Part shown: positions 1 through 64,000 of the stretch, piece by piece
Layout: the number at the start of each line of letters is the position of its first letter
How positions within the stretch are numbered: the stretch's first letter is position 1
IMG/VR virus record: IMGVR_UViG_3300027586_000002
Span: 1 to 64,000 of that record
Origin: a virus
Direction: 5' to 3' (one strand)
DNA: 64,000 bases
Notes under the pieces: model-generated
What the model was told of the DNA's origin: nothing
The model's database searches: none
Seen by the model: the letters and a program-made list of their open reading frames with translations, nothing else
Made by a program: the position numbers and the translations under genes

Positions 1-9608: not shown

Positions 9609-9839
9609 ATGTTAAAAGAAAATCAACACAACGAGTTTAAAGGAGAATCTTTTATTATACAGTTGACCGGTCTTCCAAAGATCAAGCTGATACAAATAGA
9701 TAAATGCCAGTTTAGAATAATGATGAGAAACGAAGACTATCGTGAACTCACTTATGAAGAGAATATAAGGATTGTTAACTACGCAAAAGATGAAGGATTT
9801 TTTGACAGTGTAGCTTCAAAATTAAGAAAAAGAACATGA
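9609..9839 (+). CDS. Hypothetical protein
   Basis: ATG directly after the terminator; ATGA overlap with tmk. Confidence 0.5.
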   Translation: MLKENQHNEFKGESFIIQLTGLPKIKLIQIDKCQFRIMMRNEDYRELTYEENIRIVNYAKDEGFFDSVASKLRKRT

Positions 9840-10465
9840 CAGGAAAACTTATAGTATTTGAAGGAGTAGACGGATGTGGCAAGTCTACTCAAGTAAAAAA
9901 AGCTTTTGAATACCTGCAATCAATAAGAGTGCCGGTTATTTCAACTCAAGAACCAGGAGGAACTTGTCTTGGAACAAAAGTAAAGGAGATCATTAAGGTA
10001 TCACCAACAGATTGTCCAATCTCACCAAAGGCGGAGATATTGTTATTTAATGCAGCTAGAGCTCAACTAGTTGAAAGCTTAATCAAGCCTGCGCTGGCTG
10101 TAAATGAAGTGGTGCTGGCTGATCGCTACTATCATTCAACAATGGCTTATCAAGTGTTTGGGCGCCAAATGAAGCTGCTAGAAACATATGATATAACAAG
10201 TTATGCCACGGATGGTCTGAGGCCTGATCTGGTAATAGTTCTTGATGTTGACCAGCCGACTTGTATTGCCAGACTGCAGAAGAGGGGTAGCACAGATGAA
10301 AAAAGATTTGAATTACAGAATGAACAATTCTTTAATCGAATCAGACAAGGGTATTTAACACTCAGCAAGACTGAGAATAATATAACGGTGCTTGATGGAA
10401 GATTAAGCCCAGAAGTAATATTCGAGCAAGTAAAAGAAGAGCTTACAAGAATAGGAATTCATTAA
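9836..10465 (+). CDS. tmk: Thymidylate kinase
   Basis: FEGVDGCGKST P-loop, EPGGT, LLFNAARAQ, LADRY..ST.AYQ and PDLVIVLDV. Confidence 0.95.
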   Translation: MTGKLIVFEGVDGCGKSTQVKKAFEYLQSIRVPVISTQEPGGTCLGTKVKEIIKVSPTDCPISPKAEILLFNAARAQLVESLIKPALAVNEVVLADRYYHSTMAYQVFGRQMKLLETYDITSYATDGLRPDLVIVLDVDQPTCIARLQKRGSTDEKRFELQNEQFFNRIRQGYLTLSKTENNITVLDGRLSPEVIFEQVKEELTRIGIH

Positions 10466-10470
10466 TTAAT

Positions 10471-10806
10471 ATGCAATTATATATAATAGTTGGTTTGAAG
10501 AAAGCCGACAATAAAGAGCTGCTTGATTTTAAGACTACCGTGTTTGAGTCTTACGATGAATGGCATTATAGCGAAAACAGAAATAAGGTATTGGATAGAT
10601 TGAAGGTGCTGCAATCTGATACCGAATATACAAAAGTTCGGTTGATTGAAGTCAGTATTCGAGACAAGGATCTGGCTAGGGTTATGTTTGAAGATCGTGA
10701 GATTTTTGGCTATGGGCTTAAACAGATAGAACTAATACCTGACGAGGCTTATCAGGTTAAAAGAAAGACTTTGACTACAGAAGCTGAAGTGGTAAACTGT
10801 AAATGA
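10471..10806 (+). CDS. Hypothetical protein
   Basis: 111-aa ORF in operon context. Confidence 0.55.
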   Translation: MQLYIIVGLKKADNKELLDFKTTVFESYDEWHYSENRNKVLDRLKVLQSDTEYTKVRLIEVSIRDKDLARVMFEDREIFGYGLKQIELIPDEAYQVKRKTLTTEAEVVNCK

Positions 10807-10815
10807 TATTTTTGA

Positions 10816-10887
10816 CACAGGAAGAATGAGATTCAAGCCATCCTCATAAGTTGGCCTACAAGGGTGCGACTCCCTTTCCTGTAACCA
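10816..10887 (+). tRNA. Atypical tRNA-Met(CAU), initiator-like, with a reduced D-arm
   Basis: Acceptor ACAGGA/TCCTGT with a C1:A72 mismatch, A73 and encoded CCA. Anticodon loop CT-CAT-AA. T-arm AAGGG-TGCGACT-CCCTT. No canonical D-stem. Confidence 0.7.
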
Positions 10888-10890
10888 ATT

Positions 10891-10997
10891 TCTGTTTCTT
10901 CAATTAGGGTGGAGGTAGCTCTAATTTATCTAAAAGAGCGAGGGGTCTTCATGGTGTGATAGACACTATTGTGGCGGAGACAGGTTGAAGAAACAGG
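10891..10997 (+). ncRNA. Small structured RNA (three-way junction) between tRNA-Met and tmRNA
   Basis: Closing stem TCTGTTTCTTCAA/TTGAAGAAACAGG; inner stems GCTCT/AGAGC and GTCTTC-ATGGTGT/ACACTAT-GGAGAC. Confidence 0.4.
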
Positions 10998-11007
10998 ATT
11001 CACTTTT

Positions 11008-11419
11008 GGGGGTGTACTGGTATCGACATATGTGTGAATGCAGTGATAGCAAGCCGTGGATAGTAGTTGGCCACGTTAAATCTTCTACTAAAAAACTAAA
11101 CGACAACTCGTTTGGACAGACTAGCAGCTTCGTTCAGAAGCTCTCCGCGTTTGCGGCGAGCCTGACCGGTGCCGAAGTCGAACTCGCAGCCTAAGGCAGC
11201 GACTGTGAACCTTGGACACCTCTAAGGGGATTCACAGACATCAGAGGTTGTAGTATTGAGAGCGCTGCTGCTGGTCTCAATATCAAACTTGAATGAAGCA
11301 TCGTTGGCTGGGAACTCGGCATGTAGGATCCAGTTGATTAAACTTAAACATGACTAAGCTTGTAGAAGTTGCTGTTGAAACATTTATGAACCGGGGTTCG
11401 ACTCCCCGCACCTCCACCA
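11008..11419 (+). ncRNA. ssrA: tmRNA
   Basis: 5' GGGGGTGTACTGGTATCGAC; 3' GGGGTTCGACTCCCCGCACCTCCACCA; G3:U70 Ala determinant; internal tag frame ending ELAA-stop (11102-11194). Confidence 0.95.
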
Positions 11420-11469
11420 TTTAGTAGCTAAGCATGTACGCAGGTTTAGTAGCTAAACATGTACGCGGA
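11420..11469 (+). repeat. 25-bp tandem direct repeat (2 copies)
   Basis: TTTAGTAGCTAAGCATGTACGCAGG / TTTAGTAGCTAAACATGTACGCGGA. Confidence 0.85.
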
Positions 11470-11482
11470 TGTAATAGTATCG

Positions 11483-11598
11483 AGGCAGTATTGCGTAACG
11501 GTAGCGCATCAGAGGACACATTCACCCCAGCCTTATTATGTTTGGAATTATGTGCCTCCTTCTGAAAGACCGGGGTTCAATTCGCCTGGAGCTGCTTT
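11483..11598 (+). ncRNA. tRNA-like RNA with a 47-nt insert in place of the anticodon loop
   Basis: Acceptor AGGCAGT/GCTGCTT, D-arm TGCG-TAACGGTAG-CGCA, anticodon stem TCAGA 11509/TCTGA 11561, T-loop GGTTCAATTC. Confidence 0.65.
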
Positions 11599-11632
11599 TA
11601 ATAGAGAATAATTAGCGCATTTAATATAGAAT

Positions 11633-11729
11633 AGAGACATGGTGTAGCGGTAGCACGCTGTTACAAAAGTATATCTTATAATTTAGATTACTAAGTAACG
11701 GAAGGGCTGGTTCAATTCCAGTTTTTAAT
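11633..11729 (+). ncRNA. Degenerate tRNA-like RNA with a 30-nt insert in the anticodon loop
   Basis: D-arm TGGTGTAGCGGTAGCACG, stem CTGTTAC 11658/GTAACGG 11695, T-arm GCTGG-TTCAATT-CCAGT; the acceptor stem pairs poorly. Confidence 0.55.
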
Positions 11730-11742
11730 ATAAAGGGTAACA

Positions 11743-12087
11743 ATGACACAAATCAAAAAACAAATACTTGAAGCAAAATACAAACCAAAATCTGTTGATA
11801 TGCTTGATCCTGGTGAATACTTTTGGTTTCAAAAGGATTACTGCAGGATGAGGATTAAGAGCGATGAGACGGTTAGGGTAGCTAACTTGACCACTAAAGA
11901 AGAGATGGAGCTACACCCTTATTGGAAGGTGAACCACGCGATTGACGAAGGAGATGAATCAGCAATTCCTAACTTTACACCTGAGGAAGAGGAAATCCTA
12001 GTTGCAAAGATCAAGAACCATGGCCCTACTGATAACTTTAAGTTCAAAGTTACAAATGAAGAACTAAGGACAGTCCAGCTTACGTAA
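11743..12087 (+). CDS. Hypothetical protein (ends RTVQLT)
   Basis: 114-aa ORF. Confidence 0.6.
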   Translation: MTQIKKQILEAKYKPKSVDMLDPGEYFWFQKDYCRMRIKSDETVRVANLTTKEEMELHPYWKVNHAIDEGDESAIPNFTPEEEEILVAKIKNHGPTDNFKFKVTNEELRTVQLT

Positions 12088-12133
12088 TAGGGAAGGGGCA
12101 GGTATAGGTATATACTATACTCCCTTCCCTATT
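12086..12133. terminator. Long inverted repeat / terminator-like hairpin
   Basis: AATAGGGAAGGGG...TCCCTTCCCTATT with an inner GTATAG/CTATAC stem. Confidence 0.6.
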
Positions 12134-12200
12134 CTATACTTGATATCTGCCTTCAATCCAAAGAAATAGAAAAAACTCAGTATTAAAATAAACCAACTAA

Positions 12201-12416
12201 ATGACAATTAGAGAATTAAAAGAACGTATAAAAAACGAACCAGACGACAAACTAGTTATTCTGTCCAAAGACGCAGAAGGTAATAACTTCTCGCCTCTTG
12301 TCCAAATATCTAACAGCTTTTACGTACCTATCACAAACTGGTACGGAGAGTTAGCCCAAAACAAAGACGGTAGCGATAAAACTGTTACATGCATCTGCCT
12401 CTGGCCCACCAACTAA
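12201..12416 (+). CDS. Small phage hypothetical protein
   Basis: MTIRELKERI..PDD..VILSKDAEGN pattern common in phage small ORFs. Confidence 0.65.
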   Translation: MTIRELKERIKNEPDDKLVILSKDAEGNNFSPLVQISNSFYVPITNWYGELAQNKDGSDKTVTCICLWPTN

Positions 12417-12655
12417 TAGTTAATGGTATAATCTATATATTTACAGGGCTGTTACTGGCATTGGTGCTTATCGCTCTAACCTACTTAATTCTTCATTGCT
12501 GGTACAAGCTTAGCTACTACTGCACTCTGTTACGAACTAAGTATCTATTATACCAATTACGTAAAGAATTCAGAAAGTCTAAAGTACCACCTAAAGTTGT
12601 AGATCAATATATGATGTCAATGAATCAGTTTATAACTAAGTTAGCTAAAAAGTAG
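12389..12655 (+). CDS. Small membrane protein (start uncertain)
   Basis: Single hydrophobic helix followed by a basic region. Confidence 0.4.
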   Translation: MHLPLAHQLIVNGIIYIFTGLLLALVLIALTYLILHCWYKLSYYCTLLRTKYLLYQLRKEFRKSKVPPKVVDQYMMSMNQFITKLAKK

Positions 12656-12688
12656 GCATTAACCTATAAGCTGTGTATCTCTTTTGTT

Positions 12689-12904
12689 ATGAAAAAAGTT
12701 GTTATAATTTCAACCTTAGTATCCTTCATCTCGCTTGTAGCTTTAGGCTATTATAGATCCTCCCTGTCAGACAATCGGGTTAAATCAACCGAAGGCTTTA
12801 TTTATAGAATCTATGTCATTGATAAGTGCGAGTACATTAGTTACGACAAAGGCATAAGCCATAAAGGTAATTGCACTAATTCGTTTCATAAGCTTTCTAA
12901 GTAG
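12689..12904 (+). CDS. Small secreted/membrane-anchored phage protein
   Basis: N-terminal hydrophobic helix; IDKCEYI...HKGNC motif. Confidence 0.65.
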   Translation: MKKVVIISTLVSFISLVALGYYRSSLSDNRVKSTEGFIYRIYVIDKCEYISYDKGISHKGNCTNSFHKLSK

Positions 12905-12907
12905 TCT

Positions 12908-13060
12908 ATGAAAGAAGAACTAAACGACTTTCTGGAGCAGTGCTACATCTGCAAGAAGTATTACGACTTGCAACAGATAATGTTTGGAAGTCACCATATT
13001 TGTCTAGATTGCTACAAAGACATGGACAAGGCATCATTGATCAATCCTAAGCCCTCCTAG
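12908..13060 (+). CDS. 50-aa zinc-finger protein (not in the ORF track)
   Basis: MKEELNDFLEQCYICKKYYDLQQIMFGSHHICLDCYKDMDKASLINPKPS: two CxxC pairs. Confidence 0.55.
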   Translation: MKEELNDFLEQCYICKKYYDLQQIMFGSHHICLDCYKDMDKASLINPKPS

Positions 13061-13083
13061 GGGCCTAGAAACACCATCGTAGT

Positions 13084-13371
13084 ATGAAATACAATATCAA
13101 ATTTAAGTCGCAGTATCCTTCACCTAAAACAGTTGTTCCAGTCCACCAAGCCAAGGATCAAACTAATAGCATACGCTGCTGTCTATCAGAAACAGTGTTT
13201 GATTTTTGCCATAATCAAGAGCTAACTATACATAAAGGACAGACTGGAGTTGCTACTAAGAATGGCGTTGGCTCTGGTAACTGGAACTTCTGGCCAGATC
13301 TTAAGGGTATAATACACCCCGTATGGGTCCATCGCTCTGAGTTGTTCTTTGAACATGACCCTATAGATTAA
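13084..13371 (+). CDS. Hypothetical protein (SH3-like C-terminus possible)
   Basis: 95-aa ORF. Confidence 0.5.
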   Translation: MKYNIKFKSQYPSPKTVVPVHQAKDQTNSIRCCLSETVFDFCHNQELTIHKGQTGVATKNGVGSGNWNFWPDLKGIIHPVWVHRSELFFEHDPID

Positions 13372-13376
13372 ATATC

Positions 13377-13613
13377 ATGACCCTTCGATTAATACATTTT
13401 GGAGTTGGAAATGACTACTATTGTGATATTGAGCTCTTCCGCCAGCTTAGAGAGTTTAAAGATGGTATCACCTTCCTGGAAGGTAGTGTAAATCTTGATT
13501 TATATAAAGCAGATCATAAGCCTAGCTTTGAAATTACTTTAGTTATATTTAATTGTAAAATATGTGAGTTTGTTATTTATAATATAAATCATGTTAAACC
13601 CAAGAAAGATTAA
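13377..13613 (+). CDS. Hypothetical protein
   Basis: 78-aa ORF. Confidence 0.55.
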   Translation: MTLRLIHFGVGNDYYCDIELFRQLREFKDGITFLEGSVNLDLYKADHKPSFEITLVIFNCKICEFVIYNINHVKPKKD

Positions 13614-14181
13614 AAATCAGGTAGGTCCACCAAGAAGAAGATACAAGATGGCACTGAGGCCTATAACTGCAGCATTTGCTAGTGATCTGGCAGAATGCAT
13701 ATCCGCATTATATATAAGTTCAGCATTGATACATCGTAAGGTTGGACACCATCTATATGAGAATGCTTGTGTTTCTGCTTCAGAAACTGCAAGTACTAAT
13801 GTTAAGTCTTTCTATCGTGTTGCTTACGCGCCGCTGGATGTGGTCTGTGATGACGAAGAATGCTATCGTAGAATAAAGGAGATGGTGTATAGTGATAGAC
13901 AGACACATGAATATAAAGAAGGAGCGTGTGTTTATATAGGTATATTTGATTTCTTTATTTGTAAGTTTTCCAATAGATGGTGGCTGTATAACTCTAGCCC
14001 AATTATTCTTGGAGATAGTGTGCCATTGCTTGGCATCAGCTTTAAATATGTTTATCTTATGGATGATGGAACTCGGTCGCTCCACCGTCTCCTTATAAAA
14101 AGAGCATGTGAAGTAGCTAAAATACTAAATGAAGACGATCCTACTTATAATAAAAGACGTATAATTAAACAATCAATTTAA
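13591..14181 (+). CDS. Hypothetical protein
   Basis: 196-aa ORF; TAATG coupling to the next ORF. Confidence 0.55.
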   Translation: MLNPRKIKNQVGPPRRRYKMALRPITAAFASDLAECISALYISSALIHRKVGHHLYENACVSASETASTNVKSFYRVAYAPLDVVCDDEECYRRIKEMVYSDRQTHEYKEGACVYIGIFDFFICKFSNRWWLYNSSPIILGDSVPLLGISFKYVYLMDDGTRSLHRLLIKRACEVAKILNEDDPTYNKRRIIKQSI

Positions 14182-14801
14182 TGAACCAACAGAAAACATA
14201 TTATAAAGTAAAATCTAAGACTGGATTGTTTAATTATTTTAAGTCTAGAAAGGCTTGCTTATCATTAGGACCTGAAACCTCCTGCATGTGGGTCAAGATT
14301 ACTTCTGGTCTTGCCAGGGTCATAGGCTATAGCTTTTTAGATAATATAGATCGTACTAAACAACATAACATGGTTATTGATTACGACAACGACCTACCCT
14401 CTTTACGTATAAATAGTAGAGTTACTGGTAATAATGTTGATTTATCTTACGGTATAAAATGGCAGCAAATAAATGTGGATGCGTTTAACCGTTACGTAAA
14501 GAAATCGGGTTCAAGGCCCGCCTTTGATCTTGGAGATGGTACATTCCTGTGCATTCAGTTTAACTCAGTTCAACAAGTATTGTACTCTTTGCCTAATGCA
14601 GTTAATTTTATTCCAATGATTAAACTAAGAGGCAAGTGGTGGGTTCTTCGTGATTTTGCTGCAGGTGAGCTAAGTAACCCAGCCAAGCTCATAATTAGTT
14701 ATCAGGACTCGCCTAATTTAGATCGAAGGTTTAAGATCAAAAATAATAATTGGATGTGTGCTGTAGTTATAAAAAAGTTTATTGACTTGATACCAGTATA
14801 A
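14181..14801 (+). CDS. Hypothetical protein
   Basis: 206-aa ORF. Confidence 0.6.
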   Translation: MNQQKTYYKVKSKTGLFNYFKSRKACLSLGPETSCMWVKITSGLARVIGYSFLDNIDRTKQHNMVIDYDNDLPSLRINSRVTGNNVDLSYGIKWQQINVDAFNRYVKKSGSRPAFDLGDGTFLCIQFNSVQQVLYSLPNAVNFIPMIKLRGKWWVLRDFAAGELSNPAKLIISYQDSPNLDRRFKIKNNNWMCAVVIKKFIDLIPV

Positions 14802-14804
14802 GTT

Positions 14805-15071
14805 ATGAAAAGATTTTTCAGTTTATCTACACTTAAGAAAATGAGTCTTACTAGACTTAAAAAATTAGCTAAGAATAGAAATACCATACCGCTTATAATA
14901 CAGGGGCATGATTCAAGACATAAAGAACACATTGCGTTGTCTATCCTTCAGCAGCAGATGAACAACGACCGCCCAAGATTACGTGAGCTACATCGCTCAA
15001 ACTTGGCAACTGAGATTAAATATAACAAACGAACAAAGATAATAATGGATTTAGAAGATAACTACGTATGA
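14805..15071 (+). CDS. Hypothetical basic protein
   Basis: 88-aa ORF. Confidence 0.5.
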   Translation: MKRFFSLSTLKKMSLTRLKKLAKNRNTIPLIIQGHDSRHKEHIALSILQQQMNNDRPRLRELHRSNLATEIKYNKRTKIIMDLEDNYV

Positions 15072-15105
15072 CAAAATTTACGTTTAACAAAGGAACACAC
15101 AGGAT

Positions 15106-15717
15106 ATGAGTAAACTAAGTTTGGAAGTTTTTAAAGACGAGAAGGCCCCAGCCATCGCGCTTTTATCCTGTGTTATTAAAACTTACGGGGTTGAAGCTTT
15201 TGACTGGGAGCCTGAAATATTAAGGGCTGAGATTGAACGGGATTTTGACATGACATTGTCTGACCTTCAATCTGACAAGATACAAGCAGCAGTAACAGTT
15301 ATAGCCAGCCCCTTCTTTCAAGAGCAATGGGAGGTGTTTGAGAAGATATGTCATATGTTTAATGGTGTACCAGATGAGTTTGACACAGCTAATCCACTTG
15401 AGGCCGAAGAGATAGCTCAAGCCATGGCTGATTACTATCTTTTAAACTATGACGATCAAGAGGCTGAACATAAACCTGAGCAAGAAGGAATGTTTGGAGA
15501 TCCAAGCGTTTTCTCAGACGAGATACGCGCGTACTGTGGAAGAGTATTCTATGAATATGGTTGCCACTCAGCGCCTACTATTTTTCCGACAGCTCTTTTA
15601 CCGGACGGGGTTGTTCCAGGCGATAATACTGAAAAAGATGGAGCACTCAAGGAAATCTTCGACGCACGTCTTGAATATGTTACAAATTATATAAAGAAAC
15701 TAACGCAGGAGGAATAA
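15106..15717 (+). CDS. Hypothetical acidic protein
   Basis: 203-aa ORF; coupled to the phosphatase. Confidence 0.7.
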   Translation: MSKLSLEVFKDEKAPAIALLSCVIKTYGVEAFDWEPEILRAEIERDFDMTLSDLQSDKIQAAVTVIASPFFQEQWEVFEKICHMFNGVPDEFDTANPLEAEEIAQAMADYYLLNYDDQEAEHKPEQEGMFGDPSVFSDEIRAYCGRVFYEYGCHSAPTIFPTALLPDGVVPGDNTEKDGALKEIFDARLEYVTNYIKKLTQEE

Positions 15718-16265
15718 TGGAACTTCAATTTTGTAGTCGGTACATGGCCAGGACAGTAACTGATGCTAAGCCAGATCACTGGCATATTATATCAATAGGT
15801 TCTTCCTCAGAGGAGAGCAAGAATAAAGCAGGTGAGACCGAAGGATGGCCCTCCTTGCCTAATGCTGCAGAAATACACAAGGCAGACTTTGATGACGCAG
15901 TATACAGACCAGCATCAGAGAAAAAATACAATTACGTCACTCCTGCGATAATTGAAGGAATGCTAGCAAAAGCTCGCGCCTGGCTGAAAGACAATAAGGC
16001 AGTCTTGGTTCATTGCCATGCCGGAATATCAAGAAGCACAGCCACAACACTGGTGATACTACTTGATAAATTTAAAGATGAGCCTGACCAGGTTCTACTT
16101 GCTTTATACGAGCTGGCTAAGATCAGCGAAAACATAATGCCTAATCCGATGGTTGTGTTATATGGGTTGGAAGTAATTTATAAGGATACTCCTCAGAAGG
16201 CTGAAAGAGTATATCGTCAAGTACTGGAGCACAGGATCTGGCGCAAGATGCAAACAGGTAAATGA
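15717..16265 (+). CDS. Cys-dependent (protein tyrosine / dual-specificity-like) phosphatase
   Basis: VLVHCHAGISRSTA (HCx5R), FDD general-acid loop, PNP.VV. Confidence 0.9.
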   Translation: MELQFCSRYMARTVTDAKPDHWHIISIGSSSEESKNKAGETEGWPSLPNAAEIHKADFDDAVYRPASEKKYNYVTPAIIEGMLAKARAWLKDNKAVLVHCHAGISRSTATTLVILLDKFKDEPDQVLLALYELAKISENIMPNPMVVLYGLEVIYKDTPQKAERVYRQVLEHRIWRKMQTGK

Positions 16266-16266
16266 T

Positions 16267-16533
16267 ATGGTCGATCTATCTAAACATAATATTGGTGATA
16301 AGTTTAAATTTACACCAAGAAGTAGTTGGGCAAAGTCTTGTAGAAGCGAGCAACAAGATTATATATTTGAGTTATATGAAGTAACTACTCACGAAAATGG
16401 ACAGATAGAGTATTGCCTGTGGCTTCCTAAAAATCATGATAATCGAATATACGTTACAGATCGTTATTTTGAAGACATAGATCTAATATTCGAAAATCTA
16501 GTTGAATTTAACACTAGGCGGATTTCCATATGA
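16267..16533 (+). CDS. Hypothetical protein (ends RRISI)
   Basis: 88-aa ORF; N-terminus resembles the next ORF (IGDKFKFTPRSSWAK / IDEFYRFNPTTDWAR). Confidence 0.6.
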   Translation: MVDLSKHNIGDKFKFTPRSSWAKSCRSEQQDYIFELYEVTTHENGQIEYCLWLPKNHDNRIYVTDRYFEDIDLIFENLVEFNTRRISI

Positions 16534-16829
16534 ATCAGGACCAAATAAAGATCGACGAGTTTTATAGGTTTAATCCAACTACTGATTGGGCCAGGAGGAA
16601 CCAACTAAAAAGGTTAAACCATCCTTGTATCTGTGTTTGTAAAACAGCCTTCACCAATAAAGGAATAAACTACTATAACTTCATGTTTCATAACGGGCAT
16701 ACATTGTGCTGCACTTCAGAAGATGTGGCACCATTGCTAGATAAAAACCTAGACATAGTTAAAGCTGATTTCAAGCACTCACAAGCATATTACAATGACC
16801 CAACCTATTTTAGAAAGATCCAGTTATAG
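16530..16829 (+). CDS. Hypothetical protein (ends RKIQL)
   Basis: 99-aa ORF; likely paralog of the upstream ORF. Confidence 0.6.
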   Translation: MNQDQIKIDEFYRFNPTTDWARRNQLKRLNHPCICVCKTAFTNKGINYYNFMFHNGHTLCCTSEDVAPLLDKNLDIVKADFKHSQAYYNDPTYFRKIQL

Positions 16830-16860
16830 AAATAAATTGTTTAACTTCCATAACTGGAGG

Positions 16861-18573
16861 TTAACTGTCATTTCCAGCTGACTCTGTGCTATGTCCGGAA
16901 TTAAAGCCACTAAGCAAAGGGTTATCCATTACAAAATGTGCCTGCACAACCGCAAAGTTCAAAGCATGCACGAAGTCATCAGGCGCATCATTATTGTGAC
17001 GATAGAACATTTCCTGCTTCCAAAGTCCTTCTCTTGTTTCTATATAAACATTGATGATGTCCTGCATGGCCTCGGAGCAATCTTCCCATCTAGGGAATAA
17101 TATTTTACCACTCTTTATAAGATTGCCTACAAATGATATGGTGTCAGTCCTATGCAATACCCAACGATTCTGCTTCCAACTGATTGACCCTGTTGGTGCT
17201 CTATAAGATTGTATAAACGGACTAGGAGCGTAGGACACAATTTGTGCTCGCTCTGGAGAAGTCATCTCAGCAAGCATTATAGCTCTATTAGGGTCAGGAC
17301 CACCATCAGAGGCAACGTAAGCATTAACTCCATTGGCCCTAGCCGCAATGTCTTTTATGTGGTCGTTATAGTTAAAGTCTTTGTATATCTTTTGAAAGAA
17401 TACCTCAATTATTCCATCTGATCTTACACCACAAAAGCATGCAGCAGTTCTAGACGTACGCATGTTGACACCCCAGTCAGCACCAACAGTGTAGAAAATA
17501 TAGCGATCCCTGTTCTTATCAAAGATATCAACCATAGGGCCAAGAGTGCATGCATTTCTTAAATCCAACTCACTAAGCCATTTTGTTCCTGCGTCGTACG
17601 GCAGACCAAACACCTCATTGAATATTTGAGGAATATGATAGTTACCATCTGTAACTTTCTCATATATCTTTTTCCACTGTTTAGTGGACTGGTTATAGTG
17701 AGGCAACATAGGTTGAGCCATGTGATAACCAATCATCTTAGGTTCAGGAGAAGGGTTGGCAGCTACCCATATACCATTTGCTGTATTTAATATTTTGCTG
17801 CATTTGGAGCATGAGAACCCGTGAGCTAGGATCATGCTCATAGGGTCATTCTCTTCAATTAGCATGTTCCAATGGTTGCATCCTTCACACTTGGTCGCCC
17901 ATTCTAATTGATTGGTAGTTTTCCAAAGTTTGTTAAGAGTGTTGTCGGTCGTTAAAGGCGTACCTGCATAATATTCTCTTTTGATATCTGAAATCGCCAT
18001 AGTCTCTGCAATAATAGGCAGAATTTCCCAACTGATGTCCTGCACCTCATCATGAATGTTATGAGCAGTTGCAGGTCCACGGATACGAGTAGCATCATCT
18101 TTAGCAAATCTCAAGATAACGCTGCTTTTGGTATCTGTAATTTGTTTTTCAAACACATCGTCCTTGTCGAAGCCATTGAGAATTTTCTTGATCGCCGGGC
18201 TGTTAAATCTGGGAGTTAAATACTTACTAGAGAACAGTTTAACCGTGGCTTCCTGAGGTCCAACATACAACATGTTATAATAGTTAAATCGAAGCATATT
18301 CAACGCAATAATATTACTCAATAGCGTACTCTTTAAAGTTTTACGACTACACTTTAGCAAAAGTCTTTGAGGGAGAGTATCATAAATATCTCTCATCATT
18401 GGAAACTTGTCCAGATTTTGCGGACAACCATCGTTATCGTACAAATATAGCTCAACTGCCTTTGATAAAGGCATCTTGGCCAGAGCGTACTGTCTCGCAG
18501 TAAACACTGCCTTTTTATCTTTGCTGCTAAAAAGGTTTACTATTCGGTCTGTAATATTATGAATAACGGCCAT
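16861..18573 (-). CDS. terL: Terminase large subunit (GpA-like)
   Basis: SRKTLKST Walker A variant, RIRG, HDEVQD Walker B, GTP coupling motif, CEGC..CSKC zinc ribbon, GADWG nuclease Asp, DDFVHA. Confidence 0.85.
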   Translation of the reverse strand: MAVIHNITDRIVNLFSSKDKKAVFTARQYALAKMPLSKAVELYLYDNDGCPQNLDKFPMMRDIYDTLPQRLLLKCSRKTLKSTLLSNIIALNMLRFNYYNMLYVGPQEATVKLFSSKYLTPRFNSPAIKKILNGFDKDDVFEKQITDTKSSVILRFAKDDATRIRGPATAHNIHDEVQDISWEILPIIAETMAISDIKREYYAGTPLTTDNTLNKLWKTTNQLEWATKCEGCNHWNMLIEENDPMSMILAHGFSCSKCSKILNTANGIWVAANPSPEPKMIGYHMAQPMLPHYNQSTKQWKKIYEKVTDGNYHIPQIFNEVFGLPYDAGTKWLSELDLRNACTLGPMVDIFDKNRDRYIFYTVGADWGVNMRTSRTAACFCGVRSDGIIEVFFQKIYKDFNYNDHIKDIAARANGVNAYVASDGGPDPNRAIMLAEMTSPERAQIVSYAPSPFIQSYRAPTGSISWKQNRWVLHRTDTISFVGNLIKSGKILFPRWEDCSEAMQDIINVYIETREGLWKQEMFYRHNNDAPDDFVHALNFAVVQAHFVMDNPLLSGFNSGHSTESAGNDS

Positions 18574-18704
18574 GATGAAAATCCCATAGTCTGGGGTATA
18601 GAATATACACTTAAATGTTTTGAGTCAATAATAGAATTAATTTGCGGTAAAGATAACTAACCAAAATATCTAGTTTAACCGGAAGTTTCGGTTAGTTATT
18701 AATT

Positions 18705-18836
18705 ATGTCTAAAACAACCATTCACTATAAGTCAAAAGATAAGAAAGTAAAACCGCCAAAGCGGACAAAAGGAGGAGCAACCTATCAAACGTCAACTGCT
18801 AGGAGCCTATCTCGTAATAAGCCTAAGAAAGTATAA
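18705..18836 (+). CDS. 43-aa Lys/Arg-rich peptide (not in the ORF track)
   Basis: MSKTTIHYKSKDKKVKPPKRTKGGATYQTSTARSLSRNKPKKV, after a typical AATTATG start. Confidence 0.45.
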   Translation: MSKTTIHYKSKDKKVKPPKRTKGGATYQTSTARSLSRNKPKKV

Positions 18837-18865
18837 AGTTAACCGTATCAACCATCGTATCAATC

Positions 18866-19822
18866 ATGCAAGCAAAGTTAGTTAAGTTCATCCACCTGCG
18901 GCGATTTGTAGCAGACGCTAAAGGAGCCATCAAATTCTCCTCCGTGTCCTTCCTCCGGCACAACAGCCTTCTCGGCTATATGTTGCATACCGGAGGAACC
19001 GCGTTGGGAGTTGTTTATAATAAAGCAAAGAAAGTCTACGGACTGGTTTCAGTTCATGTTTCTACCAAAGATATATATAATAAAAAGACCGGTAGGATCA
19101 TACTTAATCAATGTGTTAACCACATGTCGAAGTTGAATACCAGCTTGAACTTGGACAAGCCACAGTCAGTGCGGGTTCCACTAAACTCATATCTGAAAGA
19201 AAAAGCCCGTCGTGAGCTACTTGAAAATACCGTAGTGGAAAAACAGGTGGAGCTCAACATAATGAGTGGTTCAGGTAAAGCTAGCTCAGTCATACAATCA
19301 ACCGCCGACCAGTTGTCTAAGTTGAGAAATCAGCTGAGCACACTTGGTCAAACCAAGAAACAATATGAGTATCGGTTCTGCTGGTATTCTAATATTAACA
19401 AAATGCTCACAGCATTGTCAACGGCTGCAAGAGTTATGCCTGATTCGATATTCGAGCCGCTGAAGTTAAGCGGCTGCTATCAGATCAGGTATGACGGTGC
19501 ATGTAAGGCCTTTAGACTTGTTGTCCTTGGAATACCTGAGCCTGGTCACTTTACAGTTGCATTTATCTCCACCGATGCACCATACAATCGTTGGGCTAGC
19601 CCTGCTACGATAACCTCGTTATACTTGACTCCAGAGAATCGTAAAATACTGAAACTTGATAGTGTCGCGTTGGTTCCGTTCAAGGAAAAATACGTATTGC
19701 AACTCCCGGTCGGTGCAGCACCTATGACGGTAACAAAGCTCGGCCGCTCTAGCCCAGCAAAACTAAAGATTAATACTGGAGCTAAGACTTTGAAGCTAGT
19801 CACGGTCGCGTCTGGAAAATAA
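18866..19822 (+). CDS. Hypothetical protein
   Basis: 318-aa ORF followed by the hairpin ACCGGGGAGCAGG/CTTGCTCCCCGGT. Confidence 0.65.
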   Translation: MQAKLVKFIHLRRFVADAKGAIKFSSVSFLRHNSLLGYMLHTGGTALGVVYNKAKKVYGLVSVHVSTKDIYNKKTGRIILNQCVNHMSKLNTSLNLDKPQSVRVPLNSYLKEKARRELLENTVVEKQVELNIMSGSGKASSVIQSTADQLSKLRNQLSTLGQTKKQYEYRFCWYSNINKMLTALSTAARVMPDSIFEPLKLSGCYQIRYDGACKAFRLVVLGIPEPGHFTVAFISTDAPYNRWASPATITSLYLTPENRKILKLDSVALVPFKEKYVLQLPVGAAPMTVTKLGRSSPAKLKINTGAKTLKLVTVASGK

Positions 19823-19882
19823 CCCAAGTTTGGCACTATACCGGGGAGCAGGTTTGCTTGCTCCCCGGTCTCAATTATAACT

Positions 19883-20146
19883 ATGTTAAAGCCTAAAAAA
19901 GTTGCTAAAGATAAAAAAGATAAAGTAACAGTACACCCTTTAATACAGGCTGCTGAATTTTTAGCTACCAACATGAGTGACGATAAAAAGGTTTACTGGT
20001 CCGGACAAGCAAGGAAAAAAGGAGTTAACCTTTCACAGATAGTACTTATCTATCTAGGAGCTGATTTTGGTGTGATGCTTAAGCAGGATAGCGAAACTGA
20101 AACCTACGTCCAAAAAAAAGAAAAGGACGAAACATCCACAACATGA
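19883..20146 (+). CDS. Hypothetical protein
   Basis: 87-aa ORF. Confidence 0.55.
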   Translation: MLKPKKVAKDKKDKVTVHPLIQAAEFLATNMSDDKKVYWSGQARKKGVNLSQIVLIYLGADFGVMLKQDSETETYVQKKEKDETSTT

Positions 20147-20457
20147 ATGAAGATTTAATTACAATAGATGATATATTTATAAAATATGATAGCAGTCTGT
20201 TTGGTGGGAACAAAGGAATGTTGATTAAGCAATTATCTGAGTTAACAGAGAGTTCCCCACAGTTTAATAGCACAATGTCCGTATTGCTTTATTTTAACAG
20301 CTTAAGTTGGGATGAAGCTTCATACCCATTTATAAAATTTAAAAAGGTGGCGCTTCGGAAATATGTGCCTTCCAACACAAAACTCTCCATTAAAAAGAGA
20401 GTATTAACTTTTAAAAAAAAATTCAAAAAAACAAAATTAAAAACTCATGCCCACTGA
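20143..20457 (+). CDS. Hypothetical protein
   Basis: 104-aa ORF with ATGA overlap. Confidence 0.5.
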   Translation: MNEDLITIDDIFIKYDSSLFGGNKGMLIKQLSELTESSPQFNSTMSVLLYFNSLSWDEASYPFIKFKKVALRKYVPSNTKLSIKKRVLTFKKKFKKTKLKTHAH

Positions 20458-22054
20458 AACAAAATCCAACGAAGGTTCCAAGACAACACATAAACAGAGT
20501 AAGGGTCAAAGCAAACTATCATTCAGAGATCAGCTGATGATTTACAGCAAGGCCGCCACTCCTTTCCTATGGGTCACTACTCATGAAGAAAAGAGGGTTA
20601 CGAATGCTATATATGACGCCACCAAAGATGACAATGACCGCAAGGTGCTTGAATGGGATGGGCTTAACGGTCTACGGTTCAAAGGCAAAGACGGTAAGTA
20701 TAACTCAATTCAAGATACATCCATCAAGGACGTTATCGAAAAAATTAGAAACATGCCAGAATGCCCTCGACTATTCGTGATGAAGGACTTTCATCATTGG
20801 ATTGAGTCTCCCGGGATCATTCGTGGACTGAGAAATCTAATCCATATCTTAAAAGCCAAGGGAAGCACGCTAATCTTCGTGTCACCATTGGTCAAGATCC
20901 CGACTGAGCTGTCCAAGGATATAACACTTCTCGAATACAATCTGCCAGACGAAAAGGAGATTTCCGAGGGAATTGAATTCATACGTGCTTCCGTCAAACA
21001 ACTGTCCGGCAAAGACCTAGAGTTGTCTGATGACGTCAAAACAAATCTGATTATATCTGCCAAAGGTCTTACTGCCAATGAAGCAGAAAATGCTATAACT
21101 ATAGCTCTCGTTAAGCACAAAGAATTCAACGCCGCCGTAGTCAAAGAGGTGTTTGAAGAAAAGGTGCGTCAAGTGCAATATAGTAGCAATCTCACACATG
21201 TTGAAACTGGTATTTCGTTTGACCAAGTGGGTGGCATGATTGGATTGAAAGATTGGCTTAAAACTCGTGCCCTGGCGTTCAGTTCAGAGGCAAAAGAATA
21301 CGGACTACCAAAGCCCCGAGGCATCCTGCTTGCAGGTGTTCCAGGAACAGGTAAGTCATTGATAGCAAAAGCCATTGCCCAAGAACTTGGTGTTCCCATG
21401 TTCCAGGCAGACGTTGGTGCTTTATTTGGAAAATATGTTGGGGAGACTGAATCAAACTTCCGCAATATGCTATCAACAGTCGACAGCATTGGTCGCTGTG
21501 TTTTATTCATTGATGAAATTGAAAAAGGTCTCTCACGCCAGGCTGTGTCCGGCTCTGGAGATACTGGAACAAGCTCCCGTGCTTTTGGCACGCTGCTAAC
21601 ATGGCTGTCCGACCACACCTCTGAGGTGTTTGTCGTAGGCACATCAAACGACTTCACAATCTTACCTCCTGCGCTCATTCGCAAAGGACGGTTTGACGAA
21701 GTGTTCTGGCTCGACCTTCCTTCCGCTACAGAGCGTGAGGAAGTCTGCGCAGTCCAGCTCAAAAAGTATAAGCGTAGTCCTAAAGAGTTCGATCTAAAGG
21801 CACTCGCAGCCGCAACTAAAGGCTTTTCTGGCTCAGAAATTGAGCAGTTGATAGTGGCTACAATGTATCGTTGCTTCCCTAAGGACAAAGATATTGATAC
21901 TGAAGAACTAGTTCTTGAAGCCAAGAGCATAATACCACACTCAATCACCAATCAGGATGCGCTCCATGATATGCGTGATCAAGCGAAAGGCAAGCTCCGC
22001 TCCGTCCAAGAGATGGGCGTGGTGGGTAGCACAACAAAGAAAGTAGCAATTTAA
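20447..22054 (+). CDS. AAA+ ATPase, Ycf46-like
   Basis: N-terminal T.EE.R, MKDFH and LP...EI motifs; GVPGTGKS; LFIDEIEK; TSN; RKGRFDEVF. Confidence 0.9.
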   Translation: MPTETKSNEGSKTTHKQSKGQSKLSFRDQLMIYSKAATPFLWVTTHEEKRVTNAIYDATKDDNDRKVLEWDGLNGLRFKGKDGKYNSIQDTSIKDVIEKIRNMPECPRLFVMKDFHHWIESPGIIRGLRNLIHILKAKGSTLIFVSPLVKIPTELSKDITLLEYNLPDEKEISEGIEFIRASVKQLSGKDLELSDDVKTNLIISAKGLTANEAENAITIALVKHKEFNAAVVKEVFEEKVRQVQYSSNLTHVETGISFDQVGGMIGLKDWLKTRALAFSSEAKEYGLPKPRGILLAGVPGTGKSLIAKAIAQELGVPMFQADVGALFGKYVGETESNFRNMLSTVDSIGRCVLFIDEIEKGLSRQAVSGSGDTGTSSRAFGTLLTWLSDHTSEVFVVGTSNDFTILPPALIRKGRFDEVFWLDLPSATEREEVCAVQLKKYKRSPKEFDLKALAAATKGFSGSEIEQLIVATMYRCFPKDKDIDTEELVLEAKSIIPHSITNQDALHDMRDQAKGKLRSVQEMGVVGSTTKKVAI

Positions 22055-22090
22055 TGCTTTACGTTTGGGTTCGGTCCAACCCCGGCCCAG

Positions 22091-22369
22091 ATGTACCATC
22101 TTAACTCAACTATGATTTTTAAATCAAAAAACGAAAAGCCAGAAATTTCTAGTCAGATAAATTTATTCCTTTACAGCCCGAACCCCACTGTCGGCCACAG
22201 CTTGATACTGGCGGCGCGGGATATCAACGATATCCAGTATGATCTTTTTGAATTTTATATTAAAAATGGAAAAGCCATGATATTTAGGCATGAGGATCTT
22301 ATAGAATCCAAGGTAGGGATACAAATTGACCTAGATTCTAAGATTTTGATAGACAAACACCCTTGTTAA
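22091..22369 (+). CDS. Hypothetical protein
   Basis: 92-aa ORF; similar to the next ORF (IGIQID / IGITLN C-terminus). Confidence 0.5.
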   Translation: MYHLNSTMIFKSKNEKPEISSQINLFLYSPNPTVGHSLILAARDINDIQYDLFEFYIKNGKAMIFRHEDLIESKVGIQIDLDSKILIDKHPC

Positions 22370-22371
22370 TT

Positions 22372-22623
22372 ATGAATAAAGTACCAGTAATAAGAAAACT
22401 TAGCCTAGGCAAAAATAGTTTGGTTGATGGTGTTCTTAACTATCATCTTGAAGAGCGCACCGACTGTGTCATAGTAAAGGTAGTAGATAAAGACGGCGTA
22501 GCCTGGCCCATTATTAAAATACATAACAATATTTTTAAACGAACACAGTTAGCTGCTTATATCCCTAAGGAAATTGGCATAACTCTTAATGAAAAGATGG
22601 ACGTTATCCCGGCTATAGAATAA
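22372..22623 (+). CDS. Hypothetical protein
   Basis: ATG at 22372. Confidence 0.5.
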   Translation: MNKVPVIRKLSLGKNSLVDGVLNYHLEERTDCVIVKVVDKDGVAWPIIKIHNNIFKRTQLAAYIPKEIGITLNEKMDVIPAIE

Positions 22624-22632
22624 TTTATTAAT

Positions 22633-22977
22633 ATGCCAAAAAAGTCAAACCGCCCAAGTAAAAAGTATAATATGGATAAGCTCTTCATAAGGGTAAAAGA
22701 TTATGAGCTACCATTTGTTACACTACCATTGAACGAATTGTTTAATGGAATTATTATTCCAGAAAAGCTAACTGAAGAAGAAGTGGTTATTATGGACTTG
22801 GCTGGTGATACCACCAAGTCGTCCAGAAAGTCATTTCATAAAAACGTTGAAAAGTTGTTGGCGATCGGGGTCATAGAATCCATTGCGATTCAACCGATTG
22901 GTGATGACGAGTCCCAGGAAGTTAGGAAGTTCCTGGAAACATACGATAAAAACAAATCAGAACTGTCAAGTAACTAA
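22633..22977 (+). CDS. Hypothetical protein
   Basis: 114-aa ORF. Confidence 0.6.
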   Translation: MPKKSNRPSKKYNMDKLFIRVKDYELPFVTLPLNELFNGIIIPEKLTEEEVVIMDLAGDTTKSSRKSFHKNVEKLLAIGVIESIAIQPIGDDESQEVRKFLETYDKNKSELSSN

Positions 22978-22993
22978 GTAACTAACATCAACC

Positions 22994-23386
22994 ATGAGTC
23001 ATACCGTAAAAATTAAAACATTATTCAAAGATCTTAACGTCTTCAAAAAGGCGTTGGAAAAATTCGGATGGACTGTGAAGGAGAACGAAAAGATCCGCAC
23101 ATACCCGTCAGACTCAGCCCGTAATACTGTTTACAAGTATGTCGCCGTAAACCCCAAGCAGGACGGCTACGACATAGGCGTAGGCCAGAAGGAAGATGGC
23201 GAACTGGAATTGTTTGCAGACTTCTATGATGGTTCCATCGCAGCCGGCCTGGGGCAGGACTTGCAGAAGCTTCGCCAGGAGTATTCAAAACAACTGACCA
23301 TTGATGAGATGACATTCAATGGATACACAGTCGAGGAAAGCACCGACAATAACGGAAACATTAGCCTAGAGTTCACAAAGGCCTAA
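22994..23386 (+). CDS. DUF1257 / Ycf35-like protein
   Basis: MSHTVKIKT..KD...KKAL..GW, YDIG, AD.Y, L.QEY, GY.VEE. Confidence 0.8.
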   Translation: MSHTVKIKTLFKDLNVFKKALEKFGWTVKENEKIRTYPSDSARNTVYKYVAVNPKQDGYDIGVGQKEDGELELFADFYDGSIAAGLGQDLQKLRQEYSKQLTIDEMTFNGYTVEESTDNNGNISLEFTKA

Positions 23387-23389
23387 GAC

Positions 23390-23650
23390 ATGCTGCAACA
23401 ATTTCATACAAGCCCACGGGAACAGGACTTCCAATCTCTTGCTCAAGGATTGCGCGAGCATTTCTTGAACGAGACTCCTCCGCCCGATGGGGTAGAGGTG
23501 AAAAGTTTGCGACAGATTCCCAAAGCTAAATTAAAGTTTCAGGCTAGCCTCTCCATAAAGGTGCTTGGCTTCCGAGACCATAATATAACGGTGCTGTTTG
23601 AATCGGACCCGTTTTATAGAGTTAATAAGAAATCGTTAATGTTTGTTTGA
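23390..23650 (+). CDS. Hypothetical protein
   Basis: 86-aa ORF. Confidence 0.5.
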   Translation: MLQQFHTSPREQDFQSLAQGLREHFLNETPPPDGVEVKSLRQIPKAKLKFQASLSIKVLGFRDHNITVLFESDPFYRVNKKSLMFV

Positions 23651-23653
23651 CCT

Positions 23654-23848
23654 ATGACTAAAGTAACTGTAACTATCGACAAGAGTGGTGGCGTCAAGAT
23701 TGAAAATGTCTGTGGCGCAGGCGGAAAATGCGAGGAAGAGACCGCCTCGCTAGAGCAACGTCTCGGAGGTAAAACCTCTGAACGCGAATCCACCGACGAG
23801 CTTTACAAGCCCGTCGAGTGCGGCAACCATGTTGAAGCTGGAGGCTAA
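23654..23848 (+). CDS. DUF2997 family protein
   Basis: VTVTIDKSGGV.IE...G.G..C...T..LE..LG...T.E.Y. Confidence 0.8.
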   Translation: MTKVTVTIDKSGGVKIENVCGAGGKCEEETASLEQRLGGKTSERESTDELYKPVECGNHVEAGG

Positions 23849-23851
23849 AAC

Positions 23852-24094
23852 ATGAAAGTTATTATTTCCCCTCAAGGCGAAATACATGCCGTTTGGAACG
23901 ACCAGTTAAACGCAATACCAGGCCACAAGATAATGGAGCGCGCATCTAACGTGGAGTTCAACCATGCAAAACAAGAGTGGGAAGCTAGACTTCCTAACGG
24001 AGAGCTTATAGCTCATGGGCATCAGCGTGATGCTGTGATAGCTGAAGAGGTTAAAGTTGTTGAAAAGCTGCTAGCACAACGCTTGGCAGCCTAA
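23852..24094 (+). CDS. Conserved hypothetical protein often found near DUF1257/DUF2997
   Basis: ISPQG.I..VW.D, RASNVEF...W.A.L, R..VIAEE. Confidence 0.65.
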   Translation: MKVIISPQGEIHAVWNDQLNAIPGHKIMERASNVEFNHAKQEWEARLPNGELIAHGHQRDAVIAEEVKVVEKLLAQRLAA

Positions 24095-24150
24095 CCCATA
24101 CATTATTCCGAGAGGTGCTGGGCGAAAGCTTGGCACCTCTCCGGTTACAT

Positions 24151-25245
24151 ATGCAAAAAGAAAATTATTCATTTATAGCTATCGCGGATATGCACTTGGG
24201 ATGTAAATTATACAACTTGCCAGAGCTTGAGGAAGACATGAAGCTTTTGTTTGTTGATATTTGCCAATTGGCTATTACTAAGAAAGTAAATTATATTTTG
24301 ATGGCTGGTGATTTGTTTAATAGTAATAGACCTACTCCTGATCTGGTTAAGTTTGTAGCTGATAATGTGGCAAGGCTAAAGGAACATGGTATCAGGTTTT
24401 TAGGTATCTGCGGCGACCACGATCTACCTGTTAACAATGAGACATGGGTTTCAGTCACAGGTATAGAATCTTTATCCTCAGCTCCATATTTTGCTGGAGC
24501 TAACTATTCTACTAATCAAGTAGAAGTTTTTGACAGGATAAGAGAGCAGGCCTCAGAAACAGTTCATTGGATTTTAGCTCATGGGCAGGTACAACAATTA
24601 TTCAAATACGTTGAAGATAAAAAGAAATTAGACTTTGACAGTTTGAAGGTGTTTGAGTTGTTTCCTAATATCAAGGGAATCATATTAGGAGACATTCATA
24701 ACCCAATTGAAACAGTTGTAAAGTCAGGAGATAGAGAAGCTTACATGGGCTATTGTGGTAGTGCTGGTATTACCAAGTCTGATGAGGCTAGTAATAAAAA
24801 AGGATTACTATACTTTGATGGGGAAACACTCCAGCGAATACCTCTGCTTCAGAAGCGTGATTTCATAAAAATACAATTTACTGGCATAGAAGCTAATCTA
24901 AATACACAGTTCTACAGTCTTAAGTATAAGGATACCAAAAAGAAGCCAGTTTTTATAGTGGAGTATGATACTACAACAGAAAGTCATTTAAACCAGTTAA
25001 AGCCTCTTTATGAAGTAGGCTTTGTCCGTGCCATCCAGAAAAGAAAGATGGAGGAAGGCCAGACCGAAGAGACTATCAATATAAGATCTGAGTTAAAAAC
25101 AGGTGAACGAATAGAAACAGTTCTGCGCAAGTGTGCAAAAAACCAGGTTATATTTGATTTAGGGCTGAAGTTGTTGACTTCGGAAGATAGTAATGATGCT
25201 TATAAGACTGAGTTGGACACTTTTAAAAGGAAATCTTTTCAATGA
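24151..25245 (+). CDS. sbcD: SbcD/Mre11-like metallophosphoesterase nuclease (gp47-like)
   Basis: ADMHLG, AGDLF, GDHD, AHG, LGDIH, YCGS. Confidence 0.9.
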   Translation: MQKENYSFIAIADMHLGCKLYNLPELEEDMKLLFVDICQLAITKKVNYILMAGDLFNSNRPTPDLVKFVADNVARLKEHGIRFLGICGDHDLPVNNETWVSVTGIESLSSAPYFAGANYSTNQVEVFDRIREQASETVHWILAHGQVQQLFKYVEDKKKLDFDSLKVFELFPNIKGIILGDIHNPIETVVKSGDREAYMGYCGSAGITKSDEASNKKGLLYFDGETLQRIPLLQKRDFIKIQFTGIEANLNTQFYSLKYKDTKKKPVFIVEYDTTTESHLNQLKPLYEVGFVRAIQKRKMEEGQTEETINIRSELKTGERIETVLRKCAKNQVIFDLGLKLLTSEDSNDAYKTELDTFKRKSFQ

Positions 25246-25424
25246 AATTCTCTAAAACCAAAGGCGGTATTGTAGTGACTATCAGTACAAAATTGAATCA
25301 GCTTAATCATAAGGCTGGACAGGCTAAACTAAAGCTACCGTTTGCTAATTTTGAGTATATTTTTAACCCTGTAAAAGAAACAAAACAACCAAATGATCGA
25401 GAGATTTTCAAAGTTACGGCTTAA
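25242..25424 (+). CDS. Hypothetical protein
   Basis: 60-aa ORF with ATGA overlap. Confidence 0.4.
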   Translation: MKFSKTKGGIVVTISTKLNQLNHKAGQAKLKLPFANFEYIFNPVKETKQPNDREIFKVTA

Positions 25425-26523
25425 GAACGAAAGTTCTGACAAGGAGTACAATTTAACAATAGAAGAAAAAGGTAAAGGTTTTGTTGTTAATTATAAATAC
25501 GGCAAGTTTGGCAAGTTAGAACTAAGGGAGGGAACTAAGACCACTAAGCCTATCAATCTACACGATGCCGTAAAGAAGTTTGACCGACAACTAACCAAGA
25601 AGAAGAACGAAGGTTATACTGTTCTTGAAGGTCAACAGAACCCATCAGTTATAAAAGTAAGCAGAGTACAACCAAAGATTCAATCTGGGTTTAAAGGGCA
25701 ATGGCTTAATGTAATAACTGAGGATGAAGCTTTAAAGTTGCTTGAAGATGATGCCTGGGGTTTACAAGAAAAGAAAGACGGCAAACGCTTCTTATTAAAA
25801 TATAATCCTGTCGAGCGGGGTACAGCCAACTTCCTTGAGCGTAATAACGGATATCAAGGTATAAACAAACAAGGTTTGGTTTGTGCTGTTCCAGAGCCAC
25901 TATTGAATAAGCTAAAGCAAGTTGTTTACTATGGCGATTATCTGATAGATGGTGAATGGTTAGCTGAAGATGAAGCTTACTGGCTGTTTGACATACTAAA
26001 GAATGGCTATGAAGATTGTACTAATATGCCATATATGAAAAGACACGATGAGTTAAATATATTCATAGATAAATTTGACTATCCAGGTATATTTTGTCGA
26101 GTTGGTCTTGTCGTAGGCACAGCCAACAAGAAAAAGACATTTCAAAAATTAAAAGATATTGGAGCCGAAGGAGTTGTATTTAAAAATCTAAATGCTCCTC
26201 ATTCTTCTGGAAGACCTAATTCCGGCGGAGATCAAAGGAAATACAGGTTCTACGACACAGCCTCGTTCATAGTAAAAGAAGTAAACGTACAACGTAGTGT
26301 TGCGTTAGAACTCATTAATACAGATGGAGTTAAGGTGTCGGCTGGAAATGTTTGCATTCCTCCTAATAAGAAAATACCTAAAGCTGGGGAAATAGCTGAA
26401 GTACGCTATCTATACGCGTTTAAAGACACAGGCTGCGTTTACCAACCAGTATACTTGGGAGCTAGAGATGACGTAGATGAAGAGGAATGCATCACTGCAC
26501 AGCTAAAATATAAGATAGGATAA
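25393..26523 (+). CDS. WGR-domain + ATP-dependent DNA ligase
   Basis: N-terminal SDKEY..YGK...K..EGY (WGR-like); EKKDGKR motif I, IDGE, LFDIL, EGVVFK; C-terminal OB fold. Confidence 0.85.
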   Translation: MIERFSKLRLKNESSDKEYNLTIEEKGKGFVVNYKYGKFGKLELREGTKTTKPINLHDAVKKFDRQLTKKKNEGYTVLEGQQNPSVIKVSRVQPKIQSGFKGQWLNVITEDEALKLLEDDAWGLQEKKDGKRFLLKYNPVERGTANFLERNNGYQGINKQGLVCAVPEPLLNKLKQVVYYGDYLIDGEWLAEDEAYWLFDILKNGYEDCTNMPYMKRHDELNIFIDKFDYPGIFCRVGLVVGTANKKKTFQKLKDIGAEGVVFKNLNAPHSSGRPNSGGDQRKYRFYDTASFIVKEVNVQRSVALELINTDGVKVSAGNVCIPPNKKIPKAGEIAEVRYLYAFKDTGCVYQPVYLGARDDVDEEECITAQLKYKIG

Positions 26524-26525
26524 CA

Positions 26526-26921
26526 ATGGCAGGACATTACATACTAAATTCGGACCACACGACCAAAGTAGTATCGGAGCTAAAGTGGGCTAACTGGATG
26601 GCCTCCAATTCTCGACGTGTAGCCCACGACACAATATTGGGCGTTGAAATATCAACAGTTTTTTTAGGTCTAGATCATAACTATAGTACAGTGGGTGCTC
26701 CTGTGCTATTCGAAACGCTGGCTTTTGGTTTACCTGAAGCAGGTCAGCTAACAGCCAGGTATTGTACATGGGCCGAGGCTGTTGCCGGTCATGAGATGAT
26801 GAAAGAATCAATAGTTAAAAAAATGGAAACCTCTGAAGAGGTGGTAAAAGAAAGTAACATTATTATATCTCAGCTTAAAGAAGTTGACGCCCAATATTTA
26901 TCTAGAAAGATACAGTTATGA
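26526..26921 (+). CDS. Conserved phage hypothetical protein (ends RKIQL)
   Basis: STVFLGLDH...LFET..F...RY.TW.EA..GH motif. Confidence 0.75.
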   Translation: MAGHYILNSDHTTKVVSELKWANWMASNSRRVAHDTILGVEISTVFLGLDHNYSTVGAPVLFETLAFGLPEAGQLTARYCTWAEAVAGHEMMKESIVKKMETSEEVVKESNIIISQLKEVDAQYLSRKIQL

Positions 26922-26958
26922 CTAGTAAAATACAACTTTAACACGTTTAATAGCCAAT

Positions 26959-29019
26959 ATGATTTTAACAGAGTTAGCACTTTCAAATTTTAAAGCGCAT
27001 CGTAATAAAGTTGTAAACTTCCAACTAGGACTTAATGGTATAATTGGAGACAACGGAGCAGGTAAAACTTGTCTATTAGACGCCATAGAATTCTTGTTTA
27101 CAGGTGACCTATCTTGTAAAAAAGAAGATGCCATTACAAGAGGCCAGGGCGATGGATATGTGCGCGGTAAATTCTTGCTAAACGGCAAGGAGGGCAGCAT
27201 AGAACGGCATTTAGGCTCTTCAAAGGTAGTCTTAGAATACGACGATAAAAAACTACATAAAGCTGGTGATGTCAAAGAGTTGTGGGCCTCGCTGCTTCAG
27301 ATCGATAGCCACATATTTCATAACGTTATTGTGGCAAAACAGAACGAGATAAGGTTCTTATTCACTGGAGATACACAGGTAAGAGAGAAAGTATTCCAGA
27401 AAATTTTCATGGTGCCTAATACTGATAAGATTAGGAACATAGTTTATAATTACATTAAAGACGCTCCGCCTCAATTACCTGAAGAGGATGTAGCTGAAAT
27501 TGAAGCTACTATCGCCAATGTAGTTAAAAATAAGGTTCCAGTTTCTACAAGATTTACAGAACTAAAAACTGCTACTCTTAAAGAAACTGATTTGTTAAAT
27601 ATCGTTGCTAGAATCAACTTTATAAACAAATGTATAGAAGACACCAGGATAAGGCCTTTGTACACAACTGAGCATGAAACTACGAATCAGTCTATTGCCA
27701 CTCAAGCAAAGCTTGTTAAGCAAGTAGAGGAGGCTATGGCTGGAGTGGACTATGTGCACTACAAGAATTTGTACGAGCAGCTGTTAGCTTCACAATCCTT
27801 GTGGAAGATAAAGTTGAATCTAAGTCAACAGTTTGACAACCTTAACCAGCTAAACCTTGTTGGAGAAGACAAGCTTAAGCAATGGAAAGCTGAAGCTATA
27901 ACCTTACAAGCAAGTATAGTCGAGTTATCCGCTCAGTTTGCTGTCAATAAAAGTACTATTACTAACTTAGAATCAGATGTTGCAACACTAAGAAAGCTAA
28001 CAGGGTGTGCCTCATGCCCAACTTGCAAACAAGAGTTGGTAGACGTAGGCACATTTATAAACAAGCAACAAGCTGAGGCTAATAAGCATAAAGATAATCA
28101 ACAGAAAGTTGTGGATCAACTGGGGCAGCTAAGAGCTAAAACTCAGACTATAGACAAAAATATAACGGATACAGATGAAGCAGCTAAAAAGCTTAATGCT
28201 GTATTAACAGAGTTGTCTAAGTATAACAACATAAGGTTTAGACAAGAAAACTTTGAGATTACAAAGACTATTGTTAATGACTTTGAAAATAAGCAGCAAC
28301 AATTAAACGAAGCCAGAACTAGAATGGCTAAGTTACAAGGTAATCTTGAGCTGTTGAACAATAAGTTAAAGAACCTTAATAACTATGATGCCATTGATTC
28401 CACCCCACAAGCTGAGCTAGCCCTGCTTAAGAATGTGGTCGATCAAAACACCATAAGAAATAAGGAGCTAACTGAAATTCAAGTTAAACTGGGACAAATG
28501 GAGACAGAGGTTAGGATGTTGAATGAACGTGTTACTCTTTCAAAGGAGAGCAGAGCCAAGAATGCCAAGATTGGTGCTTATGTTAAAACTTTGACAGACT
28601 TGTACGAGATGCTACATGTAACCAAGTTTCCAAGACAGCTGATTGAAACTTATAGCGATGTTGTTGAAGAAGAGCTAGTTCAGTACGTTCAAAAATTCAA
28701 CATCAAATATCGTCCTAGAATAGCTAATGGATTTGCCATCGAGATGATAGATGAGAATGGACATGTAATGCCGGAGGTCTCAGGTGCCCAACAGAACATT
28801 GTAGGCTTGTCATTAAGATTGGCACTACATGGATTGTTTAGCCAAAACTTCCCAATACTTATAATCGATGAAGGCACCACTAACATGGATGAAGGCAATC
28901 GAGCAAAGTATTTTGAGGCAATAGCTGGACTAAAATCAGATGGTGTCGTCAGGCAGATAATAGTAATCGACCATGACCCCATGTTGGCGGACGTGGTGGA
29001 TAACGTAATAAAATTATAA
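26959..29019 (+). CDS. sbcC: SbcC/Rad50-like ABC ATPase (gp46-like)
   Basis: GDNGAGKT, coiled coil with CPTC zinc hook, SGAQ signature, IIDEG Walker B, IDHD. Confidence 0.92.
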   Translation: MILTELALSNFKAHRNKVVNFQLGLNGIIGDNGAGKTCLLDAIEFLFTGDLSCKKEDAITRGQGDGYVRGKFLLNGKEGSIERHLGSSKVVLEYDDKKLHKAGDVKELWASLLQIDSHIFHNVIVAKQNEIRFLFTGDTQVREKVFQKIFMVPNTDKIRNIVYNYIKDAPPQLPEEDVAEIEATIANVVKNKVPVSTRFTELKTATLKETDLLNIVARINFINKCIEDTRIRPLYTTEHETTNQSIATQAKLVKQVEEAMAGVDYVHYKNLYEQLLASQSLWKIKLNLSQQFDNLNQLNLVGEDKLKQWKAEAITLQASIVELSAQFAVNKSTITNLESDVATLRKLTGCASCPTCKQELVDVGTFINKQQAEANKHKDNQQKVVDQLGQLRAKTQTIDKNITDTDEAAKKLNAVLTELSKYNNIRFRQENFEITKTIVNDFENKQQQLNEARTRMAKLQGNLELLNNKLKNLNNYDAIDSTPQAELALLKNVVDQNTIRNKELTEIQVKLGQMETEVRMLNERVTLSKESRAKNAKIGAYVKTLTDLYEMLHVTKFPRQLIETYSDVVEEELVQYVQKFNIKYRPRIANGFAIEMIDENGHVMPEVSGAQQNIVGLSLRLALHGLFSQNFPILIIDEGTTNMDEGNRAKYFEAIAGLKSDGVVRQIIVIDHDPMLADVVDNVIKL

Positions 29020-29117
29020 TATGGAAACAATTGTTTATATCTCAGTAGGTGTATTTGTAGGTTACGTATTGCTGAGTCCAGTAAGACGAACTCTATTTGT
29101 AAAATCAATCGTGACTA

Positions 29118-30215
29118 ATGAGCGAGGAAACAGCAGCACAGAACCCAAGTCCAGCAACGATAGACCCTCTGAAACAGGAGGAAAATAAACATCGTAAGTT
29201 GGCCACCATACAGAAGATTCTATCACTTTCCCCAATACCTGACGCTGACATGATTGAGAAGGCACAGGTATTGGGTTGGGAGTGTGTGGTGAAGAAGGGC
29301 AGCTTTAAGCTTGGAGATGAGTGTGTCTATTTTGAAATAGACTCAATTATACCTAGAGCGCCATGGAATGATTTCCTAGCGAGCAAGGATAATCCCGAAA
29401 AGCCAATTCGGATAAAAACAGTAAAGCTTAGGAAACAAATATCACAAGGTATATGTTTTAAACTTGAAGATGTGCTTGATGGTTTTGCTATAATGCATAC
29501 CGAATGTGGGGATGATCTGACTGATTATCTTAATGTAACCAAGTATGAACCTCCAGCATTCGGAGGCAATAGTGCAGAACAATGTGCTGGTAACTTTCCT
29601 CATTACATTCCAAAGACAGATGAAGTCAGAATCCAGAGTGTTCCTGAAATACTTACAAAATATTATGGAGTAAAGACTTATGTCACTGAAAAAATAGACG
29701 GGCAAAGTTACACCGCCTTTGTTAATAAAGATGGTGAATTTGGTGTTTGTTCCAGGAACTTTAGGTTAAAGGATGTACCTACTAGCTCTCTATGGCAGAT
29801 AACCAAATCAATGCAGATAGAGGAAAAGTTAAGAAGTCTTGGCCGGCCTGTTGCATTACAAGCTGAACATGCTGGGCCTGGTATTCAAGGAAACAAGCTA
29901 GGGTTAAAAGAACGTACTCTGTTTGCTTATAACTTGTTTGATACAGCTACATTTAAGTATTTAAGTTTTTACGAGTTTAATGCTATATGCTTACAACTTG
30001 GAATACCAATGGTGCCATTAGTACATAACGGGCTTTCAATATTTAATCCTGTTGAAGAATGGGTTAAACTAGCTACAATGAAGTCCACCATCAACTCAGC
30101 GGTATGGGCAGAGGGTGTAGTAGTAAGACCATTAACTGAAGTAATAGACCAATCTCTTGGGAGATTATCGTTTAAGGTGATAAACCCCGAGTTTTTGTTA
30201 CAACATAAAGAATGA
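29118..30215 (+). CDS. RNA ligase, DRB0094 family
   Basis: LATIQKI..I..AD.IE.A.V.GW..VVKKG N-domain; PKTDE.RIQ; TEKIDG; SRN; QAE; EGVVVR; SFKVIN. Confidence 0.9.
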   Translation: MSEETAAQNPSPATIDPLKQEENKHRKLATIQKILSLSPIPDADMIEKAQVLGWECVVKKGSFKLGDECVYFEIDSIIPRAPWNDFLASKDNPEKPIRIKTVKLRKQISQGICFKLEDVLDGFAIMHTECGDDLTDYLNVTKYEPPAFGGNSAEQCAGNFPHYIPKTDEVRIQSVPEILTKYYGVKTYVTEKIDGQSYTAFVNKDGEFGVCSRNFRLKDVPTSSLWQITKSMQIEEKLRSLGRPVALQAEHAGPGIQGNKLGLKERTLFAYNLFDTATFKYLSFYEFNAICLQLGIPMVPLVHNGLSIFNPVEEWVKLATMKSTINSAVWAEGVVVRPLTEVIDQSLGRLSFKVINPEFLLQHKE

Positions 30216-31681
30216 ATATTTCAATAACCAGAGATAACGGAGCTATGCAGGTCACACCTGCTCCTCCATACCTCCTGGACTATCTAAAGTACAGCCATAG
30301 AAGTTTTGAAGTTGTACGTTATAAACGAGTCAACAAGTTTACAACCAAGCTCTTATATGAGACCGACGGTGAAGGTGGTGTTTATACCCTACATGGTTTC
30401 TTTGAGAAGATATGCATGTTGATAACCAAGAATAACGACACTTATAACATAATTGATATTAGAACTAACTTACCTAAAATAAATTGGGATAGAGTTAAAC
30501 AAATAGGCTTAAGAGAGTATCAAGTTAAAGATGTGGCAGAGTTTTTGGAGAAAGCCAAGAACAACAGCGGGATCATAAATGCCACTGGCGGCTATGGTAA
30601 GACTATAATGCAAGCTGTTACCTACGCTGCTTTTAACAATCTTAATACTATACTGGCCATCCCTCTTAAGCAGGTTTTTTTGCAAACAGCAGCTAAGTTT
30701 AAGCAATTGTTCCCAGAGAAACATATTGGTATGGTTGGAGATGGTAGTCATGATATATCTAATGACATTACCATCACTACATTTAAGTCTCTTCGTAATT
30801 GTGCCACTGAAAAATGTCAGTTGTTGTTGGTTGATGAGATTCAAGGAACAACCGGAGAAGTAATTTCTGATGCTATAACAAGGATATTGCCAATAAGAGC
30901 ATTTGGTTATACTGCAACAGACAAAGGGTTGTTCAACAACGCAGACAAGCTCATAAAGGGGCTGTTTGGTGAGAGGCTTATCCATATAGAGTATCAGGAA
31001 GCACAGGCTCAAAAGGCGGTAGTCCCGTGTACAGTATACTTTGTTAGTACCTCTGATAATGTAATGATTTCAGCCACAACTATTGAAGGTAAGATAAAGC
31101 AGGGAATAAAGAATTGTGTTGAGCGTAACAAGCTTATTTCTGCTGTTTGTCGCAAGGTACCAGATAACTGGCAAACTCTTATTTTTGTAGACCATATTTT
31201 GGATCATCTGATTAAGCTTCACAAAGAGATGCCTTTAGGTACAAAATACATACATAGGGAAAGTAGTAAAACTAAAGCTAATAGTTATGCTCTATCCGCC
31301 AAGCAGCAAAATACAACCATTGCTGGTTTTATTGAAAATGATTTTCAGTACCTTCTGGCTACTGACGCTTTTCGCGCTGGTGTTGATATTCCCAATTGTC
31401 GTGTGGTTGTGCAAGCTAGTGGCGGCAGTTCTGAAATCGAAATTTTGCAGGAGGCTTATAGAGGGAGTAGAACACTTCCTCAAGAAAGACAAGAGCAACT
31501 AGGTGTAACACCGAAAACTCATTTTATACTGATAGACTTCTTAGACATTCATGATCCTCAATTGGAATCAATGTCAAATAAAAGAATGGAAATATACCGT
31601 AAACAAGGCTGGGCTATTAAGACAGTCGATTCGGTTGAACAGATAGATTGGAATCATTTTGAAGAAACTCAAACAAAATAA
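30212..31681 (+). CDS. uvsW: SF2 DNA helicase (UvsW-like)
   Basis: ATGGYGKT, VDEIQ, TAT, GVDIP, Q..YRG.R. Confidence 0.85.
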   Translation: MNISITRDNGAMQVTPAPPYLLDYLKYSHRSFEVVRYKRVNKFTTKLLYETDGEGGVYTLHGFFEKICMLITKNNDTYNIIDIRTNLPKINWDRVKQIGLREYQVKDVAEFLEKAKNNSGIINATGGYGKTIMQAVTYAAFNNLNTILAIPLKQVFLQTAAKFKQLFPEKHIGMVGDGSHDISNDITITTFKSLRNCATEKCQLLLVDEIQGTTGEVISDAITRILPIRAFGYTATDKGLFNNADKLIKGLFGERLIHIEYQEAQAQKAVVPCTVYFVSTSDNVMISATTIEGKIKQGIKNCVERNKLISAVCRKVPDNWQTLIFVDHILDHLIKLHKEMPLGTKYIHRESSKTKANSYALSAKQQNTTIAGFIENDFQYLLATDAFRAGVDIPNCRVVVQASGGSSEIEILQEAYRGSRTLPQERQEQLGVTPKTHFILIDFLDIHDPQLESMSNKRMEIYRKQGWAIKTVDSVEQIDWNHFEETQTK

Positions 31682-31684
31682 ACT

Positions 31685-32176
31685 ATGTACGACGACACAA
31701 CAACAACAGTAGCAGAAAAATCGATAGGAACAGTAGGACCAAGCTTTCCAACTGAAGCGGAATGGCAAGCATCGCAAGCAAGACCCCTAACAGAGGCAGA
31801 ACTGAAGACAATGCGTTACGCCACTGCTCAAGATCAAATAGATTACAAAGTTCCGACAGGAGCAATGTTCTACGTTGATCATAACGGGTTTACACAGTGG
31901 AACGGGCCAGATCTCCATGAAGTTCACGGTGAGCCAGGCGGGCTATATCTTGTGCAAAACGGCGAATGGGCGTTAAATGACCTCGTAGCTGACTTCTCAA
32001 CCATCAGAGCTGTAGGTAACCTTACCGCCAAGCCGATCAAGAAGACTGTAAAGAAGGTCAAGACCACAGCCAAGAAGACCGGTAAGAAGGTAGTTGCAAA
32101 GAATAAGAAGAAGGTTTTAACAGCTAAGTCTAAGACTAAGGTCAAGGCCAAGAAATCTAAAAAGCGTTCCAGCTAA
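31685..32176 (+). CDS. Hypothetical protein with a histone H1-like Lys-rich tail
   Basis: C-terminal ~50 aa rich in K/T/V/A (KKTVKKVKTTAKKTGKK...). Confidence 0.65.
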   Translation: MYDDTTTTVAEKSIGTVGPSFPTEAEWQASQARPLTEAELKTMRYATAQDQIDYKVPTGAMFYVDHNGFTQWNGPDLHEVHGEPGGLYLVQNGEWALNDLVADFSTIRAVGNLTAKPIKKTVKKVKTTAKKTGKKVVAKNKKKVLTAKSKTKVKAKKSKKRSS

Positions 32177-32184
32177 GTAATACT

Positions 32185-33147
32185 ATGGACGAGAACGCTC
32201 TGTTTAATCTGCTTAAGGAGCGATATGGCAAGGTGTCTCGCGCAAGTGGGGGCTGGTTTCAAATACCGTGCCCCACTTGTAGTCCTAAGAACGCTAGAAA
32301 GATGAGGCGTTATGTTTCATACAAAAATCTATACACTAAATGTTGGATTTGTGAAACATCTATTACTAGGGAACAACTTCTAGGCCAGGCACTTATAGAC
32401 TATAAGCCATCCGCTTTAGTTCAAAACATTGAAAAAACAATAAATCCTTGGGCAAATAAATTGCCTTATAGAAAGAGTATAGCGGTCAATAAATTACCGG
32501 CCGAGCACCCTGCTGTTAAGTTCTTTAACAAAGATCACCTGATGGATATGGATAAACTGGCCATAGATCATGACATTGTTTATGTCCCATCTGATGGTGG
32601 TGTAATTTTTAGAGATAGAAAACCATTGATTACTTCTGCTGAGAGAGTCATATTTCCAGTGAAGTGTAATGCTGAGTTAGTAGGCTGGCAAATGCGCTCA
32701 ATTCCTAATACATTCTATGGCTCGCGTGAAGATGTGGTTCGCTATTATCATCTTTTTAATAAGGGAAATTTTCTATATAACTATGATACAGCTAAAAAGT
32801 ACCAGGTGGTGGTGGTCACGGAAGGTGTTAAAAAAGCGCTCAAATTCCCGAACGGCGTGGCCACACTAGGCAAAGGAATATCAAGCAAACAGTTAGATCT
32901 CATACAAGAATGGGACTTTATAACTTTGCTCTTAGATGGTGACGATAAAGGCCAAGAGGCAGCCGAGAAAGTAATGCGCTGTATAGAGAACGGACCAAAA
33001 ACGATTATAAATATAAACTTGATGGATTATGGTTATGAATCGCCCGATGACGCAACTAGTGAAGCGTTAGGAAAAATCGTTTCCGATGCGTGGATGGACC
33101 AATACCCAGACTCGGTTATAAAAAGCCAAAAGCCAGATATGACTTAA
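32185..33147 (+). CDS. dnaG: DNA primase (Zn finger + TOPRIM)
   Basis: CPTC...CWIC, RVIFP, GWQMR, VTEG, LDGD, PDD. Confidence 0.85.
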   Translation: MDENALFNLLKERYGKVSRASGGWFQIPCPTCSPKNARKMRRYVSYKNLYTKCWICETSITREQLLGQALIDYKPSALVQNIEKTINPWANKLPYRKSIAVNKLPAEHPAVKFFNKDHLMDMDKLAIDHDIVYVPSDGGVIFRDRKPLITSAERVIFPVKCNAELVGWQMRSIPNTFYGSREDVVRYYHLFNKGNFLYNYDTAKKYQVVVVTEGVKKALKFPNGVATLGKGISSKQLDLIQEWDFITLLLDGDDKGQEAAEKVMRCIENGPKTIININLMDYGYESPDDATSEALGKIVSDAWMDQYPDSVIKSQKPDMT

Positions 33148-33217
33148 CTGTTATGTCTTGGAAATACCCAAAATTCAAAGCTTATTTTTATGAGCAAGTT
33201 GAATAAAATTAAATATA

Positions 33218-33490
33218 ATGACACAAACTACGCATACAATTGAAAAGATCCGCTCTTTTCTGCTAGACGATGGGTGGACCTTGCTCTACTCTGTTGGGAA
33301 ATTAAATATCTACACAAAAGGAGATGATTTTGAAATAAGCCTCCCTAAAGAAGCAGACCATCCTGAATACGAAGACTTAGTTGATTCGGCGGTTATAGAT
33401 TTAGCTGAGCTTTACAACACCGATGAGGATGACATTTTAATACGAATATATGGGTTACCAAAAAACAGCCAGGGAGATGATGCGCGATGA
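33218..33490 (+). CDS. Hypothetical protein (HicA-like fold possible)
   Basis: FL..DGW beta-hairpin, I.LP, then helices. Confidence 0.5.
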   Translation: MTQTTHTIEKIRSFLLDDGWTLLYSVGKLNIYTKGDDFEISLPKEADHPEYEDLVDSAVIDLAELYNTDEDDILIRIYGLPKNSQGDDAR

Positions 33491-33983
33491 GTATATAAGG
33501 TTTGCTAAGAAAACTATTCCTTATTACAAAGGCAGCGAAAAGCTTGAAGAGGCACTGGACAAAGCTGAAATATTGTGTGAAGGAAAAGACCCGGTATTGT
33601 GGGTTCAGGCGCAATACCGCTATAAGCCAAAAGATGAGTTTTACCCAAATAGCTTACATTATAGAAATGGCACACAGAATTATATAAAATATTTAAACAG
33701 CGCTTCAACAGAGGAAGACATGCTGTTCCAGGTACAACTACAGTATTTAAACAGTGCAGTAGAGAAGACAGGCAGATCTGATTTGGAAGTACTTTCAGAC
33801 ATCAATTTAGATTTTAAGCCGTGGTTTCGTGTGTTAATGACCAGGGAACCTGATGAGGAGCTTTTACAAAGATATGGTGCCGAGGCCAAAGACTGCATTG
33901 AACAGATACCAAAAATAAAAGCATTGTTAAAAAGAAACAATGTGAACCTAACTCGTTTATATGGAAAAGAACTTAATGGATAG
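33477..33983 (+). CDS. Hypothetical protein in the replication module
   Basis: Lies between primase and helicase; ATG at 33477 or 33480. Confidence 0.6.
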   Translation: MMRDEYIRFAKKTIPYYKGSEKLEEALDKAEILCEGKDPVLWVQAQYRYKPKDEFYPNSLHYRNGTQNYIKYLNSASTEEDMLFQVQLQYLNSAVEKTGRSDLEVLSDINLDFKPWFRVLMTREPDEELLQRYGAEAKDCIEQIPKIKALLKRNNVNLTRLYGKELNG

Positions 33984-35361
33984 CTCTGATTATTACGAGT
34001 TAATGCTCAGGCATTTGATTTGTGATTCAGAACTGTATAAAAAAGCTTTAAAGCTAGGCGTTACAGCTGACGACTTTTTAAGCAGCAGTGTTGGAGGCAT
34101 ACTAATATACAAGATTTTTGCTGAGATAGCTTTTGAGACTAACGCAACACCAATAAGCAAAGATCTATTCTTGCTGAAGCTAAAAGAGAAATTTGACAAG
34201 ACTCCATCTTTGGAAGGCAGAGCGGAATCTGCTGGAGAGCTATACGAGAAAGTATATGCGACTACTTTAGATTCAAAGTATGCAACAGATAATCTGAGGT
34301 TGTTTGTAAAGCGCCGACGCCAGCTAAAGGCCAAGCAAGAGCATTCAACTAATGAGGATGCGTTATTAACCGCGCTTAGTAACATAGAAAAAGACCTCTC
34401 TGGCAAGGAAGTGGCTGCGCTTGTAACAATTGACTACCCATTTAAGAAGTTACTAAAACAACAATTAACAAATTTAATACCTACAGGATTTGCCAGGATA
34501 GATACTGCTCTTGGCGGAGGAGGAATAGCTAAGGGAGAATACGGCTTGATAATCGGGTATACAGGTGGCGGTAAATCTGCCATGGCTGTTTGCATCGTCA
34601 GATCTAATGCCATACTTGGAAACAAGGCTGCATTTGTATCCATGGAAGAAACAACTGTCAATATCTCCAACAGATTGTACTCACAGGTGTTCAGGATTAA
34701 CTACTCTGACCTGCGCAGCGGTAAGGCTGGAATGGAGCTGGAACAACAGTTTAATGAAAACCCTGACAATCCACATAGAAGGTTGTTATCTGACAACCTG
34801 GCGTTGTTTGGCTTAAAAGAAGCTACTCCAATAACACCGGCAGCTATACTAGAGACACTTAGGAAACACTTTGATGATACAGGGTTTATTCCTGATGTCG
34901 TAGTTCTAGACCAGATGCAATTCATGGAGCCAAATGAAAAGAAGAAAAATGAAAGCTCATGGGATACTCAGGCCCGGCTTTCTCATGACTGCGATTGGTT
35001 GTCACATCAGACCATAGGAGGACAGCCGTTTGGATTGTGGGTCTTACATCAAGCCAAGGGCGGTAAGATGAGTAAGTTCTTTACCCATGCTGAGATATCA
35101 GGGTTTAAGGGAATTCTCCAGCCAGCCGATATAGCAATTGGTATAGGAAGAGAAGATCAAAAAAGCAAAGACTTCGGAATTTTCTCATTGAAGACCAGAC
35201 ATACTGCTGGCTTCGAAGTAGACTATGAAGGAGAACTTGAATACATGACGTTTAGAGATAGATTGGCGGGCACATTTGAAAACATAGAGGCATACCAGGG
35301 ACCCACGTCTAATCCTACAAGAGAAGAAATGCCTCATTTTAGAAATCCATTAATAGAATGA
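33961..35361 (+). CDS. dnaB: Replicative DnaB-like helicase
   Basis: IPTGF..ID..LGGG, GYTGGGKS, FVSMEE, VVLDQ, LHQ, K.R. Confidence 0.9.
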   Translation: MEKNLMDSSDYYELMLRHLICDSELYKKALKLGVTADDFLSSSVGGILIYKIFAEIAFETNATPISKDLFLLKLKEKFDKTPSLEGRAESAGELYEKVYATTLDSKYATDNLRLFVKRRRQLKAKQEHSTNEDALLTALSNIEKDLSGKEVAALVTIDYPFKKLLKQQLTNLIPTGFARIDTALGGGGIAKGEYGLIIGYTGGGKSAMAVCIVRSNAILGNKAAFVSMEETTVNISNRLYSQVFRINYSDLRSGKAGMELEQQFNENPDNPHRRLLSDNLALFGLKEATPITPAAILETLRKHFDDTGFIPDVVVLDQMQFMEPNEKKKNESSWDTQARLSHDCDWLSHQTIGGQPFGLWVLHQAKGGKMSKFFTHAEISGFKGILQPADIAIGIGREDQKSKDFGIFSLKTRHTAGFEVDYEGELEYMTFRDRLAGTFENIEAYQGPTSNPTREEMPHFRNPLIE

Positions 35362-38252
35362 ACAAAGAACCAGAAGTTATATTATATGATAGCGCAGGTG
35401 AAGCTATTGTGGTTCCTCCAGTAGAAGTAAAGGTCGAACCTCCTTATGTTAAGAAGCTGTTTGAGCATCATCACATAAATGGCAAGACCTGGTTTCCACC
35501 GAGAGGTAATACCAAGGCAAAGCTGATGCTGATTTTATCACATCCTGCTTTTGATGATCTAAAGAATAGATATTTGCTAAGTGGCGAAAACGAGCAAGAA
35601 GTAAGAGATGCATTGGCTGAAGCAGGAATCGCCTCATCAGAAGTGTATATCACGTCAATGGTAAAGTATGGACTTGGTACGGGATCAAAGGCTTCGGCTA
35701 CAAGTATAGCGGATTGTTCTGAGATGCTGGACTATGAAATTAACCTTGTAAAGCCTAAGTTAATAATGACTCTTGGTGCTGAGCCATTTAAGCGCATCAT
35801 GAAGGCTAACAGGAAGCAAACCGACTCTATAGGTGAGATTATTGACAGCCCGTACGGTAAGCATTTGGCCAATTATTCACCAGGAATGATCACTACTATT
35901 GACCCAAAGAAAAGATCAGTATTCCGTGACATCTTTGAGCTTGCTGGTAGATATATAAAAGATAAATTAAACTATACTCCTTTTGAGTATATTTTAGTGG
36001 AAGACCCCGCAGTTAATCGTGAAATAGTCGCACATTACATTGCCAATAATAAGCTCACTGTGGCTTATGATGGCGAATGGGAGACTGAGCATAGAATGAC
36101 TGACGGTGAAGTAATGTATACTTTTCAATATTGCTGCGAACCTAACAAGGCAATTATATTGAATCTATCCACAGATGGAGTTAATGAAAATAGAGAGTTA
36201 TTGGATACAATGAAGCCATTGCTTGAACATCCTAAGGCCGACCGATTAGGTTGGAACATCCGTGTGGACGACAAGCGACTGACAATAAGAGGATTCAATC
36301 TACCTGACGAAACGTTAGGCTTTGATGGCATGAAAGCAATGTCATTTATAGACAGCCGTTGGGCTAAGGGGCTGGAAACTGGACTGAAGAAGTTCACTAA
36401 CTACGCTCCTTATTACAACGCACTGTTTAAGATAGAAGCTGACAACAAAATTGATGCCAAGGACCTTGTTAAGGTAAGGTCTATAAATCCAGATGCTTAT
36501 CATAATTACTGTGCGGGCGATGCTGTGACTACTTATACAGCATGTATTAACATGAGGAATTGGATGAATAAGAATCTGCCTAAAAAACAGCTAGATTATT
36601 ATTTCAACACTTACTTGCCGTTATCCAATTATTTTAAAGATCTGGAATTGTCAGGCATACCTATTGATGTAAAGGTGATGGAGGAAATCACCGAAAAATA
36701 TACTACCAAATACATTGAATTAAAGGGCAAGCTTGATGCTTTACTAAAGCCTTATGGTTACGACCAAGTAAGCTATAATGAGTATATAAAAGAGCATACA
36801 GATGAAGAAGCTAAGACAGCCAATATAAGAGAATCGTTCAATCCTGCATCATCAATGCAAAAGAAGGAGCTTTTATTTGAGGTGTTAGAGTTGACTCCAG
36901 CTTATTATACAAAAGCAGGCAAGGCGGCAAAACCAAGAGCCTGGTGGGTGAAGCAAAAAGAAAAAAATCAGGAGAAGTATAAGCCTTCTTCAAACAGCAA
37001 ATCTCTATCTGCTCTTAAGTTCTCGATTGTCAGCGAAATGGAGAAACCCAAGGTTAAAAATAAAGTTGGGTTGGAAAGTAAGCATGAGATAATCGAAACG
37101 TTACTAGACTTGAATCGTGTAAGTGTCTTTTCTCAGAAGTTTTTGAGTAAGAAAGGAACATTGTACGAAGAGGAGGAAACTCATGAAGACGGGGAGGACC
37201 CGTTAAAGTCTTCTTACTGGGCAGCCATGTGCAAAGACCAAAAGGTACGTCCTGACTTTTTTGAATGTCTAAACAACTTCAGAAGCAGCTCAAAGGTTAA
37301 TGTACAAAACCCAGCTTCTAAAGTATTAAGCCATATACCAAACATATTTGTTCCTGGTTACGACTTAATGTCTAAAGAAGACAAGGCAGCTAACGAGCAT
37401 TTGATACCTAGAAATATTAGACATATCTTTTATTCTGGTGACCCTGATTGGTATTGGGTTGAATGCGACGTGGCGGGGGCTGACTTGGCTATTGCTGCAT
37501 TTTTATCTCAAGACCCAGAATATATACATGATATCTTGAAGGGCGGGTTTCACACCACCAAGATGCGCGAATACTTCAATGACCCTACACTTGATAAAGA
37601 CAAAGATATATCAAGATATGTTATAGCTAAGTCGATTACATTCAGAGTAGCTTATACTTCTGAGCTTTTGTCAGCAGCAATGCCGATTCAAGCGGAAATC
37701 TATTCTGAAAGCGGCAACAATGTTGATATAAAGACATTAGAGTATGCCTTGAAGACTTGGGAAAGATATAAAAAATATATAGATTACCGTGAGAACTGTA
37801 AAGCACAGGTAAGAGACTATAACTTTATAGAGAATGCCAGAGGTATAAAGTATCATTTTGAGGAAACTGAAAACTTCGGTGTACTGGCCGGATGGTTAAA
37901 CGAATCTTTGGCTTATCCAATAGCCAGCGAGTTAGCATTGTTTATCTGGGATGTGTCCGTTGCCACAAGGCAGCAGTTCATCAAAGACAAGGTTTGGATG
38001 AAATACGTCAAACCTGTAAACTCTGTTCACGATGCTGCTTATTGGATAATTCATAAGGACCTTATGAAGGACGACTACTTCCAAGAGGTGTGCAAGCACT
38101 ATTTTACACAACATTGTAGAATAGCAACTGGCGACCGTCTAGGTATGGAGATGAAGATTGCTGACCGCTGGAAAGCGGACAAGAAACACACTGTATTTAG
38201 TAAAGAAACAGTTTGGGACTTTAAGAATCATCATTGGAAATGGAAAGATTAA
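35358..38252 (+). CDS. polA: Family A DNA polymerase with N-terminal uracil-DNA-glycosylase-like and 3'-5' exonuclease domains
   Basis: UDG-4-like fold (G...AKLML, YITS.VK, EI.LVKPK.I.TLG); exonuclease YDGE, WNI..D, YCAGD; motif A ECDVAGAD, motif B R....K...F...Y, motif C VHDA. Confidence 0.9.
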   Translation: MNKEPEVILYDSAGEAIVVPPVEVKVEPPYVKKLFEHHHINGKTWFPPRGNTKAKLMLILSHPAFDDLKNRYLLSGENEQEVRDALAEAGIASSEVYITSMVKYGLGTGSKASATSIADCSEMLDYEINLVKPKLIMTLGAEPFKRIMKANRKQTDSIGEIIDSPYGKHLANYSPGMITTIDPKKRSVFRDIFELAGRYIKDKLNYTPFEYILVEDPAVNREIVAHYIANNKLTVAYDGEWETEHRMTDGEVMYTFQYCCEPNKAIILNLSTDGVNENRELLDTMKPLLEHPKADRLGWNIRVDDKRLTIRGFNLPDETLGFDGMKAMSFIDSRWAKGLETGLKKFTNYAPYYNALFKIEADNKIDAKDLVKVRSINPDAYHNYCAGDAVTTYTACINMRNWMNKNLPKKQLDYYFNTYLPLSNYFKDLELSGIPIDVKVMEEITEKYTTKYIELKGKLDALLKPYGYDQVSYNEYIKEHTDEEAKTANIRESFNPASSMQKKELLFEVLELTPAYYTKAGKAAKPRAWWVKQKEKNQEKYKPSSNSKSLSALKFSIVSEMEKPKVKNKVGLESKHEIIETLLDLNRVSVFSQKFLSKKGTLYEEEETHEDGEDPLKSSYWAAMCKDQKVRPDFFECLNNFRSSSKVNVQNPASKVLSHIPNIFVPGYDLMSKEDKAANEHLIPRNIRHIFYSGDPDWYWVECDVAGADLAIAAFLSQDPEYIHDILKGGFHTTKMREYFNDPTLDKDKDISRYVIAKSITFRVAYTSELLSAAMPIQAEIYSESGNNVDIKTLEYALKTWERYKKYIDYRENCKAQVRDYNFIENARGIKYHFEETENFGVLAGWLNESLAYPIASELALFIWDVSVATRQQFIKDKVWMKYVKPVNSVHDAAYWIIHKDLMKDDYFQEVCKHYFTQHCRIATGDRLGMEMKIADRWKADKKHTVFSKETVWDFKNHHWKWKD

Positions 38253-38358
38253 CCAAATAACAAACAGAATGTCCCATCAATACTAAATAATACAAAAGAG
38301 TTTGATGGTTCAAGATTGTTAAATCGAATAACTATGTTTAAACAACAAGCTCTTAATT

Positions 38359-39426
38359 ATGACCCTGTATAATACCGTCGGTTCAGGCAAACAACTTAGG
38401 TTAGTCACCAATGAAGTTAATGTAGCCATTCTTGGTACTAAAATAAATGTGTTTACTGATATAACAGAAACACATTGGTTCTCATGGAACGAGGCTTTTT
38501 CCTTCATGGAGCTTCTATGCACTAAAGATTACAAGACAGCGTTAGCTGAATATATAATATCAGAAGGAGAAGATGTAGTATTAAAGCTTGATGATAATAA
38601 AAATGTAACTGGTTGTTATATATCTGAAAGATTGTTCTATAAGCTATTATTGACTAGAAGTAAAACCCAACACGCCCAGCAGATGAGTGCACTTCTATCT
38701 AAGAATGTGTTAACTGGCATGAGAAAGGCTGGGCATTTTACCATTAGCGATGATAACTTCAATAGCCTACCTTTAATATTCACAGAAATGCTAAGTATTG
38801 ATAATAAGATAATTAAAGCTAGTGAGGATGTTAAACCTGCCACACTAGTAACTAAACCGTTAAATAAAGACAGTAACCCATTAGACAAGCACCAGGAAGC
38901 TTCTGCTTCGCCGGTGACCAGAGACACAGTAACCATTAAATTAAATATGACCACACCCGAGACAAAAGCACCGCAGACAGATGTTGATGAAGTAGACCAA
39001 ATCATCCTCAAAGCAGGCTGCTTTGATAAGGCTAAAGATACGAAGAAAACACGTAACATCATAAGGTCTGTGATTCAAGCTGGGCCTGACGGTGTGCAAC
39101 TAGACACACTATGCCAGCAATTTGACATGGCTGCTCCAGAGATCAGTGGCTGGGACAATACTAGATTTCCAATACTGAAAGTTACTGCAGGCAGTAAGAA
39201 AAAGAAGCTAGTATGGCAAGGTAAATTCCCAGGGGATATCACCTTGGTCCAGGTCGGAACCGCCACAGCTCCTATGCTAGTAGCACCAACAGTACCAGTT
39301 CTTCCTCAGCAAGCTAACTACGCAGGCATTCGTAAGCCTACGGTTGCAGGTAATAAGTTTCAAGGGGTTACTAATAGTAAGCCAGGCATAACCGGCCCTG
39401 GTGATCATGTAGTTATAGCTGAATAA
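38359..39426 (+). CDS. Bro-N-like domain protein
   Basis: HWF...ISE..FYKLLL.RSK...AQQ.....NVL..MRKAG pattern. Confidence 0.6.
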   Translation: MTLYNTVGSGKQLRLVTNEVNVAILGTKINVFTDITETHWFSWNEAFSFMELLCTKDYKTALAEYIISEGEDVVLKLDDNKNVTGCYISERLFYKLLLTRSKTQHAQQMSALLSKNVLTGMRKAGHFTISDDNFNSLPLIFTEMLSIDNKIIKASEDVKPATLVTKPLNKDSNPLDKHQEASASPVTRDTVTIKLNMTTPETKAPQTDVDEVDQIILKAGCFDKAKDTKKTRNIIRSVIQAGPDGVQLDTLCQQFDMAAPEISGWDNTRFPILKVTAGSKKKKLVWQGKFPGDITLVQVGTATAPMLVAPTVPVLPQQANYAGIRKPTVAGNKFQGVTNSKPGITGPGDHVVIAE

Positions 39427-39548
39427 GCTTATAAGGTGTAAATAGGTCAAACCTTCATATTTCATATTTCAAATGCAAAAAAGAGCCAATCTTTTCCTGC
39501 CAGGTTGTCTGCTGGGTTTCACTAACCGTGAAACTCACAGACGACTAA

Positions 39549-40283
39549 ATGTTAAAATTATCAAATAATAGCAAAACCAAATTCAAGTCATGTCATTTAA
39601 ATACCTTCGGTTTGATGTTCGGCCCCGAGGAAGCTGGAGGCACCTGTCCAGGTGCTACCAGCGGGCCAGGTGGATGTATTTCGCTTAAAAAATTAGGCGG
39701 TAAAGTTCGAACTTGCTATATGGATAAGCTTGTAAAGGCTTATCCCGCGCTAGGTAAAGTACTAACACACAATACAGATATCTTAAAAAACAAAACGGTT
39801 GATGAAATGGTAGTAATACTAAGATTGACCGTCTTGCATTTTATAGAAGAGAGTGACAATACAGACCTATATTTCCGTCTGCATTACTCTGGAGATTTTT
39901 TCTCAATCGATTATGCTAAGGCATGGAGTATAGTTATAAAAGAGTTTAAACAGGTACAGTTTTGGGTATACACCCGATCTTTTATAGACGAACTAAATGT
40001 CTTGCCGTTTTTGGTTGATAACGATAATTTGACCCTGTTTCTATCAGTAGATCCTGTTAATAAAGAACTGGGGTTTAAAGCATATGAACCTTACAAAGAT
40101 AAAAAAAATGTAGGGTTAGCTTGGATGGGAAATACGAAACCAGAAAGTTATAGATGGGTTACTTGCCCTGAAACTTCTGGTAAAATAAGTAATAAACCCA
40201 ATATGGGGGCTTGTGGAAAATGCAGGCTGTGTGTTGACAATTACAACCACAAAGTCAAAAATATACAATTTTTGATACATTAA
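39549..40283 (+). CDS. GP88-family (radical-SAM-like) phage protein
   Basis: TCPGAT...C...CY, YFRLHYSGDF, FWVYTRS, LFLSVD, CP...ACGKCRLC. Confidence 0.8.
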   Translation: MLKLSNNSKTKFKSCHLNTFGLMFGPEEAGGTCPGATSGPGGCISLKKLGGKVRTCYMDKLVKAYPALGKVLTHNTDILKNKTVDEMVVILRLTVLHFIEESDNTDLYFRLHYSGDFFSIDYAKAWSIVIKEFKQVQFWVYTRSFIDELNVLPFLVDNDNLTLFLSVDPVNKELGFKAYEPYKDKKNVGLAWMGNTKPESYRWVTCPETSGKISNKPNMGACGKCRLCVDNYNHKVKNIQFLIH

Positions 40284-40304
40284 ATGCCGGTAATAAAATA
40301 GCCT

Positions 40305-41036
40305 ATGAAAACTGTAAAACTCAAAATCTGCAACGAACACGGTGACACCCAAAAAGAAGTCACTCAGACTGCTGCAGTTGAAGAAATCATAAATGAACAT
40401 TTTAAAAATGGACGCTGGGTCTACGTTGGTTCTAACGCAGTAAGCTTTACTGCTTCAAACCCAACAGACAGCAAGTTGGCAGCAGATCGCGCCGAAATTT
40501 CCAAGCTTCTTGACGATATGGAGAACCCGATGGTAATCATGACAGGGGATCTTGTGGGTGGGGCGACTAAAAGCAAGACCAAGTGCAAGTCACGCTCGGC
40601 AACGGCCGAGGGAACAAACGCGAAAAGTCTTAGCTCCGGCCGGTATCCTACCTCCTGCAAAAAAGTTGGTTGTGTAAAAAATGATGCGACTGGTCGGCCT
40701 ATTATTCAATTTGGGTATAAGCCTGCCTATCTTCCAGAAGGATTTGAGACCAAGGACCTTGGGGCAAGCACATCACTAAACTTTGGTTCAGGTTCTTCAG
40801 TGACGTTGACCCGTGGGCCTCTGTCTAAGGTATTCAACTCTCATCGCACACCGCAGCTTGCGGTTAGCGTGCAGATGATTGGCGGACAAGAAACAGTTAA
40901 TGTTATGGTCACCGACTACAAGGGCTCTCTTGCTCGTTTGAAGAGGCACCTTGGCTTCATCTCTGCGTCAATCAATGAGGTGCTAGACGACGAAGTAGTT
41001 ACCCGCGCTTATATGCCTGGCAGCAGGATATTCTAA
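40305..41036 (+). CDS. Ubiquitin-like (beta-grasp) precursor: 86-aa domain ending LVGG plus a C-terminal extension
   Basis: Strand-strand-helix-strand pattern; final strand MVIMTGDLVGG (GG at 40557-40562); low-complexity linker follows; JAB and E1 lie downstream. Confidence 0.6.
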   Translation: MKTVKLKICNEHGDTQKEVTQTAAVEEIINEHFKNGRWVYVGSNAVSFTASNPTDSKLAADRAEISKLLDDMENPMVIMTGDLVGGATKSKTKCKSRSATAEGTNAKSLSSGRYPTSCKKVGCVKNDATGRPIIQFGYKPAYLPEGFETKDLGASTSLNFGSGSSVTLTRGPLSKVFNSHRTPQLAVSVQMIGGQETVNVMVTDYKGSLARLKRHLGFISASINEVLDDEVVTRAYMPGSRIF

Positions 41037-41063
41037 TTGCTTACAGCTGTAAGCTTCAATAAC

Positions 41064-41097
41064 AAAGCCTGCTCAGGTTAACTGAGCAGGCTTTATT
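41064..41097 (+). terminator. Strong hairpin / terminator between the Ubl gene and the rest of the cassette
   Basis: AAAGCCTGCTCAG-GTTAA-CTGAGCAGGCTTT. Confidence 0.75.
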
Positions 41098-41117
41098 TAC
41101 TAGTATTATCTCAAATT

Positions 41118-43100
41118 ATGCAATACACAGAATTTAAAAAATACGCCAAGTTATATGAATCATTACATAAAAATGAGCTCAAGTTTAATATAAATTTTAT
41201 CACTATACCGAGCTACATGATTAGCGAAACGAATAATCCATGTAACACTCTAATGGTTCCGAAGTTTCTTGAAGTAGATAAGCTATCATCTATAGCTGAT
41301 ATATTTCAGAACCTGCACGCCCCTGTACCTAGAAGTTATATGGAGCTAGGCACAGCAGCTAAAAAACTTGTGTGCGGCCTGCCGATGATGACCTCCAATG
41401 CCTCCGCTGAAAAGGTAACTTCTGAACTGGCCAAAAGTCCTAATTCTCCAGTTAAATATTTTTCAGCGGCGCTGGATAAGAAATATCTCAATAACATTAA
41501 TTTATCAAGTTATGGTCTATTTGATTTTAGGCATATCTATTTAATAAAAGCACCTCCATTGGAACAAATGGAAAAGGATAAGACTTACAGGTTGTTAACT
41601 GACTCCGGAAGTAATGTAATAGCCTGTGTAGATCATAGCCATAAGCTCTATAAGTATCTAGATAAAGGGCATGTGCTTGTTTTTGCACCCGACAAAAAAG
41701 CCGAAGTTCCTTATATTGTGACCAATCAGCTTACCTTGGATGTTTGTTGTTTAATTGGGTTATATCAAATTTACTCTGATAAAATATCAGAAGTCTTACA
41801 AGATGGAATATTTCTAAGAGCCGGCGACGCAAGGATTGCTTTATTTAAAGCGGAGAAGGCTTTGCCAGATAGATTCCACACTGAGTATCAAAAGCTTAAA
41901 GCCGGTATACTTAAAGATTTTGAGAACAGTGCTCAAGCTATAACACTTAACAAGCTTCAAAGAGGTGAGTTAACCGATATAGTTCTTAATGACATCAAGA
42001 TTAGAAAAAACAAAGTTGAATACGAAAACGTTTCAATTGAGTCAGACTTGCTAGGAGAAAATGTCTTTAATAAGCTGGATGGTACAGCGCAGTTCAACAT
42101 ATACGACATTCTTACTATCCTTGCCAATGACACTGAAAACTGGCTTGGAACTCGTCCAACAACTAATCATATAGGTGAAAATGGTAGAATGAATCAAGCT
42201 ATGCGCTTTGACAAAAACTATTCCAGGACTATTAAAGTCAATGGAATGGAAATAGTGGCCTCTGTCAAAGATACCTGTTCTGCACGTTATGTTAATGGAA
42301 TAAGAATCAATCATAACGAAATAGCTAGGGTTCTTAACAGGGCTACATGCTATCATGATATTAACCAGTATAATTTGTTTCTAAAAGAAGTGAATAAACT
42401 TTCATTGGCTGCACACGACCTCTTGATAAACGGCCAGACTGTAAAGCTAAACCAATCCGCATATGATGACTACCATGCAGCTAAGGGTGGTGTATCACAG
42501 CCTAAGTTCAAATATAGCAGAGGCAACGATGGTGAATATCTATTACATGTTGGAGACAATGATAAAGTTAAACTACATAGGTTTGTAACTTTCCTTCATG
42601 ACATAGCAGCATTAAACCTCAAAGCTAATAATGGCTATATAGGATATGGTCATCCTGACCAAAATGAGTTTAAACACAGGGATGCAAATTGGTTAAAAGC
42701 CAAAATAACAACTCTTATATTACACCACTCGGTTAAGTCACAAAAAGATAACCCAACTATAAAAATACCTGATTTTAAAGATTACTTTAAATGGATTAAA
42801 GACACCCAGGCTCTAGCCGAACTAAAGGCTAAGAAACTTTTAGAAGACACTATGCTCATGGTTGGTGCAACCCATGCCTATCAGGGAGATATGGAAGGCT
42901 ATGAAGTTAAAGGCAACATTAAAACATATTTTATAGATAAGAAGACTAACCGTGTATTTGATACCAAATCAAAGCAAAACATCTGCATCGTCAATGGCAA
43001 GGCCGAGATGGGAATAGGGGCTGACGCAGTTGTCGCATTACTACTTGCTTTGAAGAATGACAGCAGGAGAGTAGACGCGATACAAACATTGAAATTATGA
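41118..43100 (+). CDS. 660-aa protein of the Ubl cassette; candidate E2-like or target component
   Basis: ATGA-coupled to JAB; C-terminal V.G..TY.I...ICIV...D....LLAL.ND..I domain containing a Cys. Confidence 0.5.
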   Translation: MQYTEFKKYAKLYESLHKNELKFNINFITIPSYMISETNNPCNTLMVPKFLEVDKLSSIADIFQNLHAPVPRSYMELGTAAKKLVCGLPMMTSNASAEKVTSELAKSPNSPVKYFSAALDKKYLNNINLSSYGLFDFRHIYLIKAPPLEQMEKDKTYRLLTDSGSNVIACVDHSHKLYKYLDKGHVLVFAPDKKAEVPYIVTNQLTLDVCCLIGLYQIYSDKISEVLQDGIFLRAGDARIALFKAEKALPDRFHTEYQKLKAGILKDFENSAQAITLNKLQRGELTDIVLNDIKIRKNKVEYENVSIESDLLGENVFNKLDGTAQFNIYDILTILANDTENWLGTRPTTNHIGENGRMNQAMRFDKNYSRTIKVNGMEIVASVKDTCSARYVNGIRINHNEIARVLNRATCYHDINQYNLFLKEVNKLSLAAHDLLINGQTVKLNQSAYDDYHAAKGGVSQPKFKYSRGNDGEYLLHVGDNDKVKLHRFVTFLHDIAALNLKANNGYIGYGHPDQNEFKHRDANWLKAKITTLILHHSVKSQKDNPTIKIPDFKDYFKWIKDTQALAELKAKKLLEDTMLMVGATHAYQGDMEGYEVKGNIKTYFIDKKTNRVFDTKSKQNICIVNGKAEMGIGADAVVALLLALKNDSRRVDAIQTLKL

Positions 43101-43612
43101 CTGAATCATTAAAGCTAGCATTAGACGAAGCCATGGCCTACGCCGCCCCATTTATAGAAATGGAGTGCGGCGGGGTCATACTTAAATCAAAAGAAGCAGA
43201 GGAGTATAAGTTCATCCCACTTCTTAATAAGCATAAAGACACAGCTAAATCAGCCGGGCTTTATGAAGTAGACAGAACAGACTTTGGTAAACAAGTTATA
43301 CCCTTACTAACATCTGGATATAATAACTACGCAAGCTTTCATACACATCCTATTGGGTGTGATACCAATCCAAGCTCCATAGATTTTACAAAACTGTTTA
43401 AAGGATTTCCAACCAATTTTATATTCTCGCCATCAACTAAAGCCTTGAGCCAATATGATTTTGTCCCTGGTACTACCATGGAGGAGATTTTTGGTAGCGG
43501 CAAAGGTGGGGAAAATACCTTATTGTTTGTTGAAAATTTAGAAGATAAGTTAGATGGACCTAAAATTGAATCGGCTTGGAACTTAACTAAACTACGCAAT
43601 GAGCAAACTTAA
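43097..43612 (+). CDS. JAB/MPN+ (JAMM) metalloprotease
   Basis: ECGGVIL ... FHTHP-x-PSSID (E...HxH...SxxD). Confidence 0.88.
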   Translation: MTESLKLALDEAMAYAAPFIEMECGGVILKSKEAEEYKFIPLLNKHKDTAKSAGLYEVDRTDFGKQVIPLLTSGYNNYASFHTHPIGCDTNPSSIDFTKLFKGFPTNFIFSPSTKALSQYDFVPGTTMEEIFGSGKGGENTLLFVENLEDKLDGPKIESAWNLTKLRNEQT

Positions 43613-44192
43613 AATAGCAATAGCTGGAGCAGGAGGCATTGGTGGCTATGTGGCAGGTCAATTATATGAATACGGGCTTAACCGTAGGCAATTTGATTTT
43701 GCTGGCATGGACATAACTGTGTATGACGACGACACAGTTGATGCCTCCAATCTTTTACACCAGAACTTCTCAGAAGCTGATCTGGGGCAAAAAAAAGCGA
43801 AATTGATTGCCGACCGGTATTATCTAACAGCAGAGCTTAACAGAATGACCGTAGAGGACTTTGCTAAGTATGATGTGATATTTTGTTGTGTAGATAATAT
43901 GGTATTCAGGAAAAAGCTTTATGAGTATGGTTGGGCTCACCCTAATAATATTTTCTGGATTGATGGGCGTTGCTCCAGCCGAAATATAGGGTTGTTCAAC
44001 TCACAACTAGGCAGGAATGAACTTTCATCTGAGTTAAATGATAGCGTTGCTTCTGGAGGATGCCTATTGGCTCATGATAAAGAGGCCAAAGTTTCACATG
44101 TTACGCCCTTGACAATCGCCAGCATGATGACGCAAGCTTTCTTGAATTACTTGCGTAAGGAAGGTACTGGCAAAGTAAAATTATATCTATAA
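43599..44192 (+). CDS. ThiF/E1 adenylyltransferase
   Basis: IAGAGGIGG, YDDDTV..SNL.HQ, DLG.KKA, CCVDN..FR, IDGR, GGCL. Confidence 0.9.
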   Translation: MSKLKIAIAGAGGIGGYVAGQLYEYGLNRRQFDFAGMDITVYDDDTVDASNLLHQNFSEADLGQKKAKLIADRYYLTAELNRMTVEDFAKYDVIFCCVDNMVFRKKLYEYGWAHPNNIFWIDGRCSSRNIGLFNSQLGRNELSSELNDSVASGGCLLAHDKEAKVSHVTPLTIASMMTQAFLNYLRKEGTGKVKLYL

Positions 44193-44476
44193 TGATTGGA
44201 ACATTGGCTAGTAACAACAAAGCCATTTTAGAGAAGATCTTGATGAAAAAGTTGAGCCTTATAGCGAAAGCTGTGGGGCTCAACCTTCCAGAATGGGATA
44301 TTGATAAATCTCTTTATCTTGCAATAAGAAAGTCTAATAAGTTGACTAGTGCTGCAATAACGTGTATTGAATACAGTGCAATTATTGAAGCCGCAACATT
44401 GATGAAATTAAAAATAAATCCGAACTTTTACTGGTTTAACAATCTAGAACAGTTCAATAACACAAAAAATAAATAA
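44192..44476 (+). CDS. Hypothetical protein coupled to E1
   Basis: TAATG overlap; 94 aa. Confidence 0.5.
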   Translation: MIGTLASNNKAILEKILMKKLSLIAKAVGLNLPEWDIDKSLYLAIRKSNKLTSAAITCIEYSAIIEAATLMKLKINPNFYWFNNLEQFNNTKNK

Positions 44477-44477
44477 T

Positions 44478-45482
44478 ATGGCAATAATTAAACCGTCTTT
44501 GAATTTCGAGGGCAGCGATCTATCCAGCTTCAATGCTGGCTCAATTGTAAGATCTGACGTCCCGACCATAGACTTTAAAACAGAGAAAGCCAAGCAAGGG
44601 CTGTATCTCTATATTCTTCCACCTTATAAATTAGACGCTGCTGGGAATGGCGTATGGTTTAAAGTGGTAAAAATTCGTGATAACTTTGGTATTGATATCA
44701 AAGAGAAATTCCCAGTTCAGAAAAACTGCCCTGTTGAGTTCTTTGAAAATAAGGTAAAGTTACTTTTCCCAGATTATGCAAGAGTCGACAAGATCGTCAA
44801 AGATGGTCGCGATATCAAGCAGTATCCTTCGTATGGTAGAACGACGAAGAGAGTTATATTCAACGCAGCATATTATGACGCGTTTGAAAAGGGCGCTCAC
44901 GTTTTGGATATACCGCAATCAGGTGCGGCTGAAGTTATCGACAATTTTCACCGCAGAGTGGGTCCGAGTGGTAAGCTAACCCAAATGGTGAATGATCCCA
45001 GTGGTGCTGCTGCGTTGTTCTTCAGGTTGAAGCCGGCTGCGGAGAGCAAGGGCAATCCGTGGGAAGTAATCATCCAGTCCAATGAGCGTTCAGCTTTACC
45101 AACTGAGTTGTCAGACAGCGAATACCTACATGACCTTGATGATGTACTAGTTAAGAAGAATACTGATGAGCTTATAGAAAAACTCAGAATGTATACTCCT
45201 AATGAGATATTTGAAGCCTGCCTGAAGGGGTACAGTAAGGACTTTGTCACCAAGACAGCCATGACGTCATCGCCTAGCTGCGCGCTCCCGCCTGTATTAG
45301 AAACCTTGGCTACAAAGCCAGCTCCAGTCGGTCTCAACATACCTAAGATCAGGCGCAATGACCCCGCTCCAGTAGCACAAGAAGAAGCAGTTGAGCAGGA
45401 AGTCGTTATACCGCCGGCGTGGGCGAACACCGGCCCGGCAAGCAGGAAAGCAGCAGTTGATTTCTTGAATAAGAAAGTTTAA
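44478..45482 (+). CDS. Probable single-stranded DNA-binding protein (gp32-like)
   Basis: YILPP, CP.E, FN, DP..G, L..L.DL pattern with a disordered tail; directly upstream of recA. Confidence 0.55.
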   Translation: MAIIKPSLNFEGSDLSSFNAGSIVRSDVPTIDFKTEKAKQGLYLYILPPYKLDAAGNGVWFKVVKIRDNFGIDIKEKFPVQKNCPVEFFENKVKLLFPDYARVDKIVKDGRDIKQYPSYGRTTKRVIFNAAYYDAFEKGAHVLDIPQSGAAEVIDNFHRRVGPSGKLTQMVNDPSGAAALFFRLKPAAESKGNPWEVIIQSNERSALPTELSDSEYLHDLDDVLVKKNTDELIEKLRMYTPNEIFEACLKGYSKDFVTKTAMTSSPSCALPPVLETLATKPAPVGLNIPKIRRNDPAPVAQEEAVEQEVVIPPAWANTGPASRKAAVDFLNKKV

Positions 45483-45529
45483 CACTATTAATAAGATTGG
45501 CTGCCGCATAGGCAGCCAATCATCAATAT

Positions 45530-46744
45530 ATGCCAATAGAAGAACTTATATCGTTAACAAAAAAGCAATTCGAAAAACAGAACAAGGACTCGGAGATGCA
45601 GTTCCTTTATGCCAAGGATGAACCTCCGGCATCAGGGCTGGTGATTGATAACCCACAACTAGAGTATATACTTGATAGACGGTTTCTGGCTTACGGTAGA
45701 TGCTACTTGTTCTATGGTAAAAAAGGTGCATCTAAAACCAGCTTGTTCTTAGATATAGCTAAAGCTTTTCAAAAACAAGGTGGTGATGTTATATGGATAG
45801 AAACAGAACATGCCATTGACCTTGATTTTGCCAAGAAACAGGGAGTCAATTTAGACAAGTTAGTATTGCTTCATCCTTCATCATTGGAAGAAGCTTTAAG
45901 CTTGGCTGAACAGATTGTTAGAAACATGCCTAAGGCTTATCCTGATGGCAATACACCGGTACTCATATGTCTGGACTCAATAGCTGGGTCAGTTACTGAG
46001 TATGAGGTAGATACATCACACAGCGTAAGAGACGTAAAACCAGGTGAGCATGCCAGGCTATTAAGCAGGTTCTATCGTGAGTTTGAAAGACCGCTTGCAA
46101 AGGAGCGTTGTATATTCTTAGCCCTAAACCAGCTTAAAGTATCTATAGGTGGCTTTGGAGGGTTTGGTGAAGAACCACCGGAATCCATGATTGGTGGCGA
46201 GGCTCCTAGATTTCATTCTACTTACCAGCTTAAGATAGTTAGGACTAAAGATCTGACTTACGAAACTGACAAGCATGAAAAGATTAAGATAGGTTCAAGA
46301 CACCAGATTACCTGCAAGCGTAACAAGCTTGGTAAAGAAGGTAATTCACAGAATGTAGAATTCGATTTGTATATCGACGGCGGCATTGACTGGTACGGTC
46401 CATTGGTTCGAAGAACAGCTAAATTCTATCCTGAAGTTATTAGTTCAGGAGGGGCAGGCTGGTATAATTGGAATGTACCGAACATTCATTATACTACTGG
46501 TGAAGGCGGCAACGAGCTTATATCCACAGAAGATAACTATAGAGAGCCAGACTTAGCCAGACTTATTAGCTCCAGCCCAGAAGCTAAGGAAGTTATTAGA
46601 AAGTGTTTAAAGATACCTGATCTACCTCCAGAGAAAGTAATCGCTCAGTTAGAAGTCGCCAGGTTGTCGAAAAGAAAAACCAAGAAAAGTCTTGAAGAAG
46701 AACCTGGAGTATCTAGACTAGTCGAGGAAGATCCAAGTGAATAA
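45530..46744 (+). CDS. recA: RecA/UvsX recombinase
   Basis: YGKKGASKT, WIETEHAID, LDSIAG, HARLLS, LNQLK, GGEA..F, KRNK. Confidence 0.92.
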   Translation: MPIEELISLTKKQFEKQNKDSEMQFLYAKDEPPASGLVIDNPQLEYILDRRFLAYGRCYLFYGKKGASKTSLFLDIAKAFQKQGGDVIWIETEHAIDLDFAKKQGVNLDKLVLLHPSSLEEALSLAEQIVRNMPKAYPDGNTPVLICLDSIAGSVTEYEVDTSHSVRDVKPGEHARLLSRFYREFERPLAKERCIFLALNQLKVSIGGFGGFGEEPPESMIGGEAPRFHSTYQLKIVRTKDLTYETDKHEKIKIGSRHQITCKRNKLGKEGNSQNVEFDLYIDGGIDWYGPLVRRTAKFYPEVISSGGAGWYNWNVPNIHYTTGEGGNELISTEDNYREPDLARLISSSPEAKEVIRKCLKIPDLPPEKVIAQLEVARLSKRKTKKSLEEEPGVSRLVEEDPSE

Positions 46745-46747
46745 CTT

Positions 46748-47149
46748 ATGGGTAAACTAGGACCAACAGGATTTAGCCATCCAACTAAAACATTTAAAGA
46801 TAACTATGCAAATATCTTTGGTAAACAAGTTAAAACTATGAACAAAGTTAAGAAAGAACCAGCAGTACGCAAGACCAAACGTACAGTTGTTGAGCAATCA
46901 AAGCCCAGCAAAAGCAAAAGCATGAAAGACTCGATGGTAGCAGAGCGCGTCGTGGCTGAAAAAGTTAATTCAGCCTTGAAGCAGCGTCTCACCCCGGAGG
47001 TTATTCAAATGAGCAAGCTGACTGAAGAGCAACAGCGCAAGCTTATATTTGATACTTTTCCAGGTGACGAGCTTGGTTTGACAACAGGAAAAGTACATCA
47101 TGACGCCTACGATGCCATGAAGCCAGTCCCTGACTCAACCAAGGGCTAA
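46748..47149 (+). CDS. Hypothetical protein
   Basis: 133-aa ORF; FKDNYANIFG motif. Confidence 0.6.
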   Translation: MGKLGPTGFSHPTKTFKDNYANIFGKQVKTMNKVKKEPAVRKTKRTVVEQSKPSKSKSMKDSMVAERVVAEKVNSALKQRLTPEVIQMSKLTEEQQRKLIFDTFPGDELGLTTGKVHHDAYDAMKPVPDSTKG

Positions 47150-47629
47150 ATGAAAACTATAGTTGCTGCAGATAACGGAGTATCAGGGTCCTGGGCCATC
47201 GGCAGAGCTGATGGAACAGTGGAATACTATCCTACTCCAGTTAAGAAGTGCCGCAACTATACCAAGGTCGAAGCTCATTTACAAAGGATAGACGTCGACA
47301 AACTGACGGCTATCCTTTGTAAATTACCTAAAGATACACTGGTTATTCTAGAACGGCCATTAGTCAATCCCGGCAGGTTTAAAGCTACAATATCGGCTGT
47401 AAGATGCCTGGAAGCTACGTTGATAGTTCTAGAGCAACTTAAACTAAATAGCATAACTTATATCGATAGTAGACAATGGCAGGAGTCAATGCTACCAGGT
47501 GTAAAAGGAAGTGACGAATTAAAAGCCGCCTCACTTACTAAAGGTAAAGAGCTTTTTCCTAATTTAGAAATTAAAAAAGACGCCGATGCCTTGTTAATAC
47601 TGGTATGGGCAAGAAAAACAAACTTATAA
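47150..47629 (+). CDS. ruvC: RuvC-like Holliday junction resolvase
   Basis: AADNG.SG, LE.P, WQ, K.AS, DADALLI. Confidence 0.85.
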   Translation: MKTIVAADNGVSGSWAIGRADGTVEYYPTPVKKCRNYTKVEAHLQRIDVDKLTAILCKLPKDTLVILERPLVNPGRFKATISAVRCLEATLIVLEQLKLNSITYIDSRQWQESMLPGVKGSDELKAASLTKGKELFPNLEIKKDADALLILVWARKTNL

Positions 47630-47632
47630 CAT

Positions 47633-48055
47633 ATGCCATCAGTAGTAGAATCAAAAACATTGTTTTATAAAGCAGGCGCAAGTGATAAGTTTTATCACAC
47701 GGAACTCTATAAGGTGTCAGATCAAGAATACTATATATTTGCATTCTATGGTAGAAGACCAATGGGTAGTGTCACACCTAATGTTTCGTTTAGGCTAAAA
47801 AACCACGCGCCGCTAACCAAGCCTGCCGCTTTTCTTGTATATGAGGACTTACTTTATAGTAAGACACAGCACAATTATTATGAATCAGAAGTCCCTCCAC
47901 AAACTAATTTAGAGTACATACATCAAAAGAGCAAACTTATACGCAATGTATGGCTTAATAACGTTGGAATAAGAACAGCAGCCAAGTCCAAAGATGAAAA
48001 ATTAATGGACAAGGTTATTCTTAAAGAAGAACCATTACGTCGAATTCAAATCTAA
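47633..48055 (+). CDS. WGR-domain protein (ends RRIQI)
   Basis: SDKFY...FYGR...K....Y. Confidence 0.75.
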   Translation: MPSVVESKTLFYKAGASDKFYHTELYKVSDQEYYIFAFYGRRPMGSVTPNVSFRLKNHAPLTKPAAFLVYEDLLYSKTQHNYYESEVPPQTNLEYIHQKSKLIRNVWLNNVGIRTAAKSKDEKLMDKVILKEEPLRRIQI

Positions 48056-48056
48056 T

Positions 48057-48521
48057 ATGGTCGTCGAGAACACCGGCACAGCAGAATATATAGTAGTACA
48101 GAAGCTGGCGTCACACTTTAAAGTAAAGAAAGATGAGCTTTACAAGGAAGTCCGACAGCAACAAGAAGAAAGAGGAGACAAGCTGGTATATGCTCCCAGT
48201 TTGTATGAAAAGTACGACTTCTTTTTTAAGCTTAGATGCATACAAGCTCCAAAGTTAAACCTGGAAGACATACTAAACTATAAGAAGTTCATAAAGACAA
48301 AGATATACCAAGACTTTGTACAATATGAGCCAGATGATAAACATTGCTTCGCAATGGCTTTGGTTCTGGTTGGTACAGTATGGCTTATATATAGAAGCAA
48401 AGAAGTTTATGATGGGTCAGGAGCTATCATCCTAAACGACTCTGAAAACTTCTATAATTCCATCCGTATAACGCCTATTCAAAACTACTTGTCAGATGAA
48501 TTCTCACACAAAGAACAATGA
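48057..48521 (+). CDS. Hypothetical protein
   Basis: 154-aa ORF. Confidence 0.55.
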   Translation: MVVENTGTAEYIVVQKLASHFKVKKDELYKEVRQQQEERGDKLVYAPSLYEKYDFFFKLRCIQAPKLNLEDILNYKKFIKTKIYQDFVQYEPDDKHCFAMALVLVGTVWLIYRSKEVYDGSGAIILNDSENFYNSIRITPIQNYLSDEFSHKEQ

Positions 48522-49749
48522 CCCAGTTTTAGATATACAGAGATTCCTTTTTAATGGAGGAACTCTGGACCAGCTTAGAGAACAATATAAGTTAATAATA
48601 GTTGAACATGAAGATGGTAGAGTAATGTTTAATTATGATCAGATAGACTCTCCAAGAGGTGAAATGATATGCCAGGAATCTAGAGGGCTTATCTTGGAGA
48701 AAGGAACATGGGAACTAGTATCGCTAGGCTTTCATAGATTTTTCAACTCAGAAGAACTACCCTATGCGCACACACTTGATTTTAATTCTCAAGTAAGGGC
48801 TTTTCCAAAGATTGATGGTTCTTATGTATCAATGTATTACTATAAGGGCCAATGGAGGTTTTCTACTAGAGGTAGCATTGACGCATCTGGCAGTGTCGGA
48901 GACTTTCCGTTTACGTTTAAAGAGCTAATAGATAGCGTAAAGCCTAGTAACTTTACAGACTATTCATTACAAACTTCCGTAGATTTTACTTATATATTTG
49001 AGCTAGTCTCTCCGTATAACAAGATAGTGACCCCATATGAAAAGGCTGAGCTTATACTTATAGGGGCCAGAAAAGTAAGAGACACAGAATATTCATTGGC
49101 TGTTCCTATAGGCTTTGAGCTAGATTATAAATCACTCGGAGCAATAGCTATATATTTTGGCGTAAAGTTCTATGAAGGGGTAGACATATCTAATCTACTT
49201 GCGGTCATTAATCTTATAGCAAACATTAAGCCTACAGACGAAGGGTTTGTTGTGGTAGAACAGACTAACTCTGTAAGAGGGTTTAGAAGAGTTAAAATGA
49301 AGAACGCCTCATATGTAGCCCTTCATCATTTAAAGTCATCTGATGGTTGCAAGAATTTAGCTGTCATACTACAGAAGGATGAAGACTCAGAGGTAGCCTC
49401 CCTGTTACCAGAACTTAAGCAGCTATTAGATACAGCTAGAAATAAAATAGAACAATTAATTGTAGTATTAAATAATCAGTATGAGCTGGCCAACCACGTA
49501 GCAGATAAGGAGTTGGAGCCTAGAGCTAAGAGGAAAATATTTGCTGAGAATGCTCTAACATCTGCTGTTCCTGGTTTTCTATTTGAAAAGTATAATAAAC
49601 CAGCGCTAGGGTTTAGAGAGATAATTAGAACAGCGCAACCTGATAAGATAGCAGAGTTGATAGGGCTAAAAAACATAAAGCTATCTGTGTTTAATCAGAA
49701 GCAGGAGCGCACCCTCCCTCCCGCCCCACCGACCCCCATAGCTAGCTAG
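48496..49749 (+). CDS. T4 Rnl1-like RNA ligase
   Basis: ESRGLIL, RFFN, PKIDGS, STRG, FELVSP.N.IV..Y, EGFVV, RVKMKN..Y. Confidence 0.9.
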   Translation: MNSHTKNNDPVLDIQRFLFNGGTLDQLREQYKLIIVEHEDGRVMFNYDQIDSPRGEMICQESRGLILEKGTWELVSLGFHRFFNSEELPYAHTLDFNSQVRAFPKIDGSYVSMYYYKGQWRFSTRGSIDASGSVGDFPFTFKELIDSVKPSNFTDYSLQTSVDFTYIFELVSPYNKIVTPYEKAELILIGARKVRDTEYSLAVPIGFELDYKSLGAIAIYFGVKFYEGVDISNLLAVINLIANIKPTDEGFVVVEQTNSVRGFRRVKMKNASYVALHHLKSSDGCKNLAVILQKDEDSEVASLLPELKQLLDTARNKIEQLIVVLNNQYELANHVADKELEPRAKRKIFAENALTSAVPGFLFEKYNKPALGFREIIRTAQPDKIAELIGLKNIKLSVFNQKQERTLPPAPPTPIAS

Positions 49750-49770
49750 TCTTAAGGCAGGTATAATACT
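49712..49770 (+). promoter_or_regulatory. Putative promoter: C-rich tract plus GGTATAAT
   Basis: CCCTCCCTCCCGCCCC...GGTATAAT at 49760-49767, ~100 bp upstream of a high-GC ORF. Confidence 0.55.
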
Positions 49771-49865
49771 ATGGTGAAAGGCTAACTGCCTGACCATGTT
49801 TATACCTGTGTACCTTCAGGCATGAACATCTACAACGACAAAGGTAGAAGTGAGAGCAAAAAGTT

Positions 49866-50486
49866 ATGAAAAAAATCATTGTAAAGTTGTTGGCGTGGTG
49901 GCAGACACAGTTCTTGCGGCCCGCGTGGGATGAGGCCGACCGTCTCGAGAAGGTCTCCGCCGACGCCGCCACCCTTGCGGCCGAGAAAAAGCCCGACGAG
50001 CCCAAGGCCGACGAGAAGAAAAAGGACAAGAAGGAAAACGCCGAGAAGAAGGACGACGAGAAGAAGGTGACTCACACTCACTACGTCGCGGACCTTGACC
50101 GCCGTGGTTCGCTGGCGGTCGCGGTAGTGGTTCTGGTTCTGCTGGCTTCGGTCGCCTGGTTCGGCGGCCGGGAGATAGTCAGGATCGGGAGCGAAGAATT
50201 GCAGAAGGAATGGCAGAAAGCCTTCCCCACCACGGCGCCTAAGAAATCCCAGCCGGTGGTGAAAGTGCTCCCCGCCGCGCCAAGACCGCCGCTGCCCTAT
50301 AAGGGCAACCTGGCGGAGACGGTAGGATTCTTCGCAGCACGTCGCATTGACGCAGCCACGGCCAAGATGGCGCGGCTGGAGGGATGGAGCCGCATGCCAG
50401 ATAAATCATTCGCCGCCGGCCGATGGGTAGCATGGGCGGGCGGCGAAGTGGTCACGTATGACTACGTGGCCCAGAAATGGGAGTGA
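49866..50486 (+). CDS. High-GC single-pass membrane protein
   Basis: K/E/D-rich tract, TM LAVAVVVLVLLASVAWFGG; G/C-ending codons. Confidence 0.7.
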   Translation: MKKIIVKLLAWWQTQFLRPAWDEADRLEKVSADAATLAAEKKPDEPKADEKKKDKKENAEKKDDEKKVTHTHYVADLDRRGSLAVAVVVLVLLASVAWFGGREIVRIGSEELQKEWQKAFPTTAPKKSQPVVKVLPAAPRPPLPYKGNLAETVGFFAARRIDAATAKMARLEGWSRMPDKSFAAGRWVAWAGGEVVTYDYVAQKWE

Positions 50487-50506
50487 CGGTGGAGTAGAAA
50501 TGTTAA

Positions 50507-50540
50507 AGAGTGGCACCTGGGAAAACCTGGGTGCCACTCT
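50507..50540 (+). terminator. Hairpin / terminator
   Basis: AGAGTGGCACC...GGTGCCACTCT. Confidence 0.6.
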
Positions 50541-50623
50541 GACTTATATAAATCAATTTTGATTAAAGAGCTAACTTTACTTTAGCTATTAGCTATTTAT
50601 ATTTTAAACCAGTAGTAATTTTT

Positions 50624-51520
50624 ATGAACACCGCATTAAATAACCAACTAGCAGAGCAATTGACAGCATCAGCTCCCAAATTAGTGTTAGTAGAAAATAA
50701 AGGCATTCCTGAAGTCACACAGGTTATGGCATCAATTGATAATCAGATAGCTTGCTTACAAGCAAACGCCGGCACGATAAACCTTGACCAAGAGATGCAA
50801 AAGCTTGGTCGTGGCTGGGTACGAGGCTCCAAAATTAACAATGTTAATAACGTACATATGTTAAAACAAATGTTGAGCCGTGTTACCAAATTGCTAGACA
50901 GAACCGATATGGCTGACGGAACCACAGCCTACAGGTTTTTCATACCTGACGAATATACAGCAGTGACATGCTGGGTCAGACTGCAAGAGCTAGGGCAAAG
51001 AAGGCTTGTGTTCAAGCCAAAGCATAATGTCTCAGGTCACTCCCGCAAGCCACAATTTGATTGCCAGATTGTTGTAGGCTACCGGTTGGCTATACCAGAG
51101 CTACATACTGAAGATGAAGCTTTCTTCTATGCTCCAGACGTAGCACCTATCGCTACAAATATAGTTACATTTGTAGTTAACACCAAAGAGAACAGGCTGG
51201 TAAAGTGGCTGCCTGGAGAAGACAAAGAGCGTTTTCGCCCTACCAGCGATCTTAAAACGCACTGGGTAAACTGCTGCAACTATCCAAAAGAGAAATATCA
51301 GCCTAAGGCTAAAAATGTGCCAGCTGAGTCAAAGCTGTCAGATAATAATATTACACTTACTCCAAGACCTATAATGTCGTCGCTCCCACCAATAATGGCA
51401 GTGAAACCTAAAATACAAGAAGAAGACGAGGTATCATTTGTATTTGCTCTAAAAGAGGAGCTAAAGAAAGATGGGCTGTTGATTTCTACCTTCGAGCAAA
51501 TGGGTATGTCAAAGCACTAA
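50624..51520 (+). CDS. Hypothetical protein
   Basis: 298-aa ORF. Confidence 0.7.
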   Translation: MNTALNNQLAEQLTASAPKLVLVENKGIPEVTQVMASIDNQIACLQANAGTINLDQEMQKLGRGWVRGSKINNVNNVHMLKQMLSRVTKLLDRTDMADGTTAYRFFIPDEYTAVTCWVRLQELGQRRLVFKPKHNVSGHSRKPQFDCQIVVGYRLAIPELHTEDEAFFYAPDVAPIATNIVTFVVNTKENRLVKWLPGEDKERFRPTSDLKTHWVNCCNYPKEKYQPKAKNVPAESKLSDNNITLTPRPIMSSLPPIMAVKPKIQEEDEVSFVFALKEELKKDGLLISTFEQMGMSKH

Positions 51521-51524
51521 CTAT

Positions 51525-51869
51525 ATGAATACAAAAGCAATAACACAGGTAGCGCTTGGGTTATTAGCGCTTGGGTTTTCAGCAATAACCGCCAAAGTTA
51601 TAGCTGATAGATATTACGATACTTCTAATATTCAAGTAGTCTATATAGCCGCCTTAGTGCTGGCTTCATTGGAAAATTTGGCAATGTTTGTTGTGTCTTT
51701 CTTTGTCTATGATGAAGAAGACATAAAAATACATAAAGTAGAGTTGGATAATATTGCGTTAAGAAGGGATAATATTGAGCTGCAAAGACAGTTAAACGCA
51801 GTCAATATATACACAGATCAACTGGAAAAAAATCAGAAGTCCAGGTCACCCCTCCAACACACTCGTTAA
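51525..51869 (+). CDS. Membrane protein with two TM helices and a coiled coil
   Basis: Two hydrophobic helices followed by a heptad pattern. Confidence 0.6.
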   Translation: MNTKAITQVALGLLALGFSAITAKVIADRYYDTSNIQVVYIAALVLASLENLAMFVVSFFVYDEEDIKIHKVELDNIALRRDNIELQRQLNAVNIYTDQLEKNQKSRSPLQHTR

Positions 51870-52136
51870 GGACTCAGCTACTGTTTCTGGCAATTTAGAC
51901 TTAACCTTCTTTATTGCCTTTAACAGTATAGCTCTGTCTTTCTTTGATTTGATTTGCCATTTAGCATAGGTGTTATTGCTTTTTTTATAAGTATAGGTAA
52001 AACAACTTCCACCAAAAAACTCCTTTAGTTTAAAAGTGAGTGGTTGTTTTGACATAGGTAATGATATGGTAATTTCTTTATACCTATTATTAATTGACAC
52101 ATTGGAATAAATTACGCCGAGCAAAAAAGAAATCAT
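51846..52136 (-). CDS. Degenerate LAGLIDADG-fold protein
   Basis: FLLGVIYSNVSI (no catalytic D/E), LKEFFGG, W.I.S...LL.AI; the track start at 52223 is an alternative. Confidence 0.5.
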   Translation of the reverse strand: MISFLLGVIYSNVSINNRYKEITISLPMSKQPLTFKLKEFFGGSCFTYTYKKSNNTYAKWQIKSKKDRAILLKAIKKVKSKLPETVAESLTSVLEG

Positions 52137-52329
52137 GAACCGATCATTAGCAGTATTGTTGGCTTTTTTTATAGTAATAGCGTTACTTACAGGAAGATTG
52201 GTAGACATATTAATCTTTTGCACAATAACAGCTCTTAGTTATACATTGATAAAACAATTTAGTAAAGAGAAAACAGTTGAGCCAAAAGCCCCGTCACGCA
52301 ACAAAAACTATAACAAGAAATCACGATAA
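52135..52329 (+). CDS. Small two-TM membrane protein
   Basis: Two hydrophobic helices with a basic C-tail. Confidence 0.55.
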   Translation: MNRSLAVLLAFFIVIALLTGRLVDILIFCTITALSYTLIKQFSKEKTVEPKAPSRNKNYNKKSR

Positions 52330-52331
52330 TT

Positions 52332-53864
52332 ATGCCCAAGAATAACGAAGTAGAAGTAGCAGACCAGCCATCAACGCAACAAACAAGCCAGGCCTTCGCA
52401 CAGTTGGAAGCCATGGAAATATTAGCTAAAGCTCTGGCAAGGGCCCAAAGCACACCATTCAAAGACATCACCGTGGTTCGCACAGGTGATCAAATTATAC
52501 TGCCTGAAGGCATGTCCTACGCCGACGCCCATGTGTGGCTGAGGAAGAAGGAAGATGCTGAGGAGAGTGTTGTAGCTGTCCATGCAGAAATCCCATGCTA
52601 TCCGTTGGATGGTATGTTGGCGCTGTCTAAAGCGCTACAAAGGATATATGGGTTTACAAGTTTGGCTGGTACGCCGACTTTCTTCGGCCAGGAGTTTCCT
52701 CCTGTGATTGTGCAAGTCCCAACGGGCGTGCATACCTCTGAGCCAGCCATTTATGGACGCATCCAACCGCCAACATTAGAGGGCGGATACCTGCAGCCTG
52801 TCGTGGGAAAGGAACAGAAATTCACAATCTCTGGTCAGGTAAAACGCAAGTTCGAAAAGGACGTTGAGCGCATATTCCAGGTTACGAGAGAGATTCTCGC
52901 TAACAGCAGCATATATAAAGGCCAGGCGATCATGATAGATCTTTCTTATCTCAATCGCCCTAATCATGAGTTTAATCCTGCCAACGATGCACCAAAGTTC
53001 ATGGACCTTACAGGTGTGAGCGAAGACAAGCTCATCCTTAACAAAGGAACAAAGTTCAGCCTCACAACAAGCATATATACATTGCTTGAGCAATCAGAAG
53101 CCTGCAAGGCTAACGGCATTACACTAAAGCATGGAGCATTGTTCATGGGCCCTTACGGCACCGGTAAAACCATGACTGCGCGGGTAATAGCACACAAAGC
53201 TACGACCAATAAGTGGACATTCATATATCTAAAGCAGCCTGATCATATTGCACACGCACTAAAATTGGCTGAGCAATATTCTCCTGCGGTGGTCTTTGCA
53301 GAGGACATTGACCAGGTCACCAATGGAGAGCGCGATGATAAGCTAAACAACATCCTTAACACATTGGACGGTATTGACACCAAAGACAAAGCGGTCATTA
53401 CTATTCTTACAACCAATCATCCTGAAAAAATAAACCCAGGCATCCTTAGAGCCGGGCGCATAGACTCAGTGATACATATGGACGCGCCTGACAGTGAGGC
53501 TGCGGAAAAATTCGTTAAGGTTTATACAGACAATGGCAGGCTGTTGTCTCCTGATATTAATTTGGAGCCTATCGGTCTGGCTCTCGCTGGATTCGTGCCG
53601 GCATTTATATCTGAAGCCGTCCAGCGCGCTAAGCGCAGGGCAATTTACCGTCATGGGGCGGATATCGCAGGCAAAGTCAGCGAAGAGGATCTCTGCCTCG
53701 CCGCCGCCGAGCTAAAGAATCATATCAAGATGGTCAATCGTGTGCAGCCGGCTTCACATGCTGAAAACACACTTGCAGCTCTGAACACACTGCTGCGACC
53801 AGTTGCAAACTTGGTAAACGAAGCTGAGGATAGGCTCATAGATTCAATTGAGTCATCGAAATAA
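52332..53864 (+). CDS. AAA+ ATPase
   Basis: GPYGTGKT, FAEDID, ILNTLDG, TTNHPEKI, RAGRID. Confidence 0.9.
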   Translation: MPKNNEVEVADQPSTQQTSQAFAQLEAMEILAKALARAQSTPFKDITVVRTGDQIILPEGMSYADAHVWLRKKEDAEESVVAVHAEIPCYPLDGMLALSKALQRIYGFTSLAGTPTFFGQEFPPVIVQVPTGVHTSEPAIYGRIQPPTLEGGYLQPVVGKEQKFTISGQVKRKFEKDVERIFQVTREILANSSIYKGQAIMIDLSYLNRPNHEFNPANDAPKFMDLTGVSEDKLILNKGTKFSLTTSIYTLLEQSEACKANGITLKHGALFMGPYGTGKTMTARVIAHKATTNKWTFIYLKQPDHIAHALKLAEQYSPAVVFAEDIDQVTNGERDDKLNNILNTLDGIDTKDKAVITILTTNHPEKINPGILRAGRIDSVIHMDAPDSEAAEKFVKVYTDNGRLLSPDINLEPIGLALAGFVPAFISEAVQRAKRRAIYRHGADIAGKVSEEDLCLAAAELKNHIKMVNRVQPASHAENTLAALNTLLRPVANLVNEAEDRLIDSIESSK

Positions 53865-53951
53865 CTAGATTGGGTGGAGGTAGAGAAATCTGCCTCCACC
53901 CAAATCATTTTACGTGTACCATTTAACATTAGCTGGTATACTAAATTCAAT

Positions 53952-54218
53952 ATGAAAAAACCAAGAAAGTTTAAGTTTCCTATATCGATACTAAACTCCA
54001 TTAATGAATGTACACAGGGATATTTCCTTGTGACTGTCACTAGTGATCGTGAATTTGAGATTTACCAAAATCTTAATGATACAGTTGATCATATGGCAGT
54101 AATTCATTTTCTTGATGTTCATGCACAGGTGATGAAAGACGCTGTGCTGCACCAAGCAGCTAAACAGTTTGGAAAGACCGAGGCCGGTAACAATGGAGAA
54201 AATTTAGACCGATCTTAG
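53952..54218 (+). CDS. Hypothetical protein
   Basis: ATG at 53952, after the hairpin at 53868-53905. Confidence 0.55.
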   Translation: MKKPRKFKFPISILNSINECTQGYFLVTVTSDREFEIYQNLNDTVDHMAVIHFLDVHAQVMKDAVLHQAAKQFGKTEAGNNGENLDRS

Positions 54219-54388
54219 TCTCTTAATGAGTTGGTCGATTTATGTACACAAATACATTCTTTAATGATTTGTGCTATGATCTTTGTGCTTTTATCGAGGT
54301 TTTGACCTGTATGTAATTGATCATTTCTAAATACTAACTTCTTTTTGTTTTTACCATCAAATATTTCAATGGTAATTTTAACTTTCAT
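54215..54388 (-). CDS. 57-aa hypothetical protein (not in the ORF track)
   Basis: MKVKITIEIFDGKNKKKLVF...; TAATG coupling to the lipoprotein stop. Confidence 0.45.
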   Translation of the reverse strand: MKVKITIEIFDGKNKKKLVFRNDQLHTGQNLDKSTKIIAQIIKECICVHKSTNSLRD

Positions 54389-55281
54389 TACATCTTACGC
54401 TGAGTGAAATAGTTTATAATATTCCTATCTCCATCAGGTGTAGTAGACTTGGAAAGCTGTGTTTTTAGAAGTTCTAGATTACGTTCTGAATGTTCTTCCA
54501 ACAAGCTTAAAACCTCTGCTTTAGAAAATTCTTTATTCTCTGGAACATTTCTTAGCAGCTCTTGTTCTATAGGCTCATTCTTAAGTTGGTCTTTAAAGGA
54601 TTCCACACCATTCATAATATTTACAGCCATTTTCTTTCCAACTACACCAAAGAAGTTAGCCAAAGGTGGAACAGCTCCAATTAACCAGGATAAAACAGAC
54701 CCCATCAACGGCAGTAATGCTGGGAATAACACAACCAGCGCAATTAAACCTCCAATACCGATGGTTCCCATTGTCCAAGCCCATATGCGGGTTACCAATG
54801 ACTTGTTTTGCTCTTGTTCATATTTTTTACCTAGCTCTACAAGTTGATTTCTTAATGCTTCCCTTTCCTTCTCGGCAATAGCTTTTTCTTCTAGTAGCTT
54901 TTGCTCTCTGTCGAACCTAGCCAATAGCTCTTTATAATCAGCAGTCTTATCCATGACCGGCGAAGCGACCATTGCTGCCACATTAATTGGAGTAACAGGT
55001 AGACCGTGCAACCCTACGTTTTTATCTGCCGTAATTTTTGCTATTGTAACCGAGTTACTGACCACGTTATTAGTAGACACATCAGATGGTACGTTCTTTA
55101 ATGCATCATACGTGGCTTTGGTAAGGGCTTTCTTTTCTTCATCAATCTCAGTGTTTACTTCATTAAGTTTGGTAGTAACTTTATTCTCGTTCTTGCCCAA
55201 TATGCCACAAGAGGTTAACCCACTTATACAAAATACAGCTAGTAACAGACATAGCAGAATATTAAATAGGTTTTTCATCAT
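54388..55281 (-). CDS. Lipoprotein with coiled coil and C-proximal TM helices (spanin-like architecture)
   Basis: MMKNLFNILLCLLLAVFCISGLTS-C lipobox, coiled coil, TM IWAWTMGTIGIGGLIALVVLFPALL. Confidence 0.65.
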   Translation of the reverse strand: MMKNLFNILLCLLLAVFCISGLTSCGILGKNENKVTTKLNEVNTEIDEEKKALTKATYDALKNVPSDVSTNNVVSNSVTIAKITADKNVGLHGLPVTPINVAAMVASPVMDKTADYKELLARFDREQKLLEEKAIAEKEREALRNQLVELGKKYEQEQNKSLVTRIWAWTMGTIGIGGLIALVVLFPALLPLMGSVLSWLIGAVPPLANFFGVVGKKMAVNIMNGVESFKDQLKNEPIEQELLRNVPENKEFSKAEVLSLLEEHSERNLELLKTQLSKSTTPDGDRNIINYFTQRKM

Positions 55282-55546
55282 TATCCTCACTTTCGTTGTC
55301 ATCTGGTTTATTAAAGATATCTCTAACGCTGTCCTCGTATATCTTATCAACAATTAACAATTCACTTACACCAGGAAGCCCGGTATAAATACCAAGTTTT
55401 TTCTTTTCGGTGGAGCACTGAACATGGGTCCATTGATGAGTAGGAGTACCAAGCATTAACAGCGCGTTAATTCGCTTCTTTGGTATCTCACCGTCACAAT
55501 TTACACACTTATATTGCTTGTAATTTACTTTTCTCTTTTCATCCAT
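55262..55546 (-). CDS. TraR/DksA-like zinc-finger protein
   Basis: KCVNCDGEIPKKRINAL...THVQCS (CxxC...IP..R..A...HxxC). Confidence 0.6.
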   Translation of the reverse strand: MDEKRKVNYKQYKCVNCDGEIPKKRINALLMLGTPTHQWTHVQCSTEKKKLGIYTGLPGVSELLIVDKIYEDSVRDIFNKPDDNESEDNDEKPI

Positions 55547-55548
55547 AC

Positions 55549-57291
55549 TTAAGCCTCAGGTGGTTTATTTTGTTGTTTGGCTCTGTCTACTCCATCCTTC
55601 TTGGCTCCACTAGTTAGCTGTTCCAAGGCGGCTTTGACTGCGCCATATAGTGTTTCATCGCTGGCCTTAACCTCTTGAAGTTTCTGTCTTCTCCCTGCTG
55701 CATCCAGAGGGAATAGCTGCTGCGCGATCTCTTGGGCCTTCTCAAGCACATCTTGAGGAGAACCACCACCACCACCACCACCACCACCACCACCGCTACC
55801 GGCGTCAGCCATTTGTTGTAGCTGTTCCTTTGTTTGCTCTTCTTGCTGTAACTCCTTAAGCGTACGGTCCTCATCAATCTTTTTACGTATTTGCTCACGA
55901 TAATCGAAACCATACAAGCCGAGTAGCTCGCTTCTAGCAATAGCGTTAGCGGATACAAGCTGACCAATAATACTTTTACGTTCCATATCATCGCTAAGAG
56001 TAACAGGCACCAAGCTAACCTTAGCGTCTGGAAGACCTTTTATTTTCGCTATGACTTCAGCAATGTGCCCCAATAGATCATTATAAATATCTATAATTGG
56101 AGCCCAAGAATTTTCAAACAATCTAAGGGCCGGCCCCGCCGCCTGAACAGTTAAACTCATGTTGTACAGCTCTTGTGGAATATTTAAGGCATTTAAAATA
56201 TTAGCTCTGGCATTGTTGATAAGCTCAACTGGAGCCAGGTTTTTGGCATCGCCTCCTAATTGTTGAAAATCTAATGGGAATGGGAAAGTATGGTATGAAG
56301 CAGGATCAACACGATGTTCTTTAATCATCTGATCCACCGCAGAAGTCCACTTACCGCCGTGCTGTGTTAATATTGGGTTAGCTTGACCATTAACTTCCTT
56401 TGCCATAGATATTACTCTAAATGGAGCGATGTCTTCCATACATATAGCTTCATTGAATCTTTCCATTACTTTCAATAGAAAGAAGTCGTCAAACATATAA
56501 ATACAACGAGGAATAGACTTACCATCACTTTTAATGCCTGCAGGAGTAGGCATTTTTAAATGCACGAAGTTCTTAGTATTGAACTCCAGCATCCGCTCAT
56601 TAATGATTGCGTCATATATGATCTTTGGAGTTTTCTTACTAAAGAATTTATTATCAGTTCTTATAACCTTTTCAACATAAGCTTTAGGTATGTCCCAAAA
56701 GTATTGTGAAGAACCTGTGGTTTCTTCAAATCTTATTACAATTTCCCTTGGGTCCCAGAAAGTGAGGTTAAGTTTGTCTAAATCCTTGGAAGGTTTGTCT
56801 ACTCCCTCATGTATACCAGTATAGTTACAGCTAGGACATTTATAACTAAACTTGCCTTTCTTAGAGAATTTATAATTATTAAGTTTGTCGATATTACTGT
56901 GTTTACCACACTTAGGACACACTAGGAAGCGCTCAAATCCTTGGTTAACAGATACAAACACATTGCTATAGGCTAGTAAGTTTAGCCCAGCCATTGACAG
57001 TATTTGCTTCCAATGTAGATCGTCGAAAATCTCTTTATACTTTCGCTTAGCAGTAGAGTCATCACATTCAATTTTAAGCGAAGTTATAAAGTAGTTAGCA
57101 ATACGACTTAAGGCTGCATGATAAAAACCAAACCTTAAAAGAAAATGATTAGCCCACCACAACATACCATCCGGGGAATTAAGTGGTATATACTTTTGAG
57201 CTACCCCATAGAAAGGATTGGCGTATGAATCTCGCTTACTCCCTGCTCCTGTGAAAAATCCGGACGGTCCTGGAGAATTATCTAGCGACAT
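55549..57291 (-). CDS. Portal protein (with zinc-ribbon insertion)
   Basis: 580 aa; helical N-terminus, CPKC..CPSC insert, WDP.EI, HLK, FQQLGGDA, I.NAL.IP.EL. Confidence 0.7.
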   Translation of the reverse strand: MSLDNSPGPSGFFTGAGSKRDSYANPFYGVAQKYIPLNSPDGMLWWANHFLLRFGFYHAALSRIANYFITSLKIECDDSTAKRKYKEIFDDLHWKQILSMAGLNLLAYSNVFVSVNQGFERFLVCPKCGKHSNIDKLNNYKFSKKGKFSYKCPSCNYTGIHEGVDKPSKDLDKLNLTFWDPREIVIRFEETTGSSQYFWDIPKAYVEKVIRTDNKFFSKKTPKIIYDAIINERMLEFNTKNFVHLKMPTPAGIKSDGKSIPRCIYMFDDFFLLKVMERFNEAICMEDIAPFRVISMAKEVNGQANPILTQHGGKWTSAVDQMIKEHRVDPASYHTFPFPLDFQQLGGDAKNLAPVELINNARANILNALNIPQELYNMSLTVQAAGPALRLFENSWAPIIDIYNDLLGHIAEVIAKIKGLPDAKVSLVPVTLSDDMERKSIIGQLVSANAIARSELLGLYGFDYREQIRKKIDEDRTLKELQQEEQTKEQLQQMADAGSGGGGGGGGGGGSPQDVLEKAQEIAQQLFPLDAAGRRQKLQEVKASDETLYGAVKAALEQLTSGAKKDGVDRAKQQNKPPEA

Positions 57292-57454
57292 TGTTATCTC
57301 CTTCTTGGCTAATTTTTTTAGGCGTCTTCAGCTTTGATTTATTGTCCTCGTCTGCTACTTCAAACCCCTCGTCATCAAAGTATTCTGCCTTTTTAACTGT
57401 ATCAAAATCACTAAGAGATTGAGCTGTGAGCATACCGTGTTTTGTAAGAGGCAT
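57278..57454 (-). CDS. 58-aa hypothetical protein upstream of portal (not in the ORF track)
   Basis: MPLTKHGMLTAQSLSDFDTVKKAEYFDDEGFEV...; overlaps the portal start. Confidence 0.5.
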   Translation of the reverse strand: MPLTKHGMLTAQSLSDFDTVKKAEYFDDEGFEVADEDNKSKLKTPKKISQEGDNNVAR

Positions 57455-57455
57455 A

Positions 57456-57731
57456 TTACTTGATAGTTTGTATAGGTGTGTGGTCCTTCAGCATACTTAA
57501 TAGTGCAATTGGGGATAGAGCAACCGCTCCAGCCGCCGCGCCATAATCTTTAACTTGATCTATAATCTCTCGACTACGATCTCGTTCAGGCTCTTCATTC
57601 TTATCCTCGGCATTATCATTCTTATCCTCGGCATTATCATTCTTATCCTCGGCATTATCATTCTTATCCTTGCCGTTGTCATTCTTACGAAGAGTGCGCT
57701 CAACGTTTTTATATGTTAGTTTATTCTTCAT
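57456..57731 (-). CDS. Hypothetical protein with a DKNDNAE repeat
   Basis: 91-aa ORF. Confidence 0.55.
   Translation of the reverse strand: MKNKLTYKNVERTLRKNDNGKDKNDNAEDKNDNAEDKNDNAEDKNEEPERDRSREIIDQVKDYGAAAGAVALSPIALLSMLKDHTPIQTIK
57595..57670. repeat. 21-bp coding tandem repeat (3+ copies)
   Basis: TCATTCTTATCCTCGGCATTA x3 plus a partial copy. Confidence 0.9.
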
Positions 57732-58356
57732 TATCTTGATGTGTATCAGGTTCTTTTACCAATACCATTAATTTATGCTTTCCATCTGTCCAAGTAAATA
57801 AAAAACCTGGGTACATTACTTTTATGTTATTGTCTTTAGTTATAAGTAAGTTCAAGCTTTCACCATTCTTTGGTATAAAAGATATACTTTCATCATCTTT
57901 AAACACTAGTATAACTGCTGTACTCTCTTCTAAGACAGCGACAACTGTAACTTTCATTCTACCAAAATCATTTTCGAAAGTCACGTTTATAGATTTTTGA
58001 GAAAGGACAGGTAGCTGCTCTAAGTTAAATGGTTGATGCACCGAATTATCTAAACTATACGAAGCGTTCACCAGAGTAGGCTTAACCAGCTCTAATGGTT
58101 TTGACTTCTTGTCCTGTCCTGGCTTTTTTTTAGTTATAGCTACTTGGGTAGGCAACATACTGCCTTTTGCCCCAGGAGACAGGGCCGAACGTAATACGGA
58201 CTCAGCTTTTTCCTGTATCTGCTCTTTTGAGCCCACGAATTGACCTGTGCTGTTATCTTTTCTTTTACCCATTGCGTGGTAGCTTGGTACAATATAATCG
58301 CCAATTTCTCCGTGTAGTGAGACGGCGCCAGTTTGAGGTTCATGACTTGCGTTCAT
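57721..58356 (-). CDS. Hypothetical protein
   Basis: 211-aa ORF. Confidence 0.65.
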   Translation of the reverse strand: MNASHEPQTGAVSLHGEIGDYIVPSYHAMGKRKDNSTGQFVGSKEQIQEKAESVLRSALSPGAKGSMLPTQVAITKKKPGQDKKSKPLELVKPTLVNASYSLDNSVHQPFNLEQLPVLSQKSINVTFENDFGRMKVTVVAVLEESTAVILVFKDDESISFIPKNGESLNLLITKDNNIKVMYPGFLFTWTDGKHKLMVLVKEPDTHQDNEE

Positions 58357-58384
58357 TAGTGTCTTATGATAATCTATTTAATAG

Positions 58385-59188
58385 ATGAAAAAAATCAATT
58401 TATTGAAACGGGCCGTTAAACAGAACGGACCAACTTATATTCTTGATGTCGAAATCATTTCGTCTGAAGGTATCACAAAGGATATATTTGTCAAGCAGAG
58501 GCGTAGAAATCTAAATAATACTTTTGATGATGTATTTGTAGCGATTGCAACTGTAGCTCAAATAGAAGATTTTGATATTGGTAGCCCAGCTGAAGATTCT
58601 ACCTATTTTAGAACTTCAAGCTTAGTTTTAGTTGGAACAAATCCCGCATTTCTAGAAGAGTTGTTTACTACTGTTTTATCAGAGGTACAACAATTAGTTG
58701 ACAACGCAGAAGTTTTAGAGGAAATTAAACCAGATGGCGTTTATGAAATAACCGCCGATACAATAGACGTTAATATGGGAATAGTACATACACATTATAG
58801 AATTCCGTTAATAGCCGCACCTTGCGGTGTAAATGAGGTGTTCACAGAAAGCAATCTGCAGAAGCATAGGGTAGGAAGTCAAAATACGCTTCTTCCTGGT
58901 TGGTTAAATACAGTTAGTGGTGTTGATCCTGCCGGTACTTATTTTAAATATAACATTGCTGTAGACATAACTCTTGGTTCTAAATGGCCAATAGCCTCAG
59001 AGTTCTTAGCTTATGCGCATATAGAGAATAATGGAAAGACAGAACAAAATGTATTAATAAATGCCAATGGTATATTCTGGAAGAGTAATAAGTTGGGAAC
59101 AGCACCGTGGCCAGTTGATTATGTTAACAGTGGGAATACAGGGATTGCAGCTAACGCTATTGTGCTAGTAATAGACTTTATAGTTTAA
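58385..59188 (+). CDS. Hypothetical protein, probably structural
   Basis: 267-aa beta-rich ORF. Confidence 0.65.
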   Translation: MKKINLLKRAVKQNGPTYILDVEIISSEGITKDIFVKQRRRNLNNTFDDVFVAIATVAQIEDFDIGSPAEDSTYFRTSSLVLVGTNPAFLEELFTTVLSEVQQLVDNAEVLEEIKPDGVYEITADTIDVNMGIVHTHYRIPLIAAPCGVNEVFTESNLQKHRVGSQNTLLPGWLNTVSGVDPAGTYFKYNIAVDITLGSKWPIASEFLAYAHIENNGKTEQNVLINANGIFWKSNKLGTAPWPVDYVNSGNTGIAANAIVLVIDFIV

Positions 59189-59448
59189 TGACCCGCACAA
59201 TTACAGCAAGTCACGGAATCTGGGCAGATGAGACGTCTGGAACAGCCTGGACTAGTTCCGAATCAACAACAAATATATCAACAGGCACATGGGCAATGGA
59301 CGTTAACATTGAATCCCCAGAAGTTACAGAGCTTAAAACAAGAGTAGATGTTCTAGAAAAAGAGCTATTGTTTATTAAATCAAGTTTAATGGGGGATGAA
59401 GATGGTAAAAATCCAGATCTTTATTTTCGCAAAATCGATTTCAAATAA
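59188..59448 (+). CDS. Hypothetical protein (short coiled coil; ends YFRKIDFK)
   Basis: 86-aa ORF. Confidence 0.55.
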   Translation: MTRTITASHGIWADETSGTAWTSSESTTNISTGTWAMDVNIESPEVTELKTRVDVLEKELLFIKSSLMGDEDGKNPDLYFRKIDFK

Positions 59449-59471
59449 CAAACTCCAGTTAAAACAATCAG

Positions 59472-59642
59472 ATGAAAAAGTTTGATAGACCTCATCAATC
59501 AGATGTTCGTGATTATGATAAATATCATAGTAAAAAGAAAGACCATTCTAAGAAAAATAGAGATAGTCGCTATAAAGAACATGACGATGAAAAGTTTAAT
59601 ACAAAAAACTGGAAACTAGAACAAGAAGATAACTGGCAATAA
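59472..59642 (+). CDS. 56-aa charged peptide (not in the ORF track)
   Basis: MKKFDRPHQSDVRDYDKYHSKKKDHSKK..., followed by a hairpin and T-run at ~59671-59709. Confidence 0.4.
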   Translation: MKKFDRPHQSDVRDYDKYHSKKKDHSKKNRDSRYKEHDDEKFNTKNWKLEQEDNWQ

Positions 59643-60034
59643 TTAAACACACAACCAAGTTAAACGTTAACCTTCTAGCTATCGTATTGATGCTTAGAAG
59701 GTTGTTTTTGTCTATGAACCAGAAACTGGATGCTGAGTATAAAGTTACTAAGCTTCCTAGCGAAGTTGTTGAATACTCACAAGGTTAAAAGGCTGAACAG
59801 CTGCTCAACCCGGATTGACTAAGCAGCTGTTCACCTACTTACTCCCATCCCACTTTTGGTCGCGTGGACCAAAATTACTATTCTCAATATAATAAATAAC
59901 CCAGGGAGCGTCAAGTGATAAAATATACAGTTTACAATAAAATATACAACATAATAATCTTTGTTACCAGGTATGAAGACTTGGTATTTGGATTAGTTGG
60001 GTATACAGCTTTAAAATTGAAGGACTAATTAGTT

Positions 60035-60808
60035 ATGCCAAAAACAGAAAAAACGCCGGAAAGAAGAATTGATTTAACCGAAACAGTTAGTCGCCAGACA
60101 AATAAAAAATTGGCATTAGTAAGTCACATTCTTATCATTGATGAGAGTGGCTCAATGCAGTCTTGTGTAAAGGCAACCATTGAAGGTATTAATACTCAGA
60201 TAGCTACAATAAAAGAATCTGAAGCCACAGCTAAGATAGAAAATCTTATAACTTTAGTTGTATTTAATGACCAGCATCAATTTGTAGCCAAGGGAGTTTC
60301 ACCTGATGATGTGGAAACCTTGACCGCTGAGAAGTATAAGCCTACAGGCAATACGGCACTGTACGACACGATAGTCTCGGTCATTAAAAGCACAGAAGCA
60401 GACATCACCGCTGGCTCTAAAGTATTACTAAGTATTTTTACTGATGGGATGAATAACATATGTAAGAAGTATACCGCTTCTGATGCCGCTCGAGAAATAG
60501 AACGGGTACAACAAGTTGGATGGACTGTTACCTATGTAGGTGCAAATCAAGATGTGGGTGATGTCGCTTCGTCTCTTAATATACCATTGGGTAATGCTAT
60601 GTCCTATACTTCAACCAATGAAGGAGCTACGAGGGCCTTTGCTGCCTACGCCCGGAGCAGTACATCATATTGTATGGCTATTTCTGCTGACCAGCTAGAC
60701 CAAACTAGAGGAGTTAGCCGAAGCTTTTTCTCAAAAGAAGCCAAAGTTAAAGATGTATCAAGTACTACATCACTTCCTGATCTGCTTAAAAAGTCAGCGA
60801 TCAAATAA
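60035..60808 (+). CDS. von Willebrand factor A domain protein
   Basis: IIDESGSM (MIDAS), FND, G.TALYD, FTDG, YVGANQD. Confidence 0.9.
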   Translation: MPKTEKTPERRIDLTETVSRQTNKKLALVSHILIIDESGSMQSCVKATIEGINTQIATIKESEATAKIENLITLVVFNDQHQFVAKGVSPDDVETLTAEKYKPTGNTALYDTIVSVIKSTEADITAGSKVLLSIFTDGMNNICKKYTASDAAREIERVQQVGWTVTYVGANQDVGDVASSLNIPLGNAMSYTSTNEGATRAFAAYARSSTSYCMAISADQLDQTRGVSRSFFSKEAKVKDVSSTTSLPDLLKKSAIK

Positions 60809-60846
60809 GGCTTGATTTTAGCCTATATTTTAGGTTAAATAGTTAT

Positions 60847-61065
60847 ATGAATAAAGACGCGATCGTAAATGGATTTGTTAAAAGAGCAGCTGAACGCTGT
60901 GATGGTTTTCAGTTTAAACATGAGACCGCTGCCGAAATTATAAAGCAAGCTGGCTGGTGGGATAAGATGTCTAACCAAGGCTGTGTTACCAACAAGGTAG
61001 ACAAGAAATCTAATCGCAAACCTTTCAAGAACAGTTACTACGACAGCGCTAACAAGAATCTATAA
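60847..61065 (+). CDS. Hypothetical protein
   Basis: 72-aa ORF. Confidence 0.5.
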   Translation: MNKDAIVNGFVKRAAERCDGFQFKHETAAEIIKQAGWWDKMSNQGCVTNKVDKKSNRKPFKNSYYDSANKNL

Positions 61066-61369
61066 TTATTGATTGGCTAATATTAATCAAAGGTTATAGT
61101 CCAACATGAAGTATACATTAAATAAACAATCCCGCCGCCCAGCCAAATGGGCAGGGCTGGGTTTTGATGTATCAGGTAGAAATTCAGCACCTATGTAAAG
61201 CAGGATTAAATATAACTAAAAATTTAACCCTGCTGGAAACCTCCAGCGGGGTTTTGGATTTTAGGAGGAGCTTAATTTCCTCATACTGCTTTCATTAAAT
61301 TTAGTTTGAATCAAATAACTTTAATTATATTTATATAGTTAAAATCAACACATTAATCAAGGTTCAACC

Positions 61370-61442
61370 GCGCCATTAGCTCAGTTGGTAGAGCGTCAGT
61401 TTTCCAAACTGATTGTCGTGAGTTCAAATCTCACATGGCGCT
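61370..61442 (+). tRNA. tRNA-Gly(UCC)
   Basis: GCGCCAT/ATGGCGC acceptor, TAGCTCAGTTGGTAGAGC D-arm, TCAGT-TTTCCAA-ACTGA anticodon arm, U73; CCA not encoded. Confidence 0.92.
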
Positions 61443-61449
61443 CCCTTTT

Positions 61450-61785
61450 ATGCAATCAATACATGACCTATCAGAAACTCAGTTAGAAGCAATTAATGCC
61501 TCATTTGATATTATAATCAATGTGGGTGTTAATAGGCTACATGATCTCAGTCCAAAAATGTCTGAAACAAATCGAGAACAAATGGAAGCTGTTAATGTTG
61601 ATGTGACCAAAGTTATTACCAAGGTCGAGAAAACACTTTCGGATGGTGGCAATCTAGGTAAAACTTCAATAGAAGATATTCTAAAGATCATTACCCTGGC
61701 TATTACTATTCTTGGAATAGCGCTGGGCGAAAATGATGATGACGTTGTAAAACTACGTAAGTTAAACAAAGAAATTAACGGATAA
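61450..61785 (+). CDS. Hypothetical protein
   Basis: ATG at 61450, just after the tRNA. Confidence 0.55.
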   Translation: MQSIHDLSETQLEAINASFDIIINVGVNRLHDLSPKMSETNREQMEAVNVDVTKVITKVEKTLSDGGNLGKTSIEDILKIITLAITILGIALGENDDDVVKLRKLNKEING

Positions 61786-61824
61786 CTAGGCGTACCAGTT
61801 TGACTCCGCCTGCCCCAACCTTTT

Positions 61825-62115
61825 ATGAATGAAGAACAACAAGAAGCATTAGCCTCTGCTATGACACAAGCCCAGGCTGCCATGGAAGTGTTGAGTGCTA
61901 GACTAATTCTTATTTCAAAGAAAAAAATGAAAGCTATCGACAAAAACTTTCTAATTAGTGGCATTCAAGAAGAAAAAAAGACCCTGCTTGACTCAAAAGT
62001 AAAACCATCACAAAAGACAGTGCTAACTCTTATGTACAAAATGGCCCTGCTGGCTTTTGGAGCAAAAGACAAAGATGTAATAGCTTTCAAATTGGCGATA
62101 GCTAATTTGCCTTAA
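61825..62115 (+). CDS. Hypothetical protein
   Basis: 96-aa helical ORF. Confidence 0.55.
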   Translation: MNEEQQEALASAMTQAQAAMEVLSARLILISKKKMKAIDKNFLISGIQEEKKTLLDSKVKPSQKTVLTLMYKMALLAFGAKDKDVIAFKLAIANLP

Positions 62116-62175
62116 AGTAATAAAAATAATTTGGTTCCTATATGCGCTAATTGTCACATAGGTTATTATCATCAC

Positions 62176-62251
62176 GGGGGCTGGGACTGCCTGGCGTGGT
62201 CATCTCATTTGCAATGAGAAAGTCAGACCGGTTCAACTCCGGTAGCCTCCA
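62176..62251 (+). tRNA. tRNA-Ala(UGC)
   Basis: GGGGGCT/AGCCTCC acceptor with G3:U70, TCTCA-TTTGCAA-TGAGA anticodon arm, ACCGG-TTCAACT-CCGGT T-arm. Confidence 0.88.
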
Positions 62252-62272
62252 ATCCTATTTAGAAGCAATTTT

Positions 62273-62500
62273 ATGACAGAAACAACAGAACTGCCGGCGA
62301 TCGAGTTTGTAATCAAACTCAATAATCCTGAATACAAACGTGAAGCTGATGAGCTTTACAAGTCTATTCAGGAACTTATATCAAGTGATACTTCAAAGAA
62401 AGCCTCCGAGCTAGACCCTAATCTATCTTTCAGAGTAGTGTTGATTGAACATGATGGTAGTGTGGAAAGCATGGAGCCTGTACGATACATTCAACTCTAA
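62273..62500 (+). CDS. Hypothetical protein (ends RYIQL)
   Basis: 75-aa ORF followed by the hairpin at 62516-62556. Confidence 0.6.
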   Translation: MTETTELPAIEFVIKLNNPEYKREADELYKSIQELISSDTSKKASELDPNLSFRVVLIEHDGSVESMEPVRYIQL

Positions 62501-62580
62501 GTTTAGATTATTGTGCTTGCTGCCTTTAGTTCGACATAATTATAAGGCAGCAAGCCGACATATAACAACAAACATTTCAC

Positions 62581-63078
62581 ATGAATATTATAATAAAACC
62601 ACTAAAAAAGAGACATAAACCAGTATTCAATACAATAAAAGAACTGCTTAGCTTTAAAGAAACCACAACATTTACAGAAATAGGAAGAATAGCAAAAATT
62701 AACAGTCTGGAGGTAATTCAGGTATGTAATAAGAATTCCGGTATGTTACATAAATATAACAATGGCAGTATAACCGGATTTTCTAGTGCGCCTATTACTG
62801 ATCTAAAGTTTAAGCTAGGCAAGACATTTAGATCTAATAAAATAGTTATTTCAAACGATGGGTTAAAAGCGGAGCTATTATTCTCAGGTCATGACGAGTT
62901 AAAAGCCACTTATAATTTTTCAACCTCTTTTAAATTGCACCAATATGACCCTTGGGCTAAAAAAGTTGTCATACCTGATACTGCAACGATTAGAACAGTT
63001 TTATCAGGTCATGGTATACAGGATGAGGTTGAGGTTGTTAAAGATCTTGATCTAGAACTTTATTGGGACGAAAAATGA
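62581..63078 (+). CDS. Hypothetical protein (possible N-terminal HTH)
   Basis: TTFTEIGRIAKINSLEV pattern. Confidence 0.55.
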   Translation: MNIIIKPLKKRHKPVFNTIKELLSFKETTTFTEIGRIAKINSLEVIQVCNKNSGMLHKYNNGSITGFSSAPITDLKFKLGKTFRSNKIVISNDGLKAELLFSGHDELKATYNFSTSFKLHQYDPWAKKVVIPDTATIRTVLSGHGIQDEVEVVKDLDLELYWDEK

Positions 63079-63122
63079 TAACTACATTACCCAGCCAAAA
63101 ATAGGATTAAATAAACTACGTG

Positions 63123-63422
63123 ATGAGAGTTAAAATAACAAAATTTGCAATATCAGACGAAACAGATGCACTTCCTCCTGCAGATAGGGATTCACATATA
63201 CCAGGGCGGGAACAAGCCGATAACTTAAGCCTTCCTATTGAGTATTGGATTGAGGGTCAAGCTGAGGAGCTGCCATGTGTAGGTCGCTGGTTTGTAATAA
63301 ACAGAGAAGTAAGGAATGGTGTTGTCACCCCAGGACTGTTTACTTCTTCTCCAATCGTCAAGATCAGTGGAGATATTTATGAGACAAGAAACTCTAAATA
63401 TCGAGTAGAACTTTTAAGTTAA
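63123..63422 (+). CDS. Conserved phage hypothetical protein
   Basis: Y.IEG....P.VG....R..RNG...G.F.SS.I..I....TRNS.Y. Confidence 0.65.
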   Translation: MRVKITKFAISDETDALPPADRDSHIPGREQADNLSLPIEYWIEGQAEELPCVGRWFVINREVRNGVVTPGLFTSSPIVKISGDIYETRNSKYRVELLS

Positions 63423-63423
63423 T

Positions 63424-63501
63424 GCACCTGTAGCTCAGCCTGGTTAGAGCAGCGCCCTTTTAAGGCGTTTGTCGCGCGTTCAACTCGCGCCAGGTGCACC
63501 A
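63424..63501 (+). tRNA. tRNA-Lys(UUU)
   Basis: GCACCTG/CAGGTGC acceptor, GCGCC-CTTTTAA-GGCGT anticodon arm, encoded ACCA. Confidence 0.93.
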
Positions 63502-63569
63502 CTTTATAAAAATTAATATGATAAAGTGTTAACAACCTTTCTAATTTAAGTAAACAACAATAACCCATA

Positions 63570-63758
63570 ATGGTTGACCAAAATATAATTCAACAACTCC
63601 GTGTGGTACTGCACAAGGCTACAGACATTTCAGTAGTATCGTCTGTAGAAGGTGACAATTTAAAATATGATATAAAGATAACTATACCTATGGAAGTAAA
63701 CAACATAGGCGCAGACGTTGGTCTAGTACTAAAGCCAGAGCGGCGAATTTCGATATGA
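63570..63758 (+). CDS. Hypothetical protein (ends RRISI)
   Basis: 62-aa ORF; ATGA overlap with the next ORF. Confidence 0.55.
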   Translation: MVDQNIIQQLRVVLHKATDISVVSSVEGDNLKYDIKITIPMEVNNIGADVGLVLKPERRISI

Positions 63759-63973
63759 AGACAATCATACATGTTAACCAACATGTTATTAAGAAAAATC
63801 AAAAGACTGGCGAAAGAAATCCTGTGTTAACTGTTAAGACCTATAAGTCTAATTTTAAAGCTAATATGGTGAAGATCAAAGGTCCTTGTAAAGTTGTCTA
63901 TAGCCCAAATAAGCCACTTTCATGTGGAGCAAGGGTCTGGATAGAGACAATAGGAGAAGTAAAGTTAAATTGA
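63755..63973 (+). CDS. Conserved phage hypothetical protein
   Basis: IHVNQHVI..N.K.....P..TVK...GP..VVY....PLSCGA.VWIET. Confidence 0.75.
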   Translation: MKTIIHVNQHVIKKNQKTGERNPVLTVKTYKSNFKANMVKIKGPCKVVYSPNKPLSCGARVWIETIGEVKLN

Positions 63974-64000
63974 AAACTAGTGAACTATGACAAAACAGCT

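Follow-up and report, generated by a model that had tools for sequence, protein, structure and literature searches.

The docking tails of proteasome activators are HbYX, carried by PAN/Rpt/Cdc48, Blm10/PA200, PI31 and Pba1-Pba2, and GQYL of the mycobacterial Mpa and Bpa. The phage tag described in this work is likewise a motif of a few residues at the very C-terminus, common to a classic-clade AAA+ unfoldase and unrelated non-ATPase proteins. Activator tails address one multivalent receptor, and the phage tag would do the same. Unlike them, it reads R-[RK]-Φ-x-Φ, lacks the penultimate Tyr and comes without a ring peptidase encoded in the contigs searched, while its presence on 7 to about 10 proteins per phage and its lineage flavours have no counterpart among activator tails.

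In small heat-shock proteins (sHSPs), an I-x-I anchor such as ...PRRIEIN of IbpA binds the α-crystallin β4/β8 groove, to which the IPV motifs of BAG3 also bind. The phage tag similarly places aliphatic-x-aliphatic after one or more basic residues close to the C-terminus, and the use of one peptide in both self-assembly and partner recruitment would be another point of likeness. However, an α-crystallin domain is absent from the tagged phage proteins, Hsp20 was not found in the contig or the relatives searched, the motif stops precisely at the carboxylate and a common viral flavour is L-D-L. An AAA+ machine, or its N-domain, recognises the ClpX-type tails (LAA of ssrA, RRKKAI of MuA, the XB tail of SspB). 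They too are short C-terminal peptides, and the basic and aliphatic composition of the tag is MuA-like, but in the phage module the ATPase itself bears the tail.

Motifs that bind bacterial sliding clamps read QL[SD]LF, a pattern which the phage tag does not match, and Pfam scans of about 70 larger proteins of the contig found no clamp domain. Phage T4 nevertheless offers a precedent for unrelated proteins using a common C-terminal peptide to reach one ring-shaped hub, as the tails of gp43, gp55 and gp33 dock on the sliding clamp gp45 (PMC2988020), and the tagged genes of our contig are also found among replication and repair genes. We found no paper describing the shared C-terminal tail itself.

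A shared C-terminal pentapeptide

The window (the whole 64,000-nucleotide stretch inspected at the outset) belongs to a 106,940-bp contig of an uncultured ~200-kb phage, which has a CheckV completeness of 52%, i.e., covers about half of the genome. An earlier note, made from the window alone, had reported six ORFs ending exactly in R-[RKY]-I-[QS]-[IL]. All six do so, and a seventh was found beyond the window, so that in the whole contig this strict motif forms the exact C-terminal end of seven otherwise unlike small proteins. Among the 176 called proteins it occurs at 7 C-termini and at none of the 32,337 internal positions, while composition predicts 0.0013 such C-termini. Shuffling of the tails, a comparison suggested in the note, gave a mean of 0.006 strict-motif ends and a maximum of 2 over 20,000 shuffles. 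Six-frame translation of the contig yields 8 occurrences (about 0.002 expected), and 7 of these sit immediately 5' of a stop codon, each in a plus-strand gene. The motif was defined post hoc, from the same data in which it was counted, but given the size of the excess this is immaterial.

The bodies of the carriers differ, as the note had it: BLASTP among the seven found no significant similarity, and a weak N-terminal likeness exists only between the adjacent 16267/16530 pair. Different codons are used at every tail position (AGG, AGA, CGT, CGA and CGG for Arg; ATT, ATC and ATA for Ile; TCC, TCG and AGT for Ser; TTA and CTC for Leu), which points to protein-level selection, again in agreement with the note.

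It is scarcely credible that the tails have no function and result from chance, composition or a DNA-level constraint such as overlapping ribosome-binding sites, start codons or terminators. In two of the seven genes the stop codon does run into the following start codon (ATATGA, at 16530 and 63755), and AGGCGG, located upstream of 16530, might also serve as a Shine-Dalgarno site. Since the other five tails have no overlapping downstream gene, overlapping start signals, named in the note as a potential refutation, do not account for the tails. Moreover, the excess over expectation is more than 1000-fold, and the tail is kept in orthologues despite synonymous and neighbouring changes. For practical purposes, this reading is refuted by the enrichment, the six-frame counts and the codon variation. 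The data support a real tag that is under protein-level selection and grafted onto unrelated bodies.

Tagged proteins and their orthologues

All six carriers in the window are encoded on the plus strand. The 88-aa ORF at 16267..16533 ends in RRISI (tail codons 16516-16530), and its stop overlaps the start of the 99-aa ORF at 16530..16829, which ends in DPTYFRKIQL (tail 16812-16826). In the relative L004, the gene in the slot of the former codes for a protein with N-terminal likeness to it and ends in RIIKLAL, and the orthologue of the latter (36% identity) ends in DPFYFRKIAV. Between the DNA ligase gene and a Rad50-like gene, positions 26526..26921 code for a 131-aa protein of a widespread phage family, ending in RKIQL (tail 26904-26918). 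Its AF2 model has a confident domain (residues 1-95) followed by a long low-confidence helix, with a pLDDT of about 56 for the tail. Within this family PRKIQL is kept only in the close relatives P0002 and P0003 (81-82% identity), the L004 orthologue (39% identity) ends in RKIKI, and about 65 distant homologues lack the extension, stopping soon past the conserved core with unrelated tails.

The 140-aa product of 47633..48055, a small WGR-domain protein, ends in EEPLRRIQI (tail 48038-48052). Its Pfam WGR match is below threshold (E 0.05), while comparison with WGR clusters gave an Atlas feature score of 0.91 and structure TM of 0.53-0.61; the orthologue P0076 (70% identity) retains RRIQI. The remaining carriers are a 75-aa ORF at 62273..62500 ending in EPVRYIQL (tail 62483-62497), a 62-aa ORF at 63570..63758 ending in KPERRISI (tail 63741-63755) and the seventh protein, encoded at contig positions 73374-73838 and ending in RKISL. 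P0078, 97% identical to the 63570 protein, is present on 22 contigs, the longest of 195,661 bp. Overall, and in answer to the note's question about other phages, the tail is retained in orthologues across 36-82% identity while the remainder of the protein diverges. The tag is shown to be a secondary acquisition of its carriers.

Four near matches were also listed in the note, and their tails are all as quoted: KKVAI on the AAA ATPase, RKIDFK at 59188, RTVQLT at 11743 and TRIGIH on tmk. A looser motif, R/K-x-Φ-x-Φ with 0-1 trailing residues, fits the first three. The tail of tmk falls outside this motif, and its homologue in a relative has a different one. The 86-aa ORF at 59188..59448 (plus strand, ending in LYFRKIDFK) and the 114-aa ORF at 11743..12087 (plus strand) may carry degenerate tags with one extra residue. 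The tail of the former is similar to that of the 16530 family; membership of the latter is uncertain because chance alone should produce about 3 matches to the loose motif per genome. The label of vWA protein, given in the note to the product of 60035-60808, was not reproduced by Pfam.

The AAA ATPase and its family

The gene at 20447..22054 (plus strand) codes for a Cdc48/p97-like AAA+ ATPase (Pfam AAA and AAA_lid_3) ending in TTKKVAI and assigned to the classic clade. In Foldseek, the whole chain of its AF2 model (pLDDT 93) aligns to p97/Cdc48/Rix7/NVL with E of about 1e-22, and the protein models as a D1-D2 unfoldase with a degenerate D1 and a predicted active D2. As the N-terminal half is taken up by the degenerate D1, a ClpX-like N-domain is absent. 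Docking of the ATPase's tail is not seen in the monomer model. This tail fits the loose motif only, and that of the L004 orthologue (PRQLVAKTV) hardly fits. Two conserved neighbours of the ATPase, both on the plus strand and without the tail, are the DUF1257 (Ycf35-like) protein at 22994..23386 (Pfam E 2.8e-9), with orthologues in L001, L004, L017, L018, L023 and L122, and the DUF2997 protein at 23654..23848 (Pfam E 3.2e-8, alignment A5). DUF3150 was not found in the contig.

Among 84 ATPase family representatives, each less than 50% identical to the others, 35 have R-x-[ILVM]-x-[ILVMF] within the last 10 residues, against ~2 after shuffling of the tails and a rate of 2.4% in internal windows. 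In viral members the C-terminal residues are usually R-x-L/I-D-L/I/V. Of 64 viral copies, 38 have an R-x-Φ-x-Φ tail, while bacterial genome contigs have it in 5 of 77 (Fisher p 4e-12), and four of these five are phage-like or adjoin DUF1257/DUF2997. The tail is thereby shown to distinguish the phage branch of the family, and the data support a match, new to this work, between the pentapeptide and the C-terminal signature of the phage ATPase's own family. The ATPase is the only universal gene in 79 viral loci, for each of which flanks of up to 10 kb on either side were covered.

In related phages the carriers of the tail are the ATPase itself, the adjacent DUF3150 protein and as many as about ten small proteins. 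At least 8 non-paralogous tails of G004 are of RKLExDL type; in G005 the tails are of RNISLKL type and the ATPase ends in DRKVTVDDL. In the L044-L053 group, RKLSI is carried by the ATPase, DUF3150 and one small protein. Tails of the complete 211-kb G006:C1 include LRHIAL, IRKVEL, TRRIEL and PRKIDI, and those of the cultured Rhizobium phage L338C (complete) RRKINLD, VRKVSLD and RRLIDLSD, with its ATPase ending in MSLDS. In our phage the tag consists of five residues ending at the carboxylate and is present on small proteins far from the ATPase gene. With paralogues removed, tails share 2.64 identical positions of 7 within a genome vs 2.10 across genomes, a result matched by 0 of 10,000 permutations, although unnoticed paralogy among the small genes of G004 and G005 could raise this apparent homogeneity of flavour. 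Tail flavour is therefore shown to be lineage-specific. Comparison of the ATPase tail with neighbour tails in 14 de-duplicated loci found no excess similarity. Phage Corndog has the ATPase tail (RVLDL) without DUF1257, DUF2997 or a clear set of tagged proteins.

Possible readers of the tag

The note had proposed a genome-wide code docking cargo to one hub. The tag, its selection and its grafting hold, as does the link to an AAA+ protein, the only listed hub to gain evidence, since the ATPase's own family has the tag as its C-terminal signature. A phage sHSP, a phage PDZ protein and capsid loading are not supported. Neither Hsp20 (PF00011) nor PDZ (PF13180) has a match in the contig, four related contigs or L338C, Hsp20 was also not found in G006:C1, and nothing points to the capsid interior because the structural block holds no tagged gene. 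As the tag is a local version of the ATPase family tail, it most likely addresses all seven proteins to one common partner, and we infer a single hub for them.

Judging by motif resemblance, the reader could possibly be the groove of a host sHSP. The tag would then copy the basic I-x-I anchor of host sHSP C-terminal extensions, and the tagged proteins and the ATPase hexamer would dock on host sHSP oligomers, in their β4/β8 groove. IbpA-type tails read P-R-R-I-E-I, which the tag resembles in register, and many ATPase family tails are RKIEL, RRIEF, NRKIEVT or TRKVEVP. The Sediminibacterium MAG holding a related phage contig has one Hsp20, ending in PKEISIL, and cellular ATPase homologues lack the tail, consistent with a host-directed add-on. 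On the other hand, sHSP anchors strongly favour Ile or Val, while the commonest viral flavour is R-x-L-D-L. All seven tags here and four of four in G006:C1 are at the exact C-terminus, a constraint which the sHSP groove does not impose, and the phage Hsp20 is missing as described above, so we regard such mimicry as unlikely.

We give still less credence to HbYX/HslU-like docking, in which the ATPase tails would enter pockets of host ClpP, HslV or 20S to form a hybrid protease and the tagged small proteins would bind there too, to compete, open the gate or assist assembly. The position at the extreme C-terminus, the hydrophobic last residue, the Cdc48-like classic clade of the ATPase and the sharing of the tail between unfoldase and non-ATPase proteins, which parallels the distribution of HbYX and GQYL, speak for it. 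But the penultimate Tyr, the defining residue of HbYX, is missing, several lineages have 1-6 residues past the core that would block carboxylate recognition, and no ClpP or proteasome/HslV gene was found in the contig, three related contigs or L338C. A C-terminal degron, through which early or middle phage proteins would be degraded at a set time by a host AAA+ protease or the phage unfoldase pore, has a similarly slight chance. Two basic residues before an aliphatic C-terminus resemble ClpX C-motif 2 as in MuA, HLRVVK at the end of four distant 26526-family members recalls the ClpX-binding tail of SspB, and the tagged genes lie among early and replication genes rather than structural ones. 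Yet a degron is hard to rationalise on the long-lived ATPase and on DUF3150, and lineage-specific flavour is not expected with a conserved host protease as the reader.

Proposed role of the tail

We consider it probable that the pentapeptide is this lineage's C-terminal docking tail of a phage module around the Cdc48/p97-like AAA+ unfoldase. The tail, of basic-basic-aliphatic-x-aliphatic design and here finishing at the free carboxylate, would belong to a widespread gene module centred on this unfoldase, and in our phage at least seven unrelated small proteins have acquired it, including the WGR protein and that of the ligase-Rad50 interval. It may form a short strand that enters one multivalent receptor at a hydrophobic groove or pocket, and this receptor would also hold the six tails of the ATPase. 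Tentatively, we rate a receptor on the ATPase or another protein of the phage module slightly ahead of a host oligomer, e.g., an sHSP or a ring peptidase, which is a possible candidate too; something else is less likely. With a receptor common to the ATPase's six tails, the tagged proteins would adjoin the unfoldase ring, where they may serve as its clients, adaptors or regulators.

A shared C-terminal tag on unrelated phage proteins

The C-terminal tag R-[RKY]-I-[QS]-[IL] is real, strongly non-random and a property of the proteins. All six ORFs that an earlier note had described as ending in the motif (named here by their start coordinates: 16267, 16530, 26526, 47633, 62273 and 63570) do so exactly as listed, and a seventh, located at 73374-73838 of the 106,940-bp contig, ends in RKISL. 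Among the contig proteins the strict motif occupies 7 of the 176 C-termini and none of the 32,337 internal positions, while amino acid composition predicts 0.0013 such C-termini and 20,000 tail shuffles gave a mean of 0.006 with a maximum of 2. Six-frame translation of the contig contains eight copies of the motif, seven of them immediately 5' of a stop codon in plus-strand genes.

The bodies of the seven proteins do differ, with no significant similarity among them in BLASTP. PHROGs has no match for six of them, and the seventh (73374-73838) matches only a family of unknown function; the products of 59188-59448, 18866-19822 and 23852-24094 had no PHROGs match either. Codon choice varies at all five tail positions and the stop codon overlaps the next start in just two tagged genes, so an explanation at the DNA level, such as overlapping start signals, fails. 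No description of the tail was found in the searchable literature.

Two other genes deserve mention. The 60035-60808 product, previously labelled a vWA protein, gave no Pfam match at E<=0.01 and carries RRIDL at residues 10-14. Immediately 5' of two adjacent tagged genes is a gene (15717-16265) for a dual-specificity-phosphatase-like (DSPc-like) protein, whose match (E 1.5e-6) does not reach the Pfam cut-off; its counterpart in L004, a more distant syntenic phage, is 50% identical.

The phage and its gene content

The stretch described in the earlier note is the initial 64 kb of this linear IMG/VR contig, whose completeness CheckV estimates at 52%. The closest orthologues of its proteins (P0002, P0003, P0076 and P0078) sit on 87-196-kb contigs. 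Since near-identical proteins are encoded on contigs as long as 195,661 bp, the genome size is probably about 200 kb. The DNA of positions 44001-52000 has no match among GenBank phages, and IMG/VR yielded no related loci when searched with either 47633 or an alignment of TerL.

In the replication and repair block, Pfam annotates an Mre11-like gene (24115), a WGR-domain DNA ligase (25393), a Rad50-like gene (26959), two RNA ligases (29118 and 48496), a helicase (30212), a primase (32185), DnaB (33961) and RecA (45530). The N-terminal part of the 964-aa product of 35358 matches annotated phage DNA polymerase genes. Pfam also identifies TerL (16861, minus strand), a JAB/ThiF pair (43097-44192) and two classic-clade AAA ATPases (20447 and 52332). 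In the JAB/ThiF pair, the gene for the Prok-JAB protein (43097-43612, E 2e-5) overlaps that for the ThiF/E1-like enzyme (43599-44192, E 7e-16); upstream of them, 243-aa and 660-aa proteins without a Pfam match are encoded (the whole group spans 40305-44192). The second ATPase (52332-53864, 510 aa) ends in DRLIDSIESSK, and its N-terminal half of about 250 residues has weak nSTAND matches.

The tail as an addition to its carriers

Sequence comparison indicates that the tail was added secondarily and has been conserved. In the phage family of the 26526 protein (74 hits), PRKIQL is kept only by the two closest relatives (81-82% identity). As to whether homologues lack the tail, which the earlier note proposed to check, the remaining members stop shortly past the '...RYSTWAEAEAGH..MV' core and have unrelated tails. 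In L004, whose core proteins are 50-68% identical to those of the phage studied here, the 26526 orthologue (39% identity) ends in RKIKI and the 16530 orthologue (36%) in DPFYFRKIAV. An orthologue of 47633 (70% identity) retains RRIQI next to an altered preceding residue.

An AlphaFold2 (AF2) model of the 26526 protein comprises a confident domain (residues 1-95) followed by a long, less confident helix, with a pLDDT of about 56 in the tail; a PDB fold search with this model gave no match. 47633 codes for a small viral WGR protein (sub-threshold in Pfam, 0.91 by Atlas features, TM 0.53-0.61 by structure), which BLASTP linked neither to the small tailed protein of the L049 group of related loci nor to the WGR domain of the ligase. 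In the 26526 family, four distant proteins (P0068-P0071) end in HLRVV[KR] or HLRLVK. These endings resemble the ClpX-binding tail of SspB, and this resemblance suggests that the family repeatedly gains C-terminal docking peptides.

The tail distinguishes the phage branch of a Cdc48-like ATPase family

An AAA+ unfoldase was among the hubs to which the tag had been proposed to recruit its carriers, and a link to such a protein found support: the tag matches the tail of a phage ATPase family represented in this phage by the product of 20447-22054 (plus strand). When its N-terminal 290 residues were used as a query against 1.84 billion cluster representatives (E<=1e-3), 3570 representatives matched, mostly of about 520 residues and of the same architecture. 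R-x-[ILVM]-x-[ILVMF] occurs within the last ten residues of 35 out of 84 full-length representatives sharing pairwise less than 50% identity (e.g., GRKIEL, TRKLEL, FRNIDI, TRKIKV and RRRIEF), against about 2 in tail shuffles and a rate of 2.4% in internal windows. In 79 IMG/VR loci the usual ATPase C-terminus reads R-x-L/I-D-L/I/V. The 20447 ATPase itself ends in KKVAI, which fits the loose form of the motif only, and its L004 orthologue ends in PRQLVAKTV.

Within the family the tail characterises the phage branch: 38 of 64 distinct viral copies have it, vs 5 of 77 copies on contigs of bacterial genomes (Fisher p 4e-12). The majority of cellular copies (Caldilineaceae, Acidobacteriota, cyanobacteria) end soon past '...R.WA..RAR.AS', and four of the five tailed copies from bacterial contigs are phage-like or located beside DUF1257/DUF2997 genes. 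The tag is this phage's own version of a tail code that goes with a widespread phage module containing a Cdc48-like ATPase.

The AF2 model of the 20447 ATPase (pLDDT 93) aligns by Foldseek over its full length to D1-D2 of p97/Cdc48/Rix7/NVL (E ~1e-22). Because of this alignment, its 'N-domain' is predicted to be a degenerate D1, accompanied by a classic AAA D2. In this model of the monomer, the tail of the ATPase does not dock.

Conserved neighbours of the ATPase

Directly after the ATPase gene, at 22994-24094, are conserved genes for tail-less proteins: a Ycf35-like DUF1257 protein (22994), a DUF2997 protein (23654) and a highly conserved 80-aa protein (23852). This set is syntenic in the related loci L001, L004, L018, L023 and L122. 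Cyanobacterial DUF2997 and DUF1257 (ycf35) genes cluster with the ferredoxin gene fed7 (PMC4284462). DUF3150, present and tail-bearing in relatives, was not found on the half-genome contig of this phage. Phage Corndog has the ATPase tail, lacks both DUF1257 and DUF2997 and shows no clear set of tagged proteins. Only the ATPase is universal across the 79 loci.

Tail flavours are specific to lineages

Unrelated proteins within one genome share a tail of lineage-specific flavour. In the 151-kb genome G004 the ATPase ends in DRALDPFN and at least eight non-paralogous proteins end in R-[RK]-L-[DE]-x-[DE]-L. The ATPase of G005 (68 kb) ends in DRKVTVDDL, and other proteins there in RRLDVGDDL, DRNLSFEL, ERNVTLSL and, in three cases, RNI[ST]L.L. 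In the L044-L053 group RKLSI of the ATPase is followed by AIGNEE, while a DUF3150 protein ends in EYFRKLSV and a small protein in EHRKLSI. The corresponding endings on the contig G006:C1 are LRHIAL for the ATPase and IRKVEL, TRRIEL and PRKIDI for others; in the cultured Rhizobium phage L338C they are KRAGMSLDS and RRKINLD, VRKVSLD and RRLIDLSD. After removal of paralogues, tail identity within genomes was 2.64 of 7 positions vs 2.10 with shuffled labels, and 0 of 10,000 permutations attained the value of 2.64. A noisy comparison of ATPase tails with neighbour tails of the same locus (14 de-duplicated loci, omitting the phage studied here, as its KKVAI has no Arg) gave 2.21 vs 2.55 permuted, which is not significant.

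G006:C1 (loci L203-L213; 211,238 bp) is syntenic with our phage (TerL 55%, ATPase 48%) and is probably a complete genome, since its ends are identical. It was binned in an uncultured Sediminibacterium MAG, a weak lead that this phage group infects Bacteroidota. In G004 the ATPase gene (L018 4190-6172) is split into ORFs of 306 and 256 aa with a gap of about 290 bp, which an intron, frameshift or mobile insertion could explain. A more distant phage (L002, IMG/VR 3300033145_001598, 1494-13123) encodes a 1311-aa relative of the ATPase, several neighbours of which have acidic Leu-rich tails (IDHLDL, DDRLDDLDIE, DDRLNLIDLD).

Candidate readers of the tail

The earlier idea of a docking code stands as far as the tag is real, non-random, selected in the protein and linked to an AAA+ protein; the phage-encoded Hsp20, PDZ_2, ClpP and proteasome/HslV partners that it could call for did not turn up in the genomes searched. 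Like the I-x-I tails of small heat-shock proteins (sHSPs), the tag has basic residues followed by aliphatic-x-aliphatic in 7/7 cases, and IbpA-type sHSP anchors read RRIEI. By analogy, this resemblance keeps a host sHSP in play as a possible reader, and Hsp20 of the putative-host Sediminibacterium MAG ends in PKEISIL. Unlike sHSPs, however, the tagged proteins have no Pfam α-crystallin domain, and no α-crystallin reader is encoded in the phages searched: searches with PF00011 of the contig under study (G000), of G001, G003-G005 and G006:C1, and of the complete L338C genome all gave no match. The ending I-[QS]-[IL]-stop (7/7) likewise suits PDZ class II ligands (Φ-x-Φ-COOH), and PF13180 (PDZ_2) gave no match in G000, G003-G005 and L338C. 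Proteasome-docking HbYX/GQYL tails are less similar, as the penultimate residue of the tag is Q or S and its single Tyr is at position -4; the ring peptidases that partner such tails (20S proteasome and HslV, PF00227; ClpP, PF00574) had no match in the same genomes.

Clamp-binding motifs (QL[SD]LF, QLxLxL, PIP box) place hydrophobic residues after a Gln, at positions 2, 4 and 5 (or 2, 4 and 6), whereas the tag is basic at positions 1-2 and aliphatic at 3 and 5. The resemblance to these motifs and to the FtsZ C-terminal peptide was dropped, being in the wrong register or fitting one family only. A Trypsin_2 protease (E 3e-14) with an N-terminal signal peptide is encoded at 98326-99243 of the contig (L006 14326-15243), adjoining the minus-strand structural block. 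It was rejected as a cytoplasmic reader because of the signal peptide and the lack of a detectable PDZ domain. Co-folding of the ATPase with the DUF1257 and DUF2997 proteins and residues 96-140 of 47633, a single job without controls, yielded ipSAE of 0.00-0.01.

Possible role of the tail

From the analogies with HbYX/GQYL, sHSP I-x-I and clamp tails and from the distribution of the tag, we infer that it may serve as a docking or addressing peptide. The tail is probably not needed for the ATPase hexamer itself, because cellular homologues work without it; more likely it is an extra element for docking, with either a phage-specific or a host protein as the partner.

We tentatively propose, while considering it somewhat less probable than the contrary, that large phages possess an undescribed addressing system, in which an unfoldase of the Cdc48 type and a variable collection of unrelated small proteins, up to ten or more in number, use one short co-evolving C-terminal peptide to enter a single receptor, or alternatively hijack a host hub, for instance oligomers of sHSPs. 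As it is missing from the cellular (Ycf46-like) ATPase branch, the tail would on this view be a phage invention. Proteasomes, sliding clamps and sHSPs are examples of major cellular machines organised by short docking tails held in common, and a comparable code would here be carried by many orphan phage proteins. The ATPase family is very common in phages, with members in cultured Mycobacterium, Pseudomonas, Rhizobium, Vibrio and Listeria phages, yet unstudied. Since L338C shows the phenomenon too, the question can be addressed at the bench. The tail offers a handle for placing dozens of 'hypothetical' small phage proteins in one pathway, and a simple bait for the receptor and hence for the function of the ATPase module. 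If the proposal is true, viruses would encode their own means, independent of ubiquitin, to gather clients around a machine that remodels proteins.

Follow-up and report, generated by a model that had tools for sequence, protein, structure and literature searches.

In archaeal SAMP/UbaA/JAMM1 and Thermus TtuB/TtuC/TtuD, a small beta-grasp protein ending in Gly-Gly (GG) is accompanied by a MoeB-like minimal E1 and by a JAMM peptidase. Residues that a precursor carries past the GG are trimmed off. These systems also act as sulfur carriers and are not known to contain an E2-like component or to need an E2. PRTRC systems (ParB-related, ThiF-related) are carried by plasmids and ICEs, and type II CBASS employs an E2-E1 fusion, Cap2, together with the JAB peptidase Cap3. 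Operons of the Bil (bacterial ISG15-like) type, which form class 6d in Iyer et al. 2006, encode the ubiquitin-like protein (Ubl) BilA, the E2 BilB, the JAB peptidase BilC and the E1 BilD (PMC11601596; PMC1779556). In type I Bub operons (BubAB, BubCD, BubE), BubCD's JAB domain cuts the BubAB fusion directly after a conserved Gly (PMC11601596). Lambda/T1 tail assembly involves TAPI, a Ubl followed by a linker and a small C-domain, and TAPK, which joins JAB to NlpC/P60 (PMC1779556). Here we describe a phage locus with genes for a Ubl, a 660-aa protein, a JAB peptidase and an E1, and we consider it fairly probable that this cassette is a phage-encoded ubiquitin-like conjugation pathway.

Organization of the cassette

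The window, that is, the whole 64-kb stretch of DNA that was analysed, is part of a 107-kb IMG/VR record of an uncultured large freshwater phage, whose completeness is estimated at about 52%, so that partner genes may be missing from it. An ORF check placed the cassette at 40305-44476, with all of its genes on the plus strand. The features of the region are as follows.

39549..40283, + strand: GP88-family protein, 244 aa, upstream neighbour (Pfam GP88, 2.3e-26)
40305-41036, + strand: Ubl precursor gene, 243 aa, predicted beta-grasp at residues 1-86, then a 157-aa extension
40305..40562, + strand: Ubl domain, residues 1-86, ending in DLVGG (AF2 fold, VIA matches, invariant GG)
40563..41036, + strand: 157-aa extension after the GG, a variable linker and a conserved small C-terminal domain
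41064..41110, + strand: terminator-like hairpin (inverted repeat), 13-bp stem and 5-nt loop, then UUUAUUU
41118..43100, + strand: 660-aa protein with a predicted C-terminal UBC/RWD-like domain (residues 564-660, nt 42807-43097)
43097..43612, + strand: JAB/JAMM metallopeptidase, 171 aa, HxH...SxxD at nt 43340-43384
43599..44192, + strand: minimal E1, ThiF-type adenylation domain, 197 aa (Pfam ThiF)
44192..44476, + strand: small conserved ORF after the E1, 94 aa, accessory, no family match in profile searches
44478-45482: ORF, putative SSB (label SSB in a preliminary description of this DNA)

The coordinates agree with the preliminary description in that the cassette genes are co-oriented and the last three overlap, by 4 nt (ATGA) between the E2-like and JAB genes and by 14 nt between the JAB and E1 genes; the E1 gene also shares 1 nt with the next ORF. 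The overlaps among the E2-like, JAB and E1 genes suggest that their translation is coupled. The 94-aa ORF within the cassette range had been left unnamed. Homologs of it take the corresponding place in 14 related loci and are absent in L002 and several others. The polymerase and RecA that had been named as neighbours were both recognised by Pfam, the polymerase being a PolA with an N-terminal UDG domain. For the earlier labels "SSB" (44478-45482) and "radical-SAM-like" (GP88), the searches gave no confirmation.

An invariant Gly-Gly in the tag gene

The first gene had been proposed to encode a Ubl-GG precursor beginning with a beta-grasp domain. The AF2 model covers residues 1-82 with pLDDT 72-90 and an element order of bb-a-b-a-b, and the VIA matches of residues 1-86 were beta-grasp domains almost throughout. 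The match to PB1 (4mjs) had Z 5.9 and an rmsd of 2.6 over 68 aligned residues; further matches were ISG15, SUMO, Ub and UBL domains at Z 4.1-4.9. The domain ends within MTGDLVGGATKS (precursor residues 79-90), where the codons of G85 and G86 lie at nt 40557-40562. Both glycines are invariant in 24 of the 24 aligned orthologs and are also found in 6 more. Six tag genes stop exactly at the GG (L011, L019, L023, L030, L032 and L033), and others end 1-13 unconserved residues past it or carry a fused domain. At the level of sequence comparison, GG invariance with variable ends is the pattern of a protease-matured modifier, and the proposed precursor fits it. The last K/R before the GG is K67, which would leave a tryptic remnant of 19 residues; GG-remnant proteomics with trypsin is therefore unsuitable for this tag.

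The stretch after the GG measures 157 aa, the same length as had been reported before. It comprises a basic and variable Ser/Thr/Lys linker (about residues 87-149) and a C-domain (about 150-243), over which the AF2 model is of low confidence. A variable linker and a conserved C-domain are likewise found in P0002, P0003, L002 and L027, and stand-alone Ubl orthologs are without the C-domain. The domains fused after the GG are unrelated between the window, L002 and L027 on one side and L035 on the other. We read the 157-aa extension as released "cargo". Between the tag gene and the E2-like gene sits the hairpin, which folds at -31 kcal/mol (z -5.7; 0 of 200 shuffles fold as well). Most related loci have a hairpin and U tract at the same place, with unrelated sequence.

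JAB peptidase and E1

The 171-aa protein carries the complete JAMM motif noted earlier, FHTHPIGCDTNPSSID (HxH...SxxD) plus an upstream Glu, and all of 25 orthologs retain its residues H82, H84, S93 and D96. Pfam Prok-JAB matched it with an E-value of 2.2e-5 and 24.7 bits against a cut-off of 25. The 197-aa protein is a stand-alone ThiF/E1, as had been described; the Pfam ThiF match (7e-16, 58.5 bits) is over the cut-off. It contains the motifs GAGGIGG, FCCVDN and GGCLL, the last with Cys155 (nt 44061-44063), and its sequence holds no CxxC pairs. GAGGIG, R29, D43, D45, NLLHQN, K66, D99, C125 and C155 are invariant among 19-24 orthologs. Relatives of about 198 aa form at least 780 clusters.

Recurrence of the four genes

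Beyond this locus, the Ubl, E2-like, JAB and E1 genes occur together in 31 others of viral or metagenome origin, and they do so in two gene orders. Such co-occurrence is far beyond chance, and the preliminary view of a phage-borne Ubl, partner, JAB and E1 cassette is supported. In 26 loci the genes are adjacent in the order Ubl, E2-like, (exonuclease), JAB, E1. A distant clade has the order E2-like, Ubl, JAB, E1, with RNR, sigma factor and PolA as neighbours. The genes are located in replication or nucleotide modules in all loci, and in two distant clades they lie beside PolA and further replication or nucleotide genes. The GP88 protein, with seven invariant Cys in ortholog comparison, is found upstream in the PolA-linked clade but is missing beside the four genes in L030-L034, and we leave it out of the core set.

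A predicted E2-like domain in the 660-aa protein

The 660-aa protein comes from a large family without a name, which counts 467 cluster representatives at E<1e-3. Its AF2 model has a pLDDT of 88.4, and no recognised fold was found in the N-terminal ~560 residues. The VIA matches of residues 564-660 were UEV, E2 and RWD chains with Z 3.2-5.0, scores that may, by the tool's own caveat, reflect a common arrangement only; they include 9eav_D (Z 4.5), 7to3_A (Z 4.0) and 8tyz_C (Z 3.2). Weak Pfam DUF7737 matches fall on the same domain, no sequence profile links it to the UQ_con or Prok-E2 families, and it has no HPN motif. Among 64 family sequences, R158, D182, C411, G439, G599, Y604, C623, D648 and T657 are invariant. 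Cys411 is encoded at nt 42348-42350 and Cys623 at nt 42984-42986, the latter located in the AF2 model in a loop past the fourth strand. For residues 564-660 the prediction is a UBC/RWD-like fold in which an invariant Cys stands at the position of the E2 Cys. On these models, the 660-aa partner can be read as the carrier of an E2-like Cys domain, which would make the cassette complete in form.

The same protein can be seen differently, not as a pathway enzyme but as the main target, an adaptor or a tag-regulated replication protein of a modifier system that works without an E2, as archaeal SAMP/UbaA/JAMM and Thermus TtuB/TtuC do. In such a system the E1 alone would activate the tag and transfer it to protein and/or sulfur acceptors. 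The E1 is indeed a single MoeB/ThiF-like domain, the UBC-like matches are weak and RWD/UEV folds are frequently non-catalytic. ESM language-model features of the 660-aa protein lean weakly to plasmid Rep proteins, and the genes always lie within replication or nucleotide modules. However, a repeat search detected no iteron-like repeats near the cassette, Cys623 is kept in all 64 diverse family members at the expected E2 position, and the 660-aa gene appears translationally coupled with the JAB and E1 genes and stays linked to them through changes of gene order and neighbourhood. We hold an E2-independent system to be unlikely.

A sulfur-carrier pathway would give the tag another fate: the JAB peptidase would bare the GG, the E1 would adenylate it, and the thiocarboxylate formed would supply sulfur for a cofactor, nucleotide or DNA/tRNA modification made by the phage, perhaps together with GP88, a Cys-rich protein. 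ThiF/MoeB-like E1s also serve sulfur carriers, the phage has tRNA genes, and sulfur-assimilation clusters with JAB, E1 and ThiS/MoaD-like genes are known (PMC1779556). However, the tag matched no ThiS/MoaD profile, and the 107-kb record, about half complete, yielded neither ThiS/MoaD pathway genes, in line with the preliminary description, nor sulfur-relay genes (rhodanese, cysteine desulfurase, PP-loop ATPase or thiolase). Sulfur transfer with GP88, which that description had kept as its alternative, loses weight, since in the distant clade the four genes have no GP88 beside them; it retains a small share of probability. A sulfur carrier would also leave unexplained why cargo domains are fused to the tag and why a 660-aa protein with a Cys-bearing UBC-like domain is always linked to the other genes, and we consider it quite improbable.

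Comparison with known systems

The cassette is outside Bil, Bub, CBASS and PRTRC. As in Bil, a Ubl with a C-terminal Gly, a Cys-bearing (here predicted) E2, a JAB peptidase and an E1 are encoded by separate genes with no E3 gene, and the Bil E2 chain is 8tyz_C among the fold matches above. Unlike Bil, the cassette is encoded by a phage within a replication module, its E1 is a 197-aa single adenylation domain rather than IAD-AAD-CYS, its E2-like domain forms the C-terminal end of a 660-aa protein from a new family, and its tag is fused to a cargo domain. No cassette protein matched the PADLOC Bil models. The cassette resembles type I Bub in that its own JAB peptidase is predicted to cut a Ubl fusion after a conserved Gly, and 9eav_D, from the BubCD-BubB-BubA complex, is among the best C-terminal fold matches. 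However, Bub uses Tyr/Ser oxyesters without a catalytic Cys, whereas Cys155 of the E1 and Cys623 are invariant here; JAB-E1 and Ubl-E2 are fused in Bub and separate in the cassette. A profile search found no DUF6527/BubE among the cassette ORFs.

With type II CBASS the cassette shares a predicted E1, E2 and JAB chemistry; Cap2 is the chain 7to3_A above, and the E1 weakly matches the PADLOC CBASS E1-E2 models (best 3.4e-8). It is without a CD-NTase, has a true beta-grasp tag, and its E1 and E2 are unfused. Like PRTRC, it is carried by a mobile element. Among the NCBIfam models, the E1 matches PRTRC_ThiF best (2.2e-15), at 56.7 bits far under the 144.75-bit cut-off, followed by ThiF enzymes; the other PRTRC models match no cassette protein. 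The small beta-grasp GG tag, minimal E1 and JAMM peptidase recall SAMP and TtuB, from which the cassette differs by its always-linked, Cys-bearing UBC-like domain and in that no sulfur-relay genes were found in the 107-kb record. In TAPI and TAPK, too, a phage Ubl whose Gly is conserved is followed by a low-complexity linker and a small C-domain and adjoins a JAB predicted to cut after the Gly (PMC1779556), but they belong to a tail module without an E1 or E2-like protein, whereas the cassette has no NlpC/P60 domain and lies among replication genes. In crAss-like phages (e.g. PQ006092), adjacent JAB and ThiF/E1 genes also lie in the replication module, beside primase and UDG. Their E1 is only about 27% identical to the one described here, and the neighbouring proteins have no profile similarity to the 660-aa family. 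These genes are usually annotated "thiamine biosynthesis protein".

A counter-defence device that mimics or jams the ubiquitin-like immunity of the host (Bil, type II CBASS), for instance by stripping host tags with the JAB or mis-tagging defence proteins, with no role in the phage's own replication, seems very improbable. Host Bil and CBASS do deploy these enzyme classes against phages (PMC11601596), and the weak CBASS matches of the E1 point the same way. The core set, though, is stable and fixed in replication modules across the 31 other loci, while genes against defence tend to be variable accessories, and stripping host tags would need only a lone DUB.

Proposed pathway

In the conjugation pathway that we favour, the JAMM peptidase would cut the 243-aa precursor after Gly86, as the comparative pattern and precedent suggest, releasing the 86-residue beta-grasp tag, its Gly-Gly end now free, along with a second product of 157 aa. 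The E1, judged by its motifs, would adenylate the Gly-Gly carboxylate with ATP/Mg, and its Cys155 may then accept the tag. Predicted fold, conservation and linkage point to Cys623 in the UBC-like domain of the 660-aa protein as the next station, with the invariant C411 as a possible relay. Substrate choice would probably fall to the large N-terminal part of this protein, and the tag would finally be joined to the chosen substrate. Since the genes lie beside PolA and further replication or nucleotide genes in two distant clades, the first candidate targets, tentatively, would be proteins of replication or recombination, whether from the phage or from the host. Lying behind the tag gene, the hairpin would allow more tag than enzymes to be made.

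We found no paper on this phage cassette in the literature. Its recurrence in 31 loci, the GG maturation pattern, the predicted E2-like Cys domain and the recurrent hairpin are new, and they would bring to phages a Ubl-tagging chemistry hitherto studied in cells.

A four-gene cassette among the phage replication genes

The virus record is 106,940 bp long and about 52% complete as estimated by CheckV; the window is its first 64 kb and has a G+C content of about 0.39. Near-identical DNA was found across many lake and freshwater metagenomes, and none of the deposited phages is close to the window DNA. Searches of deposited phages gave neither a DNA nor a protein match for the cassette region, the 660-aa protein, two distant members of its family or the JAB protein, and only distant matches for E1. 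The genes that surround the cassette are all on the + strand, and their product names were taken from Pfam and PHROG matches.

Genes of the cassette and its neighbourhood
26959-29019, +, SbcC-like ATPase
29118-30215, +, RNA ligase of the PHA02142-OB/RNA_ligase type
30212-31681, +, helicase
32185-33147, +, Toprim primase
33961-35361, +, DnaB-like helicase
35358-38252, +, PolA with an N-terminal UDG domain
38359-39426, +, protein with weak PHROG anti-repressor matches
39549-40283, +, GP88 (Pfam)
40305-41036, +, 243-aa tag precursor
41118-43100, +, 660-aa protein
43097-43612, +, JAB
43599-44192, +, E1
44192-44476, +, 94-aa ORF
44478-45482, +, 334-aa protein without a family match
45530-46744, +, RecA
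48496-49749, +, second RNA ligase, of the T4 Rnl1 type, downstream of RecA

Elsewhere in the record we noted several features apart from the cassette. The two RNA ligase genes within one replication and repair block are unlike each other, which suggests a capacity for tRNA or RNA repair. A full-length tmRNA gene lies at 11008-11419 (Rfam, 135.8 bits), with a tag peptide ending in VELAA, and genes for tRNA-Gly, tRNA-Ala and tRNA-Lys are found at 61370-63501. The ORF at 2-2218 extends beyond the window's 5' end. It opens with (Thr6-8-Pro)n repeats over about 150 residues, followed by a Gly/Ala/Thr-rich region, and this composition accounts for a local G+C content of 0.55; its product may be a fibre or adhesin.

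The four genes remain together in two gene orders

Comparative genomics is the strongest evidence for the cassette as a unit. Sub-alignments of the 660-aa family, used as scan queries, retrieved 30 distinct viral loci and one locus from a metagenome (L002), on source contigs of 25-215 kb, after repeats of one contig were set aside; scans with two alignments of close homologs retrieved nothing from the viral or genome contig sets. The order PolA, GP88, a variable stretch, Ubl, E2-like, JAB, E1, the 334-aa protein, RecA and a RuvC-like gene was found in 26 loci. Fourteen loci have a homolog of the 94-aa ORF between E1 and the 334-aa protein, and about ten of the 26 carry an RNase H-fold (DnaQ/PolB-exo-like) exonuclease of about 220 aa between the E2-like and JAB genes.

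Positions of the exonuclease insertion
9376-10044 in locus L005
9277-9972 in locus L007
about eight other loci

A distant clade (L030, L032-L034 and L040) has the order E2-like, Ubl, JAB, E1, with a class II ribonucleotide reductase on one side and a sigma-70 factor and PolA on the other, and GP88 is absent there. L030 differs in that no JAB gene was detected between its tag and E1 genes. Therefore, across two gene orders and differing surroundings, the four genes stay together while their context changes. In the window, the 660-aa, JAB and E1 genes overlap in series as first described, by 4 nt (660-aa protein and JAB) and 14 nt (JAB and E1), and E1 overlaps the 94-aa ORF by 1 nt.

A predicted beta-grasp tag with an invariant GG

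The preliminary description proposed that the first gene encodes a ubiquitin-like precursor whose N-terminal 86 residues form a beta-grasp domain ending in GG. The precursor indeed reads MTGDLVGG/ATKSKTK around this point, with G85-G86 at nt 40557-40562 and 157 aa after the GG. The proposed fold was upheld as a prediction. In the AF2 model, built from an alignment of seven sequences, residues 1-82 are the only confident part (pLDDT 72-90), and the domain follows the order strand-strand-helix-strand-helix-strand. When residues 1-86 were compared with 48,161 chains by VIA-align, almost all matches were beta-grasp domains, the best being PB1 4mjs (Z 5.9, rmsd 2.6, 68 aligned), followed at Z 4.1-4.7 by the HOIL-1L UBL, ISG15, SUMO1, ubiquitin and the Caldiarchaeum Ubl. 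Foldseek against the PDB gave nothing significant, and its top rows were SUMO, PB1, ISG15, FAT10 and UBX domains. A PDB sequence search with the tag gave no match, and none of the 24 tag orthologs matched the ubiquitin, ThiS, MoaD, Prok_Ub or PRTRC_C profiles (Pfam and NCBIfam, E<=1). The beta-grasp fold is therefore predicted rather than proven, at modest Z values.

G85 and G86 are invariant in 24/24 tag orthologs, so the GG is conserved as the preliminary description required. What follows them varies. Most tag orthologs are stand-alone ORFs of 69-156 aa; the ORF ends exactly at the GG in six (L011, L019, L023, L030, L032 and L033) and one residue later in two (L034 and L036), and most of the others have 2-13 unconserved residues past it. 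Close homologs at 87%, 57% and 40% identity retain the N-terminal domain, the GG and the C-terminal domain, and the linker between the GG and the C-terminal domain varies freely, with a duplicated stretch in L002. This type of C-terminal domain is confined to the window's clade, L002 and L027; its model is of low confidence and its matches are mixed (gelsolin-like, KH-like and ribosomal, Z 4-5). In the L035 ortholog (L035:5016-5696), the GG is followed by an unrelated acidic stretch of about 110 aa, apparently a second type of Ubl-cargo fusion that arose independently. A GG that never varies, whatever follows it and even where nothing does, is the pattern expected if a protease trims the precursor to the GG and its carboxylate is the reactive end. 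Trypsin would leave a tag remnant of 19 residues, LLDDMENPMVIMTGDLVGG.

JAB and E1 retain their catalytic motifs

The JAB protein was first described as having a complete JAMM motif, and this E...HxH...SxxD signature is present as FHTHPIGCDTNPSSID together with an upstream Glu (E21/E23). Across 25 orthologs, H82, H84, S93 and D96 do not vary, and the protein scores 24.7 bits against Pfam Prok-JAB PF14464 (gathering cut-off 25; E 2.2e-5).

E1, at 197 aa, consists of one adenylation domain and scores 58.5 bits against Pfam ThiF PF00899 (cut-off 28.1). The motifs GAGGIGG, NLLHQN, FCCVDN and GGCLL are present and the CxxC pair is absent, in agreement with the initial reading of a stand-alone ThiF/E1 lacking zinc-binding cysteine pairs. 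The mean column identity among orthologs is 73%. Invariant positions comprise the ATP loop (GAGGIG), R29, D43/D45, NLLHQN, K66 and D99, covering the Arg, Asp, Lys and Mg-binding Asp, together with the cysteines C125 and C155. By profile, the nearest solved relatives are the catalytic subunit of the NEDD8 E1 and a bacterial ThiF-type protein (E ~1e-4). At least 780 clusters of E1 relatives of about 198 aa were found, many on contigs near 200 kb, and JGI names them 'molybdopterin/thiamine biosynthesis adenylyltransferase'. Co-folding of E1 with Ubl 1-86, ATP and Mg scored 0.25, below the mark of 0.32, and is counted neither for nor against the pairing.

A likely E2-like cysteine domain ends the 660-aa protein

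Profile searches of named families gave no family match for the 660-aa protein. A profile search of 1.84 billion representatives identified 467 relatives at E<1e-3, 301 of them at E<1e-10, and family members are mostly 600-770 aa long. In a 64-sequence alignment with a mean column identity of about 19%, nine residues are invariant: R158, D182, C411, G439, G599, Y604, C623, D648 and T657. The AF2 model built with this alignment has a pLDDT of 88.4 and a pTM of 0.74.

Foldseek found no significant match to the model in the PDB. With VIA-align, nearly all matches fell on residues 564-660 and belonged to a single fold class at Z 3.2-5.0, namely the UEV domains of VPS37A, Vps23 and Tsg101 (Z 5.0-4.7), chain D of the Citrobacter BubCD-BubB-BubA complex (Z 4.5), the E2 proteins Ubc9, UBE2F, UBE2E1, UbcH5c and Ubc13 (Z 4.3-3.7), Cap2 (Z 4.0) and 8tyz_C, a chain of a bacterial E1-E2-Ubl complex (Z 3.2). 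The RWD domains of GCN2, Knl1, FANCL and Mediator were also matched. The modelled C-terminal topology is a long helix (552-582), four strands (585-615), a loop and three short helices (636-659), and a pattern of helix, strands, loop and helices has been given for E2 domains by Iyer et al. (PMC1779556). Cys623 (NICIVNG; consensus Y-I-C-I-V-D/N) lies in the loop after strand 4 and is invariant both in the 64 family members and in the distant clade. The HPN motif is absent before Cys623, the UQ_con and Prok-E2 profiles are unmatched, and the only Pfam match is a weak one to DUF7737, seen in 8/64 members over the same C-terminal domain; a literature search found no paper on DUF7737. The C-terminus of the 660-aa protein is thus likely to be an E2-like cysteine domain, as judged at the fold level from weak scores and with neither an HPN motif nor an E2-profile link.

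No fold was recognised in the N-terminal ~560 residues. Matches in BFVD were three unnamed viral proteins (~1e-8) without function. Kinship with cGAS, raised by a PDB sequence profile search, was rejected as noise (E ~0.1, split into 8-bit pieces). Profile comparison likewise showed no kinship with the proteins encoded beside ThiF genes in a crAss-like phage and a Xanthomonas jumbo phage.

A probable terminator between the tag and enzyme genes

A 13-bp hairpin followed by UUUAUUU is located at 41064-41110, between the tag and E2-like genes (-31 kcal/mol, z -5.7); the hairpin itself spans 41064-41094. Most related loci have a GC-rich hairpin with a U tract at the same place, of unrelated sequence (spacers of L005-L028, L035 and L036), so this is probably a conserved intrinsic terminator or attenuator separating the tag from the enzymes. 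Such a hairpin would stop the transcript after the tag gene, and the tag could then be made in excess over the enzymes. Promoter-like matches were no commoner than in shuffled sequences. Contigs of at least 99% identity from four lake metatranscriptome libraries span the whole stretch; because DNA carry-over in them is uncontrolled and strand and level are not readable, they were not counted as proof of transcription.

A ubiquitin-like conjugation pathway is the best-supported reading

We regard it as fairly probable that the cassette encodes a ubiquitin-like conjugation pathway, which is the best-supported reading. JAB would mature the precursor at G86, for which there is direct precedent in the BubCD JAB domain, whose cleavage site in the BubAB fusion directly follows a conserved Gly (PMC11601596). 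E1 would then adenylate the tag and possibly bind it as a thioester through C155, and the tag would pass to C623 of the E2-like domain before its final attachment to a target selected by the large N-terminal region of the 660-aa protein. The position of the cassette beside PolA in two clades faintly suggests replication or recombination proteins as targets. More tentatively, widespread large freshwater phages may run a full Ubl pathway of their own during infection, in which JAB frees the GG-tag and its cargo, a minimal E1 charges the tag, and the 660-aa protein, as an E2/E3 hybrid, relays it through C623 and then C411 onto replication/recombination or host proteins.

A SAMP- or TtuB-type pathway that needs no E2, in which the 660-aa protein would be a target or an adaptor, seems unlikely. 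We keep as a lead in its favour that the ESM Atlas leans weakly to plasmid Rep proteins for the 660-aa protein (0.91-0.94, 162-186 shared features); neither iterons nor a winged-helix fold match was found for a Rep protein. Still less probable is a role as a sulfur carrier alone, in which GP88 might take part. GP88 has seven cysteines that are invariant in 17 orthologs (C33, C43, C56, C206, C222, C225 and C228) and that could bind metal or Fe-S clusters; neither a solved relative nor literature was found for it. However, GP88 does not travel with the cassette in the distant clade, and the 107-kb record contains no match to rhodanese, cysteine desulfurase (Aminotran_5) or PP-loop ATPase (ATP_bind_3), a count to be read with the record's incompleteness and the possibility that host enzymes serve. 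To our knowledge, bacterial Ubl conjugation has so far been characterised as cellular anti-phage defence (Bil, Bub and type II CBASS), and we give very little credence to a counter-defence role of the cassette.

Relation to known systems

In form, the conjugation pathway proposed here resembles Bil in having four separate genes and cysteine chemistry, but the Bil E1 is defined by an IAD-AAD-CYS architecture (PMC11601596) in place of the single adenylation domain of the phage E1. It shares with type I Bub a fusion precursor cut by JAB. Bub systems, however, lack the catalytic Cys (oxyester chemistry), carry a BubE/DUF6527 protease and fuse Ubl to E2 and JAB to E1, whereas in the phage cassette E1 and the E2-like domain each have an invariant Cys, the genes are separate and no cassette ORF matches DUF6527. 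Type II CBASS has a CD-NTase and the Cap2 E2-E1 fusion, whereas E1 and the E2-like protein are encoded separately here and no cassette or neighbouring ORF matches CD-NTase families. Against the PRTRC ThiF profile (TIGR03736), E1 scores 56.7 bits with a cut-off of 144.75 and covers only positions 10-142 of 245.

Lambda TAPI/TAPK provides an older case of a phage Ubl-linker-domain protein beside a JAB, but it belongs to a tail module and has no E1 (PMC1779556). CrAss-like phages possess JAB and E1 as adjacent genes beside those for primase and UDG, as in the deposited phage L003 (PQ006092.1, 73755-77818), in which the E1 gene overlaps that of a 401-aa protein bearing a JAB domain at its N-terminus. 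Phages outside the clade described here therefore also carry E1/JAB pairs. In the Xanthomonas/Erwinia jumbo phages (L004, PV764601.1), a ThiF gene adjoins topoisomerase genes. Public records mostly name the E1 genes of crAss-like and jumbo phages 'thiamine biosynthesis protein'. A literature search of incomplete coverage found no description of a phage-encoded Ubl/E2-like/JAB/E1 cassette.

The cassette lies among core replication genes and is common to hundreds of metagenomic relatives. It offers a very small E1 of 197 aa, a new family whose large members end in an E2-like domain (467 cluster representatives) and natural Ubl-cargo fusions, and its components are small, soluble-looking proteins testable in E. 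coli. Eukaryotic viruses exploit ubiquitin, and the full pathway, if true, would make these phages the first prokaryotic viruses shown to encode a full Ubl tagging system. A conserved, complete-looking cassette owned by phages would reverse the defence-only picture of bacterial Ubl conjugation, and would mean that bacterial viruses run or protect their own replication by tagging proteins.
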